Positions 1 through 64,000 of a stretch of DNA of 64,000 nt are shown here, piece after piece. Within the stretch, counting starts at the first letter, position 1, and each line of letters opens with the position of its first letter. Both the position numbers and the translations under genes were made by a program. The DNA is from Amoebophrya sp. A120 (Eukaryota > Protista > Dinoflagellata), in contig CAJINV010000003.1 of NCBI GenBank assembly GCA_905178155.1, forward strand, positions 7,921,882 through 7,985,881, written 5' to 3'. The notes below the pieces were generated by a model, which saw nothing but the letters and a program-made list of their open reading frames with translations, had not been told where the DNA came from and did not search any database.

Positions 1-3000
1 CAACGCCCTCTTCCGGTACCTGCGACCCCGGCGCATGCGGCGGCCGCGGCTGCTGCGTTTCCTGTTCCTGCACACCCTGCTCCTGCTGAAATTCTTCCGA
101 CTGTGCGACCCGCTGCTCCTTCATCGGGCGTCCCTCCGGCGTAGCCTGCTGCTGCTGCTGCTGATCCTCCTCCTGCTCGAGCTGAGCATCACCAACCACC
201 TCCTGCGGTTGCGGAGCTCCAGGGAGCGCGACAGCGGACCACAACGATTCTACTCCGGGATCAGCGCGTGGAGTGTTGAGAGGTGTCTCAAAATTGGGTT
301 CGGCTACACCAGGCGTGTCATCAGACAAACTCAGTGGTCTGACAGCCTCCACCGCTTCACTACGCGCGTCGTGGTGATCCGGCACACTCAGTCGTGGTGG
401 TAAGTCAGTCGGTCTAAGGGACGCCTCGGCAGTTGGGGATGACGTGCCTGTGTTACAAGATGAAGATCATTTGCTTCAACATAAACACGACGTATGTATT
501 GCAGCAACGTCATTTGAACATTTCAACACGACAGTAAGCAAGTCATTCTGAGAAAGAAGCCCAGCATCAGTACTCAACATTAATCGAAGCTTGCAAACCT
601 CTGTGTTCGTCCTCAACAGCGTCCGAAAATTCATCACTGCTGCGTGTCGCTTCTTCTCGTTGCAACCCCAGCTCCGGTCCTTCGACAACGTCTGCTGATC
701 CTTGACCCGCAGAAGGTCCTCGGCCTGCGGCATTCTCAGCTTCGGTGCTGCCTTCCTCCGAGACCGGAACAACGGCACGGGCTGCACCATCGATATTGTC
801 GCCCGGCTGCATAAGGTTCTGCGACCTCAACGGAGCTTCTTCTGCGACCTCGGCACCCGTACCTGTGGCTGCGTGTTCATCCGCTACTTCCTGTCCTTCT
901 TCGCCTTCACGTACAACCTCGGAACCCGTTGAAACTCCCGCATAGCCGGCTGCTGACAGGTCTACCTCGTGGGTGAGGTCCGTATGGGCTTGAGCATTTC
1001 CCGACGTCGCCGCGTCTCTACTCTCTGTACCCTCGTCATCGCGAGTCTCAGTGTGGTGCAGGAGGCCTGGCGATCGCGGCGGCGACGAGCCGCCCAACTC
1101 TCCTCCCGGCGCAGCGTGACTCGGTTGCGATTCTGCACCACCCGCATTGCGGTCTTCGCTGGCAAGCGCGTTGCGCTCTTCATCTCCACTCCGGTTCGAA
1201 GCATGAGGTCCCGTGGCACCCTCCACCAGTGATTCAGCCGCAGCAGCTGTTGGCCCAGCCGACGGGTCCGGCACGGTATCGACGCTGGCGCCCTGTGCGG
1301 ATGCCGATTCTGCGTCAGACCCTGGTAGCTGCGGTGCGCTCGTCGCTGGAACGACCGCCGTAAATCCTTCTGCCGGGACTGCGGCCTCGTCCGCCGGAAC
1401 GGCTGCGTCAGCCGGAACGGCTGCCGGCACCGCGGTGGCGCCTTCGTCGCTGCGGTCGGGCAGTCCGTGCTGCGCAACTTCTTCCGACGGTGCTTCGTTT
1501 CCTTCTGCATCTGCCTCAAAAGTGGTATGCACCGTTTGTTCCGCAGCCATATTGGGACTACCTGGTGTCGTCGGGGACGCACCTGAGCGATCAGCGAGCA
1601 CTGTCTCCTCCGCTGCCCTAGTTTCCGCACCCCCGGCTTGCGCAGACGCGTCATCGATCGTAACAGTGCCAAGTTGCGAATGGCTGTCCACATTCGTATC
1701 CGGAAGGCCACCTCCCGCAGAGGCCACGGAGTGCTCCGGCGGCGGCGCTGCCCCTTCCTCGGGAGTGCTGCCCGCTGCGGCCTGCTCGTTGGAAGCTGTA
1801 GTTGTCCCTGACTGTTGCAGCACTTCATTATCCTGCTGCTGGCCGTTGCCCGCGCCCAGCACCTGGATGTGTCCCGCTGGTGCAGCCTCCTCGTCCGCTG
1901 CAGGGTTCGAAGTCTCTGAGTCTGCAACTCGTGGACCGGTAGCTTCAATTGCAGCTTCAGCAGGTGGAAGCACATTGCGGGCACTGGAAGGAGAGCGACT
2001 ACGTGCTCGCCCTCGCGGTTGCGAACGACCCCGTGATCGCCCCCTCGGCGGGGAGACACTGCCTACCCGCAAAGTTGATGCCGACCCATATTCTGCATCC
2101 GGAACAGAAAGCTGACCACTGACTAGCTGAGGCGGTGGTTGTGCCGTCTGTTCTGTGCCTGGGTGTTGCTGCTCCTGCCCCTCTGCAGGTTGCGACAGTG
2201 GGTGATCCGGGGGCGGCTGCTGCGGCGTCGATTGCAGCGGCGCCGCCGGTTGCGACACCGGCTGCGGCGGTGTCGTCGGTTGCGGCGTCGAGTGCGGTGG
2301 CGTCGTCGGTTGCGACGCCGGCTGCGGCGGTGTCGCCGGTTGCAGAGGCCCGCCCGGCTGCTGCTGCTGCGGCGTGGCCGGTTGCGGGGTCGTCGGTTGC
2401 TGGGCCCCGTCCGGCTGCAACGCCGGCTGTTGCGGCGTGACCGGTTGCTGCGGTGTAGCTGGCTGCGGCGTCGCCGGCGTCGCCGGTTGCTGAGGCCCGT
2501 CCGGCTGCAGAGGTTCGCCAAGCTGCGGCTGCTGCTGTGTGGCCGTTTGCGGCTGCTGCGGTGTGGCCGGTTGCGGCATCGCCGGCTGCGGCGTCGGCGG
2601 CGTCGTCGGCTGTGGAAGCCCGTCCGGCTGCAGAGGCTCGCCAAGCTGCGGCTGCTGCGGTGTGGCCGTTTGCGGCTGCTGCGGTGTGGCCGGTTGCGGC
2701 ATCGCCGGCTGCGGCGTCGCCGGGTCCGTGCCGTTCGCCTGCGGAGGCCCGCCCGGCTGCAACTGCTGTGGCGTGGCCGGCTGCGGCTGCTGCGGCGCGG
2801 CCGGTTGCGGCGTCGTCGGCTGCGGCTGCTGCGGTGTGGCCGGTTGCGGCGTCGTCGGCTGCGGCTGCTGCGGTGTGGCCGGTTGCGGCGTCGCCGGCTG
2901 CGGCTGCTGTGGCGCGGCCGGTTGCGGCGTCGTCGGCTGCTGCGGCGCGGCAGGTTGCGGTGTCGTCGACTGCGGCTGCTGCGGCGTCGTCGGCTGCGGC

Positions 3001-4129
3001 TGCTGCGGCGTCGTCGGCTGTGGCTGCTGCGGGGTCGTCGGCTGCGGCTGCTGCGGGGTCGTCGGCTGCGGCTGCGGCGGGGTCGTCGGCTGTGGCTGCT
3101 GCGGCGTCGTCGGCTGCTGCGGCGTCGGCCCACCCGGGCTGTTACTGTTGCGCAATTTGGCGACTAGTGCCTCGGCGTCTTCTGGTGGAAATCCTTGGGC
3201 CACCAGCGTTTCCTTAACGGTCTTCCATCGCTCGTCGGAGACACCCCCGCTTTGTGAGTTTGTAGCCTGATCACCTCCCGCTGCATCCACCAACTCCCTG
3301 GCTTCCTCTTCCCACGAGTTACAACACTCCTGAACCAGGAACGTGTAGCGATTGCGGGGTACGTCTTCGTCGGTGGTCAGATACTCGAGTTCATCGGACT
3401 GCGGCACCTCCGCGAATTTCTGCAAGTGAAAGACCTTCGTGTGACCCGCCTTGGGTCCGTACTTGGCATCTTTGCAAATGCGCTGGAACGCGATCTCCAC
3501 ACGTTCGCGCGTGCTCTGGACGGGCAACTCTTTGCATTTCTTGTCACCTCCCTGCTGCTGCTCCTCGGCCAACGCGGACAGGTCTGCGAGTATCTCCCTC
3601 TTCAACTGAGAAATTTCGACGGGTGGCGGGGGTTGCACTTGCAAAAACCCGCTGTTCCCGTTACCATCATCTGCGCTCAATACGCCCGTCGCGACGCAGG
3701 CCACTGTCGAAAGGTGGTATTTAAATTGCGTCGGTTGTTCGTCGTCTCCCTCTACAGAAGGACGATAACACGGTAAGACTCATACCTACTGATTAATGAT
3801 AAATGACTCATGCTGGTGGTCGAAACCAGGAAAGACATCCGCGATGTACGAGCATCCATGCTGAAAGCGCCGCACCGGTGTTGACTTGATAAGCGACACA
3901 TCTTTCATCTGCCGTATAAAAAAATCAAATCAATCACAGTAATTCAGTATGTACCAGCAGCACCCACAAAGGCCACGAGGCACACGCCTGCAACAACCCA
4001 AAATGCGGGGGACACTGAGCTACCACCGGCCGCTACAGGACTCGCCTCCTCTGTGGCGGCCGCCCTTTTGTAGCGTCCACGCCCATCCTCGGGATCGATG
4101 TCCAAGAGCGTTTCCCGGTGGTCTTCCAT
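1..4129 (-). CDS. Pro/Gln/Thr-rich mucin-like protein with N-terminal membrane anchor; runs off the window edge
   Basis: Exon 4129-3955 (MEDHRE...FWVVAGVCLVAFVGAA, hydrophobic helix), GT-AG intron, exon 3751-599 (contains the 1045-aa ORF), GT-AG intron 598-448, exon 447 to <1 open to the edge. Both joins are phase 1 and in frame. Confidence 0.75.
2215..3130 (-). repeat. Coding tandem repeat array (PQQPQPTT / PQPAT units)
   Basis: 24-nt unit GTCGTCGGCTGCGGCTGCTGCGGC at about 2960-3125, 39-nt units at about 2780-2950, and a duplication of about 120 nt encoding PQPAMPQPATPQQPQTAT.QQPQLGEPLQPDG at about 2490-2720. Confidence 0.95.
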
Positions 4130-5310
4130 TGCGTTCCAGTGTAGCGATCTTTCTCCGCCGCGTCTTGAAGCTTTTTTTTTTTCTGTCAATGATGTCGCGC
4201 ACCGCACAAGAAAGCACTGCAATTTATTTCTTGGGTGAATTTTTCTTGGTAGAACAAAGTAGTGAACAACAGAAAAAGTACAGGTAGCAGAACAAATAGG
4301 ACAAATAAATAAATCAATATGCCAATCCGCCCTGCTTCAATGTGCTTTAAAGGAGATGTTTGAAGGACAGCAAAACAGGCGTGCACTTTTTCTCTTCAAC
4401 ATCCTTCTGTCGTTTATAAAACGGAAAAAGAGAAACCTTCATTGGCTGGTCTGAGACGCAGCCATTTCGTACAACTACACCCCAGTTTGTGTTCGTACAG
4501 ACAATAAAAGGCCGGTAGGAATTAGAGGTGGATAAGGCAGAAGCCACTACTAGAGAATTATGGCGTCACAATTCTTGGTTTCGCAGTAGGCGCTAACTAT
4601 CATCTAAGCTATGTACAACTCCTAGTAATTGATAAGATCATACGAAAAAGCAAATAGTAGACGAGATCAGTCACGCAGGAGCACCATCAGCGTCCTCACG
4701 AATTACAAGAAATAGAGCGGTGTGCTTCGTGACTTCATCTATACCAGATCTTCCTGGATCGCCACCACTCTTTGGGCTGTTAATGTAATCTTTGGGCGTA
4801 CCAACTCCTCGATCACATCATCGCCAGGCTGTGGATATGTTGCTAGATCTTTCTGAAGGAACTGTTACGCAGATCCAGATCACACGTTTGGTTACAATGT
4901 CAATGCTTTAGTACTAATGACGACCGCGCTTACAATGCTAGATCCTTCTCTTCAAGAAGACGACCCGGTGGACATGTGTTGAGTACTCAAGATCATACAG
5001 AGATCGTTTCTTTGAATGCAGTGCTCGCAGTAGCGAACAGAATGAGAAAATAAATAAACGCAAGATATCAACGGCAGCTCAATCCAGCACGTGACTTTTG
5101 CCAATGCAAGCCTGACTCACTGTGCATGCCGTGTGCATATCACAATAGCAATACAGGATATCACGCGATTCCAAATACAAATACTTGACTCGTACTATTA
5201 ATCATGAGCGAAGAAAGGGTATGCGGACTATTTGTTGCGCAGGTTCTAGTCCCATACGCTCTCTTCAATCATGATGTGATCCTCCAGGCTCTTCCTCCCT
5301 CTGTTGTTCG

Positions 5311-8092
5311 TTAGTTGTGATCCGGTACAAAGCAGTACTCTTCGTGCTCTTCGTCTCCCTCCTCCGGCGGGAACAGATTCCGCGGCTCCTCCGTCGTGTT
5401 GCCCAGCCTCGCTTCACACCCTGGCTCGGTGTGCGCGAACGTCAACCGTGTTCGGCTACCGGGTTTCTCGCCCATCAGCAAATCATCAGCCCCGTTCTTC
5501 TGGCGCGGGAAGGTATAGAAGGACAATTGTGGCGAGAACCAGATGGGCACATGCCGTTTGCGAAACACAACGGGATCCCGCGACCCCGGCTCACTGGGCC
5601 CCTCCTCCGCCCAAGCCGGCGCGGCTTCCTGCGAACAATAGAGTATGGAATAGACAGCACAAACAAAGCTACAGAGGCGCATGAAGCCACGGAACTAGAA
5701 ATCATGTTATTTACTCGATGTGTTAATATTTCATGAACTTGATTTCAACTACAGACTATCGAAAAATTCCGAAAAATGTCGCACTTACATAAGCTTTCTG
5801 CACGAAGTTAGTCTTGGGGCGGTAGGCTCCCATGCTCTTCGTCTGTTGCACAAAACACGTGGCCTCCTCGTCCTGCTGTCCAGCGTCCTTCTCTGCAGAT
5901 GAGGCACAGGTAGAAGACCACTTTCGCCCCCAGAACGAGGTCCTGCCGCGCGCCGGATTTTTAGCCGTCTCCGCCACTGAGGATTCCGGCGCGGACAGAA
6001 ACCGCAAAGAGAAAATAGAGAAGATTCCCGCTCGCGTCGCGATGCAGAGCGTGCGGACGCTGTGCTTCGCTGTCTCCGCAAAGAGACACACCGGCTGCAA
6101 ACCCTCCTGCAGCCACGCAGACCCGAGCTTGATCCGGGTGACTGCTTGCAGAACGGTTGCAGAGGAGGACGAGGACGCTGCGCTAACTAGAGTAGTGCCA
6201 GAAGCGTTAGTCGCCGAGGAGCTGCAACTAGACGCGACGGCCGCAGACTTTTGCGGGCTTCCACCCGCAGCAGGGTTGTTGAATACCACAGAGCCGGTAG
6301 ACGCGGCACTTCCGCCTGACGGGGTGCAAAAATTATCCCCACCTGGAATAATCGCCCCTCCGCCGCGGTCGCCCTCAGCCGGTGCTGCCGTGCGCGACAC
6401 CGGAAGCGCCACTGTGGGCGGCAGGAGATAGATGTGCGTCGTGCCCTTTTTCGTGCTGACGGCGACCACGCGGCTGTCCTCCGAGATAGTCAGGTTCGAG
6501 ATCAGTGCCGGCGTGATGCCGCGGGACAGCGTGAAAGCATGCACGAAGCGGTGCACCTTCGCCCCCGTCGTGCGATTTTTTTCCACGATCACGCGGTGGA
6601 GGAGCACGTTGTGCGCCATCGCAGTGCAAGATATCAGCAAGGTGCCGCTGCTGTTCCACCGCATACATTCGATGGGCTCCTGCGTCGCGAATTGCCCGAT
6701 CAAGTGCCGCCCCACACAGTCACGCACGGCCACACCGAAGCCCGCGCCGAGGCGGTTGGGCCCGTAGAAATTGTACGTCCCGCCCGCACCGCCTGCGCCC
6801 CCTCCGGTAGCCCCTCGCCCTAGTACACCTTTCCCGGGTGCAGCGCCACCGGGTTGCTGCAGCTGCAACGCCGCCCGGTGCTCGAGAATTTCATCGCTGT
6901 TCATCAGAAAGGAGTCCAGTGTTTTTTGCGAAATTTGCCCTAGCAGCGAGATGCCATCCCGAACCGCGGCAAAGGACCCGTCCACCACCGCGTTTGTGTA
7001 CGATTGCACTTTGCTGCGCGCGGAATTTACCTCAAACCCTGACCCCTCCGTGGTACCTGCGGAAGGGTCGCCCGCGGTGTTGTTCTGCGATGACAAAGCG
7101 CCGTGCGCAGGCGGTTGCTCCGTCTTCGACGCGAGACTCGTCCCGCTCAGATCGTACGCCAACCACCTGTCTCCGAGACAAAAATTCCCCAGCGAGGACA
7201 GAGGCGCGGGTGCAGTGCCTACCTGGAACAGATGCGAAAAGTCACGGGCGTCGTACAGATCGATTTGGGAACTGAGTCCCGCAGCCAGCAGCCGTTTCGT
7301 GGCTTGCAAAGACAACACCGCCCGCACCGACCGCAGCACATAGACCGACTCGTTTTCGCGTAGCGAGAAAATGTGGATTTTCGTTCCCTCAGAAGTCACG
7401 AAGGCCACGAGCGGCGATGCCTCTTTGCGACGCTTGCATTGGAGGGACATCGCCGGTTGCCCGGGCGCCCCGCTGCTCGCTTTTCCATACAATGGCGCCC
7501 TTGCGTTATCTTCCGCCCCGGCAGCTGCAACGTCGCTCTGCTGCGGAGTCACTTGGTCTGGTTCTTCATCATCCCGGTCGACCACTTGTGGCTCTTCCAC
7601 TCCACAACTGGCAGCTGCCTCTTGGTCCTGGTCTTGCTGGTCGTGCCCCTGATGCTGTTGATGATCTAAGGGCTCTTCTTCTGCATTTTCACCTTCACGA
7701 CCCGCAGGTCGTGGCCATGTCACCGCAGCACTTGCGTCTGTGCCTCCCTCCCCTTCGAAAACCTCTGGCACCTTCGAAAACAGGCAGTCCGGATTCAGGG
7801 GTAGCAGCTTCACCCGTGCGATTTGGTGCCCGCTTGAGGGCGGCTGCCACCAGGACACCAGCTCCTTCCCGTTCTCCTCCACGATGCGCCAAATCTGGAA
7901 GCCGTCCAGGTAGCAGAGCGTGAGGAACATTTCCGGCACGTGCTCGTCGACGAACGCCAGGCGCTCGAGAAGAACATCGGAAATGTGGTCAACCTCCTCC
8001 ACCATCTGCTTCTGGAGGCCCGTAACATCCTTCACTGACTCCGGCACGTACTCGAGTGCGCTTGTAGCAAAAGACTGGATGGCCTCGTTCAT
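5311..8092 (-). CDS. BCAS3 / ATG18-related WD40 beta-propeller protein
   Basis: Motifs LGDRWLAY, FTLSRGITPALI and STKKGTTHIY in the 778-aa ORF. A downstream exon (about 5630-5311) carries PIWFSPQLSFY, similar to the BCAS3 C-terminal domain, after a GTAAG...CAG intron. Confidence 0.75.
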
Positions 8093-8723
8093 TTTCTACT
8101 GCTTTCGTCTACTCAGCTGCAGTTGATGACCAGACGAATTTATTTGCTAGCTACCTCTACCTCATGATCCGCTTAAGAGTATTTTGTCGCTCAAATCGAC
8201 GGCTCTGGTCAACAAACACTCAAAGGCTGGCCCGAGGCCCATTTCGTTTGTTTCCCTTCCTCCACTTTCTCCTTCTTTTGCAAGGCACTCTTGAAACAAA
8301 CTCCTGACAACTTGACATACAAATACAAATAAACGCCCAAGCTCCACCGCCGAGGGCAAGAATAGGCTCATCTACATACCAGGCGACCTTTCAACAAGGG
8401 TTTGTTTGAGCTTTCCACCCCACTGACAAACACGAACACCATGTCGTTTACATCTTTTTTCAACATTGTAAACACAACGTCAATCCACATCATGCTTGCG
8501 TCGACCCAGGAACTGCTCAACATCAAATCGAGTCTCTTTTTCCGGCATTTTATGGCTGTTCTTCGCACTGTGACGAATTAGCGATGTCGATGGGACGTCG
8601 AGAGTGGCATTATACGTGACCATGTCAGTTGTACTAGAGGTAGTCAGTGTAGTCACTTGTGTACTAGATGTAACACGCGCGGCGCTTGGGCTCGAAGCGA
8701 AATTCTTTTCAGCCTCTTTGGTG

Positions 8724-9556
8724 CTATTGAGACGAAGACGAAGAGGCGCCCCCGCTAGTCCGAACATCTGTAAAGTTCCTTCTCCGCCGCTCCTGCAACT
8801 GGTTGTGGAGCGCGTCGCACTCTTTCCGCCAGTGGGCTTCGGCGGTGCGCACGTTTTCCGAAATTTCCCGCTGTGAGTGAATCAGCGCGACAGAGTATCC
8901 TGTCTTCAAACCGTCCCGACCCCGCATGCATAGCCAAAAAGCGCATTTGCAGCAACACCACTGGTGCCTACTACGGGACCGTTACTGAATGATAGCCTTG
9001 TTCCGAAAAGAATTGCAAAGCTGCAACCAGCACCGTCAGGAGGTGACTCTGCGACGTCGCAGACGCAATAGCTCATAGCCACTCCATCGCAGAACCACGC
9101 TTGCCCTTGCGGAACTATTTGGCTGAACGCGTTGCATTGAACAATAGCAGAAATCGCGGTATCAGTTTCGCTGTGGGGCGGAGACGGTTTTAGACAAGAT
9201 ACGTCCCGATCGACTCGGTCATGCACCTGCGACAGGGTGCGGTACAACCGCAGCTTATGGGTATCTTCCAAGTTCCGAATGTTACTTTGGAGCTGCAGTA
9301 TGTGGCGGTCCCGGTCTGCCACCTGATCCAGCACGCGCTGCAGCTCCGTCCGTACCTCTTCCACACCGGGGATGCCTCCTTCTTCCAGACCAGGGAGCGG
9401 TCCTATCCTTTCCAGCGGATGCTCCTGTGCTGCCTCCCGAAAGGTGTCGCCGCGCTCCTGCAGCCCGCCGGCACCTCCTGCCGGATCTCCCGCGGTCTGG
9501 TGCTGGTAAAGATCCAAAGGACCCAAAGTCTGGAAGTGCGTTGACGGTGTGGCCAT
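8724..9556 (-). CDS. Coiled-coil protein of unknown function, split by one introner
   Basis: MATPSTHF...DRVDRD joins in frame to VALIHSQREISEN...SSSQ* after removal of element 8896-9201 plus 5 nt. Confidence 0.7.
8896..9201. mobile_element. TIR introner, older copy
   Basis: Left TATCCTGTCTTCAAACCGTC; right reverse complement TATCTTGTCTAAAACCGTC. Flanks CAGAG/CGTCC have diverged. Removal restores the frame. Confidence 0.75.
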
Positions 9557-10647
9557 TTTACATCTAGACGAAGTAGACGAGATGAATATGCATTTGAAGA
9601 TGAATCGACTCAAATGACAAGGACAACCGTCAGGACGCGTGTATGTAGACCCTCTGTATCGGTAAATTTTCGAATTGCGCGCTCACTTGCACCCACCTTT
9701 CAGCAACTAGATTTTTTGCCACTATAACCCCACAACAAGAGGTGCGAAAGTCAAGCCCCAAAGATACTCGTGTCACAACTCTTCCTTTTGCGCAAATCGA
9801 CAAGGCGGCGTCCTCAAACTAGGGGGGCGAGCGATAGCGCAGAGCGAGAAAGTGGACTTAGAATGAGGAATAATTTCGAAGACAGTCAACACTTCTCCAC
9901 GGCTCGGCTAGTCAACATCAATGTCTATGAATAAACACCGCCGCAAGCAAAACGTCGCGTCCTTCAGTCGCGTTGCGACATTGGCCCTCTTCCGCCCTTC
10001 TTCTACTTGTCGAAGTGGCCTCAAGTTCCGTGGCTGTGAGTATCATCTCACTGGGGGGATTCTTCTCCAAGGTTTTAGAGAGAAATTTTTACTGTACTGG
10101 TTTGGCGAGGGAGGGGATGCCAAAAAATTACGAATACAACAATATGGTTTTCACAGCACCGGACGTTAATTTCTTACTTCCGAAAGGCAATCGGAAGCAA
10201 TCCAAGGTTGTTCTTTTGGCAAACATAGCTGCAGCTCTTGACAAGTGGTCTAATCACGTTGTGCAACAGGGTGTCCTATAATGCGACTATCTTGAAAAGT
10301 GGAAGGTCAACTGCTATAACAACAACTTCTAAAAAGTGTATTACATGGTAGCCATCGGCACCATCTTTGATCATTTGAGCTTCTCCTCCATTCGCTCAGA
10401 TCATGCACGCGTAGATCGTTGTGATGCAATCCAACGTATCATTCCCGACCTGCATGCAACAGAGACCTGATTTTTTTAATTTTGGAAATCACCGTAGCTA
10501 TAATTGCGTACAGAAGACGACGTCTCTGATGTCATACAGTACATTAGTTCGCATCATGCGAGTTACCACAGCAGTCTGCATCACATTCGCAGCACTGCCT
10601 GAGAATATTAGATTTAGCAAAGAGTATTCCAACTTCCAACTTGATAC

Positions 10648-11186
10648 CATCGGTCTTCGTGTCCCAGAATGCCGTTGCGGCTGTATGCAACGGTGACCCG
10701 TTTTTCTGCATTATGACGCACGTAACTGTAGTTGTAAACGTGATGATCAATGTGGTTTCATCGTCTCTTGTTTTCGTGTTCGATATCAACAATGTATCGC
10801 GATATTCATAATTTTTCGCGACGAGGACAAGTGCCGCGTGCAAAAACACATCACAAATCTATATTTCTATACCGACATATTTGAAGGGCTTGTTGAGCTT
10901 TGCAAGCTCCTTGAGGCAGGCATCCACGATCTGCCCACACCACCCATTGACCTTTTCCTTGTTGTACACACTGTTCCCCAGTGTCTGATGGATTGCGTGC
11001 TTGGCGATCTCTTGGACCTGCTCCGTCACGAACTCATTCTGTTGTGTTTTTTTGTTTTGTATTGTCGGTTTTCGTTTTCAGGAACATTTTTGTCATGCAG
11101 CCAAATCAAAGTCGTCAAAAGAAAAACGCATTCGTGCGGAGAAGGAGGTAAAACAAATCACATAGTACTTGATCCTCGTCATCCAT
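10648..11186 (-). CDS. Tctex-1 type dynein light chain (last exon not located)
   Basis: Exons 11186-11169 (MDDEDQ), 11038-10873 (NEFVTEQV...[31 protein letters not shown]) and 10725-10648 ([27 protein letters not shown]), with GT-AG introns. [13 protein letters not shown] and WD..TDG are Tctex-1 hallmarks. Confidence 0.9.
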
Positions 11187-12116
11187 CTTGGCCGAGATAC
11201 AAGCAAAGAAATCCCGGGAGCCGACGAAAAAAACAGTAGAACCTACGAGGAGGAGGGAAGCAACATGAAACTTTTGAAATTCTAGGTTTGTCCGAGTTAT
11301 GAAACAAAGTACGAACCGATCGAGTTCGAAACGTCAACGGGTCACCAAAATTCCAAAAGTAGTAAGGACCGTGGCCGCAAAATCTAACATTGATTCTCCA
11401 GTTCAATCTCGGTCAAAACCATCTCACCTGACTGATCCTGGTCACTCTTTGAAGTTGCCAATGCCATCACCATGTTTGGCGATCGAGAGCAAGACAACTA
11501 TTCGACGCAAAATTCAAGCGAAAAAGGGTCGAACACTCCTATGTATGCGTCAATGAAATTCTGTGCTTCTTCGGAGTTCACTCACAAACAAAGCGGTTGC
11601 GGACACTACTACTTTATCTGTCTAAATTCTTTATTCCGTCGTAACGAATATCATATAAGGACGGCGTCGATTCTATTTTTCTTCGCTAATTGTTCAGCAG
11701 TCCACTTTCCCACATAGTATACACCTGTACGCATGGACACACGTAAGACGAGAGCCTCCGAGAGATTAAGATTTTGCAACGAGGATCTTGGGGAGGTGCT
11801 ACCTCCGGAGTCCAAGAATGCAGCAATCGGGCACGTTGTATTGGCACCGTCTATTGCGGCGAGAAAAAGAGAATGACGTGTGCGCTTCTTAAGGTGGGCG
11901 AGAAAAAGAGAAAGCACCTCATCGGATTACATTGTCCCTGCCGGCAGGTATCGAGAGAAAGCAGTTCGTCACAGCCACTCATTTGCAGACTTTGCATGAG
12001 AAAAATTTTTTGGCATCACAGGTTTTTCATGTAGTACACAAAAACACAAGGAAAATCCTCCTGCAGGTATGATTTCTATGCATTTTCAAGCATGGCGGAT
12101 GTTTTCGTAAAGATTT

Positions 12117-15100
12117 CTAATGAGTGACGTTGGAGACCAGCTTTTCTTGCTTGGTAGCAATCATCTTTCCTTTTTGTCGTTCTCGGACCCGGCGCAGCGC
12201 ATCCGCGAGACGATCATTCTGCACCTTCATCTGCTCTTTGAGAGAAGCCACTTCTTTTGGAAGCACAGACTCTTCCCTTTCGGACGATACCAGATGAACA
12301 TCCTTTTCCTTCCCGACACTGTGCATGTATTTCCATCGCTCTTGCTGCCACTGTTCCGCTCGCGTTGGACTCATCTCTCCCTCCTGTTGACCCCCCGAAA
12401 GCTTTTCGTTGCCGGTCCAGCTGCCATCTCCTGGTCCCCGTGTCGCAGACTTTTTCTCTTCCTTCTCTTCCCGTGCCCGGTCCGCATTTTTCTCAATGAC
12501 TACGCTTCCCATGACATCGCAAACAGACGGGGTTCGCTTGTCGATCCGCGCCATGGGCTCGGGATCCTCTTGTAACCGACTGAGAAACGTGTCCGGAAGC
12601 GCAACCGAAGTGCCGTTACTGGCACCGGCACGCCAGTGCCTGCGGCTTCGGTTTGGTGCTTTCCCCCCGAAAACTTTGTGCAGCTGCGGCTCGGGCGGCG
12701 CCCCAGAGACTCTCAATTGTGAGGAAATCTTCGATGGGGAGCTGATTTCGGGCGCATCGCACGACTGCCAGCCCCACTTGTCTACTTTGAACAAGGCAGC
12801 ATTGCCTAAATTCGGCAGACCTGACGACAGAGGATAATTCAGGTCCCGGCCACCTCCTTCTTGACTGACGCTCGCGCCTGGTCGTGGCGTAGCTGTGCAT
12901 GACTCTAGTGCATCACCTCGAACCACTTCCGACGTCCTACTGAGCTTTCTATTCGCGTCAGCACTCGTCTTGCACGTCACCTCTGGCGCTTCTGCATCCA
13001 CTGCTTGATGTCGTTGACCACAACGCTGCAGCATCGGTTCCATGAGCTGGCGAAAGTCGTCTAATTTTCCCAATACCTCGTCGGTAGTGCAGTTCGTTCC
13101 GGCGAAATCTCCCTCGCCTCGCTCCTTGTCCGCCTCTTCGTCTTTGTTGGGGCTATATCCGTGCTCCGTAAGGAGGACCGGATGTGGATCCTCGCCGGTC
13201 GCGTTTGTTTGCTCCGGGTAGTAGTAATGAATCAAACTGCCACGCCCGGTGATTTCCACCCGCGGGAGCGGCTGGAGCCGGGATTTCGTGCCCGCATTTT
13301 TTGGCTGCAGTCCAGGACTGGTTGCCACCCACCCCGCTGTCTGCGGCTCGGTTGGGGCAGACTGTACCACAGGATTCCGCCGGAGCAGCATCTGGTTGAA
13401 CTGGTATGTTTCCGTAATCCTGTGCAACAGCGTCCCTGACTCTATCACATCCTCCAAATAGGAAAAAAGTTGCGTCGCTACACAGCTGCTAAAGTCTGGC
13501 GAGTTTCGCACGAAACGCCTAGGAGTGCATTTTCGTAGTTTGTAAACTATTTTTTTACGTAACTTGGTGCTGGTCGCGTTACAGCCACTTGTGTAGTTGT
13601 ACAAGAGCAGTTTACAAACCTGTAAAGTCAACAAAACGCAACATACATGCTCAGAAAGCGCACGATCACACTTGATCGCAAAATTGCAATCTGCTCGCAG
13701 GAACGTTTTTACACAGGATATCCGTCTGCAGCTCCGCTACCTTGCGGCTTAATGCCTCCACGTTCGCATCAAGTGCTGCGTTCACTGTCTCGACTTCCGC
13801 CACACTCGCATTAGCACTAGCTGCGTCGTCGCGCATGTGGAGGATTTCTTCTACGCCGTCCTGCTCCATAGTTGACCCAACAGGTCGTCCCTCGTTCTGC
13901 GCCGCAGACATTGGTGGACGGTTTTCGTGTGCGCGCAACGCAGTTTGCAATCGGAAAATCTGTTTGGAAGCACAGCTTGTTCACTTCTTTTTTACCCTTT
14001 TTCACTGTATCAAACTTTTGTAGCAACCAATGTTTGATAGAAGAACGAGGACGATAGCTTTGCAGGCTGGCTCAAAGAAAATGTTCCTCGTATGCGAAAC
14101 AAATTTGACAACTACCTCAGAGTCGCGCTCCTCCACAGCCCGGCGCATGCGCTGCATTTCGTCGGCATGCTTTTGCTTCAAAGCCGCGACGTCTGCTTGC
14201 CAGGCGTCTCGGAGCCGATTCACTGCTTTTACTTGTTCGTGCAAAGTACCCCCATCGTCCGCCGATCCGCCTTGCCAAATAGACTGCTGCAAGAGCGCGT
14301 CCGGACGAGGTTCTGCTGGTGTGGGACCTGCGTTCCCTTCAGTCGATGTCTTCCGAGAATCGGTCTCCGGAGACGGTGCGCGAGCAACGTACAACCGCGC
14401 TACCTCCTTCTGAAGTGCTTCAATCAGCATCTTTGCCAACTCTTCCTTGTTTGCTTCGGCGTACCCGACTGGGACTGGATCAGCAACGGCATAACTCTTG
14501 GACTCGCTGCTGGCCTGCAAAATTTTTTTTCTTCGATTTTCTTTTTCTGTCCGCTGTTGTTGTTCAACGAAGCGTGTATTATACAAAGCATTTTAATAAC
14601 CAGCAGGCAGACCGAGCAACCCGGCCTTTTGGAAACGCCCGACAGGTTCATCACTGGATAGTGTTTTGCCAAGGTCGTATGCAGCACGTGTACTAACCTG
14701 CTCAAGTTCGGTGATCCTGTTTTGCAGCTGCGCATTCTGGCGCGTCGCGTCCTCCAGAGCCCGACGGAGATCGTGCGCAGACTCCTGTGCTTCTGGTGGT
14801 TTCTTTACTGGCGAAAGCTGCATTTCACTACCCACACTGAGGGCAGGTATCAATGGCCCAGAGCTATCGGGTCCGCTGAAGCCTTTCGTTTTTGATTACT
14901 TTTTCGTGATAAAATGGCGTGGATTTATTTGAACAACTTCCATACAAGAGCAGTATTATATCTACTCACCAGCATCATGGAATTACAATGTAGTTGCTGG
15001 CCTTTTATTCATCAGGCAGACATCGTGATCGTGTGTGATGCGAAATTGACACTGGCAAAGAATTAGTTCCCGTCTTACCTCCGCGGACCACATCCCAGCT

Positions 15101-16027
15101 AGGGCGTTGGACGACCCCGCCGAGCCGCGCTTCTGCTTCCTTGCCGAGCGTCTTTTTGAGTGCTTCAAAATCCTTCAGGGTCTCCCGTTCCACGTCGGAC
15201 AGTGCGGTGCTTGTTTGTACCTCCGATTCGACTTTCACGGTAGTCTTTGCTTCCGCGACGCGTGATCCTCCCCGTACGGCTCGTTCTTCGGGGATCTTCT
15301 TCGGAACTTCTTCGACGCGAGCTTTGAACCCATATCCGAGCTGCAAAACCGGTTGCTGCAGCAGGGACGGAGACGTTAGCGACGCAGTGGAGAGCGACGC
15401 GCGCAGCTGCTCCTGCACCGGCTGCACGACCCGCAGCTTGTTCGCGTTGCTCGGTGCTGCACCGGCGCGGGGGCCTGAGAACTGCTCAGGGAAGAACTTT
15501 TGTGCCGAGCCGCCTGTTCCTCGCGACACCGCCGGCGGAACTGGGCTCTGCCACACAGATGCGGGAGAGGTCATGTTATCGCTCTGTCGCGGCGGACTGG
15601 AACTCTCTGGCTGCGGAGGTTCCGGCGGTTGCAGTGGCAGACCCGTTGTCGTTGAAGAACCCGGCGCAACTTCATGTTGTGCAGGTGGACTTTGCTGTGG
15701 CGTGCGCGTGCCCGACTTTGTGGTCCGATCATTACTTTCGGCAGCAGGAGGTGGGGTGGCAATTGGCACCGAAGAATTTGTCGCCGACGGAGTAGTGTGG
15801 TGGGCAACTACGTCAGAAGAGCTCGCGGCCGCCGGCACTTTATTTTCTGGGACCACGGAGAAGGCGCTAGCATCGCGCGCCAAGCTGTTCTGCTCGAAGG
15901 GAATGGTAATCCCGCCCGACACGGCTGCCCTCTTTTCGCTTTTTCGCAAAGCCTTCCGTCTCTGCCGCTCCTCCTCCTCCTGACGCAACGCTGAAACCAC
16001 CAGCCCCAACAAATCCCGGTAGTACAA
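12117..16027 (-). CDS. Large multi-exon low-complexity/coiled-coil protein of unknown function (5' end uncertain, may include 16266-16730)
   Basis: ORFs 15005-16027, 14593-14853, 14002-14586, 13666-13950 and 12117-13634 chain together. RDSE|IFRLQ is a GT-AG join; ELQT|ETYQF is joined across introner 13416-13720. Confidence 0.6.
13416..13720. mobile_element. TIR introner with family-A-like termini
   Basis: Perfect TSD TCCGT (13411-13415, 13721-13725). Left AATCCTGTGCAACAGCGTCCCTG; right reverse complement TATCCTGTGTAAAAACGTTCCTG. Removal restores the frame. Confidence 0.85.
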
Positions 16028-17150
16028 AACAGGCAGGTTTGGTCGCGTGTCCTCGTCCTCGCTACTTATTCAAACGAAACTAGAACCCCATTGTCACATA
16101 AAACCAAAGGAAGAACGACGGCACGTGGTCCCTTACGTGCCTGCAACGCAGGTAATTGCACCTTCGTCGATGCTCGCCAGTCTGCCTTATCTGCGTGTAA
16201 TCGACGAAAGTAGGCTGTTATTCGTTTGCATGCATCTCTACTTTGACGCTAGTAGATCAAATCTATCAACAATCGGTACAGCAGAAACGTCCACGGATAA
16301 TATTAAGTGCGCACTCACTGAAGGCGACCCGGGGGACTGGTGCCGATACTAGCTTACTTAACGCAGCAGAGTGCTCAGCAGGTGGTCCTGCCGATGCTGA
16401 TATCGCTGATCTGTGCCTGTAGTGCGAGCTGATCGCTTCCAGGGCCGGGCGCCCCGTTATCTGGAACTCGTCAATCGTCTTCTGCGTCAGGGTGTACAGG
16501 TCTTTTCGCGTGTACTGCCTGGTAGCACGATTCCTCCTCGGTTGCTCGCGCGAGCCAGTTTCTCCCGGGCGAGACTCGGGCAAACCCCATACCTTTTGAT
16601 GCATGTCTTCCAAAAGGCGCTCGTCGTCCTCCGCGACAAGCGCGTCGGCACGCGCTTGGCGCACAGCGACTGGAATTCGGGGAGCCATCCTGGTTGCGCT
16701 GCGAAGTGCCCACTCTTTCGGGAACCTCACCTACAAGGTCGGTGGATTGACAATAACCGGTAAACTAATACACTTTCTGTCTGGCAGCCGAACCAAACAA
16801 AATCTGAACGGAACTGCAACAGCACCGAGAGTACACAGATAATAAACAAAAAGTGAGCCGATGATGATGATGATGTTGGCAGTGTGCCATGCGGATCTTC
16901 CGCCAAAAAAAAAGTTGTTCCTCACTGGGAAGAAATAAGACGTCGAACATCTTCCGCACCTGCAACAACCAACCTTGTGGCTACACCAAAGAGAAAGATA
17001 CGGCAATTCTTGATACTGCAATTATTATCCGTACAAATTCAAGAAAGTGCACGACAGCATCGTAAGCGCGACTAATTAATCCCGAGTAGAAGTTCATTTG
17101 GTCAGCACAGAAGTCCATTCACTATGGTTTACAACCAGCACCACGGACTT

Positions 17151-20100
17151 CTAACAAAATGCGTCCACGCCTTGTGGTGCCGCTGTTCCGCGCAAGAACT
17201 TTACTTTTTCCTTGCGGACGAAGAGCTTTTGATTTCGCTCCTCGCGCAGAGCATCTCCATGTCGCTGCTTCTTGGTTCCTGCGAGTCGTTGTGCCAGGGA
17301 TGGCTTGCTTTGGTCTCCTTTCTTCCCCTTCCCTTTACCCTTGCCATTCCCTGTGCGCCGGGCGTCGTATTTTTTTCCCTTCGACGTGCGATCACCTCCT
17401 CCCGAACTTTCGCTTGTTGCAAATGCTGTGGAATCCCGACGGTAGTGCGAGGAGATCTCTCGTGGCGTTTCCGACAATCCGAAGCTGGACGCTACGTGCC
17501 CTGGGTGCAGTGCTTTGACGTTGAAAACCGGCTTCAATGCGCGCGGAAAGGTCGAGTAGGCTTTCATCCAGGACAAGAAGGCCCGCCGAGCCAGGTGACT
17601 CAGCTGGTCGGACTTGGAAACCACTTGCTGCACCATTTGGCTCTGTAGAAACTCCGCCAAGTCCCGCAGCCCCTCGAAGTGCGCCGGCGCGAACCGCCGA
17701 AGCGCAAACTTCAGGCGTTCGCACGACATCCGCTGCACGACTTTTTGACCCTGCATGGCGGTCTCGTCGCTCCCCTGTTCTTGCGGTCTCCTCGACGCAG
17801 GTTTCCAAACTTTGCCGATGGTCTCACTGCACTGGGTGTAGTTGTCCTCCTTGCTCGATGTCCCGTCTCCCGCACCACCACCTCTATTTCCTGATGCTGG
17901 ATCGATCTTTTTCTGCAGCATCTCCAAGAAGACCTCTTCGTTGGGCTGCAAAAAGAGCACGGAGTTTCCGCTCTGGCCACAACGGGCCGTGCGCCCGATG
18001 CGATGAAGGTACTCTTCCAAATGTTGTGGCGGATCATACTGGACGATATACTCGATGCGGGGGAGGTCGACCCCGCGGGCCACCACATCGCTCGCAAGTA
18101 ACACCGCCCGATCTTCTGCCGCAAAGTCCCGCAAGAATCCCGCCCGCTCCTCGGCACTCAAATTCCCGTGCAGCTTGTACAATCCGACATTTTGAAAAAC
18201 CGGTGTGGCTTTCGTTGTTTTTGACCTACTTCCAAAAAGTCCGCCTTGCTTGTTCTCTCCACTTGTTTCTGTCGCTTTCATGTTTTGCTCGGCCGCTAGA
18301 GTTTGCAGGTCCTCCCCTTCGCGCCCAATGAATCCGGTTAGCATTTTGGCATTCTTTGCGACCCCCCTAGAAGAAGTCGTGCCCGAGGCATTGGCATTGG
18401 CATTCGCATCCCCCCTCTGCCTCTTTCGAGCAGGCTTCGCGCTGCCATTTTTCTGCGCTTCCGCCTCCGCCTCGCTTACGTCCTCGTCTTCACTGTCGTC
18501 GTCGGCGTTGCGTTTCAGTCCGACGAACCCGCCTTTGAACATCTTGGTCTCCTGCGCGTCCTTCTTTTTGTGGGCCTCCGGCCACTTGAGGCCGAGAAAA
18601 AGGTCGTAGTGGAAATCCACACTGGCGCAGCTGGAAAAAAAGACGATCACCTTCCCCGCGTGCTGCAGCAGGAGTGACAGCAGGCACGCGAGCCGCGTCT
18701 TCGTCGGCGTGATCAGGGCATGCTGTGTCAGGTTCGCCGGCAGCGACCAGGACACAGTATCCTGGTCCAGCATGTGGTCAGCACCCAAATCCACCGACGT
18801 ATGTCCTCCTTTCTGTTGAAATCCCACAACCAGTCTCTTCTGCGGGTGCAGGCACCACTCCGCGAGCCGCTGCACGCCGGGAGTCAAGGTCGCAGATACA
18901 AGCATAGTCTGCGCGGCTGCACCAGCGGTTTTCTCGTTCGCGTCCTTGTCGCGGCTCGCCACCACGTTCAACATCGGAGGTGCTGTTTTCTCCTGCTCCA
19001 CAAGCTGCTTTTTCATGTCCAAGCCGACGACCGCCTTGTATATCGCCTTGATCTGCTTCTCGAAGCCCATGTCCAGTAATCGATCCGCCTCATCCAGGAC
19101 GAAGCACTGAAAGTTTTTGGACGCCTTCCAACTGTTGGTGAACTCCAAGTGGTAGTTCAGTCGCCCCGGGGTCGCGAACAGGACGTGCATCCCCTTTCGG
19201 ATGCGCGCCTTTTCCGATTTCGGGTTTTCGCCGCCCGCAAGACTGCCGCACACCAGCCACGGCAGCATCCGGGTCAGCTTCTCGCACACAGCGAGCGACT
19301 GCATGCAGAGCTCCTTGGTTGGAGACAGCACCACGGCCAACACCCCCTCCTCCCGGGTCAGGGCGGGAACCTTGTTGCCCACGCTCGCCAAGATCCGGTT
19401 CAGTGCGGGCACCAGAAAGGCTAGGGTTTTGCCGGACCCCGTCGGGGCCTTGAGGAGCATGTCGTAGCCGGGATTGCCCACGCTCTGGGGCACCGCCTCT
19501 GCCTGGATGGAAGTCATTTTGTTGAAATCGAGAAAGTTCAGCTGCTTCACGAGCCGCTGGTCCAACCCTTCGACGACGCCAAAACCGTGCTCAGCAAAAA
19601 ACTCTCGGTTCGCCGCCACCGGGACAATGGCGACGCGGTCCGCCCCCGCCGCGGCCTCACTTTGTTCCAGGACCTTCCGTTCCCGCTCTCTCTGCTGCTG
19701 CTTCTCTTCCTCCGGGTCGAGAGCCGGGCGGTCGTCCGCGGTTTTCTTCTTCACCTTCTTTACCTTCGCGCGCTTCGCCGGTTGCAGCCCGCCGGCGAGG
19801 ATCCGGTCCATCTGCTGTGCAAAAGAGAGAGATTCGAAGTTCTGGGACTCCCTGTCAGTAGACATGACCGGATCTTCTTCTGCAGCAGTACTTCTCGGCG
19901 TCGAGAGAGGTGAAGCTGCACTCATCGGGTCTTCTTCGTTTTTCGCCGCGGTGGTCGTGCTGCTGGAACTGAAATCTTTTTCGGTACTACGAGTGGCAGT
20001 TTTTGGGAAGGCGCTAGCTTTCAGCTTCTTCACCTTTTTCTTCGCAGTAGCTTTTTTTGGCGCGGAGGAGGTTATTCCTCCTTTGTTTTTAACGTCACGC

Positions 20101-20705
20101 GTGCAAAAATCCTCCGGCGCGCACTCCTCGTGTCCTGTACGACCAATGGCGTCAGCTGGCTGAGATGCCTTTACGATCTCAAGATCTTCCCCCGGTAATG
20201 CAGTGCCACCGCCTGTCACGGTCTCGCCCGTGCGCTGCGTGAAAGCTTTGTCAAAGCCCATCATCCACTTTACCATATCATCTTGCTCGCTTGCTTCCCC
20301 AGCAGTAGGGCCGGTTATTTCCGCCTTCATCCCGCTGCCGCTTTTCATCTTCCTTTCGTCTGCGTGTCCCGATCTCTTCGCTTTCTTGCGAGACAGGTTC
20401 CGCGTAGTGTGTTCAGACCGCTCGGTGTCGCTCGCCATGCTTTTGATTTTTTGTTGCGGAGCGCCGGGAGTGGGGGTAGATGCATTTTTTCCGAGGACTT
20501 TGCCAACAAATGTACCGGACGTGACAGGCTTCGGAGTAGCTCCGTGTCTAGTGGAACGAACCGCTGTGATGGACTGCTTGGGTGCGTTTGCTTTCACGGG
20601 CTTCCGTTCCTGTGGTTTCGCTGATTTCAAGCTGCTGGCCGACGGCTTCTGGCTGAACAACCGCACCGCATCCGCGTCTACTACGCCGAAGTCAAAGTCG
20701 TCCAT
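17151..20705 (-). CDS. DBP7: DEAD-box RNA helicase DBP7/DDX31, intronless
   Basis: Q motif, APTGSGKT, PTKEL, GGENPKSEKARIRKG (DBP7-type), TPGRL, DEAD, SAT, ARGVD, HRIGRTAR, and C-terminal ARRAFLSWMKAY...HPGHVASSFGL. Likely ATG at 20705 (MDDFDFG). Confidence 0.92.
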   Translation of the reverse strand: MDDFDFGVVDADAVRLFSQKPSASSLKSAKPQERKPVKANAPKQSITAVRSTRHGATPKPVTSGTFVGKVLGKNASTPTPGAPQQKIKSMASDTERSEHTTRNLSRKKAKRSGHADERKMKSGSGMKAEITGPTAGEASEQDDMVKWMMGFDKAFTQRTGETVTGGGTALPGEDLEIVKASQPADAIGRTGHEECAPEDFCTRDVKNKGGITSSAPKKATAKKKVKKLKASAFPKTATRSTEKDFSSSSTTTAAKNEEDPMSAASPLSTPRSTAAEEDPVMSTDRESQNFESLSFAQQMDRILAGGLQPAKRAKVKKVKKKTADDRPALDPEEEKQQQRERERKVLEQSEAAAGADRVAIVPVAANREFFAEHGFGVVEGLDQRLVKQLNFLDFNKMTSIQAEAVPQSVGNPGYDMLLKAPTGSGKTLAFLVPALNRILASVGNKVPALTREEGVLAVVLSPTKELCMQSLAVCEKLTRMLPWLVCGSLAGGENPKSEKARIRKGMHVLFATPGRLNYHLEFTNSWKASKNFQCFVLDEADRLLDMGFEKQIKAIYKAVVGLDMKKQLVEQEKTAPPMLNVVASRDKDANEKTAGAAAQTMLVSATLTPGVQRLAEWCLHPQKRLVVGFQQKGGHTSVDLGADHMLDQDTVSWSLPANLTQHALITPTKTRLACLLSLLLQHAGKVIVFFSSCASVDFHYDLFLGLKWPEAHKKKDAQETKMFKGGFVGLKRNADDDSEDEDVSEAEAEAQKNGSAKPARKRQRGDANANANASGTTSSRGVAKNAKMLTGFIGREGEDLQTLAAEQNMKATETSGENKQGGLFGSRSKTTKATPVFQNVGLYKLHGNLSAEERAGFLRDFAAEDRAVLLASDVVARGVDLPRIEYIVQYDPPQHLEEYLHRIGRTARCGQSGNSVLFLQPNEEVFLEMLQKKIDPASGNRGGGAGDGTSSKEDNYTQCSETIGKVWKPASRRPQEQGSDETAMQGQKVVQRMSCERLKFALRRFAPAHFEGLRDLAEFLQSQMVQQVVSKSDQLSHLARRAFLSWMKAYSTFPRALKPVFNVKALHPGHVASSFGLSETPREISSHYRRDSTAFATSESSGGGDRTSKGKKYDARRTGNGKGKGKGKKGDQSKPSLAQRLAGTKKQRHGDALREERNQKLFVRKEKVKFLRGTAAPQGVDAFC

Positions 20706-21689
20706 TGTTGAAAATCTGGAATTTCTCAACACAAAGAAACAAGTTCTCAAATCACAAATCAAATCAATTAATACGTCTCGGAGCACTAGCAGTGGGACTG
20801 ATCTTCACTCTCACACTGAAAAAAAATAAAATTGCGAAAAACAATACGGAACCATTTCTTCCATTTTTAGCCATAACCAACACAAAGATGTTGACATTGA
20901 TAACCTGATCCATCCTTCAATGAGTTTGTGTCAACATCATCCCATTCGTATTATGTGCCATGGATCCGCTCTTCGCATTTACATTTAGTGATCTGTTCGA
21001 TCTCGACGCGTGATCTCACCTCATTCATGATCGCATACAACTAGTCCCTTTCGATTTGAACATGCTGGTGCCTCGACGAGATCCAATAAAATCATTCTGA
21101 GATGGGGAACCCAATACGTTTTCAACTCCGCTACCAGAATATTTTTTTTTAGCTGACATGCATTTTGAATTTTGTATCCTGAGCTCACCCGGCAAAAATA
21201 ACAATGACATCGGAGATCTAAGGGCAGTCCAACCCTTTTACAAATGGCAAATTCAAACCTATGTACAAGAAGAGAAAAATGTGTGTAAAAAAATAAATGT
21301 ATGGAAATTCACTGACGTCCTGAAAACAGATGTGATCGATCCATATTCTGCAGATTGGTGAAACAGAAAGTGCGTGATTAAGAACAAACCATGACAACCA
21401 GAAGAGGCCAAAACACGATGTAGCTCTATATCTATTGTACCAGAAAGTTTTTTAAATCAAAAAACTGAGTATAGAAAGAACGCTGTATCATTATTTTGAA
21501 ATCTAAGTCCAGCATCAGTGAAGACGTTATCAAAAAAAGAACTTGGAGCTCCTGGAAATAACGAGAGGATGCTGCAACCGCCCGACTCCAAACAAGCAGA
21601 CCCCTGCGATGGCTCTCACCCTGGCGGCGCACCGCGCACGACCAGGACAAATAATAATATCAAACCTTCTTGTTGATTGTGTTCTACTA

Positions 21690-23909
21690 CTAGATCTGTA
21701 TCTCCTCTCGCTTTGCGTGTTTGACTGCTCCCATAAACATGGAGCCCTGTTGGAGGAAGCGCATGGCCCGTGCCTTGTGGGCCGCTCCCTTTTTTAGCTT
21801 GGCCAACCGCTTGGCGTCGATCTGCTGCTCGGCCTGGTCCTTTTCATCCTCGTCCCGCACCAATTCCGCCTCCTCCAGCATTTTGTCCGTCAACAGATCG
21901 TATCAAATGCAAAAATGTCTGGGTCTGGAAGGCTGTGAGATTTCTCATGCACATTTTGCATGATTCATGATGCCGGTGATGCATGCCCCAGCATCACAGA
22001 TTTTGTGAGCGCTTCCTGATGCCTATACCGGATGAGAAATGCCCCCTCTGCGTGGCAAAAACTGAACTCCTCTTGCTGCTCACGCAATACAGATTTTTGT
22101 AGAATCCAAAGGCCGCGTCACAAGTTGCATCCTTCCAGACGCAGACATATTTGCAATGCATAGATCGTCGCGGGCGGTGAAGCTCTTGAAAAACTGTGAC
22201 TGCTTTACCTCCTCCAGCCTTTTCTCCCCCAGCTCGCCCGCACCGATCACGTTCTCGTCGTGGCAGATCTGCCACCCGCTCCGCTTCACGAGTTTGCGCA
22301 GCTTCCGCAGCGTCTTCAGCTCTTTCCGGAGCGTCGGCGGCGTCTTCTCCCCCATGATCAGCTGCCGCTCCTTCATCACCCTCTGACCGGTGGGGGAAAA
22401 AAATAGGTGGTCGTGGAACAATTCGTCGGACGTTTTCAAACGCGTTAACCGGTAGGTGAGGCGGGCCTCCTCCCGTGCGCCGTGCATCCAGTCCGCCATA
22501 ATCTCGGGGCTGCGAAACACGCGCTCCGAGATCCGGCTCTTTTTGTTCTGCGCGTTCAGAAAGTCCGTGAACGGATCCTTCTGGAACAGGTGGCCCCGCT
22601 TGTGTTTATTCGCCCGGTGCTGCGAGGAAGAGCCGTGGTCCCCGCCGCCGCTCCCCGCGGTGGTCGGGTGGCTGGTACTCGCCGTGTCCAAGTGCACCCT
22701 TTGGTGGTCCGCCTGCTCGGCCAGCGCGGCGGCGTGCTGCGTGTGGTGTATGCCGGCGCTGACCGCCATCAGGGCTCCCGGAATCAGCTTGTGGCTGGGG
22801 ATCACGCTGTCCACGGGCTTCTTCGCCGAGGTCGTCGGGGTACCCAATTTATTCAGGAGAAACGGTGGCAGGCTGCGCGTACGCGGGGTGCTCGCGTAGT
22901 GCCCACTCGTGGTTTTGCTCATCGGCAGCTGTCGGCGGCTGCGCTCGATTTTCAACTGCGCCAGCTGCTCCAACTCCTGCTCGTACATTACCTGTGTGCT
23001 GCTCATCTTCTGCTCCAGCCACTGCACGTGCGCCTTTTTTTTCAAAATCTGAGTCTGTATCTGCTTCTGCTGCTCCTTTCGCTGTTTCTCCGCCACCTCA
23101 CCATCGTCTTCTGCGCCGTCAACCGAGGCTTTATTATTTCCGGGCTCATGATGTTGATCAGGCTCCATCTTCAAACTCATCAGGAGTGCCGCGCCCGTCG
23201 CCGGCGTCCCCGATGGCAGCCACGGCTTCCGCAGAAACTGCGGCTTGTTCTCCGACTCGTCCTTCCCGGTCGTGGGCGACGCGGACCGAGAGCGCGCGTG
23301 CTCCGCGACCGGCGAGACCGCCGGGCGCATCGGCTTGCTGCTTCGAGTGGTGGACCCCTTGGCAAAAGAGCTGGAGGTGGTGGTATTCTGCCCGCCCGCG
23401 CCAGCGTCCGTATCGACCTCGTGCGCCGCGCCGTCCAGCTCCTCAATGACGGACCGATTCAGAGTGGATACCAGAGACCGGTCGATGGACGCCGCCTCGC
23501 AGAGATCCACCACCTCGCTGCTTTCCGCGTCTCTTTCTTCATCCTCTGCTTCTTGTTCAACCGCCCCAGCCGCCGTCGCGCGGCGACGAGAAGATGTCGA
23601 AGCGCTCGGCGCGAGGACCGGATCTACTTCTGCGTCGTCTCCTTCAGCAGGTTGTTCGTCTTCGTCCTCAAAGGCCTCCTCCGAATATTTTTCTTCTTCC
23701 GCGGAGATGTGGGTGTCATTCTTTTGTTTTGATGAAAACGTCGCCGCTTCTTGTTCCATTGCCTCCGAATTCTCCTCGCCGCTCTCCTGCAGACCGAACA
23801 AATCGGCCTCGGGACCACCCCGGTTGCTGTTTTGGGCGTTGGCGCTGGCCGCACCAGGGTCGCCCGCATGCCAACTCGAGGCGGAATCGCCGCCCGCGGC
23901 CGCGGCCAC
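21690..23909 (-). CDS. Acidic N-terminus / coiled-coil protein of unknown function (start uncertain)
   Basis: The 609-aa ORF joins at FTARDD|LLTDKMLEEAE to ORF 21690-21893 after removal of introner 21901-22162. Confidence 0.75.
21901..22162. mobile_element. TIR introner, family B (262 bp)
   Basis: Perfect TSD GATCG. TIR of about 30 bp, TATCAAATGCAAAAATGTCTGGGTCTGGAA. Same length as, and homologous to, 38652-38913. Confidence 0.92.
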
Positions 23910-24267
23910 GGTAAACGAAGACTGGTCCTTCTCGAGAACCTACTATTACATTGAAAAGCGCCCCATCGTCCCCGGAAAGTGGAAATGTTTCTGATGCAAA
24001 GTTTCCAAAGCCAAACAGTAACAGAAACTGCTCTTTGCCTTGCACGAAAGGACTCCCACGAGTCTTTCTGGTGCAGAATCTAGGCAAGTGATGCGTCTTA
24101 TACATCACAGGCCGGGCTGTTGCTGGGCTCTTTCGCAATACAAATTTTTGCGATCATTCACCGTCGACTGTTTGCGATGCTGATACATGCAAAATGCGGA
24201 ATATTTGCATTGAGAAGACTTGCAATCCAAATGCTTCCAAGTTCTGGGGTAGCTGTAGGAGCACTTT

Positions 24268-25968
24268 TCAACACGCTAGCTCCGACGCGGGGAGCTCAGA
24301 CTCGAACGTAGCCGTGAGCGATTTTGATGAATAATCGACCGGATCTTGCTTCTCGAGAAACTCCTCTAGCCCTTGGGCGACGACGTTAAACGACGACTCA
24401 AAAGCCAGGTCTACTTGTTCCGGATGGTCGCTCGACGGGAGCTCCTCCATCACGTCTACCGCAGCTGCGCCCGAGCCGCCCAGTGACTGTACCGACACCA
24501 CCCCGTCCAAATCGCTAACGCCGTCCTCCCCTAGAGCACCCTCCAAGCCCGCAAGAATGTCGTCCATTGCATGCTGCTCAGGCGACGCTTGCGGCTGCGC
24601 CCCAACACCGACAAGGCCGAGAATATCTTCGACTTCTCGTGCGGGGCTGGCAGATTCAGCAACAAGGTCCTGCTTTGCTGCGAGAAGCACTTCAATCTTT
24701 TCTGCTTCGACACTTTTCTCGAGCTGTGCGGCTTCACCCGCGAGAACGGGTTGTACGTCTACGTCTGCTTCGCGTGTGACACCAGCGTCCGCTTTCCTTC
24801 CCGTCTCCCGTCCTTTTCCTCGCTCTTCGTCAGTAGTGACCACTTCGGAAACTATCTCCTCGCTCACCTGGTCCGCAGCCCGCTCGGCAGCAGCCGCGCC
24901 TCTGCTCTCCGGCTCCAGCAAGTCGAGGTCCTCATCACTTTGCGGAAAAACCCGACCGTCTCTGCGCAACCCGAGCTCCTTCTCAACTTGCTCGTTCATG
25001 CCAACCTCCAGACGAGCATCTTTGGACTCGGTGGCGATGCGCTTCTTGTGCAGCAGAAACTCGAACTCGTCCGCGAGCAACTTGCGGTACGCCGGCTTGG
25101 TGAGGCGCTTCAAGAAATCGCCGATGGTAATCTCGGTTGTGTCGTAGCTAAAGCTTGCAAACGGGTTACTATTTTGGGCTTCCGCGGCGGCGGTGCTTGT
25201 TGTGCTACCAGCTCCACCCCGGTGCGGACTAGTCCGCGGCTGGAGATACGCAGGGGTCTTCCCCGACTCCAGGCCCACGTTCTGGATGTCGGCGCACACC
25301 TTGCGGGCAAACTCTTCCTCCAACAAACCCCCGGCGACGAGCTCCTTCAGACTGAGCCCGTTCGCCTTGGGTAGGTCCAGGCGCTGCTGTTCCGCTGCCT
25401 TGACTTCTTCCATGCACTTCAGCAACAGTTTTTTCCGCTCCTCGGTCCGCACCTTCACCTCTTCCATGTCCGGGCGGCGGCCCCGGGGGGATCCCGCCGC
25501 AGGCTCGGGCACGGACGGCAAGTTCCGCAGGGACTGCCCCATGTCGTCCAGCTTCTCGCGGAAGTTCCACGGCGGCTTGCCACGGGGCGAGTAGTAGATG
25601 TCGTGTCGCGGCTCCTCCTCCGGGGGCCGCATCAGCCACTCCTCCTCGGAGACCGGATCGTAGAACAAATTGATCACGTCCTGAATCTATCCAGAATGCA
25701 AATATCGATCCGGGTCTGGAAACTTAAACTTGCAACGCTAGCCACTCCATTAAAAACGAGCCGGGCATGACAGATTTTTCATTTTTTGACAAATCGCGCT
25801 TTTGCATGACAAACCTTGCGACACTGGTCCGTTTTTTCATGCATCACCAGATTTTGGCCTCATCCGAGTGCGCACGACAAATTCGCATCTGCTCCCAGAC
25901 CTAGACATATTCGCAATGCGTAGAATCCCCACATAGGACACAGTCAAAAACTCCTCCATCGCGCGAAC
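24268..25968 (-). CDS. Acidic protein of unknown function (further 5' exons likely)
   Basis: The 469-aa ORF extends upstream as VRAMEEFLTVSYVG|IQDVINLFYDP after removal of introner 25688-25922. Confidence 0.65.
25688..25922. mobile_element. TIR introner, diverged family B
   Basis: Perfect TSD GAATC. Termini TATCCAGAATGCAAATATCGATCCGGGTCTGGA and CCAGACCTAGACATATTCGCAATGCGTA. Removal restores the frame. Confidence 0.88.
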
Positions 25969-28023
25969 CTGCCTTTCCACCGGATGGTACACTGCAACGC
26001 CGAAAAGCACCCCCAACCTTTCTCGCTGCCCCGGCGTACACCTGAGTAGAGTACAAGTATTTCACAATTTGGCCGCTCAGAGAGGGGGTGCAAAACAGCA
26101 GCCACGGTGACTCGTTCAGAAGAACCAGAGGGCTCGAAAATCGTGTCGAAAATCAAATTTTCTGTGCGGTACTGTGAGATGGACGATCAGGCTCACGCCC
26201 CAAAACTAGAACATAGTGCTAATCTTACAACTTTTGATTTTCGAGCAGGAAAAAAGATGCAAATCAATAACAGTACACCAACAGACATGCTAGCTTACCC
26301 ATGGCGCACGGTTTTGAAGATGTTTTGTATGAGTTGCAAGCAGTGTCGAAAAAAAAACCAAGCGGGGTGGCTCAGAAGAATCTGCCTTTATGAATCTTCT
26401 CATACCCAAAGTGAATATTAATCTGCAGGAGCTGTGCATGCCTCCAATCTTCAGAAAACCTGCAAAGAGACAACAGGGCCGCATCGCAGTTCCGGCTATG
26501 CTTGCACGGATTCGGATTTCACATCTCATTTCCATTTAACACCTACGCAATTTTTCTTTCCGATACGCATCCGTGCAGTGTGAAATCTCGTCGGTGCTGC
26601 ACGCAATCGTTCAATCGTCGGTACCCGCTATCACAATGAAATTCCTGCGCAGGGAAGCCCGGGTTTTTCCATTTGTATTTGTTGTCTCTGTATCGTGACT
26701 ATCCTGCCCTATCAAAAGACTGGCACGTGCGTGACCATCATCAAAGAGATTGGCAACTGCGCCAACGTGAGCGCTGAGCATATACCACACTTTATCTTTA
26801 ACAGAGACAGATAGCACATAGAAAAAAATGCATTTTCAACGGCTTCCCTAACACAGAGAAAACGCTGCAGAGCGGAAAGGATAAGGATTTTCCATTGATT
26901 ACACGTTCCACGTGAACATAACTTCCTCTTTGTAGACGGCATTCTCCTGGGCCAGGAAGGCATTGCGCCGGGTCGGGCTCCGCGCTTGGCCGTGCACGTC
27001 GGCGAGTGTGCCGTGCTTGAAATCCTCCTCCGCCAGCATGATGCAGCTTCTGGCGGATCTGCCCGAAGATCTTTTAAACTTTTATTCAACAGGCATTTTT
27101 TTTACTTCATCTGTGTTTGGTGCAGGAGCTGCGGTCGGTCATGTTCAATTCCCAGCATGTTCTTCCAACATAAATGAGTAAGCAACAAGTACAACTGAGC
27201 CCAATGACTACTTACTTTCCCTACGTAGAACTGGGAGGCACAAACAAAAAAAAAACTGTATGGTAGATTGTTGGAAAGTCATAGGTTCCAGCTTCGATGT
27301 CGTGTCTTGCTCGACCGAGAAAGTGTACGAACGATACGAGAGCCAGAGCGATTTTGGAAAAATTGGGATTTTTATACATCATACTAGGAAAAATCATCAT
27401 ATATTTTTAACCTACCGCACCCTAATTTTGTAACCCGGAGCGATGAACCTGCCCAACCCCGGACGAAAGGGATATTGAGAGCGCATTCACGATTCGTGCA
27501 TGTACAGTTTGTTTTTTCTTGATCAAAATTTGCGTTTGACCGATGGCCTCGCAGACACCTATAAAGGAAAACTAAGACGCAGGCACGGAGCACACACCAC
27601 ATACGATGAAATGCAGCTTCCCTTCCGTTTCTCCCGACACTTCTTCTAACAGTTTCTGATAGATAGCGCGCGGCGATGTTTGTACAGAACTGCCAAAAAT
27701 GTTGCAAACAGTGTACATTGATTTGATCCACATGATCCAACGCAAGGTGCCACGGCTTGACGCCGATACGGCTTCATAGCTACCACAAGCTTTTAAAGTG
27801 CAGCGAGCCGGCGAGTGTGCTTACCGAGCTCCGAGTTGAGGTTCATCTACAAAGATAGGCTGATATATAATCATAGCGCAGCCAGGGCTGCTTTGGAACG
27901 ATAAAGCTGTGTTTGAAGTTCTAGAAGTCAATTGATGTTGTTCGGAAATTGAAACAAAATACTTGCGAATGAAATTTCGTTTTTCGTTCGTTCTTTCATT
28001 ATTGTATATACTCGCGTTAATTT

Positions 28024-29967
28024 CTACCCATCCTCACCGTCGAAATCCTCGTCAGCCTCTTCGTCTGCGGGAAAGTACATCTCCATAGCCTCGAAAAAGT
28101 TGTCGGCGTAGGTATCTGCCGTCAAGGGGTTTCCGCTCTTGTTGTGCACATCCAGCATCCCGATCAAAATGCCCCACGTCTTTCCCCCGGCATCTTCGCC
28201 GGTGAACCCCTGCATCAGCGGGTTGGCGTAAATCCGCGGCAGGGGAGGAATCGTTGGGGTGTCCACCAGCGCGACGAGGAGCCCGTAGTCCGTCATGCCC
28301 TGTTGCTGGACGAAGTCTAAATCGAGGGAGATCCCCCGGAGGAAAGCGTCCTGCTCCGCGAAGTTGATGAACTGGGGCCCCATCAGAAAATTGAGGTCGT
28401 CCCCGGTGGGCTGATCGCCCCCCGTCTGATTGCCCCGGATGTAGTACCGCTGCTTGGCGGTGAGCCCGGCGCTCCGGAGCGTCATCACGGGATTGTTACT
28501 GATCACGAAGAAGGCCTCCTCTTCCGAGTCGGGAATGGTGATCTTCAGCATGTAATACAGGTGCGGCATGAAGGTGGTCCGCGCGTTGCTGCGGAAGTAC
28601 TCGACGTAGGGCACCATGAACTGCCGGCTCAACAGCGGCTTCGCGTAGTTGGCGCTGGTTTTTTTCACCAGCAGGTGCCCCTCCGGGGACCACATGGTCA
28701 GCCCGGTCTGCGGGGCCTCGTGCGCCAGCAGCGGCCGGTCCACCAGCTCGTTGATGATCCACTGGTCGTTGCTGTTGAACGCGATCGCCCGCCGCACGTC
28801 GTCCATCTCGCGGGGGTAGAACGCCGTCACGTTCACCTCCACCGTGGCGCCGCCCGTGGGAGGCTCGAACCCGAACTGGATTTTTGTGTTCACCACCTCC
28901 TCCGTCGGGAACGGCGACTCCGGCGGAAGCGGCACCGAGGAGAGCGCGCGGATGGTGGCGGGGATCAGTTCCTTCCAGAACTCCACCCCGCGGGGGCCCG
29001 CGGACAGGTGCTGGAACATGTCTTCTTTGTTCACCCGGTCGTAGCTGGCCTGCCCAGAACTGACGCTGCTCAGCGCTCCTCGGGCCTCGGCCGCGGACTG
29101 GTTCGCGCCGGGCCGGGGCGTGTGCTCGTCCAGCCTGCTCAAATCCCCCTGGCCCGCGGCCAGCGCGTTGTACATTCGCTGGTTGTCTTCCTCCAGCCAG
29201 TGGGCCTCCCCGATGGCCTTGGCCAGCTCGTCGTTCATCTTGGACAGGATCTCAGCCTGCTTGAAGATCACGGAATCGTCATGCTGCATGATGTCGTGCT
29301 TCTCCCGCCGCATGTTGTCCAGCTGATTCACCAGCTCTTGCTTGTCCTTGTCGCACTGCCGGCGCAGCTCCGCCATAGCCACCCAGTGCTCGTCGCGCAG
29401 CGCCTCCAGCTCGAGCCGCACCTTCTCCACCTGCGGCAGCTCCGCTTTGCGATACTGCTCCAGCAGCGCCAGAAGGTCGGCCTTCTCCAGCTCGGCCTCC
29501 TTCAGCCGCCGCCGCTCCTCGGCCCGCAGGTTGCGCAGCTTGTCCAGCTCCCGCTCGGTCTTGTCCAGCTGCAGCATCTTGGCCTGGTAGGACTCGGCCT
29601 GCTTCAGTGCGTCCTGCGCGGTGTCGCTGTACTTTTCCACCTCCTTCTGCAGCTCCAGCTTCTCCGCCATCCACTGCGCCCGCAGCGCCTCCAAAAACTC
29701 CGCGAGCCGCACCAGAAGGTCGCCCTCCATGCGGTCCATCTGCTGCAACAGCTTCTTGCCTGCCGCGTGCCCGAGCGGGTAGTTTTCCCCGAGCAGCAGT
29801 GCGGCCGAGGCCCCCCGCAACAGCTCCTTGTCCTCCTGAAACTGCGGCTGCTTCTGAGCCAGGTCTGCCTTGAACTCCACCAAAAAGGGGTTTTCTAAGT
29901 TCTTCATGGCGTTTTCAATGCGGCTTTCGCCGTCCGGCCGCAACCGCGTTGCCGCCAGCCGCTCCAT
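28024..29967 (-). CDS. Coiled-coil protein with degenerate PIP5K-like (phosphatidylinositol phosphate kinase) domain, intronless
   Basis: Long heptad region, then PIPK motifs in the expected order: LLVKK (IIKT), FFVISNN (FVVMxN), YYIRGN (YDLKGS), DDLNF (KDLDF), MTDYGLLV (IMDYSLL), IGMLDV (GIIDIL), YADNF (YAxRF). Strong GC3 bias. Confidence 0.75.
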   Translation of the reverse strand: MERLAATRLRPDGESRIENAMKNLENPFLVEFKADLAQKQPQFQEDKELLRGASAALLLGENYPLGHAAGKKLLQQMDRMEGDLLVRLAEFLEALRAQWMAEKLELQKEVEKYSDTAQDALKQAESYQAKMLQLDKTERELDKLRNLRAEERRRLKEAELEKADLLALLEQYRKAELPQVEKVRLELEALRDEHWVAMAELRRQCDKDKQELVNQLDNMRREKHDIMQHDDSVIFKQAEILSKMNDELAKAIGEAHWLEEDNQRMYNALAAGQGDLSRLDEHTPRPGANQSAAEARGALSSVSSGQASYDRVNKEDMFQHLSAGPRGVEFWKELIPATIRALSSVPLPPESPFPTEEVVNTKIQFGFEPPTGGATVEVNVTAFYPREMDDVRRAIAFNSNDQWIINELVDRPLLAHEAPQTGLTMWSPEGHLLVKKTSANYAKPLLSRQFMVPYVEYFRSNARTTFMPHLYYMLKITIPDSEEEAFFVISNNPVMTLRSAGLTAKQRYYIRGNQTGGDQPTGDDLNFLMGPQFINFAEQDAFLRGISLDLDFVQQQGMTDYGLLVALVDTPTIPPLPRIYANPLMQGFTGEDAGGKTWGILIGMLDVHNKSGNPLTADTYADNFFEAMEMYFPADEEADEDFDGEDG

Positions 29968-31134
29968 CTTCTCGCACCACGGAACTGGAAATCGAGAACC
30001 CAGTCACAACGAAGAGGGTGCCTATTTAATACCCAGAAGAGTACCGGCCTCGTCCTCCCCGGCGGGAACCGAGAGGTGCGAAGATGAGCATCCTTCTACT
30101 TAATGTACTTTAGTGATCTGATTGTCTCTGCTGTACTGGAGTTGCGACCATGGTACTGCCGTCTGCAGCCGCGAGATGCCGACTGACTGTCGTTCCTGAT
30201 CATACAAATCTAGCCGCTTCCTTCAACTCAAAAAACCCTTCCTGCTTTTACATGTTGAAATGTTTTTGCTCTTCTTGCCTTTGTTGCTTTCAGAGGTGGA
30301 TACACATTTTTCCTACACATGTAACTTCACGAAAAGTAGAATTTCGCACATTCAAAACGATCACGAATTATATCAGCGCTTGGACGAAATTGGAATCGAT
30401 GCCCCACGACCACGATTCGGAAAAATACTTGCTTGGATACGCTGTCTTCTTTGTCGAAATTTAAATTTCATCACCATAAACGACATACAAATACAAATTT
30501 CAGTTCTGAGTTGTGCTGGCATATCATGCTGGTACGACTCCCAATCCTGCTTTCCAAACGCGGCACCAAATCCTCAGGTTGCGTCGGTCTCGGTTCAAGC
30601 TTCGTTCGTTTTTGAAACCATCAAACTGCAAAAATAGCGAAAAGTTCTGTAGTAGTTTACGATGCGTGTTTTCTGAACGGGCAGCAGTCGTTTCCGGCAT
30701 TAGAGCCATTTGAAAGTGCCACACGAAAACAAATAACTAAACAAGCAACGACATTAATTTTCTGTCCAATTTGAATTTGTGTGTACAGATTTTACAGATC
30801 CACAGAAGATATTGCAAGGATAGCGCGTCACTTTGCCGTATTTAATTTTACATCGGAATAGAACTGACAATTTTGTTTACAATCAAAACCACACGAAGAG
30901 CTGCGCAAGAATACGTCGAATAAACTTAAACTAACATGTATACAAAATATTTTTCTGTAACCGATAAAGCGTCTGAATCTGGTTTACTTTTGTTGGACGT
31001 GCATTTCTCAAATCATATCTGCTAGCTTTAGCTTTTTGCTCAGGAGTAAGTACCCATAGCTCAGACGACTAGAAGTTGGTAGGTCCCATTTTTCTTTTCC
31101 ATCTTGTTGCCGTGAGCATCTTCTCGCACAACTC

Positions 31135-33311
31135 TTACCAGCGCTGGTTCATCCCCGCATTTTCGCGGCCGGTCGACACGACCATACCGCGGTTCAGGAG
31201 CGGCTTTTCGTCGAAGTCGGGATCCACATCGGCGTCGTTGTAGAAGTTCGACTCAAACGACGAACGGGGCAGCGACGAAGCGCGCTCGCCTTCGCCCTTC
31301 ACCGGCACACCCACAACAGAGGACCGCCCATCAGCATACAGCCATTGATCCTGCAGTAAGGGCAAAGGTTTGTTCTCTGACATCAAAATACTGCATTGAT
31401 TTTTGATTTTAGAAAGGGCAAAAGCTGTTACGTTGTGTATACATTGGTTGCTTTCTGTCACAGGTTACTGCGTCTGAAAGTAGGATGAAAGACGCAGCAA
31501 CAAGTACCTGGGCTGGTTCCCAGCAGCACACCGCGAACCATCCGGCAAGGCAGCTCCCCCCGGACATGCATTCGTACAGCTGATATGCAACAAAGAAAAC
31601 TGTGTAAATGTAGCTTTGTGTCTGTCATGCAGAGCATGTAACATGTAGTGCCAGACAACCAAGAAGCCTCTTTTCATGTGTGCTTTCACTCACAAGCCAT
31701 GCATGACACCAGGTCTGTCATGTAGAGCAAATTTGTATTATGCTGTCAGCCAAAGAAGGTTACACTAACACAGTTTTTTTCTAGAATAGCTGAACCACCG
31801 GGACGATAAGCGGGATCAGGGTGCTTGTTCCAAGCGTGGGAGCGAGGCGCAGAAGGGCGATAAGAAAAAAGCCGGACCCAGTGGTACTCAGCGCTAGCGT
31901 GATCAGAATGTTCACAAGGTCTATCAAAGTGAAAATTCCCCTTCCCCATATCTCAATGGAGATCAACACCGCAAAATTTCAGAAGCACGCCGCTTCAATT
32001 CAATATTTATGGGGAAGGGGGATTTGTTCTCGCGATAAGGTCGGAGGTGCCTTCCCATGCGTACAAGGCCAGCAAGGGACACCAGAAGCGGCAGCACTTG
32101 TCCCGGGGATGGCAGTAGCAGCAGCAGTACCTGGTCTCCTCCTGGATCGTCTCGCTGAACGTCTTCTGGATCTTCTTCGGAGTCCAGCAGCACAGGGTGA
32201 ATAAGTTCCAACAGCAAAACGACAACACGACATCAATCCAATCGTCGCACCCTTGCCAGAACTATCACGGGAAAAACTACAACTACGCCCCCATAGTCAA
32301 AGGGACCCTGATGAAGCAAGCACGTCTCCTGCTTGTATTTGGTGCAAGACATAATTATATCCGGTTGAAGATGCCCGAAGGCAAGCATGACATCCAGATC
32401 AAGATTTCGGTTGCTACACTAAAATCTTGCCTACACTGCAAGTGCTCACCCTTTCGCGTATGGGGGCGGCTTTTCCTGCACGATACGGCCCACACCGCGT
32501 ATATCCTGTGTAAAAACGTACCCACACCATAGTTGTCATGCAAATCTGCATGCTTAAACTCTTTCTCATGCGGAGCCCCATGAGAAGCATTCTCTAATGG
32601 TGTTTTGAGATTTGTCGTGCTCCAATCAGCATGAGAGACTAGATCTGTAATGCTGCTGAGCTAGCTCAAACAGCACTACACTACGCGTCCAAATTTGTCA
32701 TGCGAAACAAGCAAAGCTGGCTGATTTGTCTAGCCGATTCCCCATCCTGACTCTGGTGTGGGTACGTTTTTACTTAGGATAGCGTACGGTGGACAGAAAA
32801 ACCGCATGAAGCAGTTGCGAGGATCCGTCGTCTATCCTGTGCAAAAGTATCGTACTCGTATAAATGCAGGTCTTGCATTACAATTCTTGTTCCCAAGGCA
32901 AATCTGCATTACAAATTTTATTTCTCATGCTGAGGGAATTTGTAATGCATTTATACGAATACGATACTTTTGCAGTTCATATCGTCGCCGCGCCTGTATC
33001 CTGCGAAAAAAGTGTTTCACCGTCGTGTTTTTGCAGAATTTGCATGATCTCACAATGGCAATGTTGTTTCGCATGACCGTGATACTCACTTGCCACCCTG
33101 AGGACCAATGCTGTGGTACCAAAAACCTCACCGGGTGAGCTAAATAGGAGCTTCCGTGGTTGCGTTGGAACCCAAATGCAAACCTATGCCTTGCATCCTC
33201 CACAACGCATGCTTGCCGTGATGAAACATTTGTTTTTCTTTTTCTTGGATAGCCCGGGACGTAGCTGCATTCGCAATAACAGCATCGTCTGTGACAATCC
33301 GGCGCAGACAT
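31135..33311 (-). CDS. Cys-rich membrane protein of about 255 aa with two Pmp3/UPF0057-like repeats; 8 exons
   Basis: Reconstructed by removing six introners and one GT-AG intron: MSAPDCHRRCCYCECSYVPGAATTDPRNCFMRFFCPPYAVWAWQGCDDWIDVVLSFCCWNLFTLCCWTP...CCRFWCPLLALYAWEGTSDLVNILITLAL...VVQLYECMSGGSCLAGWFAVCCWEPAQDQWLY...NQRW*. No stops, and the internal repeat aligns without gaps. Confidence 0.8.
31584..31788. mobile_element. TIR introner
   Basis: Perfect TSD GCTGA. Left TATGCAACAAAGAAAACTGTGT; right reverse complement TATTCTAGAAAAAAAACTGTGT. Confidence 0.85.
31922..32037. mobile_element. TIR introner (116 bp, smallest found)
   Basis: Perfect TSD AGGTC. Termini share TATC...AA.TCCCCTTCCCCATA. 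Confidence 0.88.
32263..32485. mobile_element. TIR introner, older copy
   Basis: Termini share TATC...GAAAA...CGCCCCCATA. Flanks AGAAC/CGGCC have diverged. Removal restores the frame. Confidence 0.7.
32502..32781 (-). mobile_element. TIR introner, family A (280 bp), inverted relative to the other two copies
   Basis: Perfect TSD GCGTA. The interior is the reverse complement of 38327-38606. Confidence 0.95.
32833..32981. mobile_element. TIR introner
   Basis: Perfect TSD TCGTC. TIR of about 36 bp, TAT....TGCAAAAGTATCGTA.TCGTATAAATGCA. Confidence 0.92.
32997..33251. mobile_element. TIR introner
   Basis: TSD GCCTG/GCCCG. Termini share TATCC...AAAA...TGTTTCA. Removal restores the frame. Confidence 0.78.
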
Positions 33312-34150
33312 GGTCCTGCAAAAAGAAGTTCGGAACAGCAAAAATCACTTCTGTCCCCAATTCTGTGAAGACTGACCGGAGCGAGGTTCGAGATTGTTAT
33401 GTTCTGCACTGATCTTTTAGTTAGTTTGTAAGTACTGGCCTTGAACAAAAACCGAGAGGTTCGTCAGCTTCTATGGTGTAGACGCCGTGATCATCAACCA
33501 ACAATTAATCAAAGACTAAATCAGCGAAAACCGATCGAGAAAACACCAAACTAGGTTTTTTCAAAGTCCCAAGACGAGCCACGATTTTTCTTTTATTCTT
33601 TCGCAAAATTCATCTATTTATGTATAGCGACACGCTAACTTTCCGGAATGGGAGTCTCCCATTCCGGATTTCAACGAAGAGATCGCTAGCGGCACCGGGA
33701 TCGCAACCACGTACAGCCACCAAGCTCGACTCTGACAGACGAGCAGCCCTAGAGAACTGACGACGTGCTACGAAGCAGAACTTTGCGAAGGCGATACGAA
33801 TGCAGAAGTGCCGAGAACGAGATCGGAGCGTCACCGTCCGCAAGCGAATACGACGACCCACGTTTACGTTACGTCAAAGCAGCATCATCAAACGAAAATT
33901 TAAACACTGCCCGTTTTACCACGTTTCGACACGAACAATAAGATCACTGTTTTCAGTGGGGGTGGGGATGTCTCCTTGCCCTACGGTTCTTGCGTTCACA
34001 GTCTTACTGTATTATTGCAAAATTGCGATTCTCGATACAACAAATGCACATCAAAATACCGTACAGAGAATGTCGCTCTCAAGTCTGGCGCATACTGGAG
34101 AGCTGTTTCATCTGCGCTGCTGATGCTTACCCCTAGATTTTTTCTTGGTA

Positions 34151-37100
34151 CTAGGTGGAATGGCGCTTCGTTGTCAGCACCTCCCGTGAAGCGACCGCTC
34201 TGCCTCCAGCTACGTAATTGCTGACCACGGCATAGAAGGAACACTGGGACGAATCCGACTGCTCCGTTCCGTAGGCAAAAGGGAGCGTGATCTTCACGAC
34301 GAAGTACAGAACTGGTAGCGCCGCCGCGTCCCCGAATCTAGCCCCGCGCTCCGCCACCATGTGGTGGAAGTAGGTGCCCATGCAGTCCCTCTGGAGGCAA
34401 GGCTTGACGTCCTCCTTGGAGCTGCTAATCTGGACCGCAATCGGCTCGTCCGGCACCCGCACTAACCAAGAGTCGGAGGGCTGGCGAAAACCAGCAGCGG
34501 CTTGTAGTTCATCCCCGGGCACAGTTTGTTCTCGCGGTGCCACCCTCGTGGTCGGCACCAGCTCTTGTGCACCAAAGCGGCGCAGCTTGTCCAGAACGTC
34601 CGTCCCCGCATGCCCGTGCGGCGCGACGAGCCGGCGCACCGCAGTCAGATTCCGATGGAAAAACCCGACCCCGATTACCTTCCGCGTTTGAAAATTGAGC
34701 CGCACTCGAGCATTCCCTACGGTTTGGTCCGCCCCCTCGCTGTCGTTGGGTGGTGGCGGCAACTTAGCCACAGCGGTGCACACCTCCACGACGAGGCCGA
34801 GAAAAAAATCAGCGTGCGCCCGTATCCACCTACGACCGGTTTGTCCGGGCAGCGGCCCCCTGTGCATCACCGCGTGCGTCGCCACGTGTCTGTCTTCTCG
34901 CCAAACCACCAGGCCGAAGACTCGCCCGAGGTACCGGCGAAAGCGGTGCCAGTCCGCAAGCAGCTGCTCGCGGTGGGTATCCCAGGTTCGATCTTCTTCC
35001 GCAACGCTGGACAGGAGGAAAATTTCTTGCTCTTCGGGTACATTTTCCTCCAGCGCAGGTTCCGCTAGTCGCTTTCGAAGCTGATTTCGCACCGCGGTCT
35101 CCATGCGATGCAAGCCGTATAGCCGCTGTGAGAGAAGCCGCGCCTTCTTCTCCCGGTTGTCCGTGTTCGCCTTCGCCAAGCCAGTGGCAACCTCCTTCAA
35201 CACGCCGCGATTGCGGCGCTGCACCTGCTGCAGGAGACGAAGGCCTGCGAGAAGTTCCTCGGTCGAACGCGCCGGGAGGCCCAAAACGCACTGATCAAGA
35301 TCGAACTGTCGCCGCGCCAGTTCGCTGAGGAGCAAATACTCTCGCTGCTCGAGGAAAGGAACCGTAGAAGTACTCTTCGAGGCTGCAGTTTTCGACGCAG
35401 AAAGAGCCTCTACTTCCCCGTCCAATACAGCACTCGTGACCAGCCCATCTAGTTCTCCCTCGACTTGCTGCAGCTGCTGCTGCAGACTTTCGTCGGACAC
35501 GGCCTCGCTGCGCAGCCTCGCCGTCTCTCTGTACAATGCCAAACGCTCAGCCTCCGCGGTCGGAGGAGGTTCCCAGCGTCGCTGGGCCAGCTGAATCGCT
35601 TGCATGTCTGGAGACCACGTACGCTCGTCGTCAAGCGCGCTGGAGAGTCTGTCGGGCAGTTCGAGCACAGCCGTTGCAAAAGCCGAACGTCCGTCAGGGG
35701 GACCAGTGATATGCTGATGTTCCGCAGCGCTTGCCCTGGTAGCAACCTTGTCGCGCCACGCCTCTTGGAGCTGTTGACGTTGCTCGTCACGCTCCCGGGC
35801 ACGAATCCTTTCGTCAACGAGACTTCTGCGGCGTTCCTCGTCCTCCACGCGGCTCTTTCTGGACATTTCGGACTTCATGCGCCGCGTATCTTCGTCGAAG
35901 TGCGCTTGCTTCCGGCCATCCCAATTCCGATCGAAATCAAGTCGCGCCTTTTGCTCTGCTTCCCAACGGAGTGCCTCCTCCGCGTCGAGCATCTCTCGAC
36001 GACGCTGCTCCTGTGCTTTTTCGGCCTCGATCGACAAACTCGGTTTGAAAGACGCGGTCGCGTCGTTAAGTTGTGCATGCGTACTAGGCTTACTACTCGC
36101 TGGCGTGCTGGACCTGGATGTTGTGCTCTCTTTGCTAGAGGAATTCGCGTGATGCCGTGGCAGCGATGCACGCTCGGGACTGCTCGCTGCTCCCACGACT
36201 AGCCCATCCGCGTTTGGGTTTGCCTTTCCGCCTACCTCTCCGGTAGAAGTTACAGCCGGAACAATAGAAAATGCCTCGTGCTCTTGTACTATTCCCTTAC
36301 TGCTCCGTCTACTGCCGCTCGCACTTTTCAACGTGGCCCCACCTTGGTGTCCCCCCGCGTCTTTTGTATCGAAGGCTTTACGGCGCGCTGCTTCAACCCT
36401 TTGCATCCCCCGAAATCTCTCTTCGAACTCCAGCCGCCGCGTGTCCTCGTCAAAGTGTTCTTGTTTCGAGCCACCCCAATTTCCGTCGAATGTTCGACGC
36501 CGCCCCTGTTCCTCCGCCCATAAACGGTTCATCTCCGCATCGAAATCGTTACGACGGCGCTGTTCCGCCGAGACCTGGGGATCTTTCGCCGCGTTGCTAA
36601 CTTTTGCTTCCAGGACGGTCTTTTTCAGAGACTGCCAGAAGTCGAGATCGGCCTGCGCGTCTTCTCCGAGCGCACGGCGTCGGTCTGAGAGCAGCTGTGA
36701 GTAAGCGTCCTGGGAGCGAAGCGCGGCCGAGTCCCGGTAGTTCTGGAAGGCCGACACGTTGAGCGACTGCAAAAAAGCCCCCGTTGACGGACCTGGAGGA
36801 GGCACCAATTCCGCCTGCAACCCGCCCGAAAACGCCGCGTTGACCAGCAAAGTTTGCACTTCCAGATGCACGCGCCAGACGTCCGACAGCAGTGCGAACC
36901 ACGCCCGGGCTTCGTCTTCCCGGAACGCCGCGCTCCGGGCTTCCGGTACCACGCCGGAGCGCATGTACGGGGGGAGCTTGGTGAACTTCGCGCGCAGCTC
37001 CTCCGCAATGTCCGTGCGGGAGCTGAGGTCGCTCTCGCACACGGCAATAATTTCCTCCACCGCGCCCCGGAGGATGGCGTGGTGGCTCCAGGTAAACACC

Positions 37101-37768
37101 GCCAAGCGGTCCTCGGCGCGGGCGTCGTGCAGCACGCGCCATGCGAGGTCGCGCTGCACGTACTCCACCAGCGCGTCCAGCTGCGCGGTGGCGCTGCCTC
37201 CCGCATTTTTCGCGATGTCCAGGCGCTCCGTGAGCGCGTCAATCCCGGTCATCAGGGTGTCGTTGGCGCGTTCCGCCTCCTCGCGCGCGGCTTTCGCGCT
37301 TGTCACCTCCAACTGCAGAGCGGCGTTCGCACGTTTCGCCTGCTGCAGCGCCTCCTGCAGCTGCGGCACGAGCTGTAACTCCGCCTCCCGGTCCCGGTAG
37401 TAGTCCAGCAAACGCCGGTCCGCGTCCCGGGCCACTTCGTTCTCGAGCCCCGCTTGGCTCACAAGTTCCGTGATTTCCACCGTTGCTCGCTGCCACCAGG
37501 TGACAAACCGCTCGTGGTGCGGCCCCATGATCACGCTGCCGTCTGCTCCGACTAGCAGATCGTCAATGAGCCGTTTCAGGACGTCTTCCGTCTGAGCCGC
37601 CTTGCCCGGCGCCACGCGGCCGGGCCCGTGCAACATTGGGTCGGCATCGGTATGGTCCTCGCGCTTTTCGAGAAAGGGGTTCCGAAACTTTTCTCGCACG
37701 GGATCGTAGTCTGCCGGCTCCACGGCGAGCGGATGCTGCCACTCCTCGCATCCTCGGTCGTTGGGCAT
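34151..37768 (-). CDS. Large coiled-coil protein ending in a partial degenerate PIP5K-like N-lobe; probable paralogue of 28024-29967
   Basis: Uninterrupted ORF of about 1200 aa. VGFFHRNLTAVRR, VKPCLQRDCMGTY, LYFVVKITLP and FYAVVSNY align in order with TAFYPREMDDVRR, AKPLLSRQFMVPY, LYYMLKITIP and FFVISNN. Both proteins have NPFL near the N-terminus. Confidence 0.7.
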   Translation of the reverse strand: MPNDRGCEEWQHPLAVEPADYDPVREKFRNPFLEKREDHTDADPMLHGPGRVAPGKAAQTEDVLKRLIDDLLVGADGSVIMGPHHERFVTWWQRATVEITELVSQAGLENEVARDADRRLLDYYRDREAELQLVPQLQEALQQAKRANAALQLEVTSAKAAREEAERANDTLMTGIDALTERLDIAKNAGGSATAQLDALVEYVQRDLAWRVLHDARAEDRLAVFTWSHHAILRGAVEEIIAVCESDLSSRTDIAEELRAKFTKLPPYMRSGVVPEARSAAFREDEARAWFALLSDVWRVHLEVQTLLVNAAFSGGLQAELVPPPGPSTGAFLQSLNVSAFQNYRDSAALRSQDAYSQLLSDRRRALGEDAQADLDFWQSLKKTVLEAKVSNAAKDPQVSAEQRRRNDFDAEMNRLWAEEQGRRRTFDGNWGGSKQEHFDEDTRRLEFEERFRGMQRVEAARRKAFDTKDAGGHQGGATLKSASGSRRSSKGIVQEHEAFSIVPAVTSTGEVGGKANPNADGLVVGAASSPERASLPRHHANSSSKESTTSRSSTPASSKPSTHAQLNDATASFKPSLSIEAEKAQEQRRREMLDAEEALRWEAEQKARLDFDRNWDGRKQAHFDEDTRRMKSEMSRKSRVEDEERRRSLVDERIRARERDEQRQQLQEAWRDKVATRASAAEHQHITGPPDGRSAFATAVLELPDRLSSALDDERTWSPDMQAIQLAQRRWEPPPTAEAERLALYRETARLRSEAVSDESLQQQLQQVEGELDGLVTSAVLDGEVEALSASKTAASKSTSTVPFLEQREYLLLSELARRQFDLDQCVLGLPARSTEELLAGLRLLQQVQRRNRGVLKEVATGLAKANTDNREKKARLLSQRLYGLHRMETAVRNQLRKRLAEPALEENVPEEQEIFLLSSVAEEDRTWDTHREQLLADWHRFRRYLGRVFGLVVWREDRHVATHAVMHRGPLPGQTGRRWIRAHADFFLGLVVEVCTAVAKLPPPPNDSEGADQTVGNARVRLNFQTRKVIGVGFFHRNLTAVRRLVAPHGHAGTDVLDKLRRFGAQELVPTTRVAPREQTVPGDELQAAAGFRQPSDSWLVRVPDEPIAVQISSSKEDVKPCLQRDCMGTYFHHMVAERGARFGDAAALPVLYFVVKITLPFAYGTEQSDSSQCSFYAVVSNYVAGGRAVASREVLTTKRHST

Positions 37769-38246
37769 GATGAGTCTCCCACTGCCACACGTGTTTTCCC
37801 TTTTTCTGTTGCACTTTACAACAGGAAAGCCTTTTTGCCGCACCAAAATTGTCTTCACATCGTTCTTCGCCTATGTAGGAGGTGTACTACAGACACAAAG
37901 TCTAGTCAAGCAGTCCAGAAACTTCTAACTCCGCACATGACTTGTACTTGTATCTGATCCGTATACCGGCGAAATTTTACATGTGGATATCGATCGAAGG
38001 CGCACATCTTCATCCACCGTCTACATTTACTTTGCAGTTTTCTCCTCGACGAACTGGCGATTCGATTCTTACGACGAAAAAGACGAGCCGGCGAGGTGGA
38101 CAATGAATACTTACCTCCGGAGGTGCTCCCGACGAGGATCGATGTGGTCATCGATCTTGTCCCTTCACGCGCACATCAACTATCATGATTTCTACGAACG
38201 AGCCTGCGTGAATCGAGTCGGAGAGGGACCCGACAAAAAGAGTCCC

Positions 38247-40384
38247 TCATTGCGCTGCGGCCGCTCGTCCCACGGGGTGGCTGGCATCGGGATCGATCAT
38301 GACCGCGTCGAACATGACGGTCGGCATATCCTGAGTAAAAACGTACCCACACCAGAGTCAAGATGGAAAATCTGCTAGACAAATCGGCCAACTTTGCTTG
38401 TTTCGCATGACAAATTTGGACGCGTAGTGTAGCGCTGTTTGAGCTAGTTCAGCAGCATTCCAGATCTAGTCTCTCATGCTGATTGGAGCATGACAAATTT
38501 CAAAACACCCTTAGAAAATGCTTCTCATGGGGCTCCGCATGACAAACATTTCAAGCATGCAGATTTGCATGACAACTATGGTGTGGGTACGTTTTTACTC
38601 AGGATACGGCACCTCCTCCTCAACTTCCTCGTCATCGAACCGCGCATACCGTATCAAATGCAAATATGTCTGGGTCTGGAAGATTTCTAGATTTGTCGTG
38701 CAGCTTTTCCATGACTCATGAGGTCTGGAATGCAGGACCTAGCACGACAGATTCTGTGCGATCTCTCTCATGCCTATCCTGCATGAGAAACTCCCTCCCG
38801 ACTTGATCAAAACTGGACGACTTTTGGTAATCATGCAACACAGATTTTTGCATGCTTCAGATTTAGCATGACAAGTTGCATTTTTCCAGACCCAGACATT
38901 TTTACATTTGATATACCGGCGGGCGGACCGAAAGTCGAACACCAACTTGCTGCCGATCTGCAGCGTGCCCGCAAGAATGAACAGAGACACGAAAAAGGAA
39001 CAGACTGCGTCCACGCGCACCGAATTCGCAGCCGGGTTCGTCCAGATGATGAAACCGCTGACAAGCACGGACACGCCCCGCAGGATGTCCGCGACAAGGT
39101 GCGCCAAGGCCGCAGACATGTTCAGACTGGTTTCCTCCGGCGCGCCGGCACGAGCTCCGGCAGGAGTTGTTGTATGCCCACCTCCGGTCGCGGCTCCAGA
39201 AAATCTTGTCGTTGACGCTGTTCCACTTTGTGGAGGCGGTGACCCATCCCCGATCATGTCTCCCGCCCCTGATTGGTGGTCATCATGGCTTGTTCCAACA
39301 GCGGCCCCGGTGGTCTCCTGCGCTGCACCCGAACCGTCTACCTCCTCGTCCGCAAGAACCAGCGTCGCACCCTCCACGTTGTTGCGAAACACGTACAGCA
39401 GGAAAGCGTCCGCAACCAGGTTGATAATCGTGAAGCCCATCATCATACGACCGTCCACGTCGCCGTATTCGTCCGGCCCGGTCAGACGATCTGCAGCATC
39501 GAAAAGCACGATCACCGTCGTTACACCCAACAGCAGAAACGAAATCAGCGCACCGTACCTCGAAGTGGCGTATTATAGGGGCATCAAATCAACATGACAC
39601 TTGTTGACTCGCAAGAACATGAACATCCATAAATGGCACGAAACAATAAATCAGAAGCAGCTGTTCCTGGTGCTCTAGAGCCGAAAAGAAGTGGTCTTCA
39701 GCTTTACTCACCGACAACCTTGCATCTTCACGAATTCACTGAATTCTGAAATCACCTAATTGCCTTGTTCGTCTTGCAGAAAATAAACTTCATCTTCACG
39801 CTGTAGTAAAAATACCGGTCAGCCCGCTTTTTCTTCCTCGGCGTTTTCGTTTTCTCGGCGATCAAAGAGACGATGTATCCGATAACGTCCACAAACATCA
39901 TGGCTGCGTCGCCCAACAACGATAGCGAACTCGCGACGTACCCGGAAAACAGTTGCAACACCGTGAGAAACAGGTTCACGAAGATCAGAACCCACAGCGT
40001 GCGAATGCGCGACTCGCGCTGGCGGGCGTCCCGTAGGTACTGCACGGGCCGGTTTCATATGCGTTGCAAATATGTCTGGGGCAAGATTTTTGGTGATGCG
40101 AAATTTGATAGACCGCGAGATCTGTAGTGCATGAATACGAATGACCACTTTCTTTTTTTGTCGTGCTGGAAGCCAGTTTGTCATGCAAAACAAGGCACCC
40201 GCAATACTCGCAACACCACCCAAAATGAAATTTGTGATGTGTTCGTACCGTACATCAAGGCGCCGCTCTGTCCTGCAAGACTCCGGAAGACAAAGACACA
40301 TCTCGCTGCATCTTTCTAGACCCAGACATATTTGGACTTGATATTTCGCCGGCTAGAGTCGCCATGCTCCCCACCGGGCGACAT
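38247..40384 (-). CDS. Cation diffusion facilitator (CDF/SLC30) metal transporter
   Basis: SLSLLGDAAMMFVD (TM2), SLNMSAALAHLVADILRG (TM5), VDAVCSFFV (TM6). The frame is continuous after removing three introners and one GT-AG intron (ADR|YGAL). Confidence 0.88.
38327..38606 (+). mobile_element. TIR introner, family A (280 bp)
   Basis: Perfect 28-bp TIR TATCCTGAGTAAAAACGTACCCACACCA and perfect TSD CGGCA. Confidence 0.96.
38652..38913. mobile_element. TIR introner, family B (262 bp)
   Basis: Perfect TSD TACCG; TIR matches at 28 of 30 bases. Confidence 0.95.
40058..40343. mobile_element. TIR introner, diverged family B
   Basis: TSD TTTCA/TTTCG. CAAATATGTCTGGG is present in both termini. Removal joins DSSRR|NRPVQYLRD. 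Confidence 0.85.
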
Positions 40385-40973
40385 GGTGCCGCACTTGTGC
40401 TCTGCCACTTCGCGAAACGAAAGCAACCTCGTCGGCGTTTTGCTACTCGTGGTCCTGGTGTTGTCGCGGAGTCGAGAGGACCCCGGCACCGATTGATCCG
40501 CGGAAACACCTAGGCTGGATATCACAGTGGCACCAACCAGGTTATGGTGCAGGCCCGAGAAGCTTTGCGCGGCGGCAACCATTCTGTCCTCATTGTTTGG
40601 CGCATGTCAATAAACGCATGACATCGAAAATAAATCGAGACACTGACTTGAGGGCCGCAGAGTCCATCTTCACTCGACGAAACATACAAAGCAAAACACA
40701 AATCCAAAACATCACTCATGGTGTCAAGCCAATCAGCCCTCGACTGCACCTCGAGGACTATTTTCTCTCCTAGGTAATGAACATTGAGGAAACTGACTCC
40801 CGAGGCGAATCAGGCGGCATGACAAGCACACAGAAACGTTGCTGCGTCCATCGTAATTCTGAGCATTCAGTATCCCTATTCTCCAATTCTGTGCCCTTAC
40901 AATTTCCTCGGGAAAACGAAATCTACCGAAGGTCCATATGTTGCGCCCAAAAACTTTTACAAAGAATGATGAT

Positions 40974-44794
<3,821 letters not shown>

Positions 44795-45434
44795 TGTAAC
44801 GCAAGCCTGCTCGTCGCGGTCGGTCGTCACGCACTCTTGTGCACTGTAAAAATATATTGTTGTAATCGTGCTGGGCCGAGCTCAAATTGCTACAAATCGT
44901 AGTGAAAAACCGTCCAGAACAAACAAAAAAAACGCACAGCAGGAACGTCCAGATCGAAAAATTCTGAGAGAAAACAAAAAGACATTGTACTTGCACGTTG
45001 TGAACAGAAACAGATCAAGATTCTGGTGCTATTACTGAAGTAGCACTTCCACGGAGCAATGGGACCGAGAGAGCCGGAGCTCCACCTTCGTTTTATGTCT
45101 TGTACTTCTAATAGGTTAGAAGATGCATCATGAAATCCCCCACGGTCTGCATACCAGCCGTACTTCAGCTTTACTTGCTTAGGTGGAAACCGAAACAGAA
45201 ACGTACGTCGTGAAACCATAATGTAAAAAATCCGGTCATTCTAATATTCTGTCGATTTTTTCTGCACACACACTTCAAAAAACATCTCCAAAGATGCATG
45301 CGACCCGCAGCACACGGGCACCAACACTGTCGGCTCTGCTGCGAGGGTCTTAAAGGTTGATCTTCTTGAAAGATTAAGAAAGAAAGTCGCTATTATTTGC
45401 TTGGAATGAACCCTGTGGAAAAACGTTCTGCCGC

Positions 45435-45755
45435 CTAGGGCCGTCCGCCACCCAGAATCAGGGCACCGAAGATCGTGATCAGAGACGCTGCAAAGGGAAA
45501 GCTAAGACCCGCAGCCGAACTCCCACCGCAACTCGAAAGACCACGTCCCGCCTGCAAGGCCCGCGAATTACAGTCCCCGAGCTCCCGTGCCTGTTCGAGT
45601 TCACGGACGGCATCATGAACTGCTGCCGTCCGCTTCTGTTCTTGGTCCACGAGCTTCAGAAGACTGTCGCGCGCACCGGAAACGACCGGGGCGACGGTGC
45701 CGAACCAAACGCAACACAGTGCAAATATCCGCAAAAGCACGCTCCGTGGGGACAT
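45435..45755 (-). CDS. Small secreted, possibly GPI- or tail-anchored protein (106 aa)
   Basis: Signal-peptide-like N-terminus (MSPRSVLLRIFALCCVWFG), a short charged helix, a small-residue spacer and a hydrophobic C-terminus. Confidence 0.55.
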   Translation of the reverse strand: MSPRSVLLRIFALCCVWFGTVAPVVSGARDSLLKLVDQEQKRTAAVHDAVRELEQARELGDCNSRALQAGRGLSSCGGSSAAGLSFPFAASLITIFGALILGGGRP

Positions 45756-46426
45756 TTTGATTACTTGTTGTGTACACACCTCAAGAATGCAGTTCGCTCC
45801 TTTTTAGGGGGAAGGATATGTACTACGCTCTACTAGGTAGAGACCGATAATTGAGTTTTTTTCTAAGTGTAACCCACTTTTGCGAATGTGCGATAAATGT
45901 AGTATGTACACAACGTACTTCTGAGCGTATAAAGATGTTCTGATGGATGATCGGGAGGAAAACTAAGTAGATACCCTACCTTTATTGGGTTCCATCAAAG
46001 CCACCACCTTCTTTCGTGGAAAGGGGTACTAGAACAACAGCCGCTCTCCTGTTTTCCAAGCACTGTGACTGAGTTAGAAGTGCACAACTCACATTTTGGC
46101 CAAAGGATCAGTTGTTCATGCAATGCACTAGAGGCACGTCTTGCACTTCATCAAACCGATCTTTGAAGACTCACTGTGACTTTTGTTGTTACCATACTCG
46201 CAACATTCCGTCACGGAATAAGTAGATACCGATTCGCAACCAGCCTCTTGGTTCCGGGATCATTGGGGTTCGGGAACACGTCTTGTATTAAAAGAATAAC
46301 ATCCCGCCCCCATAAGAGTCGGCGCTAGCCACGACAGAATGGGAAGCATGTACTGCGTTACAGGTATTATGCGAAGACAAGTTTTTACTTCACACGTGTT
46401 CTCCTCTCTTGGATCGGATGGAGTGA

Positions 46427-48624
46427 CTACGCATGCTTCTTCCCCTCTTTTCCCTGTAGAGTTTTCCTCTCTTTGTCCTCCTTCTCTAGCAGTCGCGCCC
46501 CAGCGGCGTTCTCTCGCTCTTCCAAGTACATAAAGTTTCTTCTCATGTAGTCGAGGTACAGGGTCCGGTCAAAATCTCCGAGGAAGAAGTTGCAGCTCAG
46601 ATTTGCCTCCAGCAACACAGGTTTCGTCGCCGTATGGTTTTCCCCCACGTCCTCGTCCACGAGAGCCACGTCCCAACCCACGAGCGGAACGTGCGGACAC
46701 AGCTCGCGGTGCGCCCGCTCGCACACCGCCAGTACGCTGTCGATTTCCGGCACCTCGAGGCCCACCATCCGCAGCCCGGAGTCCGGGTGGACACTGACGC
46801 CGGCGGCCTTGGACGCGAAGCCCCGACGAAACACGCCGGCTTTGGTGAAGCAGCCCTCCTTGCCGGAGGCAGTCTGGAACACCGTGCCGCCGAGCTGGTA
46901 CCAGTGCGAGTTGATCGCTCCTCGCGTGATCCGCCCCTTCTTCCCGTGTTCGGGACTTAAGTTCACGTTGTAGAAGATACTGCGGTGATCCGTTTTCGCG
47001 TGCTGCCGGCCCGCACGAAACACGCACGTTAGGATGTGCACTTTTGGAGACGAAGATCCTGCCCCGTGGTCCTGCGGCTGCTCCGCACTGGTCATTGAGG
47101 CCTCGCTTGCCGTGAGCACACGGAAGGTCGACAGCGGGCAAGGCTCGGGGAGCAGACACTGCAAGCAGGGGGTATCAAGCAAAAATTAAAATTATCAACT
47201 CCCCTTCCCGCGTCATACTGTAGCGAAAAAGAACCCGTGCACCTCTTCAGCTTCTTTGGTGCATCGACAGACCGGAACTTTGTTTGTCGCCATGCTCACT
47301 CAGAATATAGAATCTAAAAACTCACGATAGTGAATTAGGTTTTTTTGCTCACATGCTGCGACAACCTTCTGCAAAAAGTGGAAGTGCCAGAAGTAGAACT
47401 CGGCGCGCGTGGGCAATAAATAAATCTATCAGGTCCGGGGAAACTGACAACGTAGTTTAGTTCGATAGGACGCGTTTTGCAGCTTCGCCTGCAGAATCCA
47501 GTTTCCACCCGTGGCTGCGTTTTTGAAAAAATGGATGCCCATGCCGCCCTCTTCGTTTTTGTCTTTGCAGACCAGTGTGTCCAGGGCGACCGGCACCGCG
47601 GGCTTCCCGGATTCTTGTTGCTGGACAAGGTGGTACCCCAGTCCGGCGTATCCTGCGAAAAAAACTTTCCAGCCACACCCTCCCTGACACGCTGCGAAGA
47701 GAAGCATCTATAATACGTAACTCCAGTGCCGATGCAAAAAACTTGAATCCAATACTACGGTAAGCTTTTTAGGAGGCGTTGGTTTAAGTATTTTCATCCG
47801 CGGGATACGACGCACGGGGTGATGGGGACCTGCTTGGCGTGGCATTTTTGCAGGAAATCCCACTTGTTTTCCATCAAATACTCGTCGCTCAGCGTCAGGC
47901 AGCTGTGGTACGTCGCCAGGGCGCAGTTTAGGCGCCACCAGGTGAACCAGGTGTCCGGCGTTACTAAGTTCCCCTGGTACAGGATGCACACCTCCCGCAG
48001 GCAGATCTGGGCCTTCTCCCAGACCGCTTTCCACGTCTTGCCGCTTTTTCCGTCACCTCTGTAATTCCTGCCGGACGATGAAGACGTGGTCCGTGGCGGT
48101 GAGGTCCGCGCTTCCCCTCCTGTTCCGCCGGTACTGGTGCCATCCGCTTCCTGCTGCTGCTCCACCGCCCAGACGGCGAACGCCGCAACGAAGCACACCA
48201 GCGGGTAGAGGAAGAGCAGAAAGAACATAAAGGTCCACTTCGAGATGCAGACGAAGGCAAGCGGAACCCCGGTCCCCGGGAGCGCGACGTTGCGCAGATT
48301 TACTCGCAGGTCCTCCCCAAAACTGCCGCACCGGTAGTGTGGCCGGTCCCACAAGCGGAACACTAAGCACAGTGAAAACAGATGCAGCTGCGCGGCATGA
48401 CGGGCCTCGTTCCCCAACTTTGGTTCACAAAAGAACCGGCAGTCTCGGAGCCGCCCACCGCGGGAAAAGTGCCACAAACATTGATAGTACGCAACGGTCG
48501 TCGCGAGACATTCGCTGGCCGTGAACGCCCTCCCAGCAGCCTGCAGGCCCGTCCGTTCCGCAAACGTCGCTGCACTGTGTTCCTGCGTCTTTGTTTCGAC
48601 GCTCGATGAAGATTTTCGTTGCAT
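46427..48624 (-). CDS. ATP-grasp fold protein resembling the sugar-transfer-associated ATP-grasp family
   Basis: MENKWDF, LVCKDKNEEGGMGIH, WILQAKLQN, LSTFRVLT, VHPDSG, LVGWDVAL and LLEANLSCN. Three ORFs join in frame across two introners. Confidence 0.75.
47173..47467. mobile_element. TIR introner, older copy
   Basis: TATC...AAA...TCCCC termini. Flanks GGGGG/GGACG. Removal joins LQNAS|CLQCLLP. Confidence 0.68.
47649..47807. mobile_element. TIR introner
   Basis: TSD CGGCG/CGACG. Left TATCCTGCG; right reverse complement TATCCCGCG. Removal joins ITPCV|GLGYH. Confidence 0.82.
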
Positions 48625-49847
48625 TCTGGCTGCAGTAGTTTTTCGCAAATTCTTGCCCAGTCAGTAGGTGCAGCTTCTATGGGAATATACGAACTTTTTG
48701 TTGTGCTCTCCAGAAATTTTTAGAAAAATATAGATTCCGATTCAATTGCGAAGACAAGAATGACGGAGCGAATGAATGAATGACTTAAGTACCCAAGAAC
48801 TGGGGGGGGTCTTGATACAGGAGAGAAGGTAGGTCAAACAGAATATAGAAAGATAGAAAAGTCGCGGAGAGTGGGGCAAACTTTTTGTTCGGAGGGACGC
48901 CTGCGTGACGGAGAAATTACAGGCGAAAATTCTATAGAGTAAGGTCTACAACAATTGACCTGTGATACCCGCAGCGCAGAACTCTGCCGCATGGTGTTGG
49001 TTTCGAATCCGAAATCGGGATGAAAAAACATACTTGGTTTCGTAAAGAACCGACGTTTCTGAGAGTGCAGGCACACCGAACGTTTTCGAGTAGATACGAC
49101 AACGCGCGAACAGAAGTTACAAGTCAAACACGTGCAACACGTGTTCGCCATGCGCCTGCTGCTGCCTACGCGATACGCCAATAGATACCCGGCAATTTGG
49201 AAAACGATTTACAAACCCTGGTGGCAGAGACAGCACGATTCATTTCGATTAGCTTCTGGCACACAGATGTGCGCTTACGTTCTAGCCCTTTTCTACCTGT
49301 AGCTGATGTGACATAAAACCAGAGTATTCAATTGACAAAACGAAGAACTAATGGGAAGGAAAAAAAGTGCTCTCATCAGGCAAACTGCAAAAACTCCGGA
49401 AAGCTTTCATTCCAGTGAGTCTTGCGGCGCCGGGAGGTAAAATGCCCAATCATAGACCTGCTTTCGTTATTATTGTAGTTGGACTCAGCTCGAAATCCGA
49501 AAACCTGACAAATAAACCATTCTCGAAAGTAATACGGAATCTCCATCGCATTGTGGCGCATGCGATCGAAGCTCGAAAAACCATATGCTTCTACAATCAT
49601 AAATACGAAATGAATTAGTTGTACATCGATTATTACATCAGCGACTTAGTGTACCATACCCCACCAAAAACGATAGCATAAAGAAAACTTTTGCGTGGCA
49701 AACTTTGGCCCGGCTCGCTCTCTCCTTCGTCGGTCAGCGCGCGTTCTGGCGCTACTTGGCCGTCGATGAAATAAAACACTCAACAAATGAGTTTCACTGC
49801 CTTCTTTCCCGTTGGTTGATTATCCAAGGTTTGCTTCGCGGCGTCGC

Positions 49848-51052
49848 TCATTTGGTCCTCGGCGAGCACGTTCTTCCAGGCCTGGAAATTGATTTCGGGA
49901 AAGCAACACGTGTTTTCACGCTCCTAAATCCTGTTTTCTCCACGCTTTGCGCCAAAGTCGCGCACGACCTCCAGTGGCTCATCTTTATCTTGCGAACAAA
50001 ATCGACATGCACATGTTGCAAGGGGCCAAAAAAGAAAAGTAGTATACCTTGACGATTTTTGAGACCTGAAGCGGCGATACGACACCAACGCTCTGGAGCT
50101 GGTTGCTCAAAACAAGTTGCGTGAACTGTTGCCCATCGATCCCTCGCATGTCCACCGCGCCACACATCTGGTCTTTTATTTTTTCGGGGACAAACGCGTC
50201 CGGCAGACTCTTAATCCAGTCTATTACCTTCCCCGGACTCTTGCCACCCGCACGGGAGTTCGCAGGTATATTTGGCGGGGGTGGATTCGGCTTGGGTGCT
50301 ATCCTCTGCAAAAAAAGTTTTCCCGGCCAATCAAGAATAGAATACATTCGAGGTTTACTGCCTATGCAAGCGCCTGATGTACATCTTCATCAGAACAGGA
50401 GTTGATCTATGCCATCGTGATAGCAGTCGAATCTATAAACTCACAAAGTGCGTTCTGTGCTACATTTTTCTGCTCAGGATCGAATTCTGCAGCTTGTCGC
50501 AACACCATAAAAGTATAATGCGCTGCTGTAGCTGCGTCAACCTAAGACCTCAAGGAGACATCATGAAGCGTGCTTGGCTAGGTCGTGGGAGACTTTATGC
50601 ACAGGATAGCCGCCTTGGGCTGTGGTTGCGCGCGCGTGCTGGGCTGTGCTTTTTCTTCTGCGCGATGCACTTGTCGAATTTCCTCGCTTTCGTCGAAGGA
50701 CGGATTGAATCGCTTCTCTCGCCCCTGGCCGGTGTTACCTGGGTCGGTAGAAACAGGGAGCTGAAACGCCGACGCACGACTTAACACAAAGACAACACCA
50801 TCCGTTCATGATACGAAATTCGTTACAGCGAGCTTGGCGCGTTCCGCGACGGAGGGAGCAGGGGCCCGATATACAAAGAAATCGGAATGAAGATCCAAGG
50901 TGGTGAAATAAATCTAATGTGTACTATTTGCACTGGAACAACAGAAAATACGACAAACGTAAATTAATACCCCGGCTCGACGACGTGCGCCCAGTTTCCT
51001 TTTGGTCGTCTTGGTCCCGGACCGCCATAGCCTGGCTTCGGAAATCATCCAT
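49848..51052 (-). CDS. Multi-exon protein with SAM-like domain (boundaries approximate)
   Basis: VIDWIKSL...IDGQQF...LQSVGVVSPLQVSKI follows the SAM pattern. QPKA|AKPNP is joined across introner 50300-50608. Confidence 0.5.
50300..50608. mobile_element. TIR introner
   Basis: Left TATCCTCTGCAAAAAAAGTTTTCCC; right reverse complement TATCCTGTGCATAAAGTCTCCC. TSD GGTGC/GCCGC. Removal restores the frame. Confidence 0.82.
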
Positions 51053-51817
51053 CGCAAATACGAGAGCCTCAACAAAATTTCAACAGCGGAATATTCGCCG
51101 TTCTCTTGCGGCTAGAACGTACGGGAAGCAAGTAGTGTCCAACTACATCCTCGCAGGCGCATGAAACCTCAAGAACATTGGCAGAAACACATGGTAGCAA
51201 CACTGAGCAAGACTGATCATTTCGATCCTTATTTCCTGAGACCCTCAATCATTTGCGGGGCACACTGATGTGCAGACGCTGGAAGTTCGTCGAAAGGGTT
51301 TCCCGGCCTCTGTGCGGGCGGACAGGTATGGAGTAGAAAAACTACGCTTGCGCTAAGTAATAAATTCGGGGACGTCCGCAAAACTAGGGAAGTAGATGTC
51401 GACGACCATGCAAGAAGCACAGACAGCGGAGCTACGGCCCCGCACCTGACGGGTTTCCGTACTTTTCATCACGTTCCTTTCGCTAGTGCCCCACAAGGAA
51501 GTATGCACACACGCTAGGAATTTTTCTGTGCGGTAAGGCGGTTGTTTCTCTCCTTCCGCGGGAAGCTGCTGGTGAAGGAGGGTACCCTGGAGCGACTGCG
51601 GAACGCCCGGCTGCGTCGGCACCCCGCCGCCTCCCCCGGACTGCATCTGCGGTCGCTGTCCGCGCTGCTGCGGCTGCGGCGCGCCCGCGTGTATTGGTGG
51701 CGCGTTGGGATCAAATCTGTGGAATCAAGGTGACAATGTTAATGCAGCAAAACAAACCAAATCATCAAAAGACGCTTGCGCGTCATAAACCGAAGAGGAA
51801 AGATTCAAGAGCTCGCG

Positions 51818-53119
51818 TTATCCAATATCGTACGGATCTCCGCTTTATCAGGTGTAACAGATCCTTCTTTCTTGTTGTGTAACCACGACTCTGCTTGGCA
51901 TTGCTGCAGAAATGTGTACGAGTGTGCAAAAATATTAATCAGATACAACTAAATGGTCCTCCAGATGCAAACTGTGACGCGCGGCGTGAGCGAATCGCGC
52001 ATGCAAACTGTGACGCGCAGCGATCCGGGTCTCCAAATGAAAATGAGTTGAGTAAGGAGGATTCGTTACACCCGATATGACAATGCGACCACCCAATTGC
52101 GGACCCGCTGGCGGACCCCCGGGCGGTCCACGGGGTTGCTTATTCTGCATCAGGGGGGGGCCCTATCAAACCCAAAAAAGCTAGCAGGATATACCCGGAA
52201 TGCTAAAATAAAATCCGCCATGGCTGAGCCTGTCTAGCATGCTCTTTTTCAGGATATAAAGATTTTTCTGTAAACATTACAGGTGTGACCAACTAGTTTT
52301 TTCCTGTGGGATAAGCCTTGACTTCCGCCTGCGCCGCCGCCTCCGTGACCACGCCCTTTGTCGCTCTGCTGGGCCGGGCGGAGCAAATCTCGCGAGCCCG
52401 GATACATTTGTGCCTTGTCGAGGCCAGCCTGGTCACAAACTCGCTCAAACACTTTCCTGAGATGGAGTTTCACATTGTTCAATATCAGAATGACGCCACG
52501 ATTGACAAGTATGGTATATCATTGTCCCATCGTACTACATGAGTCCGATCGCTTTGCAGGATTGAAGGACAACAATTGGGTGGTCCGTAGATGCACAACC
52601 ACGGGGTAATTCAACGGCGGGCGGACAAATAACAATAAGTGGGATGCTTGAAAAATACCTCGGCAAGTCCGCAAGCTCCTTCATTTGCTCGGTTAGTGCA
52701 CGATTTCGTGATTCCGCCATGTCCAGGCTATTCTTATACTGGTCTCGTTCCTCTTCGGCCTTCCTTGCCCGCTGCTCTCCGAGCTCCAGGTCTGCTCGCC
52801 TGGTATGCAGTTTTGTGAAATTTCATTGCGCTCCGCCACGTATTTCCAACTTCTACTTCTTGATTCATTCTGTTGCCTCTTTCTCGCATGAAAACCACGG
52901 AAGCTGAATATATTTTCTGCCGTACAAAAACTCGAGTCGCTACACCCGGTAAGGAGCACCTAGTGGTACGCAAAAATTAAGGTGATTATACAATTTTTGG
53001 ATCTGCTGCGCCATGCGCAGAGTTTCTTCGCGATGCGCAGCGTCTACATCCGCAGGGCCTCTCTGCTGCTGATGCCGGTTCGAACTGCTGAACGTGGTGT
53101 TGAGCCGTATCCTATCCAT
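51818..53119 (-). CDS. IQ-motif / coiled-coil protein (one internal junction unresolved)
   Basis: A GT-AG join gives IQKFFRGFHARK (IQ motif). Later exons join as GSQG|PPLMQNKQ and GRIV|GDPYDIG* across two introners. Confidence 0.5.
51846..52077. mobile_element. TIR introner with internal direct repeat
   Basis: Left TATCAGGTGTAAC; right reverse complement TATCGGGTGTAAC. Flanks have diverged. ATGCAAACTGTGACGCGC occurs twice inside. Confidence 0.65.
52164..52313. mobile_element. TIR introner
   Basis: Left TATCAAACCCAAAAAAGCTAG; right reverse complement TATCCCACAGGAAAAAACTAG. TSD GGCCC/AGCCT. Removal restores the frame. Confidence 0.72.
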
Positions 53120-53800
53120 TGATGAAACTGTCGCAGCTAGTCGAAATATCATACATGCACATGGCGTCTAAGTCTAAAAACACATGCGCACTTTTCTAAA
53201 ACACGCACCGACTGAAACGCGATACCTTCATGCAAAAACCATGTAAAAACGCGTAACTTTTATCGTGTCTATCGTGCTGCCAGAAATAAACTATGCGACT
53301 GCGATATTCCTTTTTCCCCTTGATACGGATCATTGGTGCTCACGGTTGCATTGAGACGGGGATCCAGCTGCACCTGTGAGCCGTCATCCAGCTGGTGCAT
53401 CTGTTATTTCAGGTGTTATTGTTCTTGGTTTTCTACGTGCCGCACGGTGGCTCGGAAACAACAGGTGAAGCCAAAGAGAAGTAGGATAGCAATGAAGACA
53501 TTGATTCGCACACGTACTTCTAGATCAAGTTCTGCAGAAGTACTTCTTCGTGCAGTTCTTTCGCGAGAGGACGCAGAGTGACACTAAGTACCCGACTGGT
53601 CGGATTGCGACCTCCCGGGGGTCGCATCCCTGCTACCGGCATGTCGGGGGTCTGCTGCTCGGTGGCATTTCGGTTGGACCCTCCTCTCTGCGCGCCGGGG
53701 ATGTTGCCAGGACGGCACCGTATCCAACGCAAAAAATCGGTGAGTAAAGCAAAATTGTGTAGCGAACCTCGAATATTCGGACAGGAAAGCCATGACACCA

Positions 53801-54896
53801 TCATGGCTCATCCAGAAACAGAATTAGAACTATGTGCCCGCACACACATAATGAACAAATACACAGACATCCGTGGTCACATAGAGAAAGCCGGTATCGT
53901 GCTGTGGGGACCTCTTTAGACGAAACCGACATCAAGCGGGGGCCGCGGTCCCTTCGACAATATTCAACTTTAGACTCCCGATGTTCAACGAGCGTACGAT
54001 CTAATGTGATGTTCCTCGTGTCCGGAAAATCCTGGTGCCACACCTTCCTTATGCGCGAACCTGATTTTTGGTAAGATTGAAATTTTCAGTTTTACGTCAA
54101 CATCATCAAAGATTTGAAGCGTACTTCCAAAGAATTCTTTTCCGTGTAGTTGTTGACACCGTGCCTCGAGCGGTGAGATACCTATGCGACGACTTTGATC
54201 TCCAGTCACAACAAAGTATGATCACATCTAGCAAAACGGGTGGTCTGCATTACTGATAGAAACAAAAAGAAAAACTGTAATACAATGCAGCATGGTGAGG
54301 CCCTCGATGCCCATCTCCGTAAACGCCGATCAAAAGGAAAACTGGGAAAGAAGCCGCTGCAGATAATGAACGCATCAGAAGTTGTACATCTTTTGCGAGC
54401 TTCACATCTCCGAGAAACAGGTTGTTGCTATGCATGATATACCAAGTAGACGCGATTTGCCAGTAAGTAAAGCTCCTCAACGCGCCGCCGACAGCATTTT
54501 TATACATTTCCTTACGAAAGTAAAATTCCATTGGGGGAAACAAGGCCAAACGGCCTGCCCAGGGACATGGACATACTGCAAGTCACAACATGACCTTTGC
54601 GTGCCTCCAGTTATTTTAGTTCACTTCGATAGAAATTCGTGATTGTTCAGCATGCCGGAAAACGTGTGGCCGCCGATCTGGTGCGCTTTGACGCGTTGGG
54701 ACAGCAGAGAGAGGATGTCCCCCGGAATTATGTTCAGCATGGACGAGAGCCATTGCGACACTTGCGCGGGGTTGTGATTCATGACAACTCCTGCGTTGCG
54801 AAAGCTATTTCCGAGAATTGTACTGCCAGGCTGGTCGTTGCTGGCCCTTGTCTGCGGATCGACACGCCGCGTCCGCGATTCCACTCGCTCGTTCAA
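53801..54896 (-). CDS. Multi-exon protein with second SAM-like domain (boundaries approximate)
   Basis: AQVSQWLSSM...QIGGHTF in ORF 54621-54896; a later exon reads SRIRKVW after a CAG acceptor near 54060. Confidence 0.4.
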
Positions 54897-55785
54897 GTTG
54901 ATCAGGTAGACGACCTTCGCCGCAACTCTTATTTCTTCTTTCGTTCACGTGCAAAGCCGAAGGTCGACCAACCTCGCAAGGATTGATCTTATTTGCGACC
55001 AGCGGCGTATTTACTTCTTCCCCGCTCGGCGACTGCTGCGGCCTGGCCCAAGAAGCAGCGAACGAACATTATTGGCAGGCCCGGCGCCATCTTCAAAAAA
55101 CGCAACGTGTGCTTGATCCAAAAAACACGCGCCAACACGTTCACACAGGCACGGCGATAACACTTCCCCTCCTTCACACACGAACTCTGTATTTACAAAC
55201 ACAAGAAATTTGCTACCGGAATCACGACCGCTACGTGCTACAAAATTATGCTGGCCGCGCACCTACCACCTATTCTTGTTTACACAACCTCAAGAGGCTT
55301 CTTGCCATATCCAGTCACATCACGAACCAGGAAATTATGAAGTAGAGAACATCAGAGGGCTACAGCCGCAACACTTGCACTTCCACGGCGATTAGAAAGA
55401 TGCACAACATTCATACGTACGCAAACGCACACACACCAAGCACTGCGACACTACAAGATGACATTGTTTTGAAAACTAGGCTGCGTCACTCCTTTTACAG
55501 TGTGTCTTCCTGGCCTGTGCACTGGGAAAAGCCCATCTATCATCCTGAAACTTCTGGAACACAGAAGCGACAGGTAAATCGTTTTGAACATGTGGAAGTA
55601 CATCTAACATGGCAGGACACCGGGGCGTTTCAGTTGCAGCGGCCAGGCGGAAGGCCAATTGCTGGCGGTGTATGTTGACGAAAGTGGACATAGCAACAGG
55701 AAAAGCGAAACGTGGAAGTAGAGTCTCTGAAGACGAATTTCTTGCATCCGATACGTAGTATAGTATTTATCGCATCTCGCAGCAG

Positions 55786-57661
55786 TCAGCCTGTGGATGC
55801 GGAACCATCCTCCTGGTCCAAAACTTGAATGGTTGCACCCGTCTGAACATAGAAGCACACCTCGCGCGCGTCGTCGTCCTCCGCAAACGGAAGGGCTATC
55901 GGGTCCCCGGGGTTCACTACAGCCAGTCGCATCTCCTTCACGGGAAGCAGCCGCTGAAAGCAATTGTGACAGAAAGTTTTCAGCTCGGCGATGCTGATTG
56001 TGCCGGGGATCTTCTTGCGGAGCGGTGGCAGATGCAGTATCGAACCCCCGGCGGGCTGCAGCGTCAACTCCATCAAATTGGCTCCGAACGCACTGCCACC
56101 CTGAGAGTTTTGACAAATATCGACTGAGTTCATGCGCAGCGTCATCAAGAAATGACGGGCGTACTCGTCTGTCCCGCTCTCAAAGTGGAACAAAATTGCG
56201 TGATTGTACGAAAAAAAAATTTATACAGGTCCGCACAACTTTTTGCATTCGTACCGTGTTTTCCGCTGTTTTCTGATAGACAAAGCCCTCTCCGTGCACG
56301 GCTTCCAACCGCTTGCGATGGAGTTGCGCGGGATCCACGGCCTCTAAGATTTCGGAAATCGACCCGTTCGCCCACAAGGAGAGGAACATGCGTTCGGCGT
56401 TCACGCGCTCTCGGGATGTGATCTCCGACGCGTTCAAGCGATTCAGGGACGGCATGAGGGCGAGCACGATCTGGCGCAGGGCCTGCGCGTGCCCGATGGG
56501 GTTATCGGATACCACCAATTGCCTCAGGCCGGTGTGCGAGATCAACCACGCGATGGTCTTCCAGTCTCGAATCAGGTTGTTGCTGCACGAGACACTGGTG
56601 ACGGTTGGCGGGAGCGCCGCCCCCAACCGCAGCGTCTCGTCTGTGAGCTGGTTTCCGGACACGTTCACGCTGCGCAGACGCGGCAGCCGCTGCAGAACCT
56701 CGAGCGTCTGGTCCCAGCTCTGCAAGCAGTTGTCTTCCAGCTGCACGTGCGCGAGACAGGGCAGCCTCTCGGGAAGATCCTCCGCCAGCCTCTCCCAGCC
56801 GTTCGCGCGGACGTGGAGCTCCTCCAGCTCCGAAAACAGGTGCGTAGGCATGGCGTCCCAACCAACGCCCGTTTCGTTCAGCACGAGCGCGCGCAGGCTC
56901 GGACAGGGGGGTAGGGGTGTCCTACTTTCATCGAAGGCCGCTATACCGGAACCGTCGCTCGTGTCCGGGTTTGACGAGGGGTTTGCCGTAGGACCCGGTG
57001 TTGACGCCTTCGCGATGGTGGGTCGTGCGAGACGGTTCCCGGTAACACTCAAAAACGCCAGCTGCGGGCAGCCCGTCCAAATGTCGGCCAACGTGGACCA
57101 GCTAGTAATCAAATTGTGGTCAAGGGAGAGACGCTGCAGGTTTGGGAAAGCAAAACCTCCCCGAGCTGGGTCTGAAGATGCAGACCCGATCGCAGCACTA
57201 CTAGTACAACTGCGCTGCAAGCAATTGCGGCTGTCCCCAATGAGGCAGCTGGAAAGATTGATTTCGCACAGGGACTGAAAGTTCTGCATGCGCGCAACCA
57301 CTTCTGCGCGTCCGACAAACTCGACGGACCGGGACCGAGCTTTCGCGTGGTCGTGAAACTCCAGGGGAACCTCTTCGTCGGAGTACTTGGATTGCAAGGC
57401 TTCGCCAAAAGACAGTGGCGGCGAAACCTTCTGTACCTTCACGAAACTACCCGTCTTCTCTGGACAAGTGAATCGCCGAATGCCGTTGTGCGTGCCATCA
57501 TGCTTCCCCTTGCCCACTTCGTCGTACTCCACCCCGAACCACCGGTCCTCTCCCTGCCCGGGCAAGACTTCGGGTCCCCAGCGGATGGTCGCCAGGTTTC
57601 CCCCCACATAGAGACGGCTGCCCACCTCGAGCTCCGCGGCGCTTGGCGTGTCATCTACCAT
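55786..57661 (-). CDS. TBCE: Tubulin-specific chaperone E (CAP-Gly, LRR, ubiquitin-like domains)
   Basis: WFGVEYDEVGKGKHDG CAP-Gly motif, LxxLxLxxN repeats, LNASEITSRERVNAER, and a ubiquitin-like C-terminus in ORF 55786-56193 joined as HGEGFV|QNSQGG. Confidence 0.9.
56118..56278. mobile_element. Degenerate TIR introner in TBCE
   Basis: TATC...GATA termini with weak TIR and shifted flank similarity (ACAAA/GACAA). Removal plus 5 nt restores the frame. Confidence 0.55.
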
Positions 57662-58123
57662 AGTGTACTTCTTTCTAGTACGTCTAACGCTGAAAAAGTC
57701 TAGCTGAGTCGATTGTCGGTGTCGAACGAATCAATAGTACCTATCCAGGCAGAAGATAAAACTCCTAAAAGATTCGTGTTTGTCTGATGTGAAACGTCCT
57801 GCTGGCTCTGAGATTCTGTGCAAGGAGAAAAATCAATCCCAGGTGCCAAAGAGCAGGCTTCCGAAAAGACAGACTTTTTCAAAAATGGCCGTCTGCGACA
57901 GCGACAGGGATCAAGCAGTTGCGTTCGAACCAGAAAACGAGAACACTGCCGTTGAAGTTTGGCGAACACTGAATCAGTCTTTGCATCTCTACAACCTCGG
58001 ATAGTGCCGGAACACACATCAAGTCGATGTGTCACGGTACACATGGCGTCCCTTCTTGTGAGCAGCGTGAAAATCAACGTGGGTGATATAATTAAGAGGA
58101 AGTGTATACAGCAAGTAGCCAAA

Positions 58124-60028
58124 TCATGTGAAAACTTCTGCATCTTCTGCCGGAAATTCATTTTCCGCGAGACGCAGCGCACCGTCGCCGCGACCACGCA
58201 TTGCTTGGAGGATTAAGAACGTGCTTCCGCGTGGCGGAATCTGGACCACATAATCCTGTTCGATAGTACGCAATGGCCTAGTGGATCCGCCGATCGGGAC
58301 GCTGACGCTCGGCGGAGCAGAGTCCGCTTGTGTCAAAAATTTCTTGTTCCACACGTCGAAAACCGCAAAACGCGTTCCGGGGACTGCTACAGCACCGAAG
58401 AGTCGCTGCAGCACAGCCGGGCCGAAAGTGAATGGATGCGCACCCCGCTGGTCGGCGTTGATGAGTAAAACTGCCTGGCGCCCCAATATAGTATCTTCTT
58501 CTGAAGCTTTGAGTGAATCTTTTCCGAAAAGCGATTCCAAGACGCTCATATGGTGCGAATGCGATAGGCTTCGATCGTATGTTGGAGAGGTCCTGCCATG
58601 TCCCGCGGACGATGCGTTCTTGTTCGCATCGTTTCTTACGGGTAGCTGCTTTGCCCAGAGCTGCAACGTGTTTGCTGACGAGGGGGCCTGCACCTTGACG
58701 GCAACACACCGCTCGTTTTCCATCGCCGGCCCAACTCGCTGCAACAGTCGACCCGTGCCCGGCGACACGAAAAACTGCCGGGCCGCTTGGCAATCGCCCC
58801 CGATTTCGAAACCGCCCTCCGACGGGCGCAAACAAGCCGACGAGACCGACACAGAACGAAAATACCCGGTCTCCGCATCAAGCACAAAGTCCGACACGCC
58901 GTGATCACCACAGGGAACCAGTATTGCAAGCTTCGGATCCGTTCCTTGCTGTGCCCGGAGACAGAAGTCCTGGTCGGACTCGGGGTCGGGCCGCCACCGC
59001 GGTCGCTGCGCGCCATCCAGCCGCCAGCCGGCTTGCTCCGACGCAAAGGGATCGCACGGGACGCTCCAGAGAAAGAGCGTGTTAGGAAGCGGCTCCCAGG
59101 AATAAATCAGCCTTCCCGCGTCGCCACTGTACAATTGATTCACTGCAATGGCAAGCTCGTTCCGAACGATTCCGCCGACCCGTTGCACTTTCGCACGGTC
59201 CCGGAGATCAAACGAAAGCACCAACGGACTCGATGTAACGCACCACGCCGCGAAGTGCGTCCGGTCAAAGCGGTCCTGTTCCACGGCGGCGGTGCCCGCG
59301 AAATTACCTACCTCCAGCATATCGGGGTAATTCCAGCACCCGGGTTCGCCTTCCGGCGCTCTCGCGACGCTCTGCAGGTTCAAAAACATCGCGCGCCAGT
59401 ACGGACCGATATCGCCACTGGTTCGGGCGAAATGGTACGGACACTGTTGCCCGAATCGCAGATCGTTTCCCCAGTGGCAGTTCTCCACGACGATCTTTCG
59501 TCCGGTCTTGCGAATCTCCGACAACCAGGTGGACAGGTTGGTGTTCTGCCCGCAGCCATCGAGTTTGATGCCATCGAACTCGTACTCAACGAGCGCACGC
59601 ACGTCGCCCTGCAGATTCCGAAGCGCTACGTCCGCGGGTAAGTTGTTCTCGGAGCAGATGCAGTTGTTTGCGTACCAGCCCGCGGTCAGGTTGTTCTGGT
59701 GTGCGAGCCGAGTTAGCGCCTTTAGGTCCGTGAAGCGCGACGCGTTAACGAGGGGTCGCCCGGCTTCGTCGTGAAAAGTCCCGTGCGCGCCGGCGCCGCA
59801 CAGTTGCCAATTATCGTCAAGGCCGACATCCCGGTACCCCGATGCCGCGAATTCCGCGGCAATCGCGGTTATGCTTTTCTCCATCACCGCCTGGTCTACG
59901 TCTCCCGAGTAGGCATTCCAACTGCGCCATCCCATTAGCGGAGTTGTAGCCAGACCGTCCGACAAGCCCCATGCGTCTTGCAGCGCGAGACCGAGCGCAA
60001 CGCGGGGAAGCTTTGTGACTCCGACCAT
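58124..60028 (-). CDS. GH27 alpha-galactosidase / alpha-N-acetylgalactosaminidase with possible ricin-type lectin module, intronless
   Basis: GLATTPLMGWRSWN, LDDNWQ, GIKLDGC (nucleophile), RTSGDI (acid/base) and WNYPDMLEVGN; signal-peptide-like N-terminus. Confidence 0.93.
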   Translation of the reverse strand: MVGVTKLPRVALGLALQDAWGLSDGLATTPLMGWRSWNAYSGDVDQAVMEKSITAIAAEFAASGYRDVGLDDNWQLCGAGAHGTFHDEAGRPLVNASRFTDLKALTRLAHQNNLTAGWYANNCICSENNLPADVALRNLQGDVRALVEYEFDGIKLDGCGQNTNLSTWLSEIRKTGRKIVVENCHWGNDLRFGQQCPYHFARTSGDIGPYWRAMFLNLQSVARAPEGEPGCWNYPDMLEVGNFAGTAAVEQDRFDRTHFAAWCVTSSPLVLSFDLRDRAKVQRVGGIVRNELAIAVNQLYSGDAGRLIYSWEPLPNTLFLWSVPCDPFASEQAGWRLDGAQRPRWRPDPESDQDFCLRAQQGTDPKLAILVPCGDHGVSDFVLDAETGYFRSVSVSSACLRPSEGGFEIGGDCQAARQFFVSPGTGRLLQRVGPAMENERCVAVKVQAPSSANTLQLWAKQLPVRNDANKNASSAGHGRTSPTYDRSLSHSHHMSVLESLFGKDSLKASEEDTILGRQAVLLINADQRGAHPFTFGPAVLQRLFGAVAVPGTRFAVFDVWNKKFLTQADSAPPSVSVPIGGSTRPLRTIEQDYVVQIPPRGSTFLILQAMRGRGDGALRLAENEFPAEDAEVFT

Positions 60029-60661
60029 TTCCTACCCGCTTTACAACAAGGGGGACGGGGGAGAGGCGTTCTGAGACTCGGCCGAACCGGCGGCGACTAC
60101 TGAAACTGCTGCATACCTTGGCAACGGGCACGCACAAGCAATCGGGCGCTACGGTGCTAGTTGCTCCGCGGCTCGAAAGCGCAAAGAACACGGCAGCGAT
60201 TCGTGGCATCCAAAGGACGGCACGGGTCCCAATGGAGGCGATAGGCGCTGCGAAGGCAAGCACTACGAGTGGAGCCGACGCGGGCATGAGAATCGAGGCC
60301 GCGCCAAGGACAGCAGATTGGCGGCGCGACTCCGCCGAAAGGCCTCGCCGCTTCCCTGCAGCGTGCGCAAAGGAGCACGGGAGGAAAAGCTATACGCCCG
60401 ACCGTTGAAACGGTTATAGGGCCCGGGAATAGCGCGATAATGATAGGAGGATGCGCAAAGAGGGAAACAGGGCCCGATCAGGCGCACCGGCCGGCAGGCA
60501 CACACGGAACGTGCGGGAGGATTGCGCCCCGATCAGGAGGGGGGATGGGGCTCCCCCGAAGCCAGCACACAGGCTGGCAGCGCGGTCCGCGCAGCTCCAG
60601 ACCTGAATAGCACGCGTTGACTACCAAGAAGGGGTAGGCGGGTAGGTGGTTGGGTAGGATC

Positions 60662-60703
60662 GGGGGGAGGGGGGGNGGGGGGGGGGGGGGGGGGGGGGGG
60701 GGG
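60662..60703 (+). repeat. Poly-G tract containing an ambiguous base
   Basis: About 40 G with one n at 60676; the length is unreliable. Confidence 0.9.
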
Positions 60704-60799
60704 TATGCTTATGGTGGGTGTCTTTATGGTGAAACGATTTACCTGGACGAATTGGCAGACGTGGGACACTCGGCCCAAGAGCAGGCAAAGGCGATGCAA

Positions 60800-61660
60800 A
60801 TGACTGCGATTCTGTTCATATATATACTCTTTTTAAGTGTTTTTTGTCTTCCTCCCTAAGTAGGATTTTTTTGATTTTTTTTAAAAATGTCGGAAGTTGA
60901 GAAAAGTGGGCAGCTCTGACATTAGAGACAAGCGAAAGCAGTTAAAAGCTTCCGCCTGCTCTATTATATTGCATACGCTACCTATATTACGACGCTCAAG
61001 CTTCTTTTTTTTCCATTTCTCGACTTTTTTAAAATTTCTTGAGCTTGTGAATTATCCCAAAAAATGAAAACTCTAGAATTAAAAAAGCTCCAAATATCTT
61101 GCATTGTTTATATTCCTTCACTTTATGACGTAAATGGCCTTGACTTGTATAAAAAATGGCCTTAATTTTCAGTATTTTTTGACTTGTATAAAAAATTACT
61201 TTTTTTCGGATTTTTTCAGGGTTGGCAATTTTCCTGAAAATTATCCAGATTTGAGCATGTCGATGCGTGGGACTGATAAAAGTTAGCAGACGCGTGCTCT
61301 TTTGTAGCTAGCGGCTAGCCACTTTTGGACTTTTTCGGAACTTTACTCGATAAGTATAATTTAAGACTTTTGACCAGTTGAGATCTGTCCAAAAATTGGA
61401 ACTTATTTCAGAAAATAAGTGGGTAACATGATGCGCTTATTTTGTAAAGCTATGCTGGGCGCGTTTCTTGTGTTATTCTGCGTAAATTTCCTTTTTGTGG
61501 TCAGCTTTTTCTATTTTTCAAAATTTTTGAATTTTTTAAGGTTGCAAAATTTCAACAGGTGCAATCAAGCAAAAGCGTCTCAATGCATAAGATACAAAAA
61601 AAGCAGCCATTAACTAAGATTATAACGCTTGTTGTCCTGAATTGGTTGACTTTCATACCG
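60800..61660. promoter_or_regulatory. AT-rich core of a divergent strand-switch region
   Basis: Abrupt drop in GC with A/T tracts between the last minus-strand gene and the first plus-strand gene. Direct repeat TTGACTTGTATAAAAAAT at 61140 and 61179. Confidence 0.5.
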
Positions 61661-62325
61661 GAGCTGGATCATACAAGGCTGGACCCCCCCCCCCCGCCCC
61701 ACGTCTGGCCACGCACCCTGCTGTTTCCCCTCGCCAGGGGCAGTGGACCCCAATGCCTTTCGTTGATGTATGAAAAACGCGAATGGTCCCAGCCTATCCA
61801 GGGCGTGCGGAACCTGCTTGCACGATACTAAGAAGCGCGCTCGCCGGGCGCCCGCCCTACCGCCATACGTGACGGGGTGCGCTCCGCCCCGTCAGTCTGC
61901 ACTGCTTCGCGCCCCTAGTGGCGTCCGCGTTGGTGTCGGTGTTCGAGAGAATTGTAGCCTTGCACATCGTAGGCCAAGATCACGCGCCCGCACCCGGATA
62001 TGCACTTGTACTCTATTCGTGTGGACCCCGGCTCAAAAGAGCGACCGCGCCACCGTTGCGGTTCCCGCCGCCCGCACGATCCCGGAGCGAGGAAGAGAGG
62101 GACGAGGGTCGGCAGAGTGCGCGCCCGCGCTGTAAATTTTTGCGCTGAGTCGTGAGGACGAAGTTTGTGTTGAGTCGTGCCAAGGGCCACGGCAACTCGT
62201 GTCTTGAGTATTCGCTAAGGTGGCGTCGCTACTGCAACCGAGCAACCGCGTGCGTTGGCAGACAGTACCCGATCGGGCCGAGCACTTCGCCCGGCACGAG
62301 ACCCTCGCACGAGGAGTGGTAAAAA

Positions 62326-64000
62326 ATGGCGACCGATGACTCTGTTCGGAAGCAGCACGAGGCCTCCCTTGCCGCCAAAGCGACTGGGCGACGGAGATTC
62401 GCCGACGCGGCTACGTTCGGGCAGGCCGTGATCGCGTCCCTTGGTTTTGCGGCCGGTCTTGTATTCTATCACCTTCTCCTGGGGCGACCCGGCACTGGCC
62501 AGGGTGTGGGTAGAAAACAAGGGGAAGTCTACCCCAATGAACCGGCGCGCGAACCGGGATTACCTTCTCGCGACCCAGCGTTGCGAGGAGATGATAAAGC
62601 GGAGCCTGGCGACGCGGGTCGCAACCTCCGGGCCAAAACGTTTCTCGACGAGCAGGGCGCTGCGGCGCCGCAGAATAAGAGCGGCTCAGCCATGCTTCGG
62701 GCTCCGTTTGCATACGAGCTTCTGCTGGAGCAAATTGAGCGGAACGAAGCAGAGATCGACTGGGCCACCGGTGTGCCGGCACAGGAGCCTCCCTCCCCTG
62801 CGCATTCCGTTTCCGTCTCCCCGTCCGGGCTCGTCGAGGGAGAGGCAAGCTCGTTCGCGCAAGCCGCGCCCGAGCACTTCGACGTCGTTGTGGTGGGATC
62901 CGGAGGTGGACTGAAGATCGCGCACTTCGCACGCGGACTCGGGCTCAAAGTCGCAGTTATCGAAAAGGGATTTTGGACCGCGGGCTGGGACGCGCAGACT
63001 TACCGCCGCGTTGAGAAGGATCGATGGTACTACGACGTTCGAAAGTGTTATAATATGGACGGCTTCTCCCAATGCTTGCATCGGCACAGATACGTATCAA
63101 GTTCAAGGGGGAGATCCTTCATCGTTCGTACAGATCCGCATATGCTGTTCAGAGCAATAAATCAATAGCATCATATAATATTTTCAAAACAGGCTTCCTG
63201 GGCTCGGTGGTACGTGCCTGACCCGCGGCTGTCTACCTTCGAAGATGTGGATTCACCAGGCTGATGCCAGTTTGCGATGGGAGTACGCATTGCAAAAGTA
63301 GAAGTGCTGTTTTTTCTCTCGGACATTGAAGCCGAAGAAGTCTTTTCATGGCAAGTCCAAGCATGCAGCTGGCTGCTCTGGCGCTCAAGGAGGATTCAAG
63401 GAGGGTTTCATGTCCTTGCGCCACGGGACAATACGCTCTACTTTTGCATTGGATAAGACCGACCAGCGCGCGATGTTCAATGGAACAGAGAAAAATGAGC
63501 AGGACTATCCGGTGTGAGCACGGTCCACCCATTCCAGTAAGTGAGATATTGTCTTGCCCGAAGCGTGCATGAAAGTAGATCTGTAATCTTTTCGATTTTC
63601 CTGATCGAAATTCGCATCTGGTTCTTCACCTCTCAGACTCTGGCTATATGCGTGGCGGACAAATAACATGCTTAGCTTTGTTGAAAAATCCATGTAAGAA
63701 AACATGGCTAGACCTGGATTGTCACGGCTCTATCGGATGGGTAGGCCTCGCCCAAGCCGAAGCGTGGAAGCGGGGACCCTCGCACCACGGAAGTAAAGTT
63801 CGGTATATGTACTGGACAGGAAGGTGGGACTCTTGCAACAGTATAGCAGGCAACCCGTGTTTACCGACCGGAAGCGGCTGGCCGTGTTCGACCCGCACGG
63901 GCATCGTTTGAACGAGGAAGAACGCAAGGAAGGTGGTCCGAAAAATGAGGATGATCCAATGGCCCGGCCGGATAACGCCGACGAGCGCTTGCAGAGGGCA
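62326..64000 (+). CDS. Pyridine nucleotide-disulfide oxidoreductase with N-terminal membrane anchor; partial
   Basis: FDVVVVGSGGG...VAVIEKG FAD-binding motif. A GT-AG intron at 63027-63192 leads to LGGTCLTRGCLPSK, the redox CxxxxC motif. Confidence 0.85.

What the first reader, a model, noticed from the sequence alone, without database searches (positions are those of the whole stretch)
8896..56278. At least 23 TIR/TSD transposon-like elements act as non-canonical introns in coding sequence
Seen: elements of 116-550 bp begin TAT(C), often TAT-N7-AAA, and end (G)ATA. They carry terminal inverted repeats and 5-bp flanking duplications, 11 of them perfect. They interrupt 12 gene models, including conserved UGM motifs, and deleting element plus one TSD gives an in-frame join each time. 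The implied boundary dinucleotides vary (TT-AC, TT-CT, TT-GA, CT-AT, GT-CC, CT-AG). Established: introners with inverted and direct repeats and non-canonical splice sites are described in Amoebophrya, so the phenomenon is not new; as far as I know the excision machinery is unresolved. Inference: many element families with unrelated interiors share one hairpin-directed excision system alongside ordinary GT-AG introns in the same genes.
Basis: partly seen in the sequence, partly recalled or inferred. Interest (0 to 1): 0.88.

Follow-up and report, generated by a model that had tools for sequence, protein, structure and literature searches.

The report
Transposon introns cut by fixed ruler
Dozens of small hairpin-ended transposons sit inside genes of a marine parasitic alga relative, a known oddity, and the junctions here show that they are removed at one fixed spacing (one base before, four bases after the hairpin), likely by an altered spliceosome that needs no GT-AG signal.

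Summary
Real, and largely already published. Window proteins are identical to proteins that a source labels Amoebophrya sp. A120, whose TAT-N7-AAA introners Farhat et al. 2021 described. I count 30 elements (116-550 bp, 11 perfect 5-bp duplications) in 8 gene models, not 12. New here: all 14 informative junctions share one register only, intron = N-TAT...ATA-NNNN, with the cut inside the duplication. Six of the 14 rest on homologues or contig ends rather than deposited gene models. That paper's legend calls the cut position variable or unknown, and its figures were not visible to me. In transcript sense U+2 and A-7 never vary (30 of 30) while their hairpin partners do. With 183 elements from a second assembly the counts are 0 vs 8 and 0 vs 8 (p=0.008 each, post hoc). 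This points to a U1-less spliceosome with a branch A at -7, which is inferred and untested. SOS/RTCB splicing is the main rival. The scan noted a similar hairpin intron in another dinoflagellate (e1-7693921).

The parts
8896..9201 (-). TIR element body, duplication decayed; intron 8892-9202 if the common register holds
   Evidence: TIR duplex p<0.005; frame only
11949..12156 (-). weak candidate element
   Evidence: poor TIR (p 0.26); frame only
13416..13720 (-). element, perfect 5-bp TSD, family-A-like end
21901..22162 (-). family B element, perfect TSD
   Evidence: ORF 1173 aa after removal of three elements
23944..24278 (-). old element, decayed TSD
   Evidence: joins ORFs of 472 and 619 aa in frame
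25688..25922 (-). family B-like element, perfect TSD
31584..31788 (-). element, perfect TSD
   Evidence: P0149 reproduced
31922..32037 (-). shortest element (116 bp), perfect TSD
   Evidence: P0149 reproduced
32263..32485 (-). element with decayed TSD; junction pins c=3-4
   Evidence: only W-A-W fits P0149 and homologues' AWQGCD
32502..32781 (-). family A element, inverted relative to 38327/42284
32833..32981 (-). element, perfect TSD
32997..33251 (-). element, 1 TSD mismatch (silent in protein)
38327..38606 (-). family A element in cation-efflux gene, perfect TSD
   Evidence: frame evidence ambiguous
38652..38913 (-). family B element, perfect TSD
40058..40343 (-). family B-like element, 1 TSD mismatch
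41163..41340 (-). UGM element; pins c<=4
   Evidence: W of xWSRGRFG in 108 of 109 homologues with the motif
41601..41605 (-). 5-nt micro-exon between element 41610 and a GT-AG intron
   Evidence: needed for conserved YHRRL
41610..41915 (-). UGM element; pins c=3-4
   Evidence: neither TSD copy alone gives Y-H-R-R; ends pair, z -2.67
42284..42563 (-). family A element in UGM, perfect TSD
43744..43920 (-). old UGM element (CT-AG); pins c=4-5
   Evidence: conserved WVPYPFQ
44125..44674 (-). longest element (550 bp), UGM, perfect TSD
47173..47467 (-). element in ATP-grasp gene; pins c=3-5
   Evidence: X3 contig ends at 47169 as predicted for a spliced/unspliced branch
47649..47807 (-). element in ATP-grasp gene; pins c=3-5
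   Evidence: X3 record 16 piece starts at 47808 after 177 letters
50300..50608 (-). element; pins c>=4
   Evidence: P0147 reads KAAKP
51046..51264 (-). old element; single solution, intron 51042-51265 (c=4)
51327..51535 (-). old element; c=4-5
51846..52077 (-). element before a micro-exon of about 9 nt (GDP); c=3-4
52164..52313 (-). element; c<=4
53113..53325 (-). old element; c=4-5
53721..53996 (-). old element; c>=4
54328..54631 (-). old element; single solution, intron 54324-54632 (c=4)
56101..56254 (-). ordinary GT-AG intron of the TBCE-like gene, misread as an element ending at 56278

Best explanation
These are short non-autonomous DNA transposons (inverted ends starting TAT, random 5-bp target duplication) inserted in exons, and their junctions fit one fixed cut register, one base before the 5' TAT and four bases after the 3' ATA, likely made on the pre-mRNA by a modified U2-type spliceosome. 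Shown: anatomy, 5-bp duplication without sequence preference, both orientations, common register, invariant U+2 and A-7. Because 1+4 equals the duplication length, a new insertion is removed without a scar; as the two copies drift apart, the mRNA carries four letters of the upstream copy and one of the downstream copy. Inferred: the terminal hairpin brings the ends together in place of U1/AG recognition, U+2 acts as the donor signal (N-UAY, like the GUAY of neighbouring canonical introns), A-7 is the branch point, and the acceptor is set by distance from it. Inferred: mobilisation by an unidentified transposase acting in trans.
For: Register. With c = letters of the upstream TSD copy kept, the allowed values are: 54328 and 51046 only 4; 53721 4-6; 53113 and 51327 4-5; 50300 4-7; 52164 <=4; 51846 3-4; 32263 3-4; 41610 3-4 and 41163 <=4; 43744 4-5; 47173 and 47649 3-5. 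Only 4 is common to 14 of 14, and homologue conservation alone (41610 with 43744) also gives 4. Table S4 of PMC7789003 lists nine predominant A120 pairs, all with T second, and nine A25 pairs, all TT. Asymmetry: U+2 30/30 and A-7 30/30, against partners A-5 25/30 and U+4 25/30. In a second assembly, 183 of 189 strand-called elements kept: variants +2:0, -5:3, +4:3, -7:0; combined 0 vs 8 and 8 vs 0, p=0.008 each. Transposon origin: 93 of 122 family-B copies there have a perfect 5-bp TSD with near-even base use; 29 same vs 18 opposite orientation to the gene. DNA retains the elements in unbroken X1 contigs (records 3, 7, 8). U2, U4, U6 (and U5 in A120) and nearly all spliceosomal proteins are present and U1 is undetected (PMC7789003). 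Precedents: Giardia VTATGTT donor with fixed branch-to-acceptor distance and intron base-pairing (PMC6679479 passages); Fritillaria MITE introns reported as spliceosomal (review PMC11282704).
Against: No lariat, branch or snRNP data. No read-level junction was seen: raw RNA runs X9/X10 laid only 27 and 4 reads and the joints table was swamped, so precision per molecule is unmeasured. Eight of the 14 constraints come only from deposited models, which were built from transcript alignments and could carry aligner bias. The asymmetry test is post hoc, not significant in the second assembly alone (p=0.25 each), uses codon-model strand calls, and dropped 6 of 189 rows with two or more end mismatches. 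A-7 is paired with U+4 in a perfect stem, so it must fray to branch. Only 7 of the 14 canonical introns I inspected have A at -7 (read), so a shared ruler is not shown. Neither G+1 nor AG is kept. The Euglena paper argues that its hairpin introns use non-spliceosomal factors.
Confidence: 0.55

Rival explanations
1. A precise version of SOS splicing: paired inverted repeats are recognised as double-stranded RNA, cut by an unknown nuclease and joined by RTCB, without the spliceosome.
For: SOS splicing is triggered by ITR pairing, ignores GU-AG and works on unrelated transposons (PMC12779559). Here many families in both orientations are removed and the ends pair.
Against: SOS cuts at several sites and leaves indels; here one register fits 14 of 14 junctions. 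Old elements with poor pairing (53113, 53721, 54328; duplex p 0.05-0.41) keep the register. U+2 and A-7 are conserved while their partners vary. That paper does not mention Amoebophrya.
Confidence: 0.2
2. A dedicated euglenid-type system: a short end motif plus fixed spacers (Euglena N3-CDG...CHG-N5-6; here N1-TAT...ATA-N4), excised as circles by unknown non-spliceosomal factors.
For: Same logic of motif plus asymmetric spacers with the longer spacer at the 3' end; a MITE origin is proposed there too (PMC12501133).
Against: Different motif and spacers. No purine preference at exon +1 was seen here (table). The 5' end matches the local spliceosomal donor from +2 to +4.
Confidence: 0.17
3. The elements are excised from DNA (IES-like) before transcription.
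For: TIR/TSD anatomy allows precise DNA excision.
Against: X1 contigs run through eight element sites with no difference or gap, and X3 contig ends fit coexisting spliced and unspliced forms. Cut-and-paste excision would not explain transcript-strand asymmetry. Caveats: contigs drop rare variants, and X1 may be the window's own source.
Confidence: 0.04
4. The elements are gene-breaking insertions or are removed through nearby cryptic GT-AG sites.
Against: Intact conserved motifs across five UGM sites and exact recovery of two deposited proteins without GT-AG ends.
Confidence: 0.04

Closest known systems
Introner elements / non-canonical introns of Amoebophrya sp. A120 and A25 (Farhat et al. 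2021, PMC7789003)
   Same: TAT + 7 nt + AAA inverted repeat, 3-5 nt direct repeats, lengths, coexistence with GT-AG introns, many families. Window proteins are identical to proteins labelled A120.
   Different: The paper's Fig. 3 legend calls splice sites variable relative to the hairpin and border positions unknown, and its Fig. S23 legend gives 1-5 nt. Here one register (1 and 4) and two invariant nucleotides are derived. I could not see the figures.
Euglenid non-conventional introns (PMC12501133)
   Same: Paired end motif, fixed asymmetric spacers, probable MITE origin, machinery unknown.
   Different: CDG/CHG with spacers 3 and 5-6 and a purine at exon start; circles reported; here TAT/ATA with spacers 1 and 4.
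SOS splicing (AKAP17A, CAAP1, RTCB; PMC12779559)
   Same: Removes TIR transposons from mRNA by end pairing, without GU-AG.
   Different: Imprecise, often out of frame; factors not checked in this organism.
Fritillaria borealis MITE-derived non-canonical introns (seen through review PMC11282704 and listing of PMC13326754)
   Same: TIR/TSD introns without GT-AG; spliceosome adaptation proposed.
   Different: Preferred AG-AC/AG-AT ends there; here +1 and the last four bases are free.
Giardia/Trichomonas introns with fused branch point and 3' site (PMC6679479)
   Same: Donor VTATGTT with relaxed +1, invariant branch-to-acceptor distance, intron base-pairing.
   Different: They keep AG and a CTRAC branch motif, are few and old, and are not transposons.

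Membership tests
Amoebophrya A120 introner elements | IR starting TAT, 7 variable nt, then >=3 A | tested here: met
Amoebophrya A120 introner elements | 3-5 nt direct repeat at the boundaries | tested here: met
   11 of 30 perfect 5-bp, the rest decayed
Amoebophrya A120 introner elements | Repeated in the genome | tested here: met
   family A 93-99% identical copies; summed contig depth 1e4-2e5 vs about 25 (not a copy number)
Amoebophrya A120 introner elements | Removed from mRNA at non-GT-AG sites | tested here: met
   indirect: deposited proteins, homologues and contig ends; no junction read seen
MITE (non-autonomous TIR DNA transposon) | TIR, fixed-length TSD, no coding capacity | tested here: met
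   longest ATG ORF 107 aa among 28 elements; 93 of 122 with 5-bp TSD
MITE (non-autonomous TIR DNA transposon) | Autonomous partner with the same TIR | tested here: inconclusive
U2-type spliceosomal intron | GT...AG ends | tested here: not met
   0 of 30 at the common register
U2-type spliceosomal intron | U at +2 and a branch adenosine | tested here: inconclusive
   U+2 30/30 and A-7 30/30; branching not shown
U2-type spliceosomal intron | Lariat intermediate, U2/U6 dependence | not testable with these tools
   needs lariat sequencing or inhibition
SOS splicing substrate | Paired ITRs in exons | tested here: met
SOS splicing substrate | Multiple cut sites leaving indels | tested here: inconclusive
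   the dominant product is precise at 14 junctions; minor isoforms not measurable from contigs
SOS splicing substrate | AKAP17A, CAAP1, RTCB dependence | not tested
Euglenid non-conventional intron | N3-CDG...CHG-N5-6|R code | tested here: not met
   N1-TAT...ATA-N4
IES-like DNA elimination | Empty sites in DNA of the same organism | tested here: not met
   unbroken X1 contigs over eight sites; rare forms would be missed

The most novel reading that the evidence does not exclude
Amoebophrya A120 has a splicing code in which neither G+1 nor AG is read: a transposon's own terminal hairpin presents U+2 and a branch A seven bases from the acceptor to a U1-less spliceosome, with a 1+4 ruler matched to the 5-bp target duplication, so any insertion of any such family in either orientation becomes a scarless intron at once.
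Probability: 0.45. Interest if true: 0.85.

Novelty: already known. Interest (0 to 1): 0.5.

Why it matters
The elements are published, but how they are spliced is open. A fixed register turns 'no clear splice signal' into a rule (N-TAT...ATA-NNNN) that could correct tens of thousands of intron boundaries. It also names two nucleotides to test. A lariat at -7 would show a spliceosome working without U1, G+1 or AG. Its absence would point to a precise, genome-wide form of SOS/RTCB or euglenid-type splicing. Either result explains how a host can tolerate mass transposon insertion into exons.

Tried and rejected
No RNA holder listed as such for 38000-47990; X3 is a guessed RNA run. Raw RNA runs X9 and X10 do not cover the locus (27 and 4 reads laid), so they gave no junctions. 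No second read alignment was obtained, so cut-site heterogeneity stays unmeasured. No whole genome was held, so there is no genome-wide count and no search for RTCB/AKAP17A/CAAP1 or a transposase. The family-A end was not found in viral contigs (0 matches). The second assembly (loci L001-L131) matched the window only in bins that hold family A/B elements, so DNA empty sites were not tested. A 2459-bp TSD-flanked stretch in L046 has a 415-codon ORF with no Pfam hit; it may be host DNA between two ends, and the atlas gave no answer. A 6-bp duplication at 56121-56278 was rejected as coding sequence. Candidates near 14849, 16067 and 26063-26903 were left out as unresolved. Searches used ends a few bases off for 23944 and 25688, corrected; the greedy UGM model mis-set one junction, corrected. 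A at -7 in canonical introns (7 of 14) is not convincing. Literature searches for a published register or branch point found none; figures of PMC7789003 and Roy et al. 2023 were not seen.
Full report
Identity and prior work. Three window genes encode proteins identical over the matched region to proteins that a source labels Amoebophrya sp. A120 (P0001; P0147; P0149). Farhat et al. 2021 (PMC7789003; I read the abstract, sections 10-12, 16, 25, 32 and supplement passages, not the figures) report more than 60% non-canonical introns, inverted repeats starting TAT + 7 nt + AAA in A120, 3-5 nt direct repeats, and no detectable U1 snRNA. The phenomenon is therefore published. Its Fig. [quoted passage not shown] S23 legend places the repeats 1-5 nt from the sites.

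Observation. Scans for TIR plus flanking repeat and gene-by-gene reading give 30 elements of 116-550 bp in 8 minus-strand gene models, 11 with a perfect 5-bp duplication. Nine meet a strict test, against 0.7 expected (maximum 3 in 40 shuffles). Twenty-one have outside support: six in P0149, eight in P0147, five in UDP-galactopyranose mutase (family by PDB match E 1e-171), and two from contig ends. Nine rest on reading frame only, some ambiguously. Family A (32502, 38327, 42284) is 93-99% identical, with 32502 inverted; family B ends recur four times; most other interiors do not align, but GCATGA occurs at 4.9 per kb inside against 0.53 outside (28 elements examined).

Transposon origin. Of 122 unique paired copies, 93 have a perfect 5-bp duplication, with near-even base composition. 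Those copies lie in both orientations relative to the gene strand called by a codon model (29 vs 18). No element encodes more than 107 aa and no autonomous partner was identified. PMC12130899 (passages) describes an A120 TIR family with integrase-like homology, which is a lead only.

RNA, not DNA. X1 contigs cross elements 32997, 41163, 41610, 43744, 44125, 47173, 47649 and 50300 with no difference or gap (X1 may be the window's source, and contigs hide rare forms). In X3, a guessed RNA run, one record ends at 47169 and another has 177 letters before a piece that starts at 47808. These are exactly the positions predicted if spliced and unspliced forms branch and the upstream TSD copy is kept to at least its third letter. 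This is an inference from coordinates; the joint rows were hidden.

The register. In mRNA sense an element reads U(5)-TAT...ATA-D(5). Where U and D differ, the protein shows how many letters c of U are kept. Allowed values: 4 only (54328, 51046), 4-6 (53721), 4-5 (53113, 51327), 4-7 (50300), <=4 (52164); 3-4 (51846); 3-4 (32263); 3-4 (41610) and <=4 (41163); 4-5 (43744); 3-5 (47173, 47649). All 14 contain 4 and no other value is shared. At 41610, H or Y (111 of 115 homologues with the motif, of 120) followed by R (101 of 115) needs a cut inside the duplication, since either copy alone gives YHGR or YRRR. With 43744 this fixes c=4 without deposited models. The intron is thus N-TAT...ATA-NNNN. 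The 30 elements then show 26 different end pairs, none GT-AG, all with T second. The nine predominant A120 pairs in Table S4 all have T second, and the nine of A25 all start TT. Deposited models were built from transcript alignments because standard tools failed, so they reflect RNA indirectly.

End asymmetry. The two ends are equivalent in DNA, yet in transcript sense +2 is U in 30 of 30 and -7 is A in 30 of 30, while their pairing partners -5 and +4 each vary in 5 of 30. In the second assembly, 250 elements were found, 189 in strand-called loci (52 of 78), and 183 were kept after dropping 6 with two or more end mismatches. Variants were +2:0, -5:3, +4:3, -7:0, +3:0, -6:4. Combined, 0 vs 8 and 8 vs 0 (p=0.008 each); the second set alone gives p=0.25. 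The test is post hoc and the window set was partly found by motif.

Mechanism. U+2 and a branch A are what spliceosomal chemistry reads (general knowledge). Most canonical introns here start GTAY, which matches the introner from +2 to +4. Giardia offers a precedent: donor VTATGTT, invariant branch-to-acceptor distance, intron base-pairing (PMC6679479 passages). I therefore favour a U1-less U2-type spliceosome in which the hairpin joins the ends and A-7 sets an AG-less acceptor (0.55). Against it: no lariat data, A-7 is paired in a perfect stem, and only 7 of 14 canonical introns have A at -7. SOS splicing (PMC12779559: abstract, first part of main text, discussion) is hairpin-triggered but imprecise (0.2). 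The Euglena code N3-CDG...CHG-N5-6 (PMC12501133: abstract, discussion) has the same ruler logic with unknown factors (0.17). Other Amoebophrya strains are GT-AG, and the Karlodinium-infecting one has U1 (PMC12005148 passages), so the trait is lineage-restricted.

Novelty. The elements are already known. Seven searches and passages of PMC11282704, PMC11453091, PMC9860276 and PMC13326754 gave no statement of a fixed register or branch position. Unseen figures 3, S19 and S23 of PMC7789003 may already show part of it. An unchecked note of this scan reports a similar signal-free hairpin intron in Prorocentrum cordatum. Interest 0.5: a known system, with a sharper rule and a direct test of its open question.

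Noticed in passing
window 41601-41605 and about 51834-51842: Micro-exons of 5 and about 9 nt lie between an introner and a GT-AG intron, which suggests ordered removal (introner first).
   Followed up: partly
window 38827-38914: Raw RNA run X9, which does not cover the genes here, has a few reads 90-95% like family B with other flanks, so a related family seems to exist in another population.
   Followed up: no
L046 475-2934: A 2459-bp stretch with a family-B end, a weaker partner end and a perfect 5-bp duplication holds a 415-codon ORF with no Pfam hit; it could be an autonomous or composite element.
   Followed up: partly
window 45208-46000: Deepest non-repeat X3 contig (depth 530) lies where no Pfam-matching ORF was found.
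   Followed up: no
window 52800-52991 and 52457-52658: Some GT-AG introns have the introner end pattern (G-TAT ... ATA/ATC-NNAG) and may be old introners with canonical ends.
   Followed up: partly
window 60650-61720: A G-run and a C-run flank an AT-rich kilobase where gene orientation appears to switch from minus to plus; contains the window's one N.
   Followed up: no
window 10700-11040: Exon that resembles a Tctex-type dynein light chain (recalled likeness, no call).
   Followed up: no
window 14849-14911, 16067-16232, 26063-26903: Further possible decayed or hybrid introners (a GT donor with an introner-type acceptor would restore frame at 14849); unresolved.
   Followed up: partly
window 2180-3140: Long Gln/Pro-rich tandem repeat in a minus-strand ORF.
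   Followed up: no
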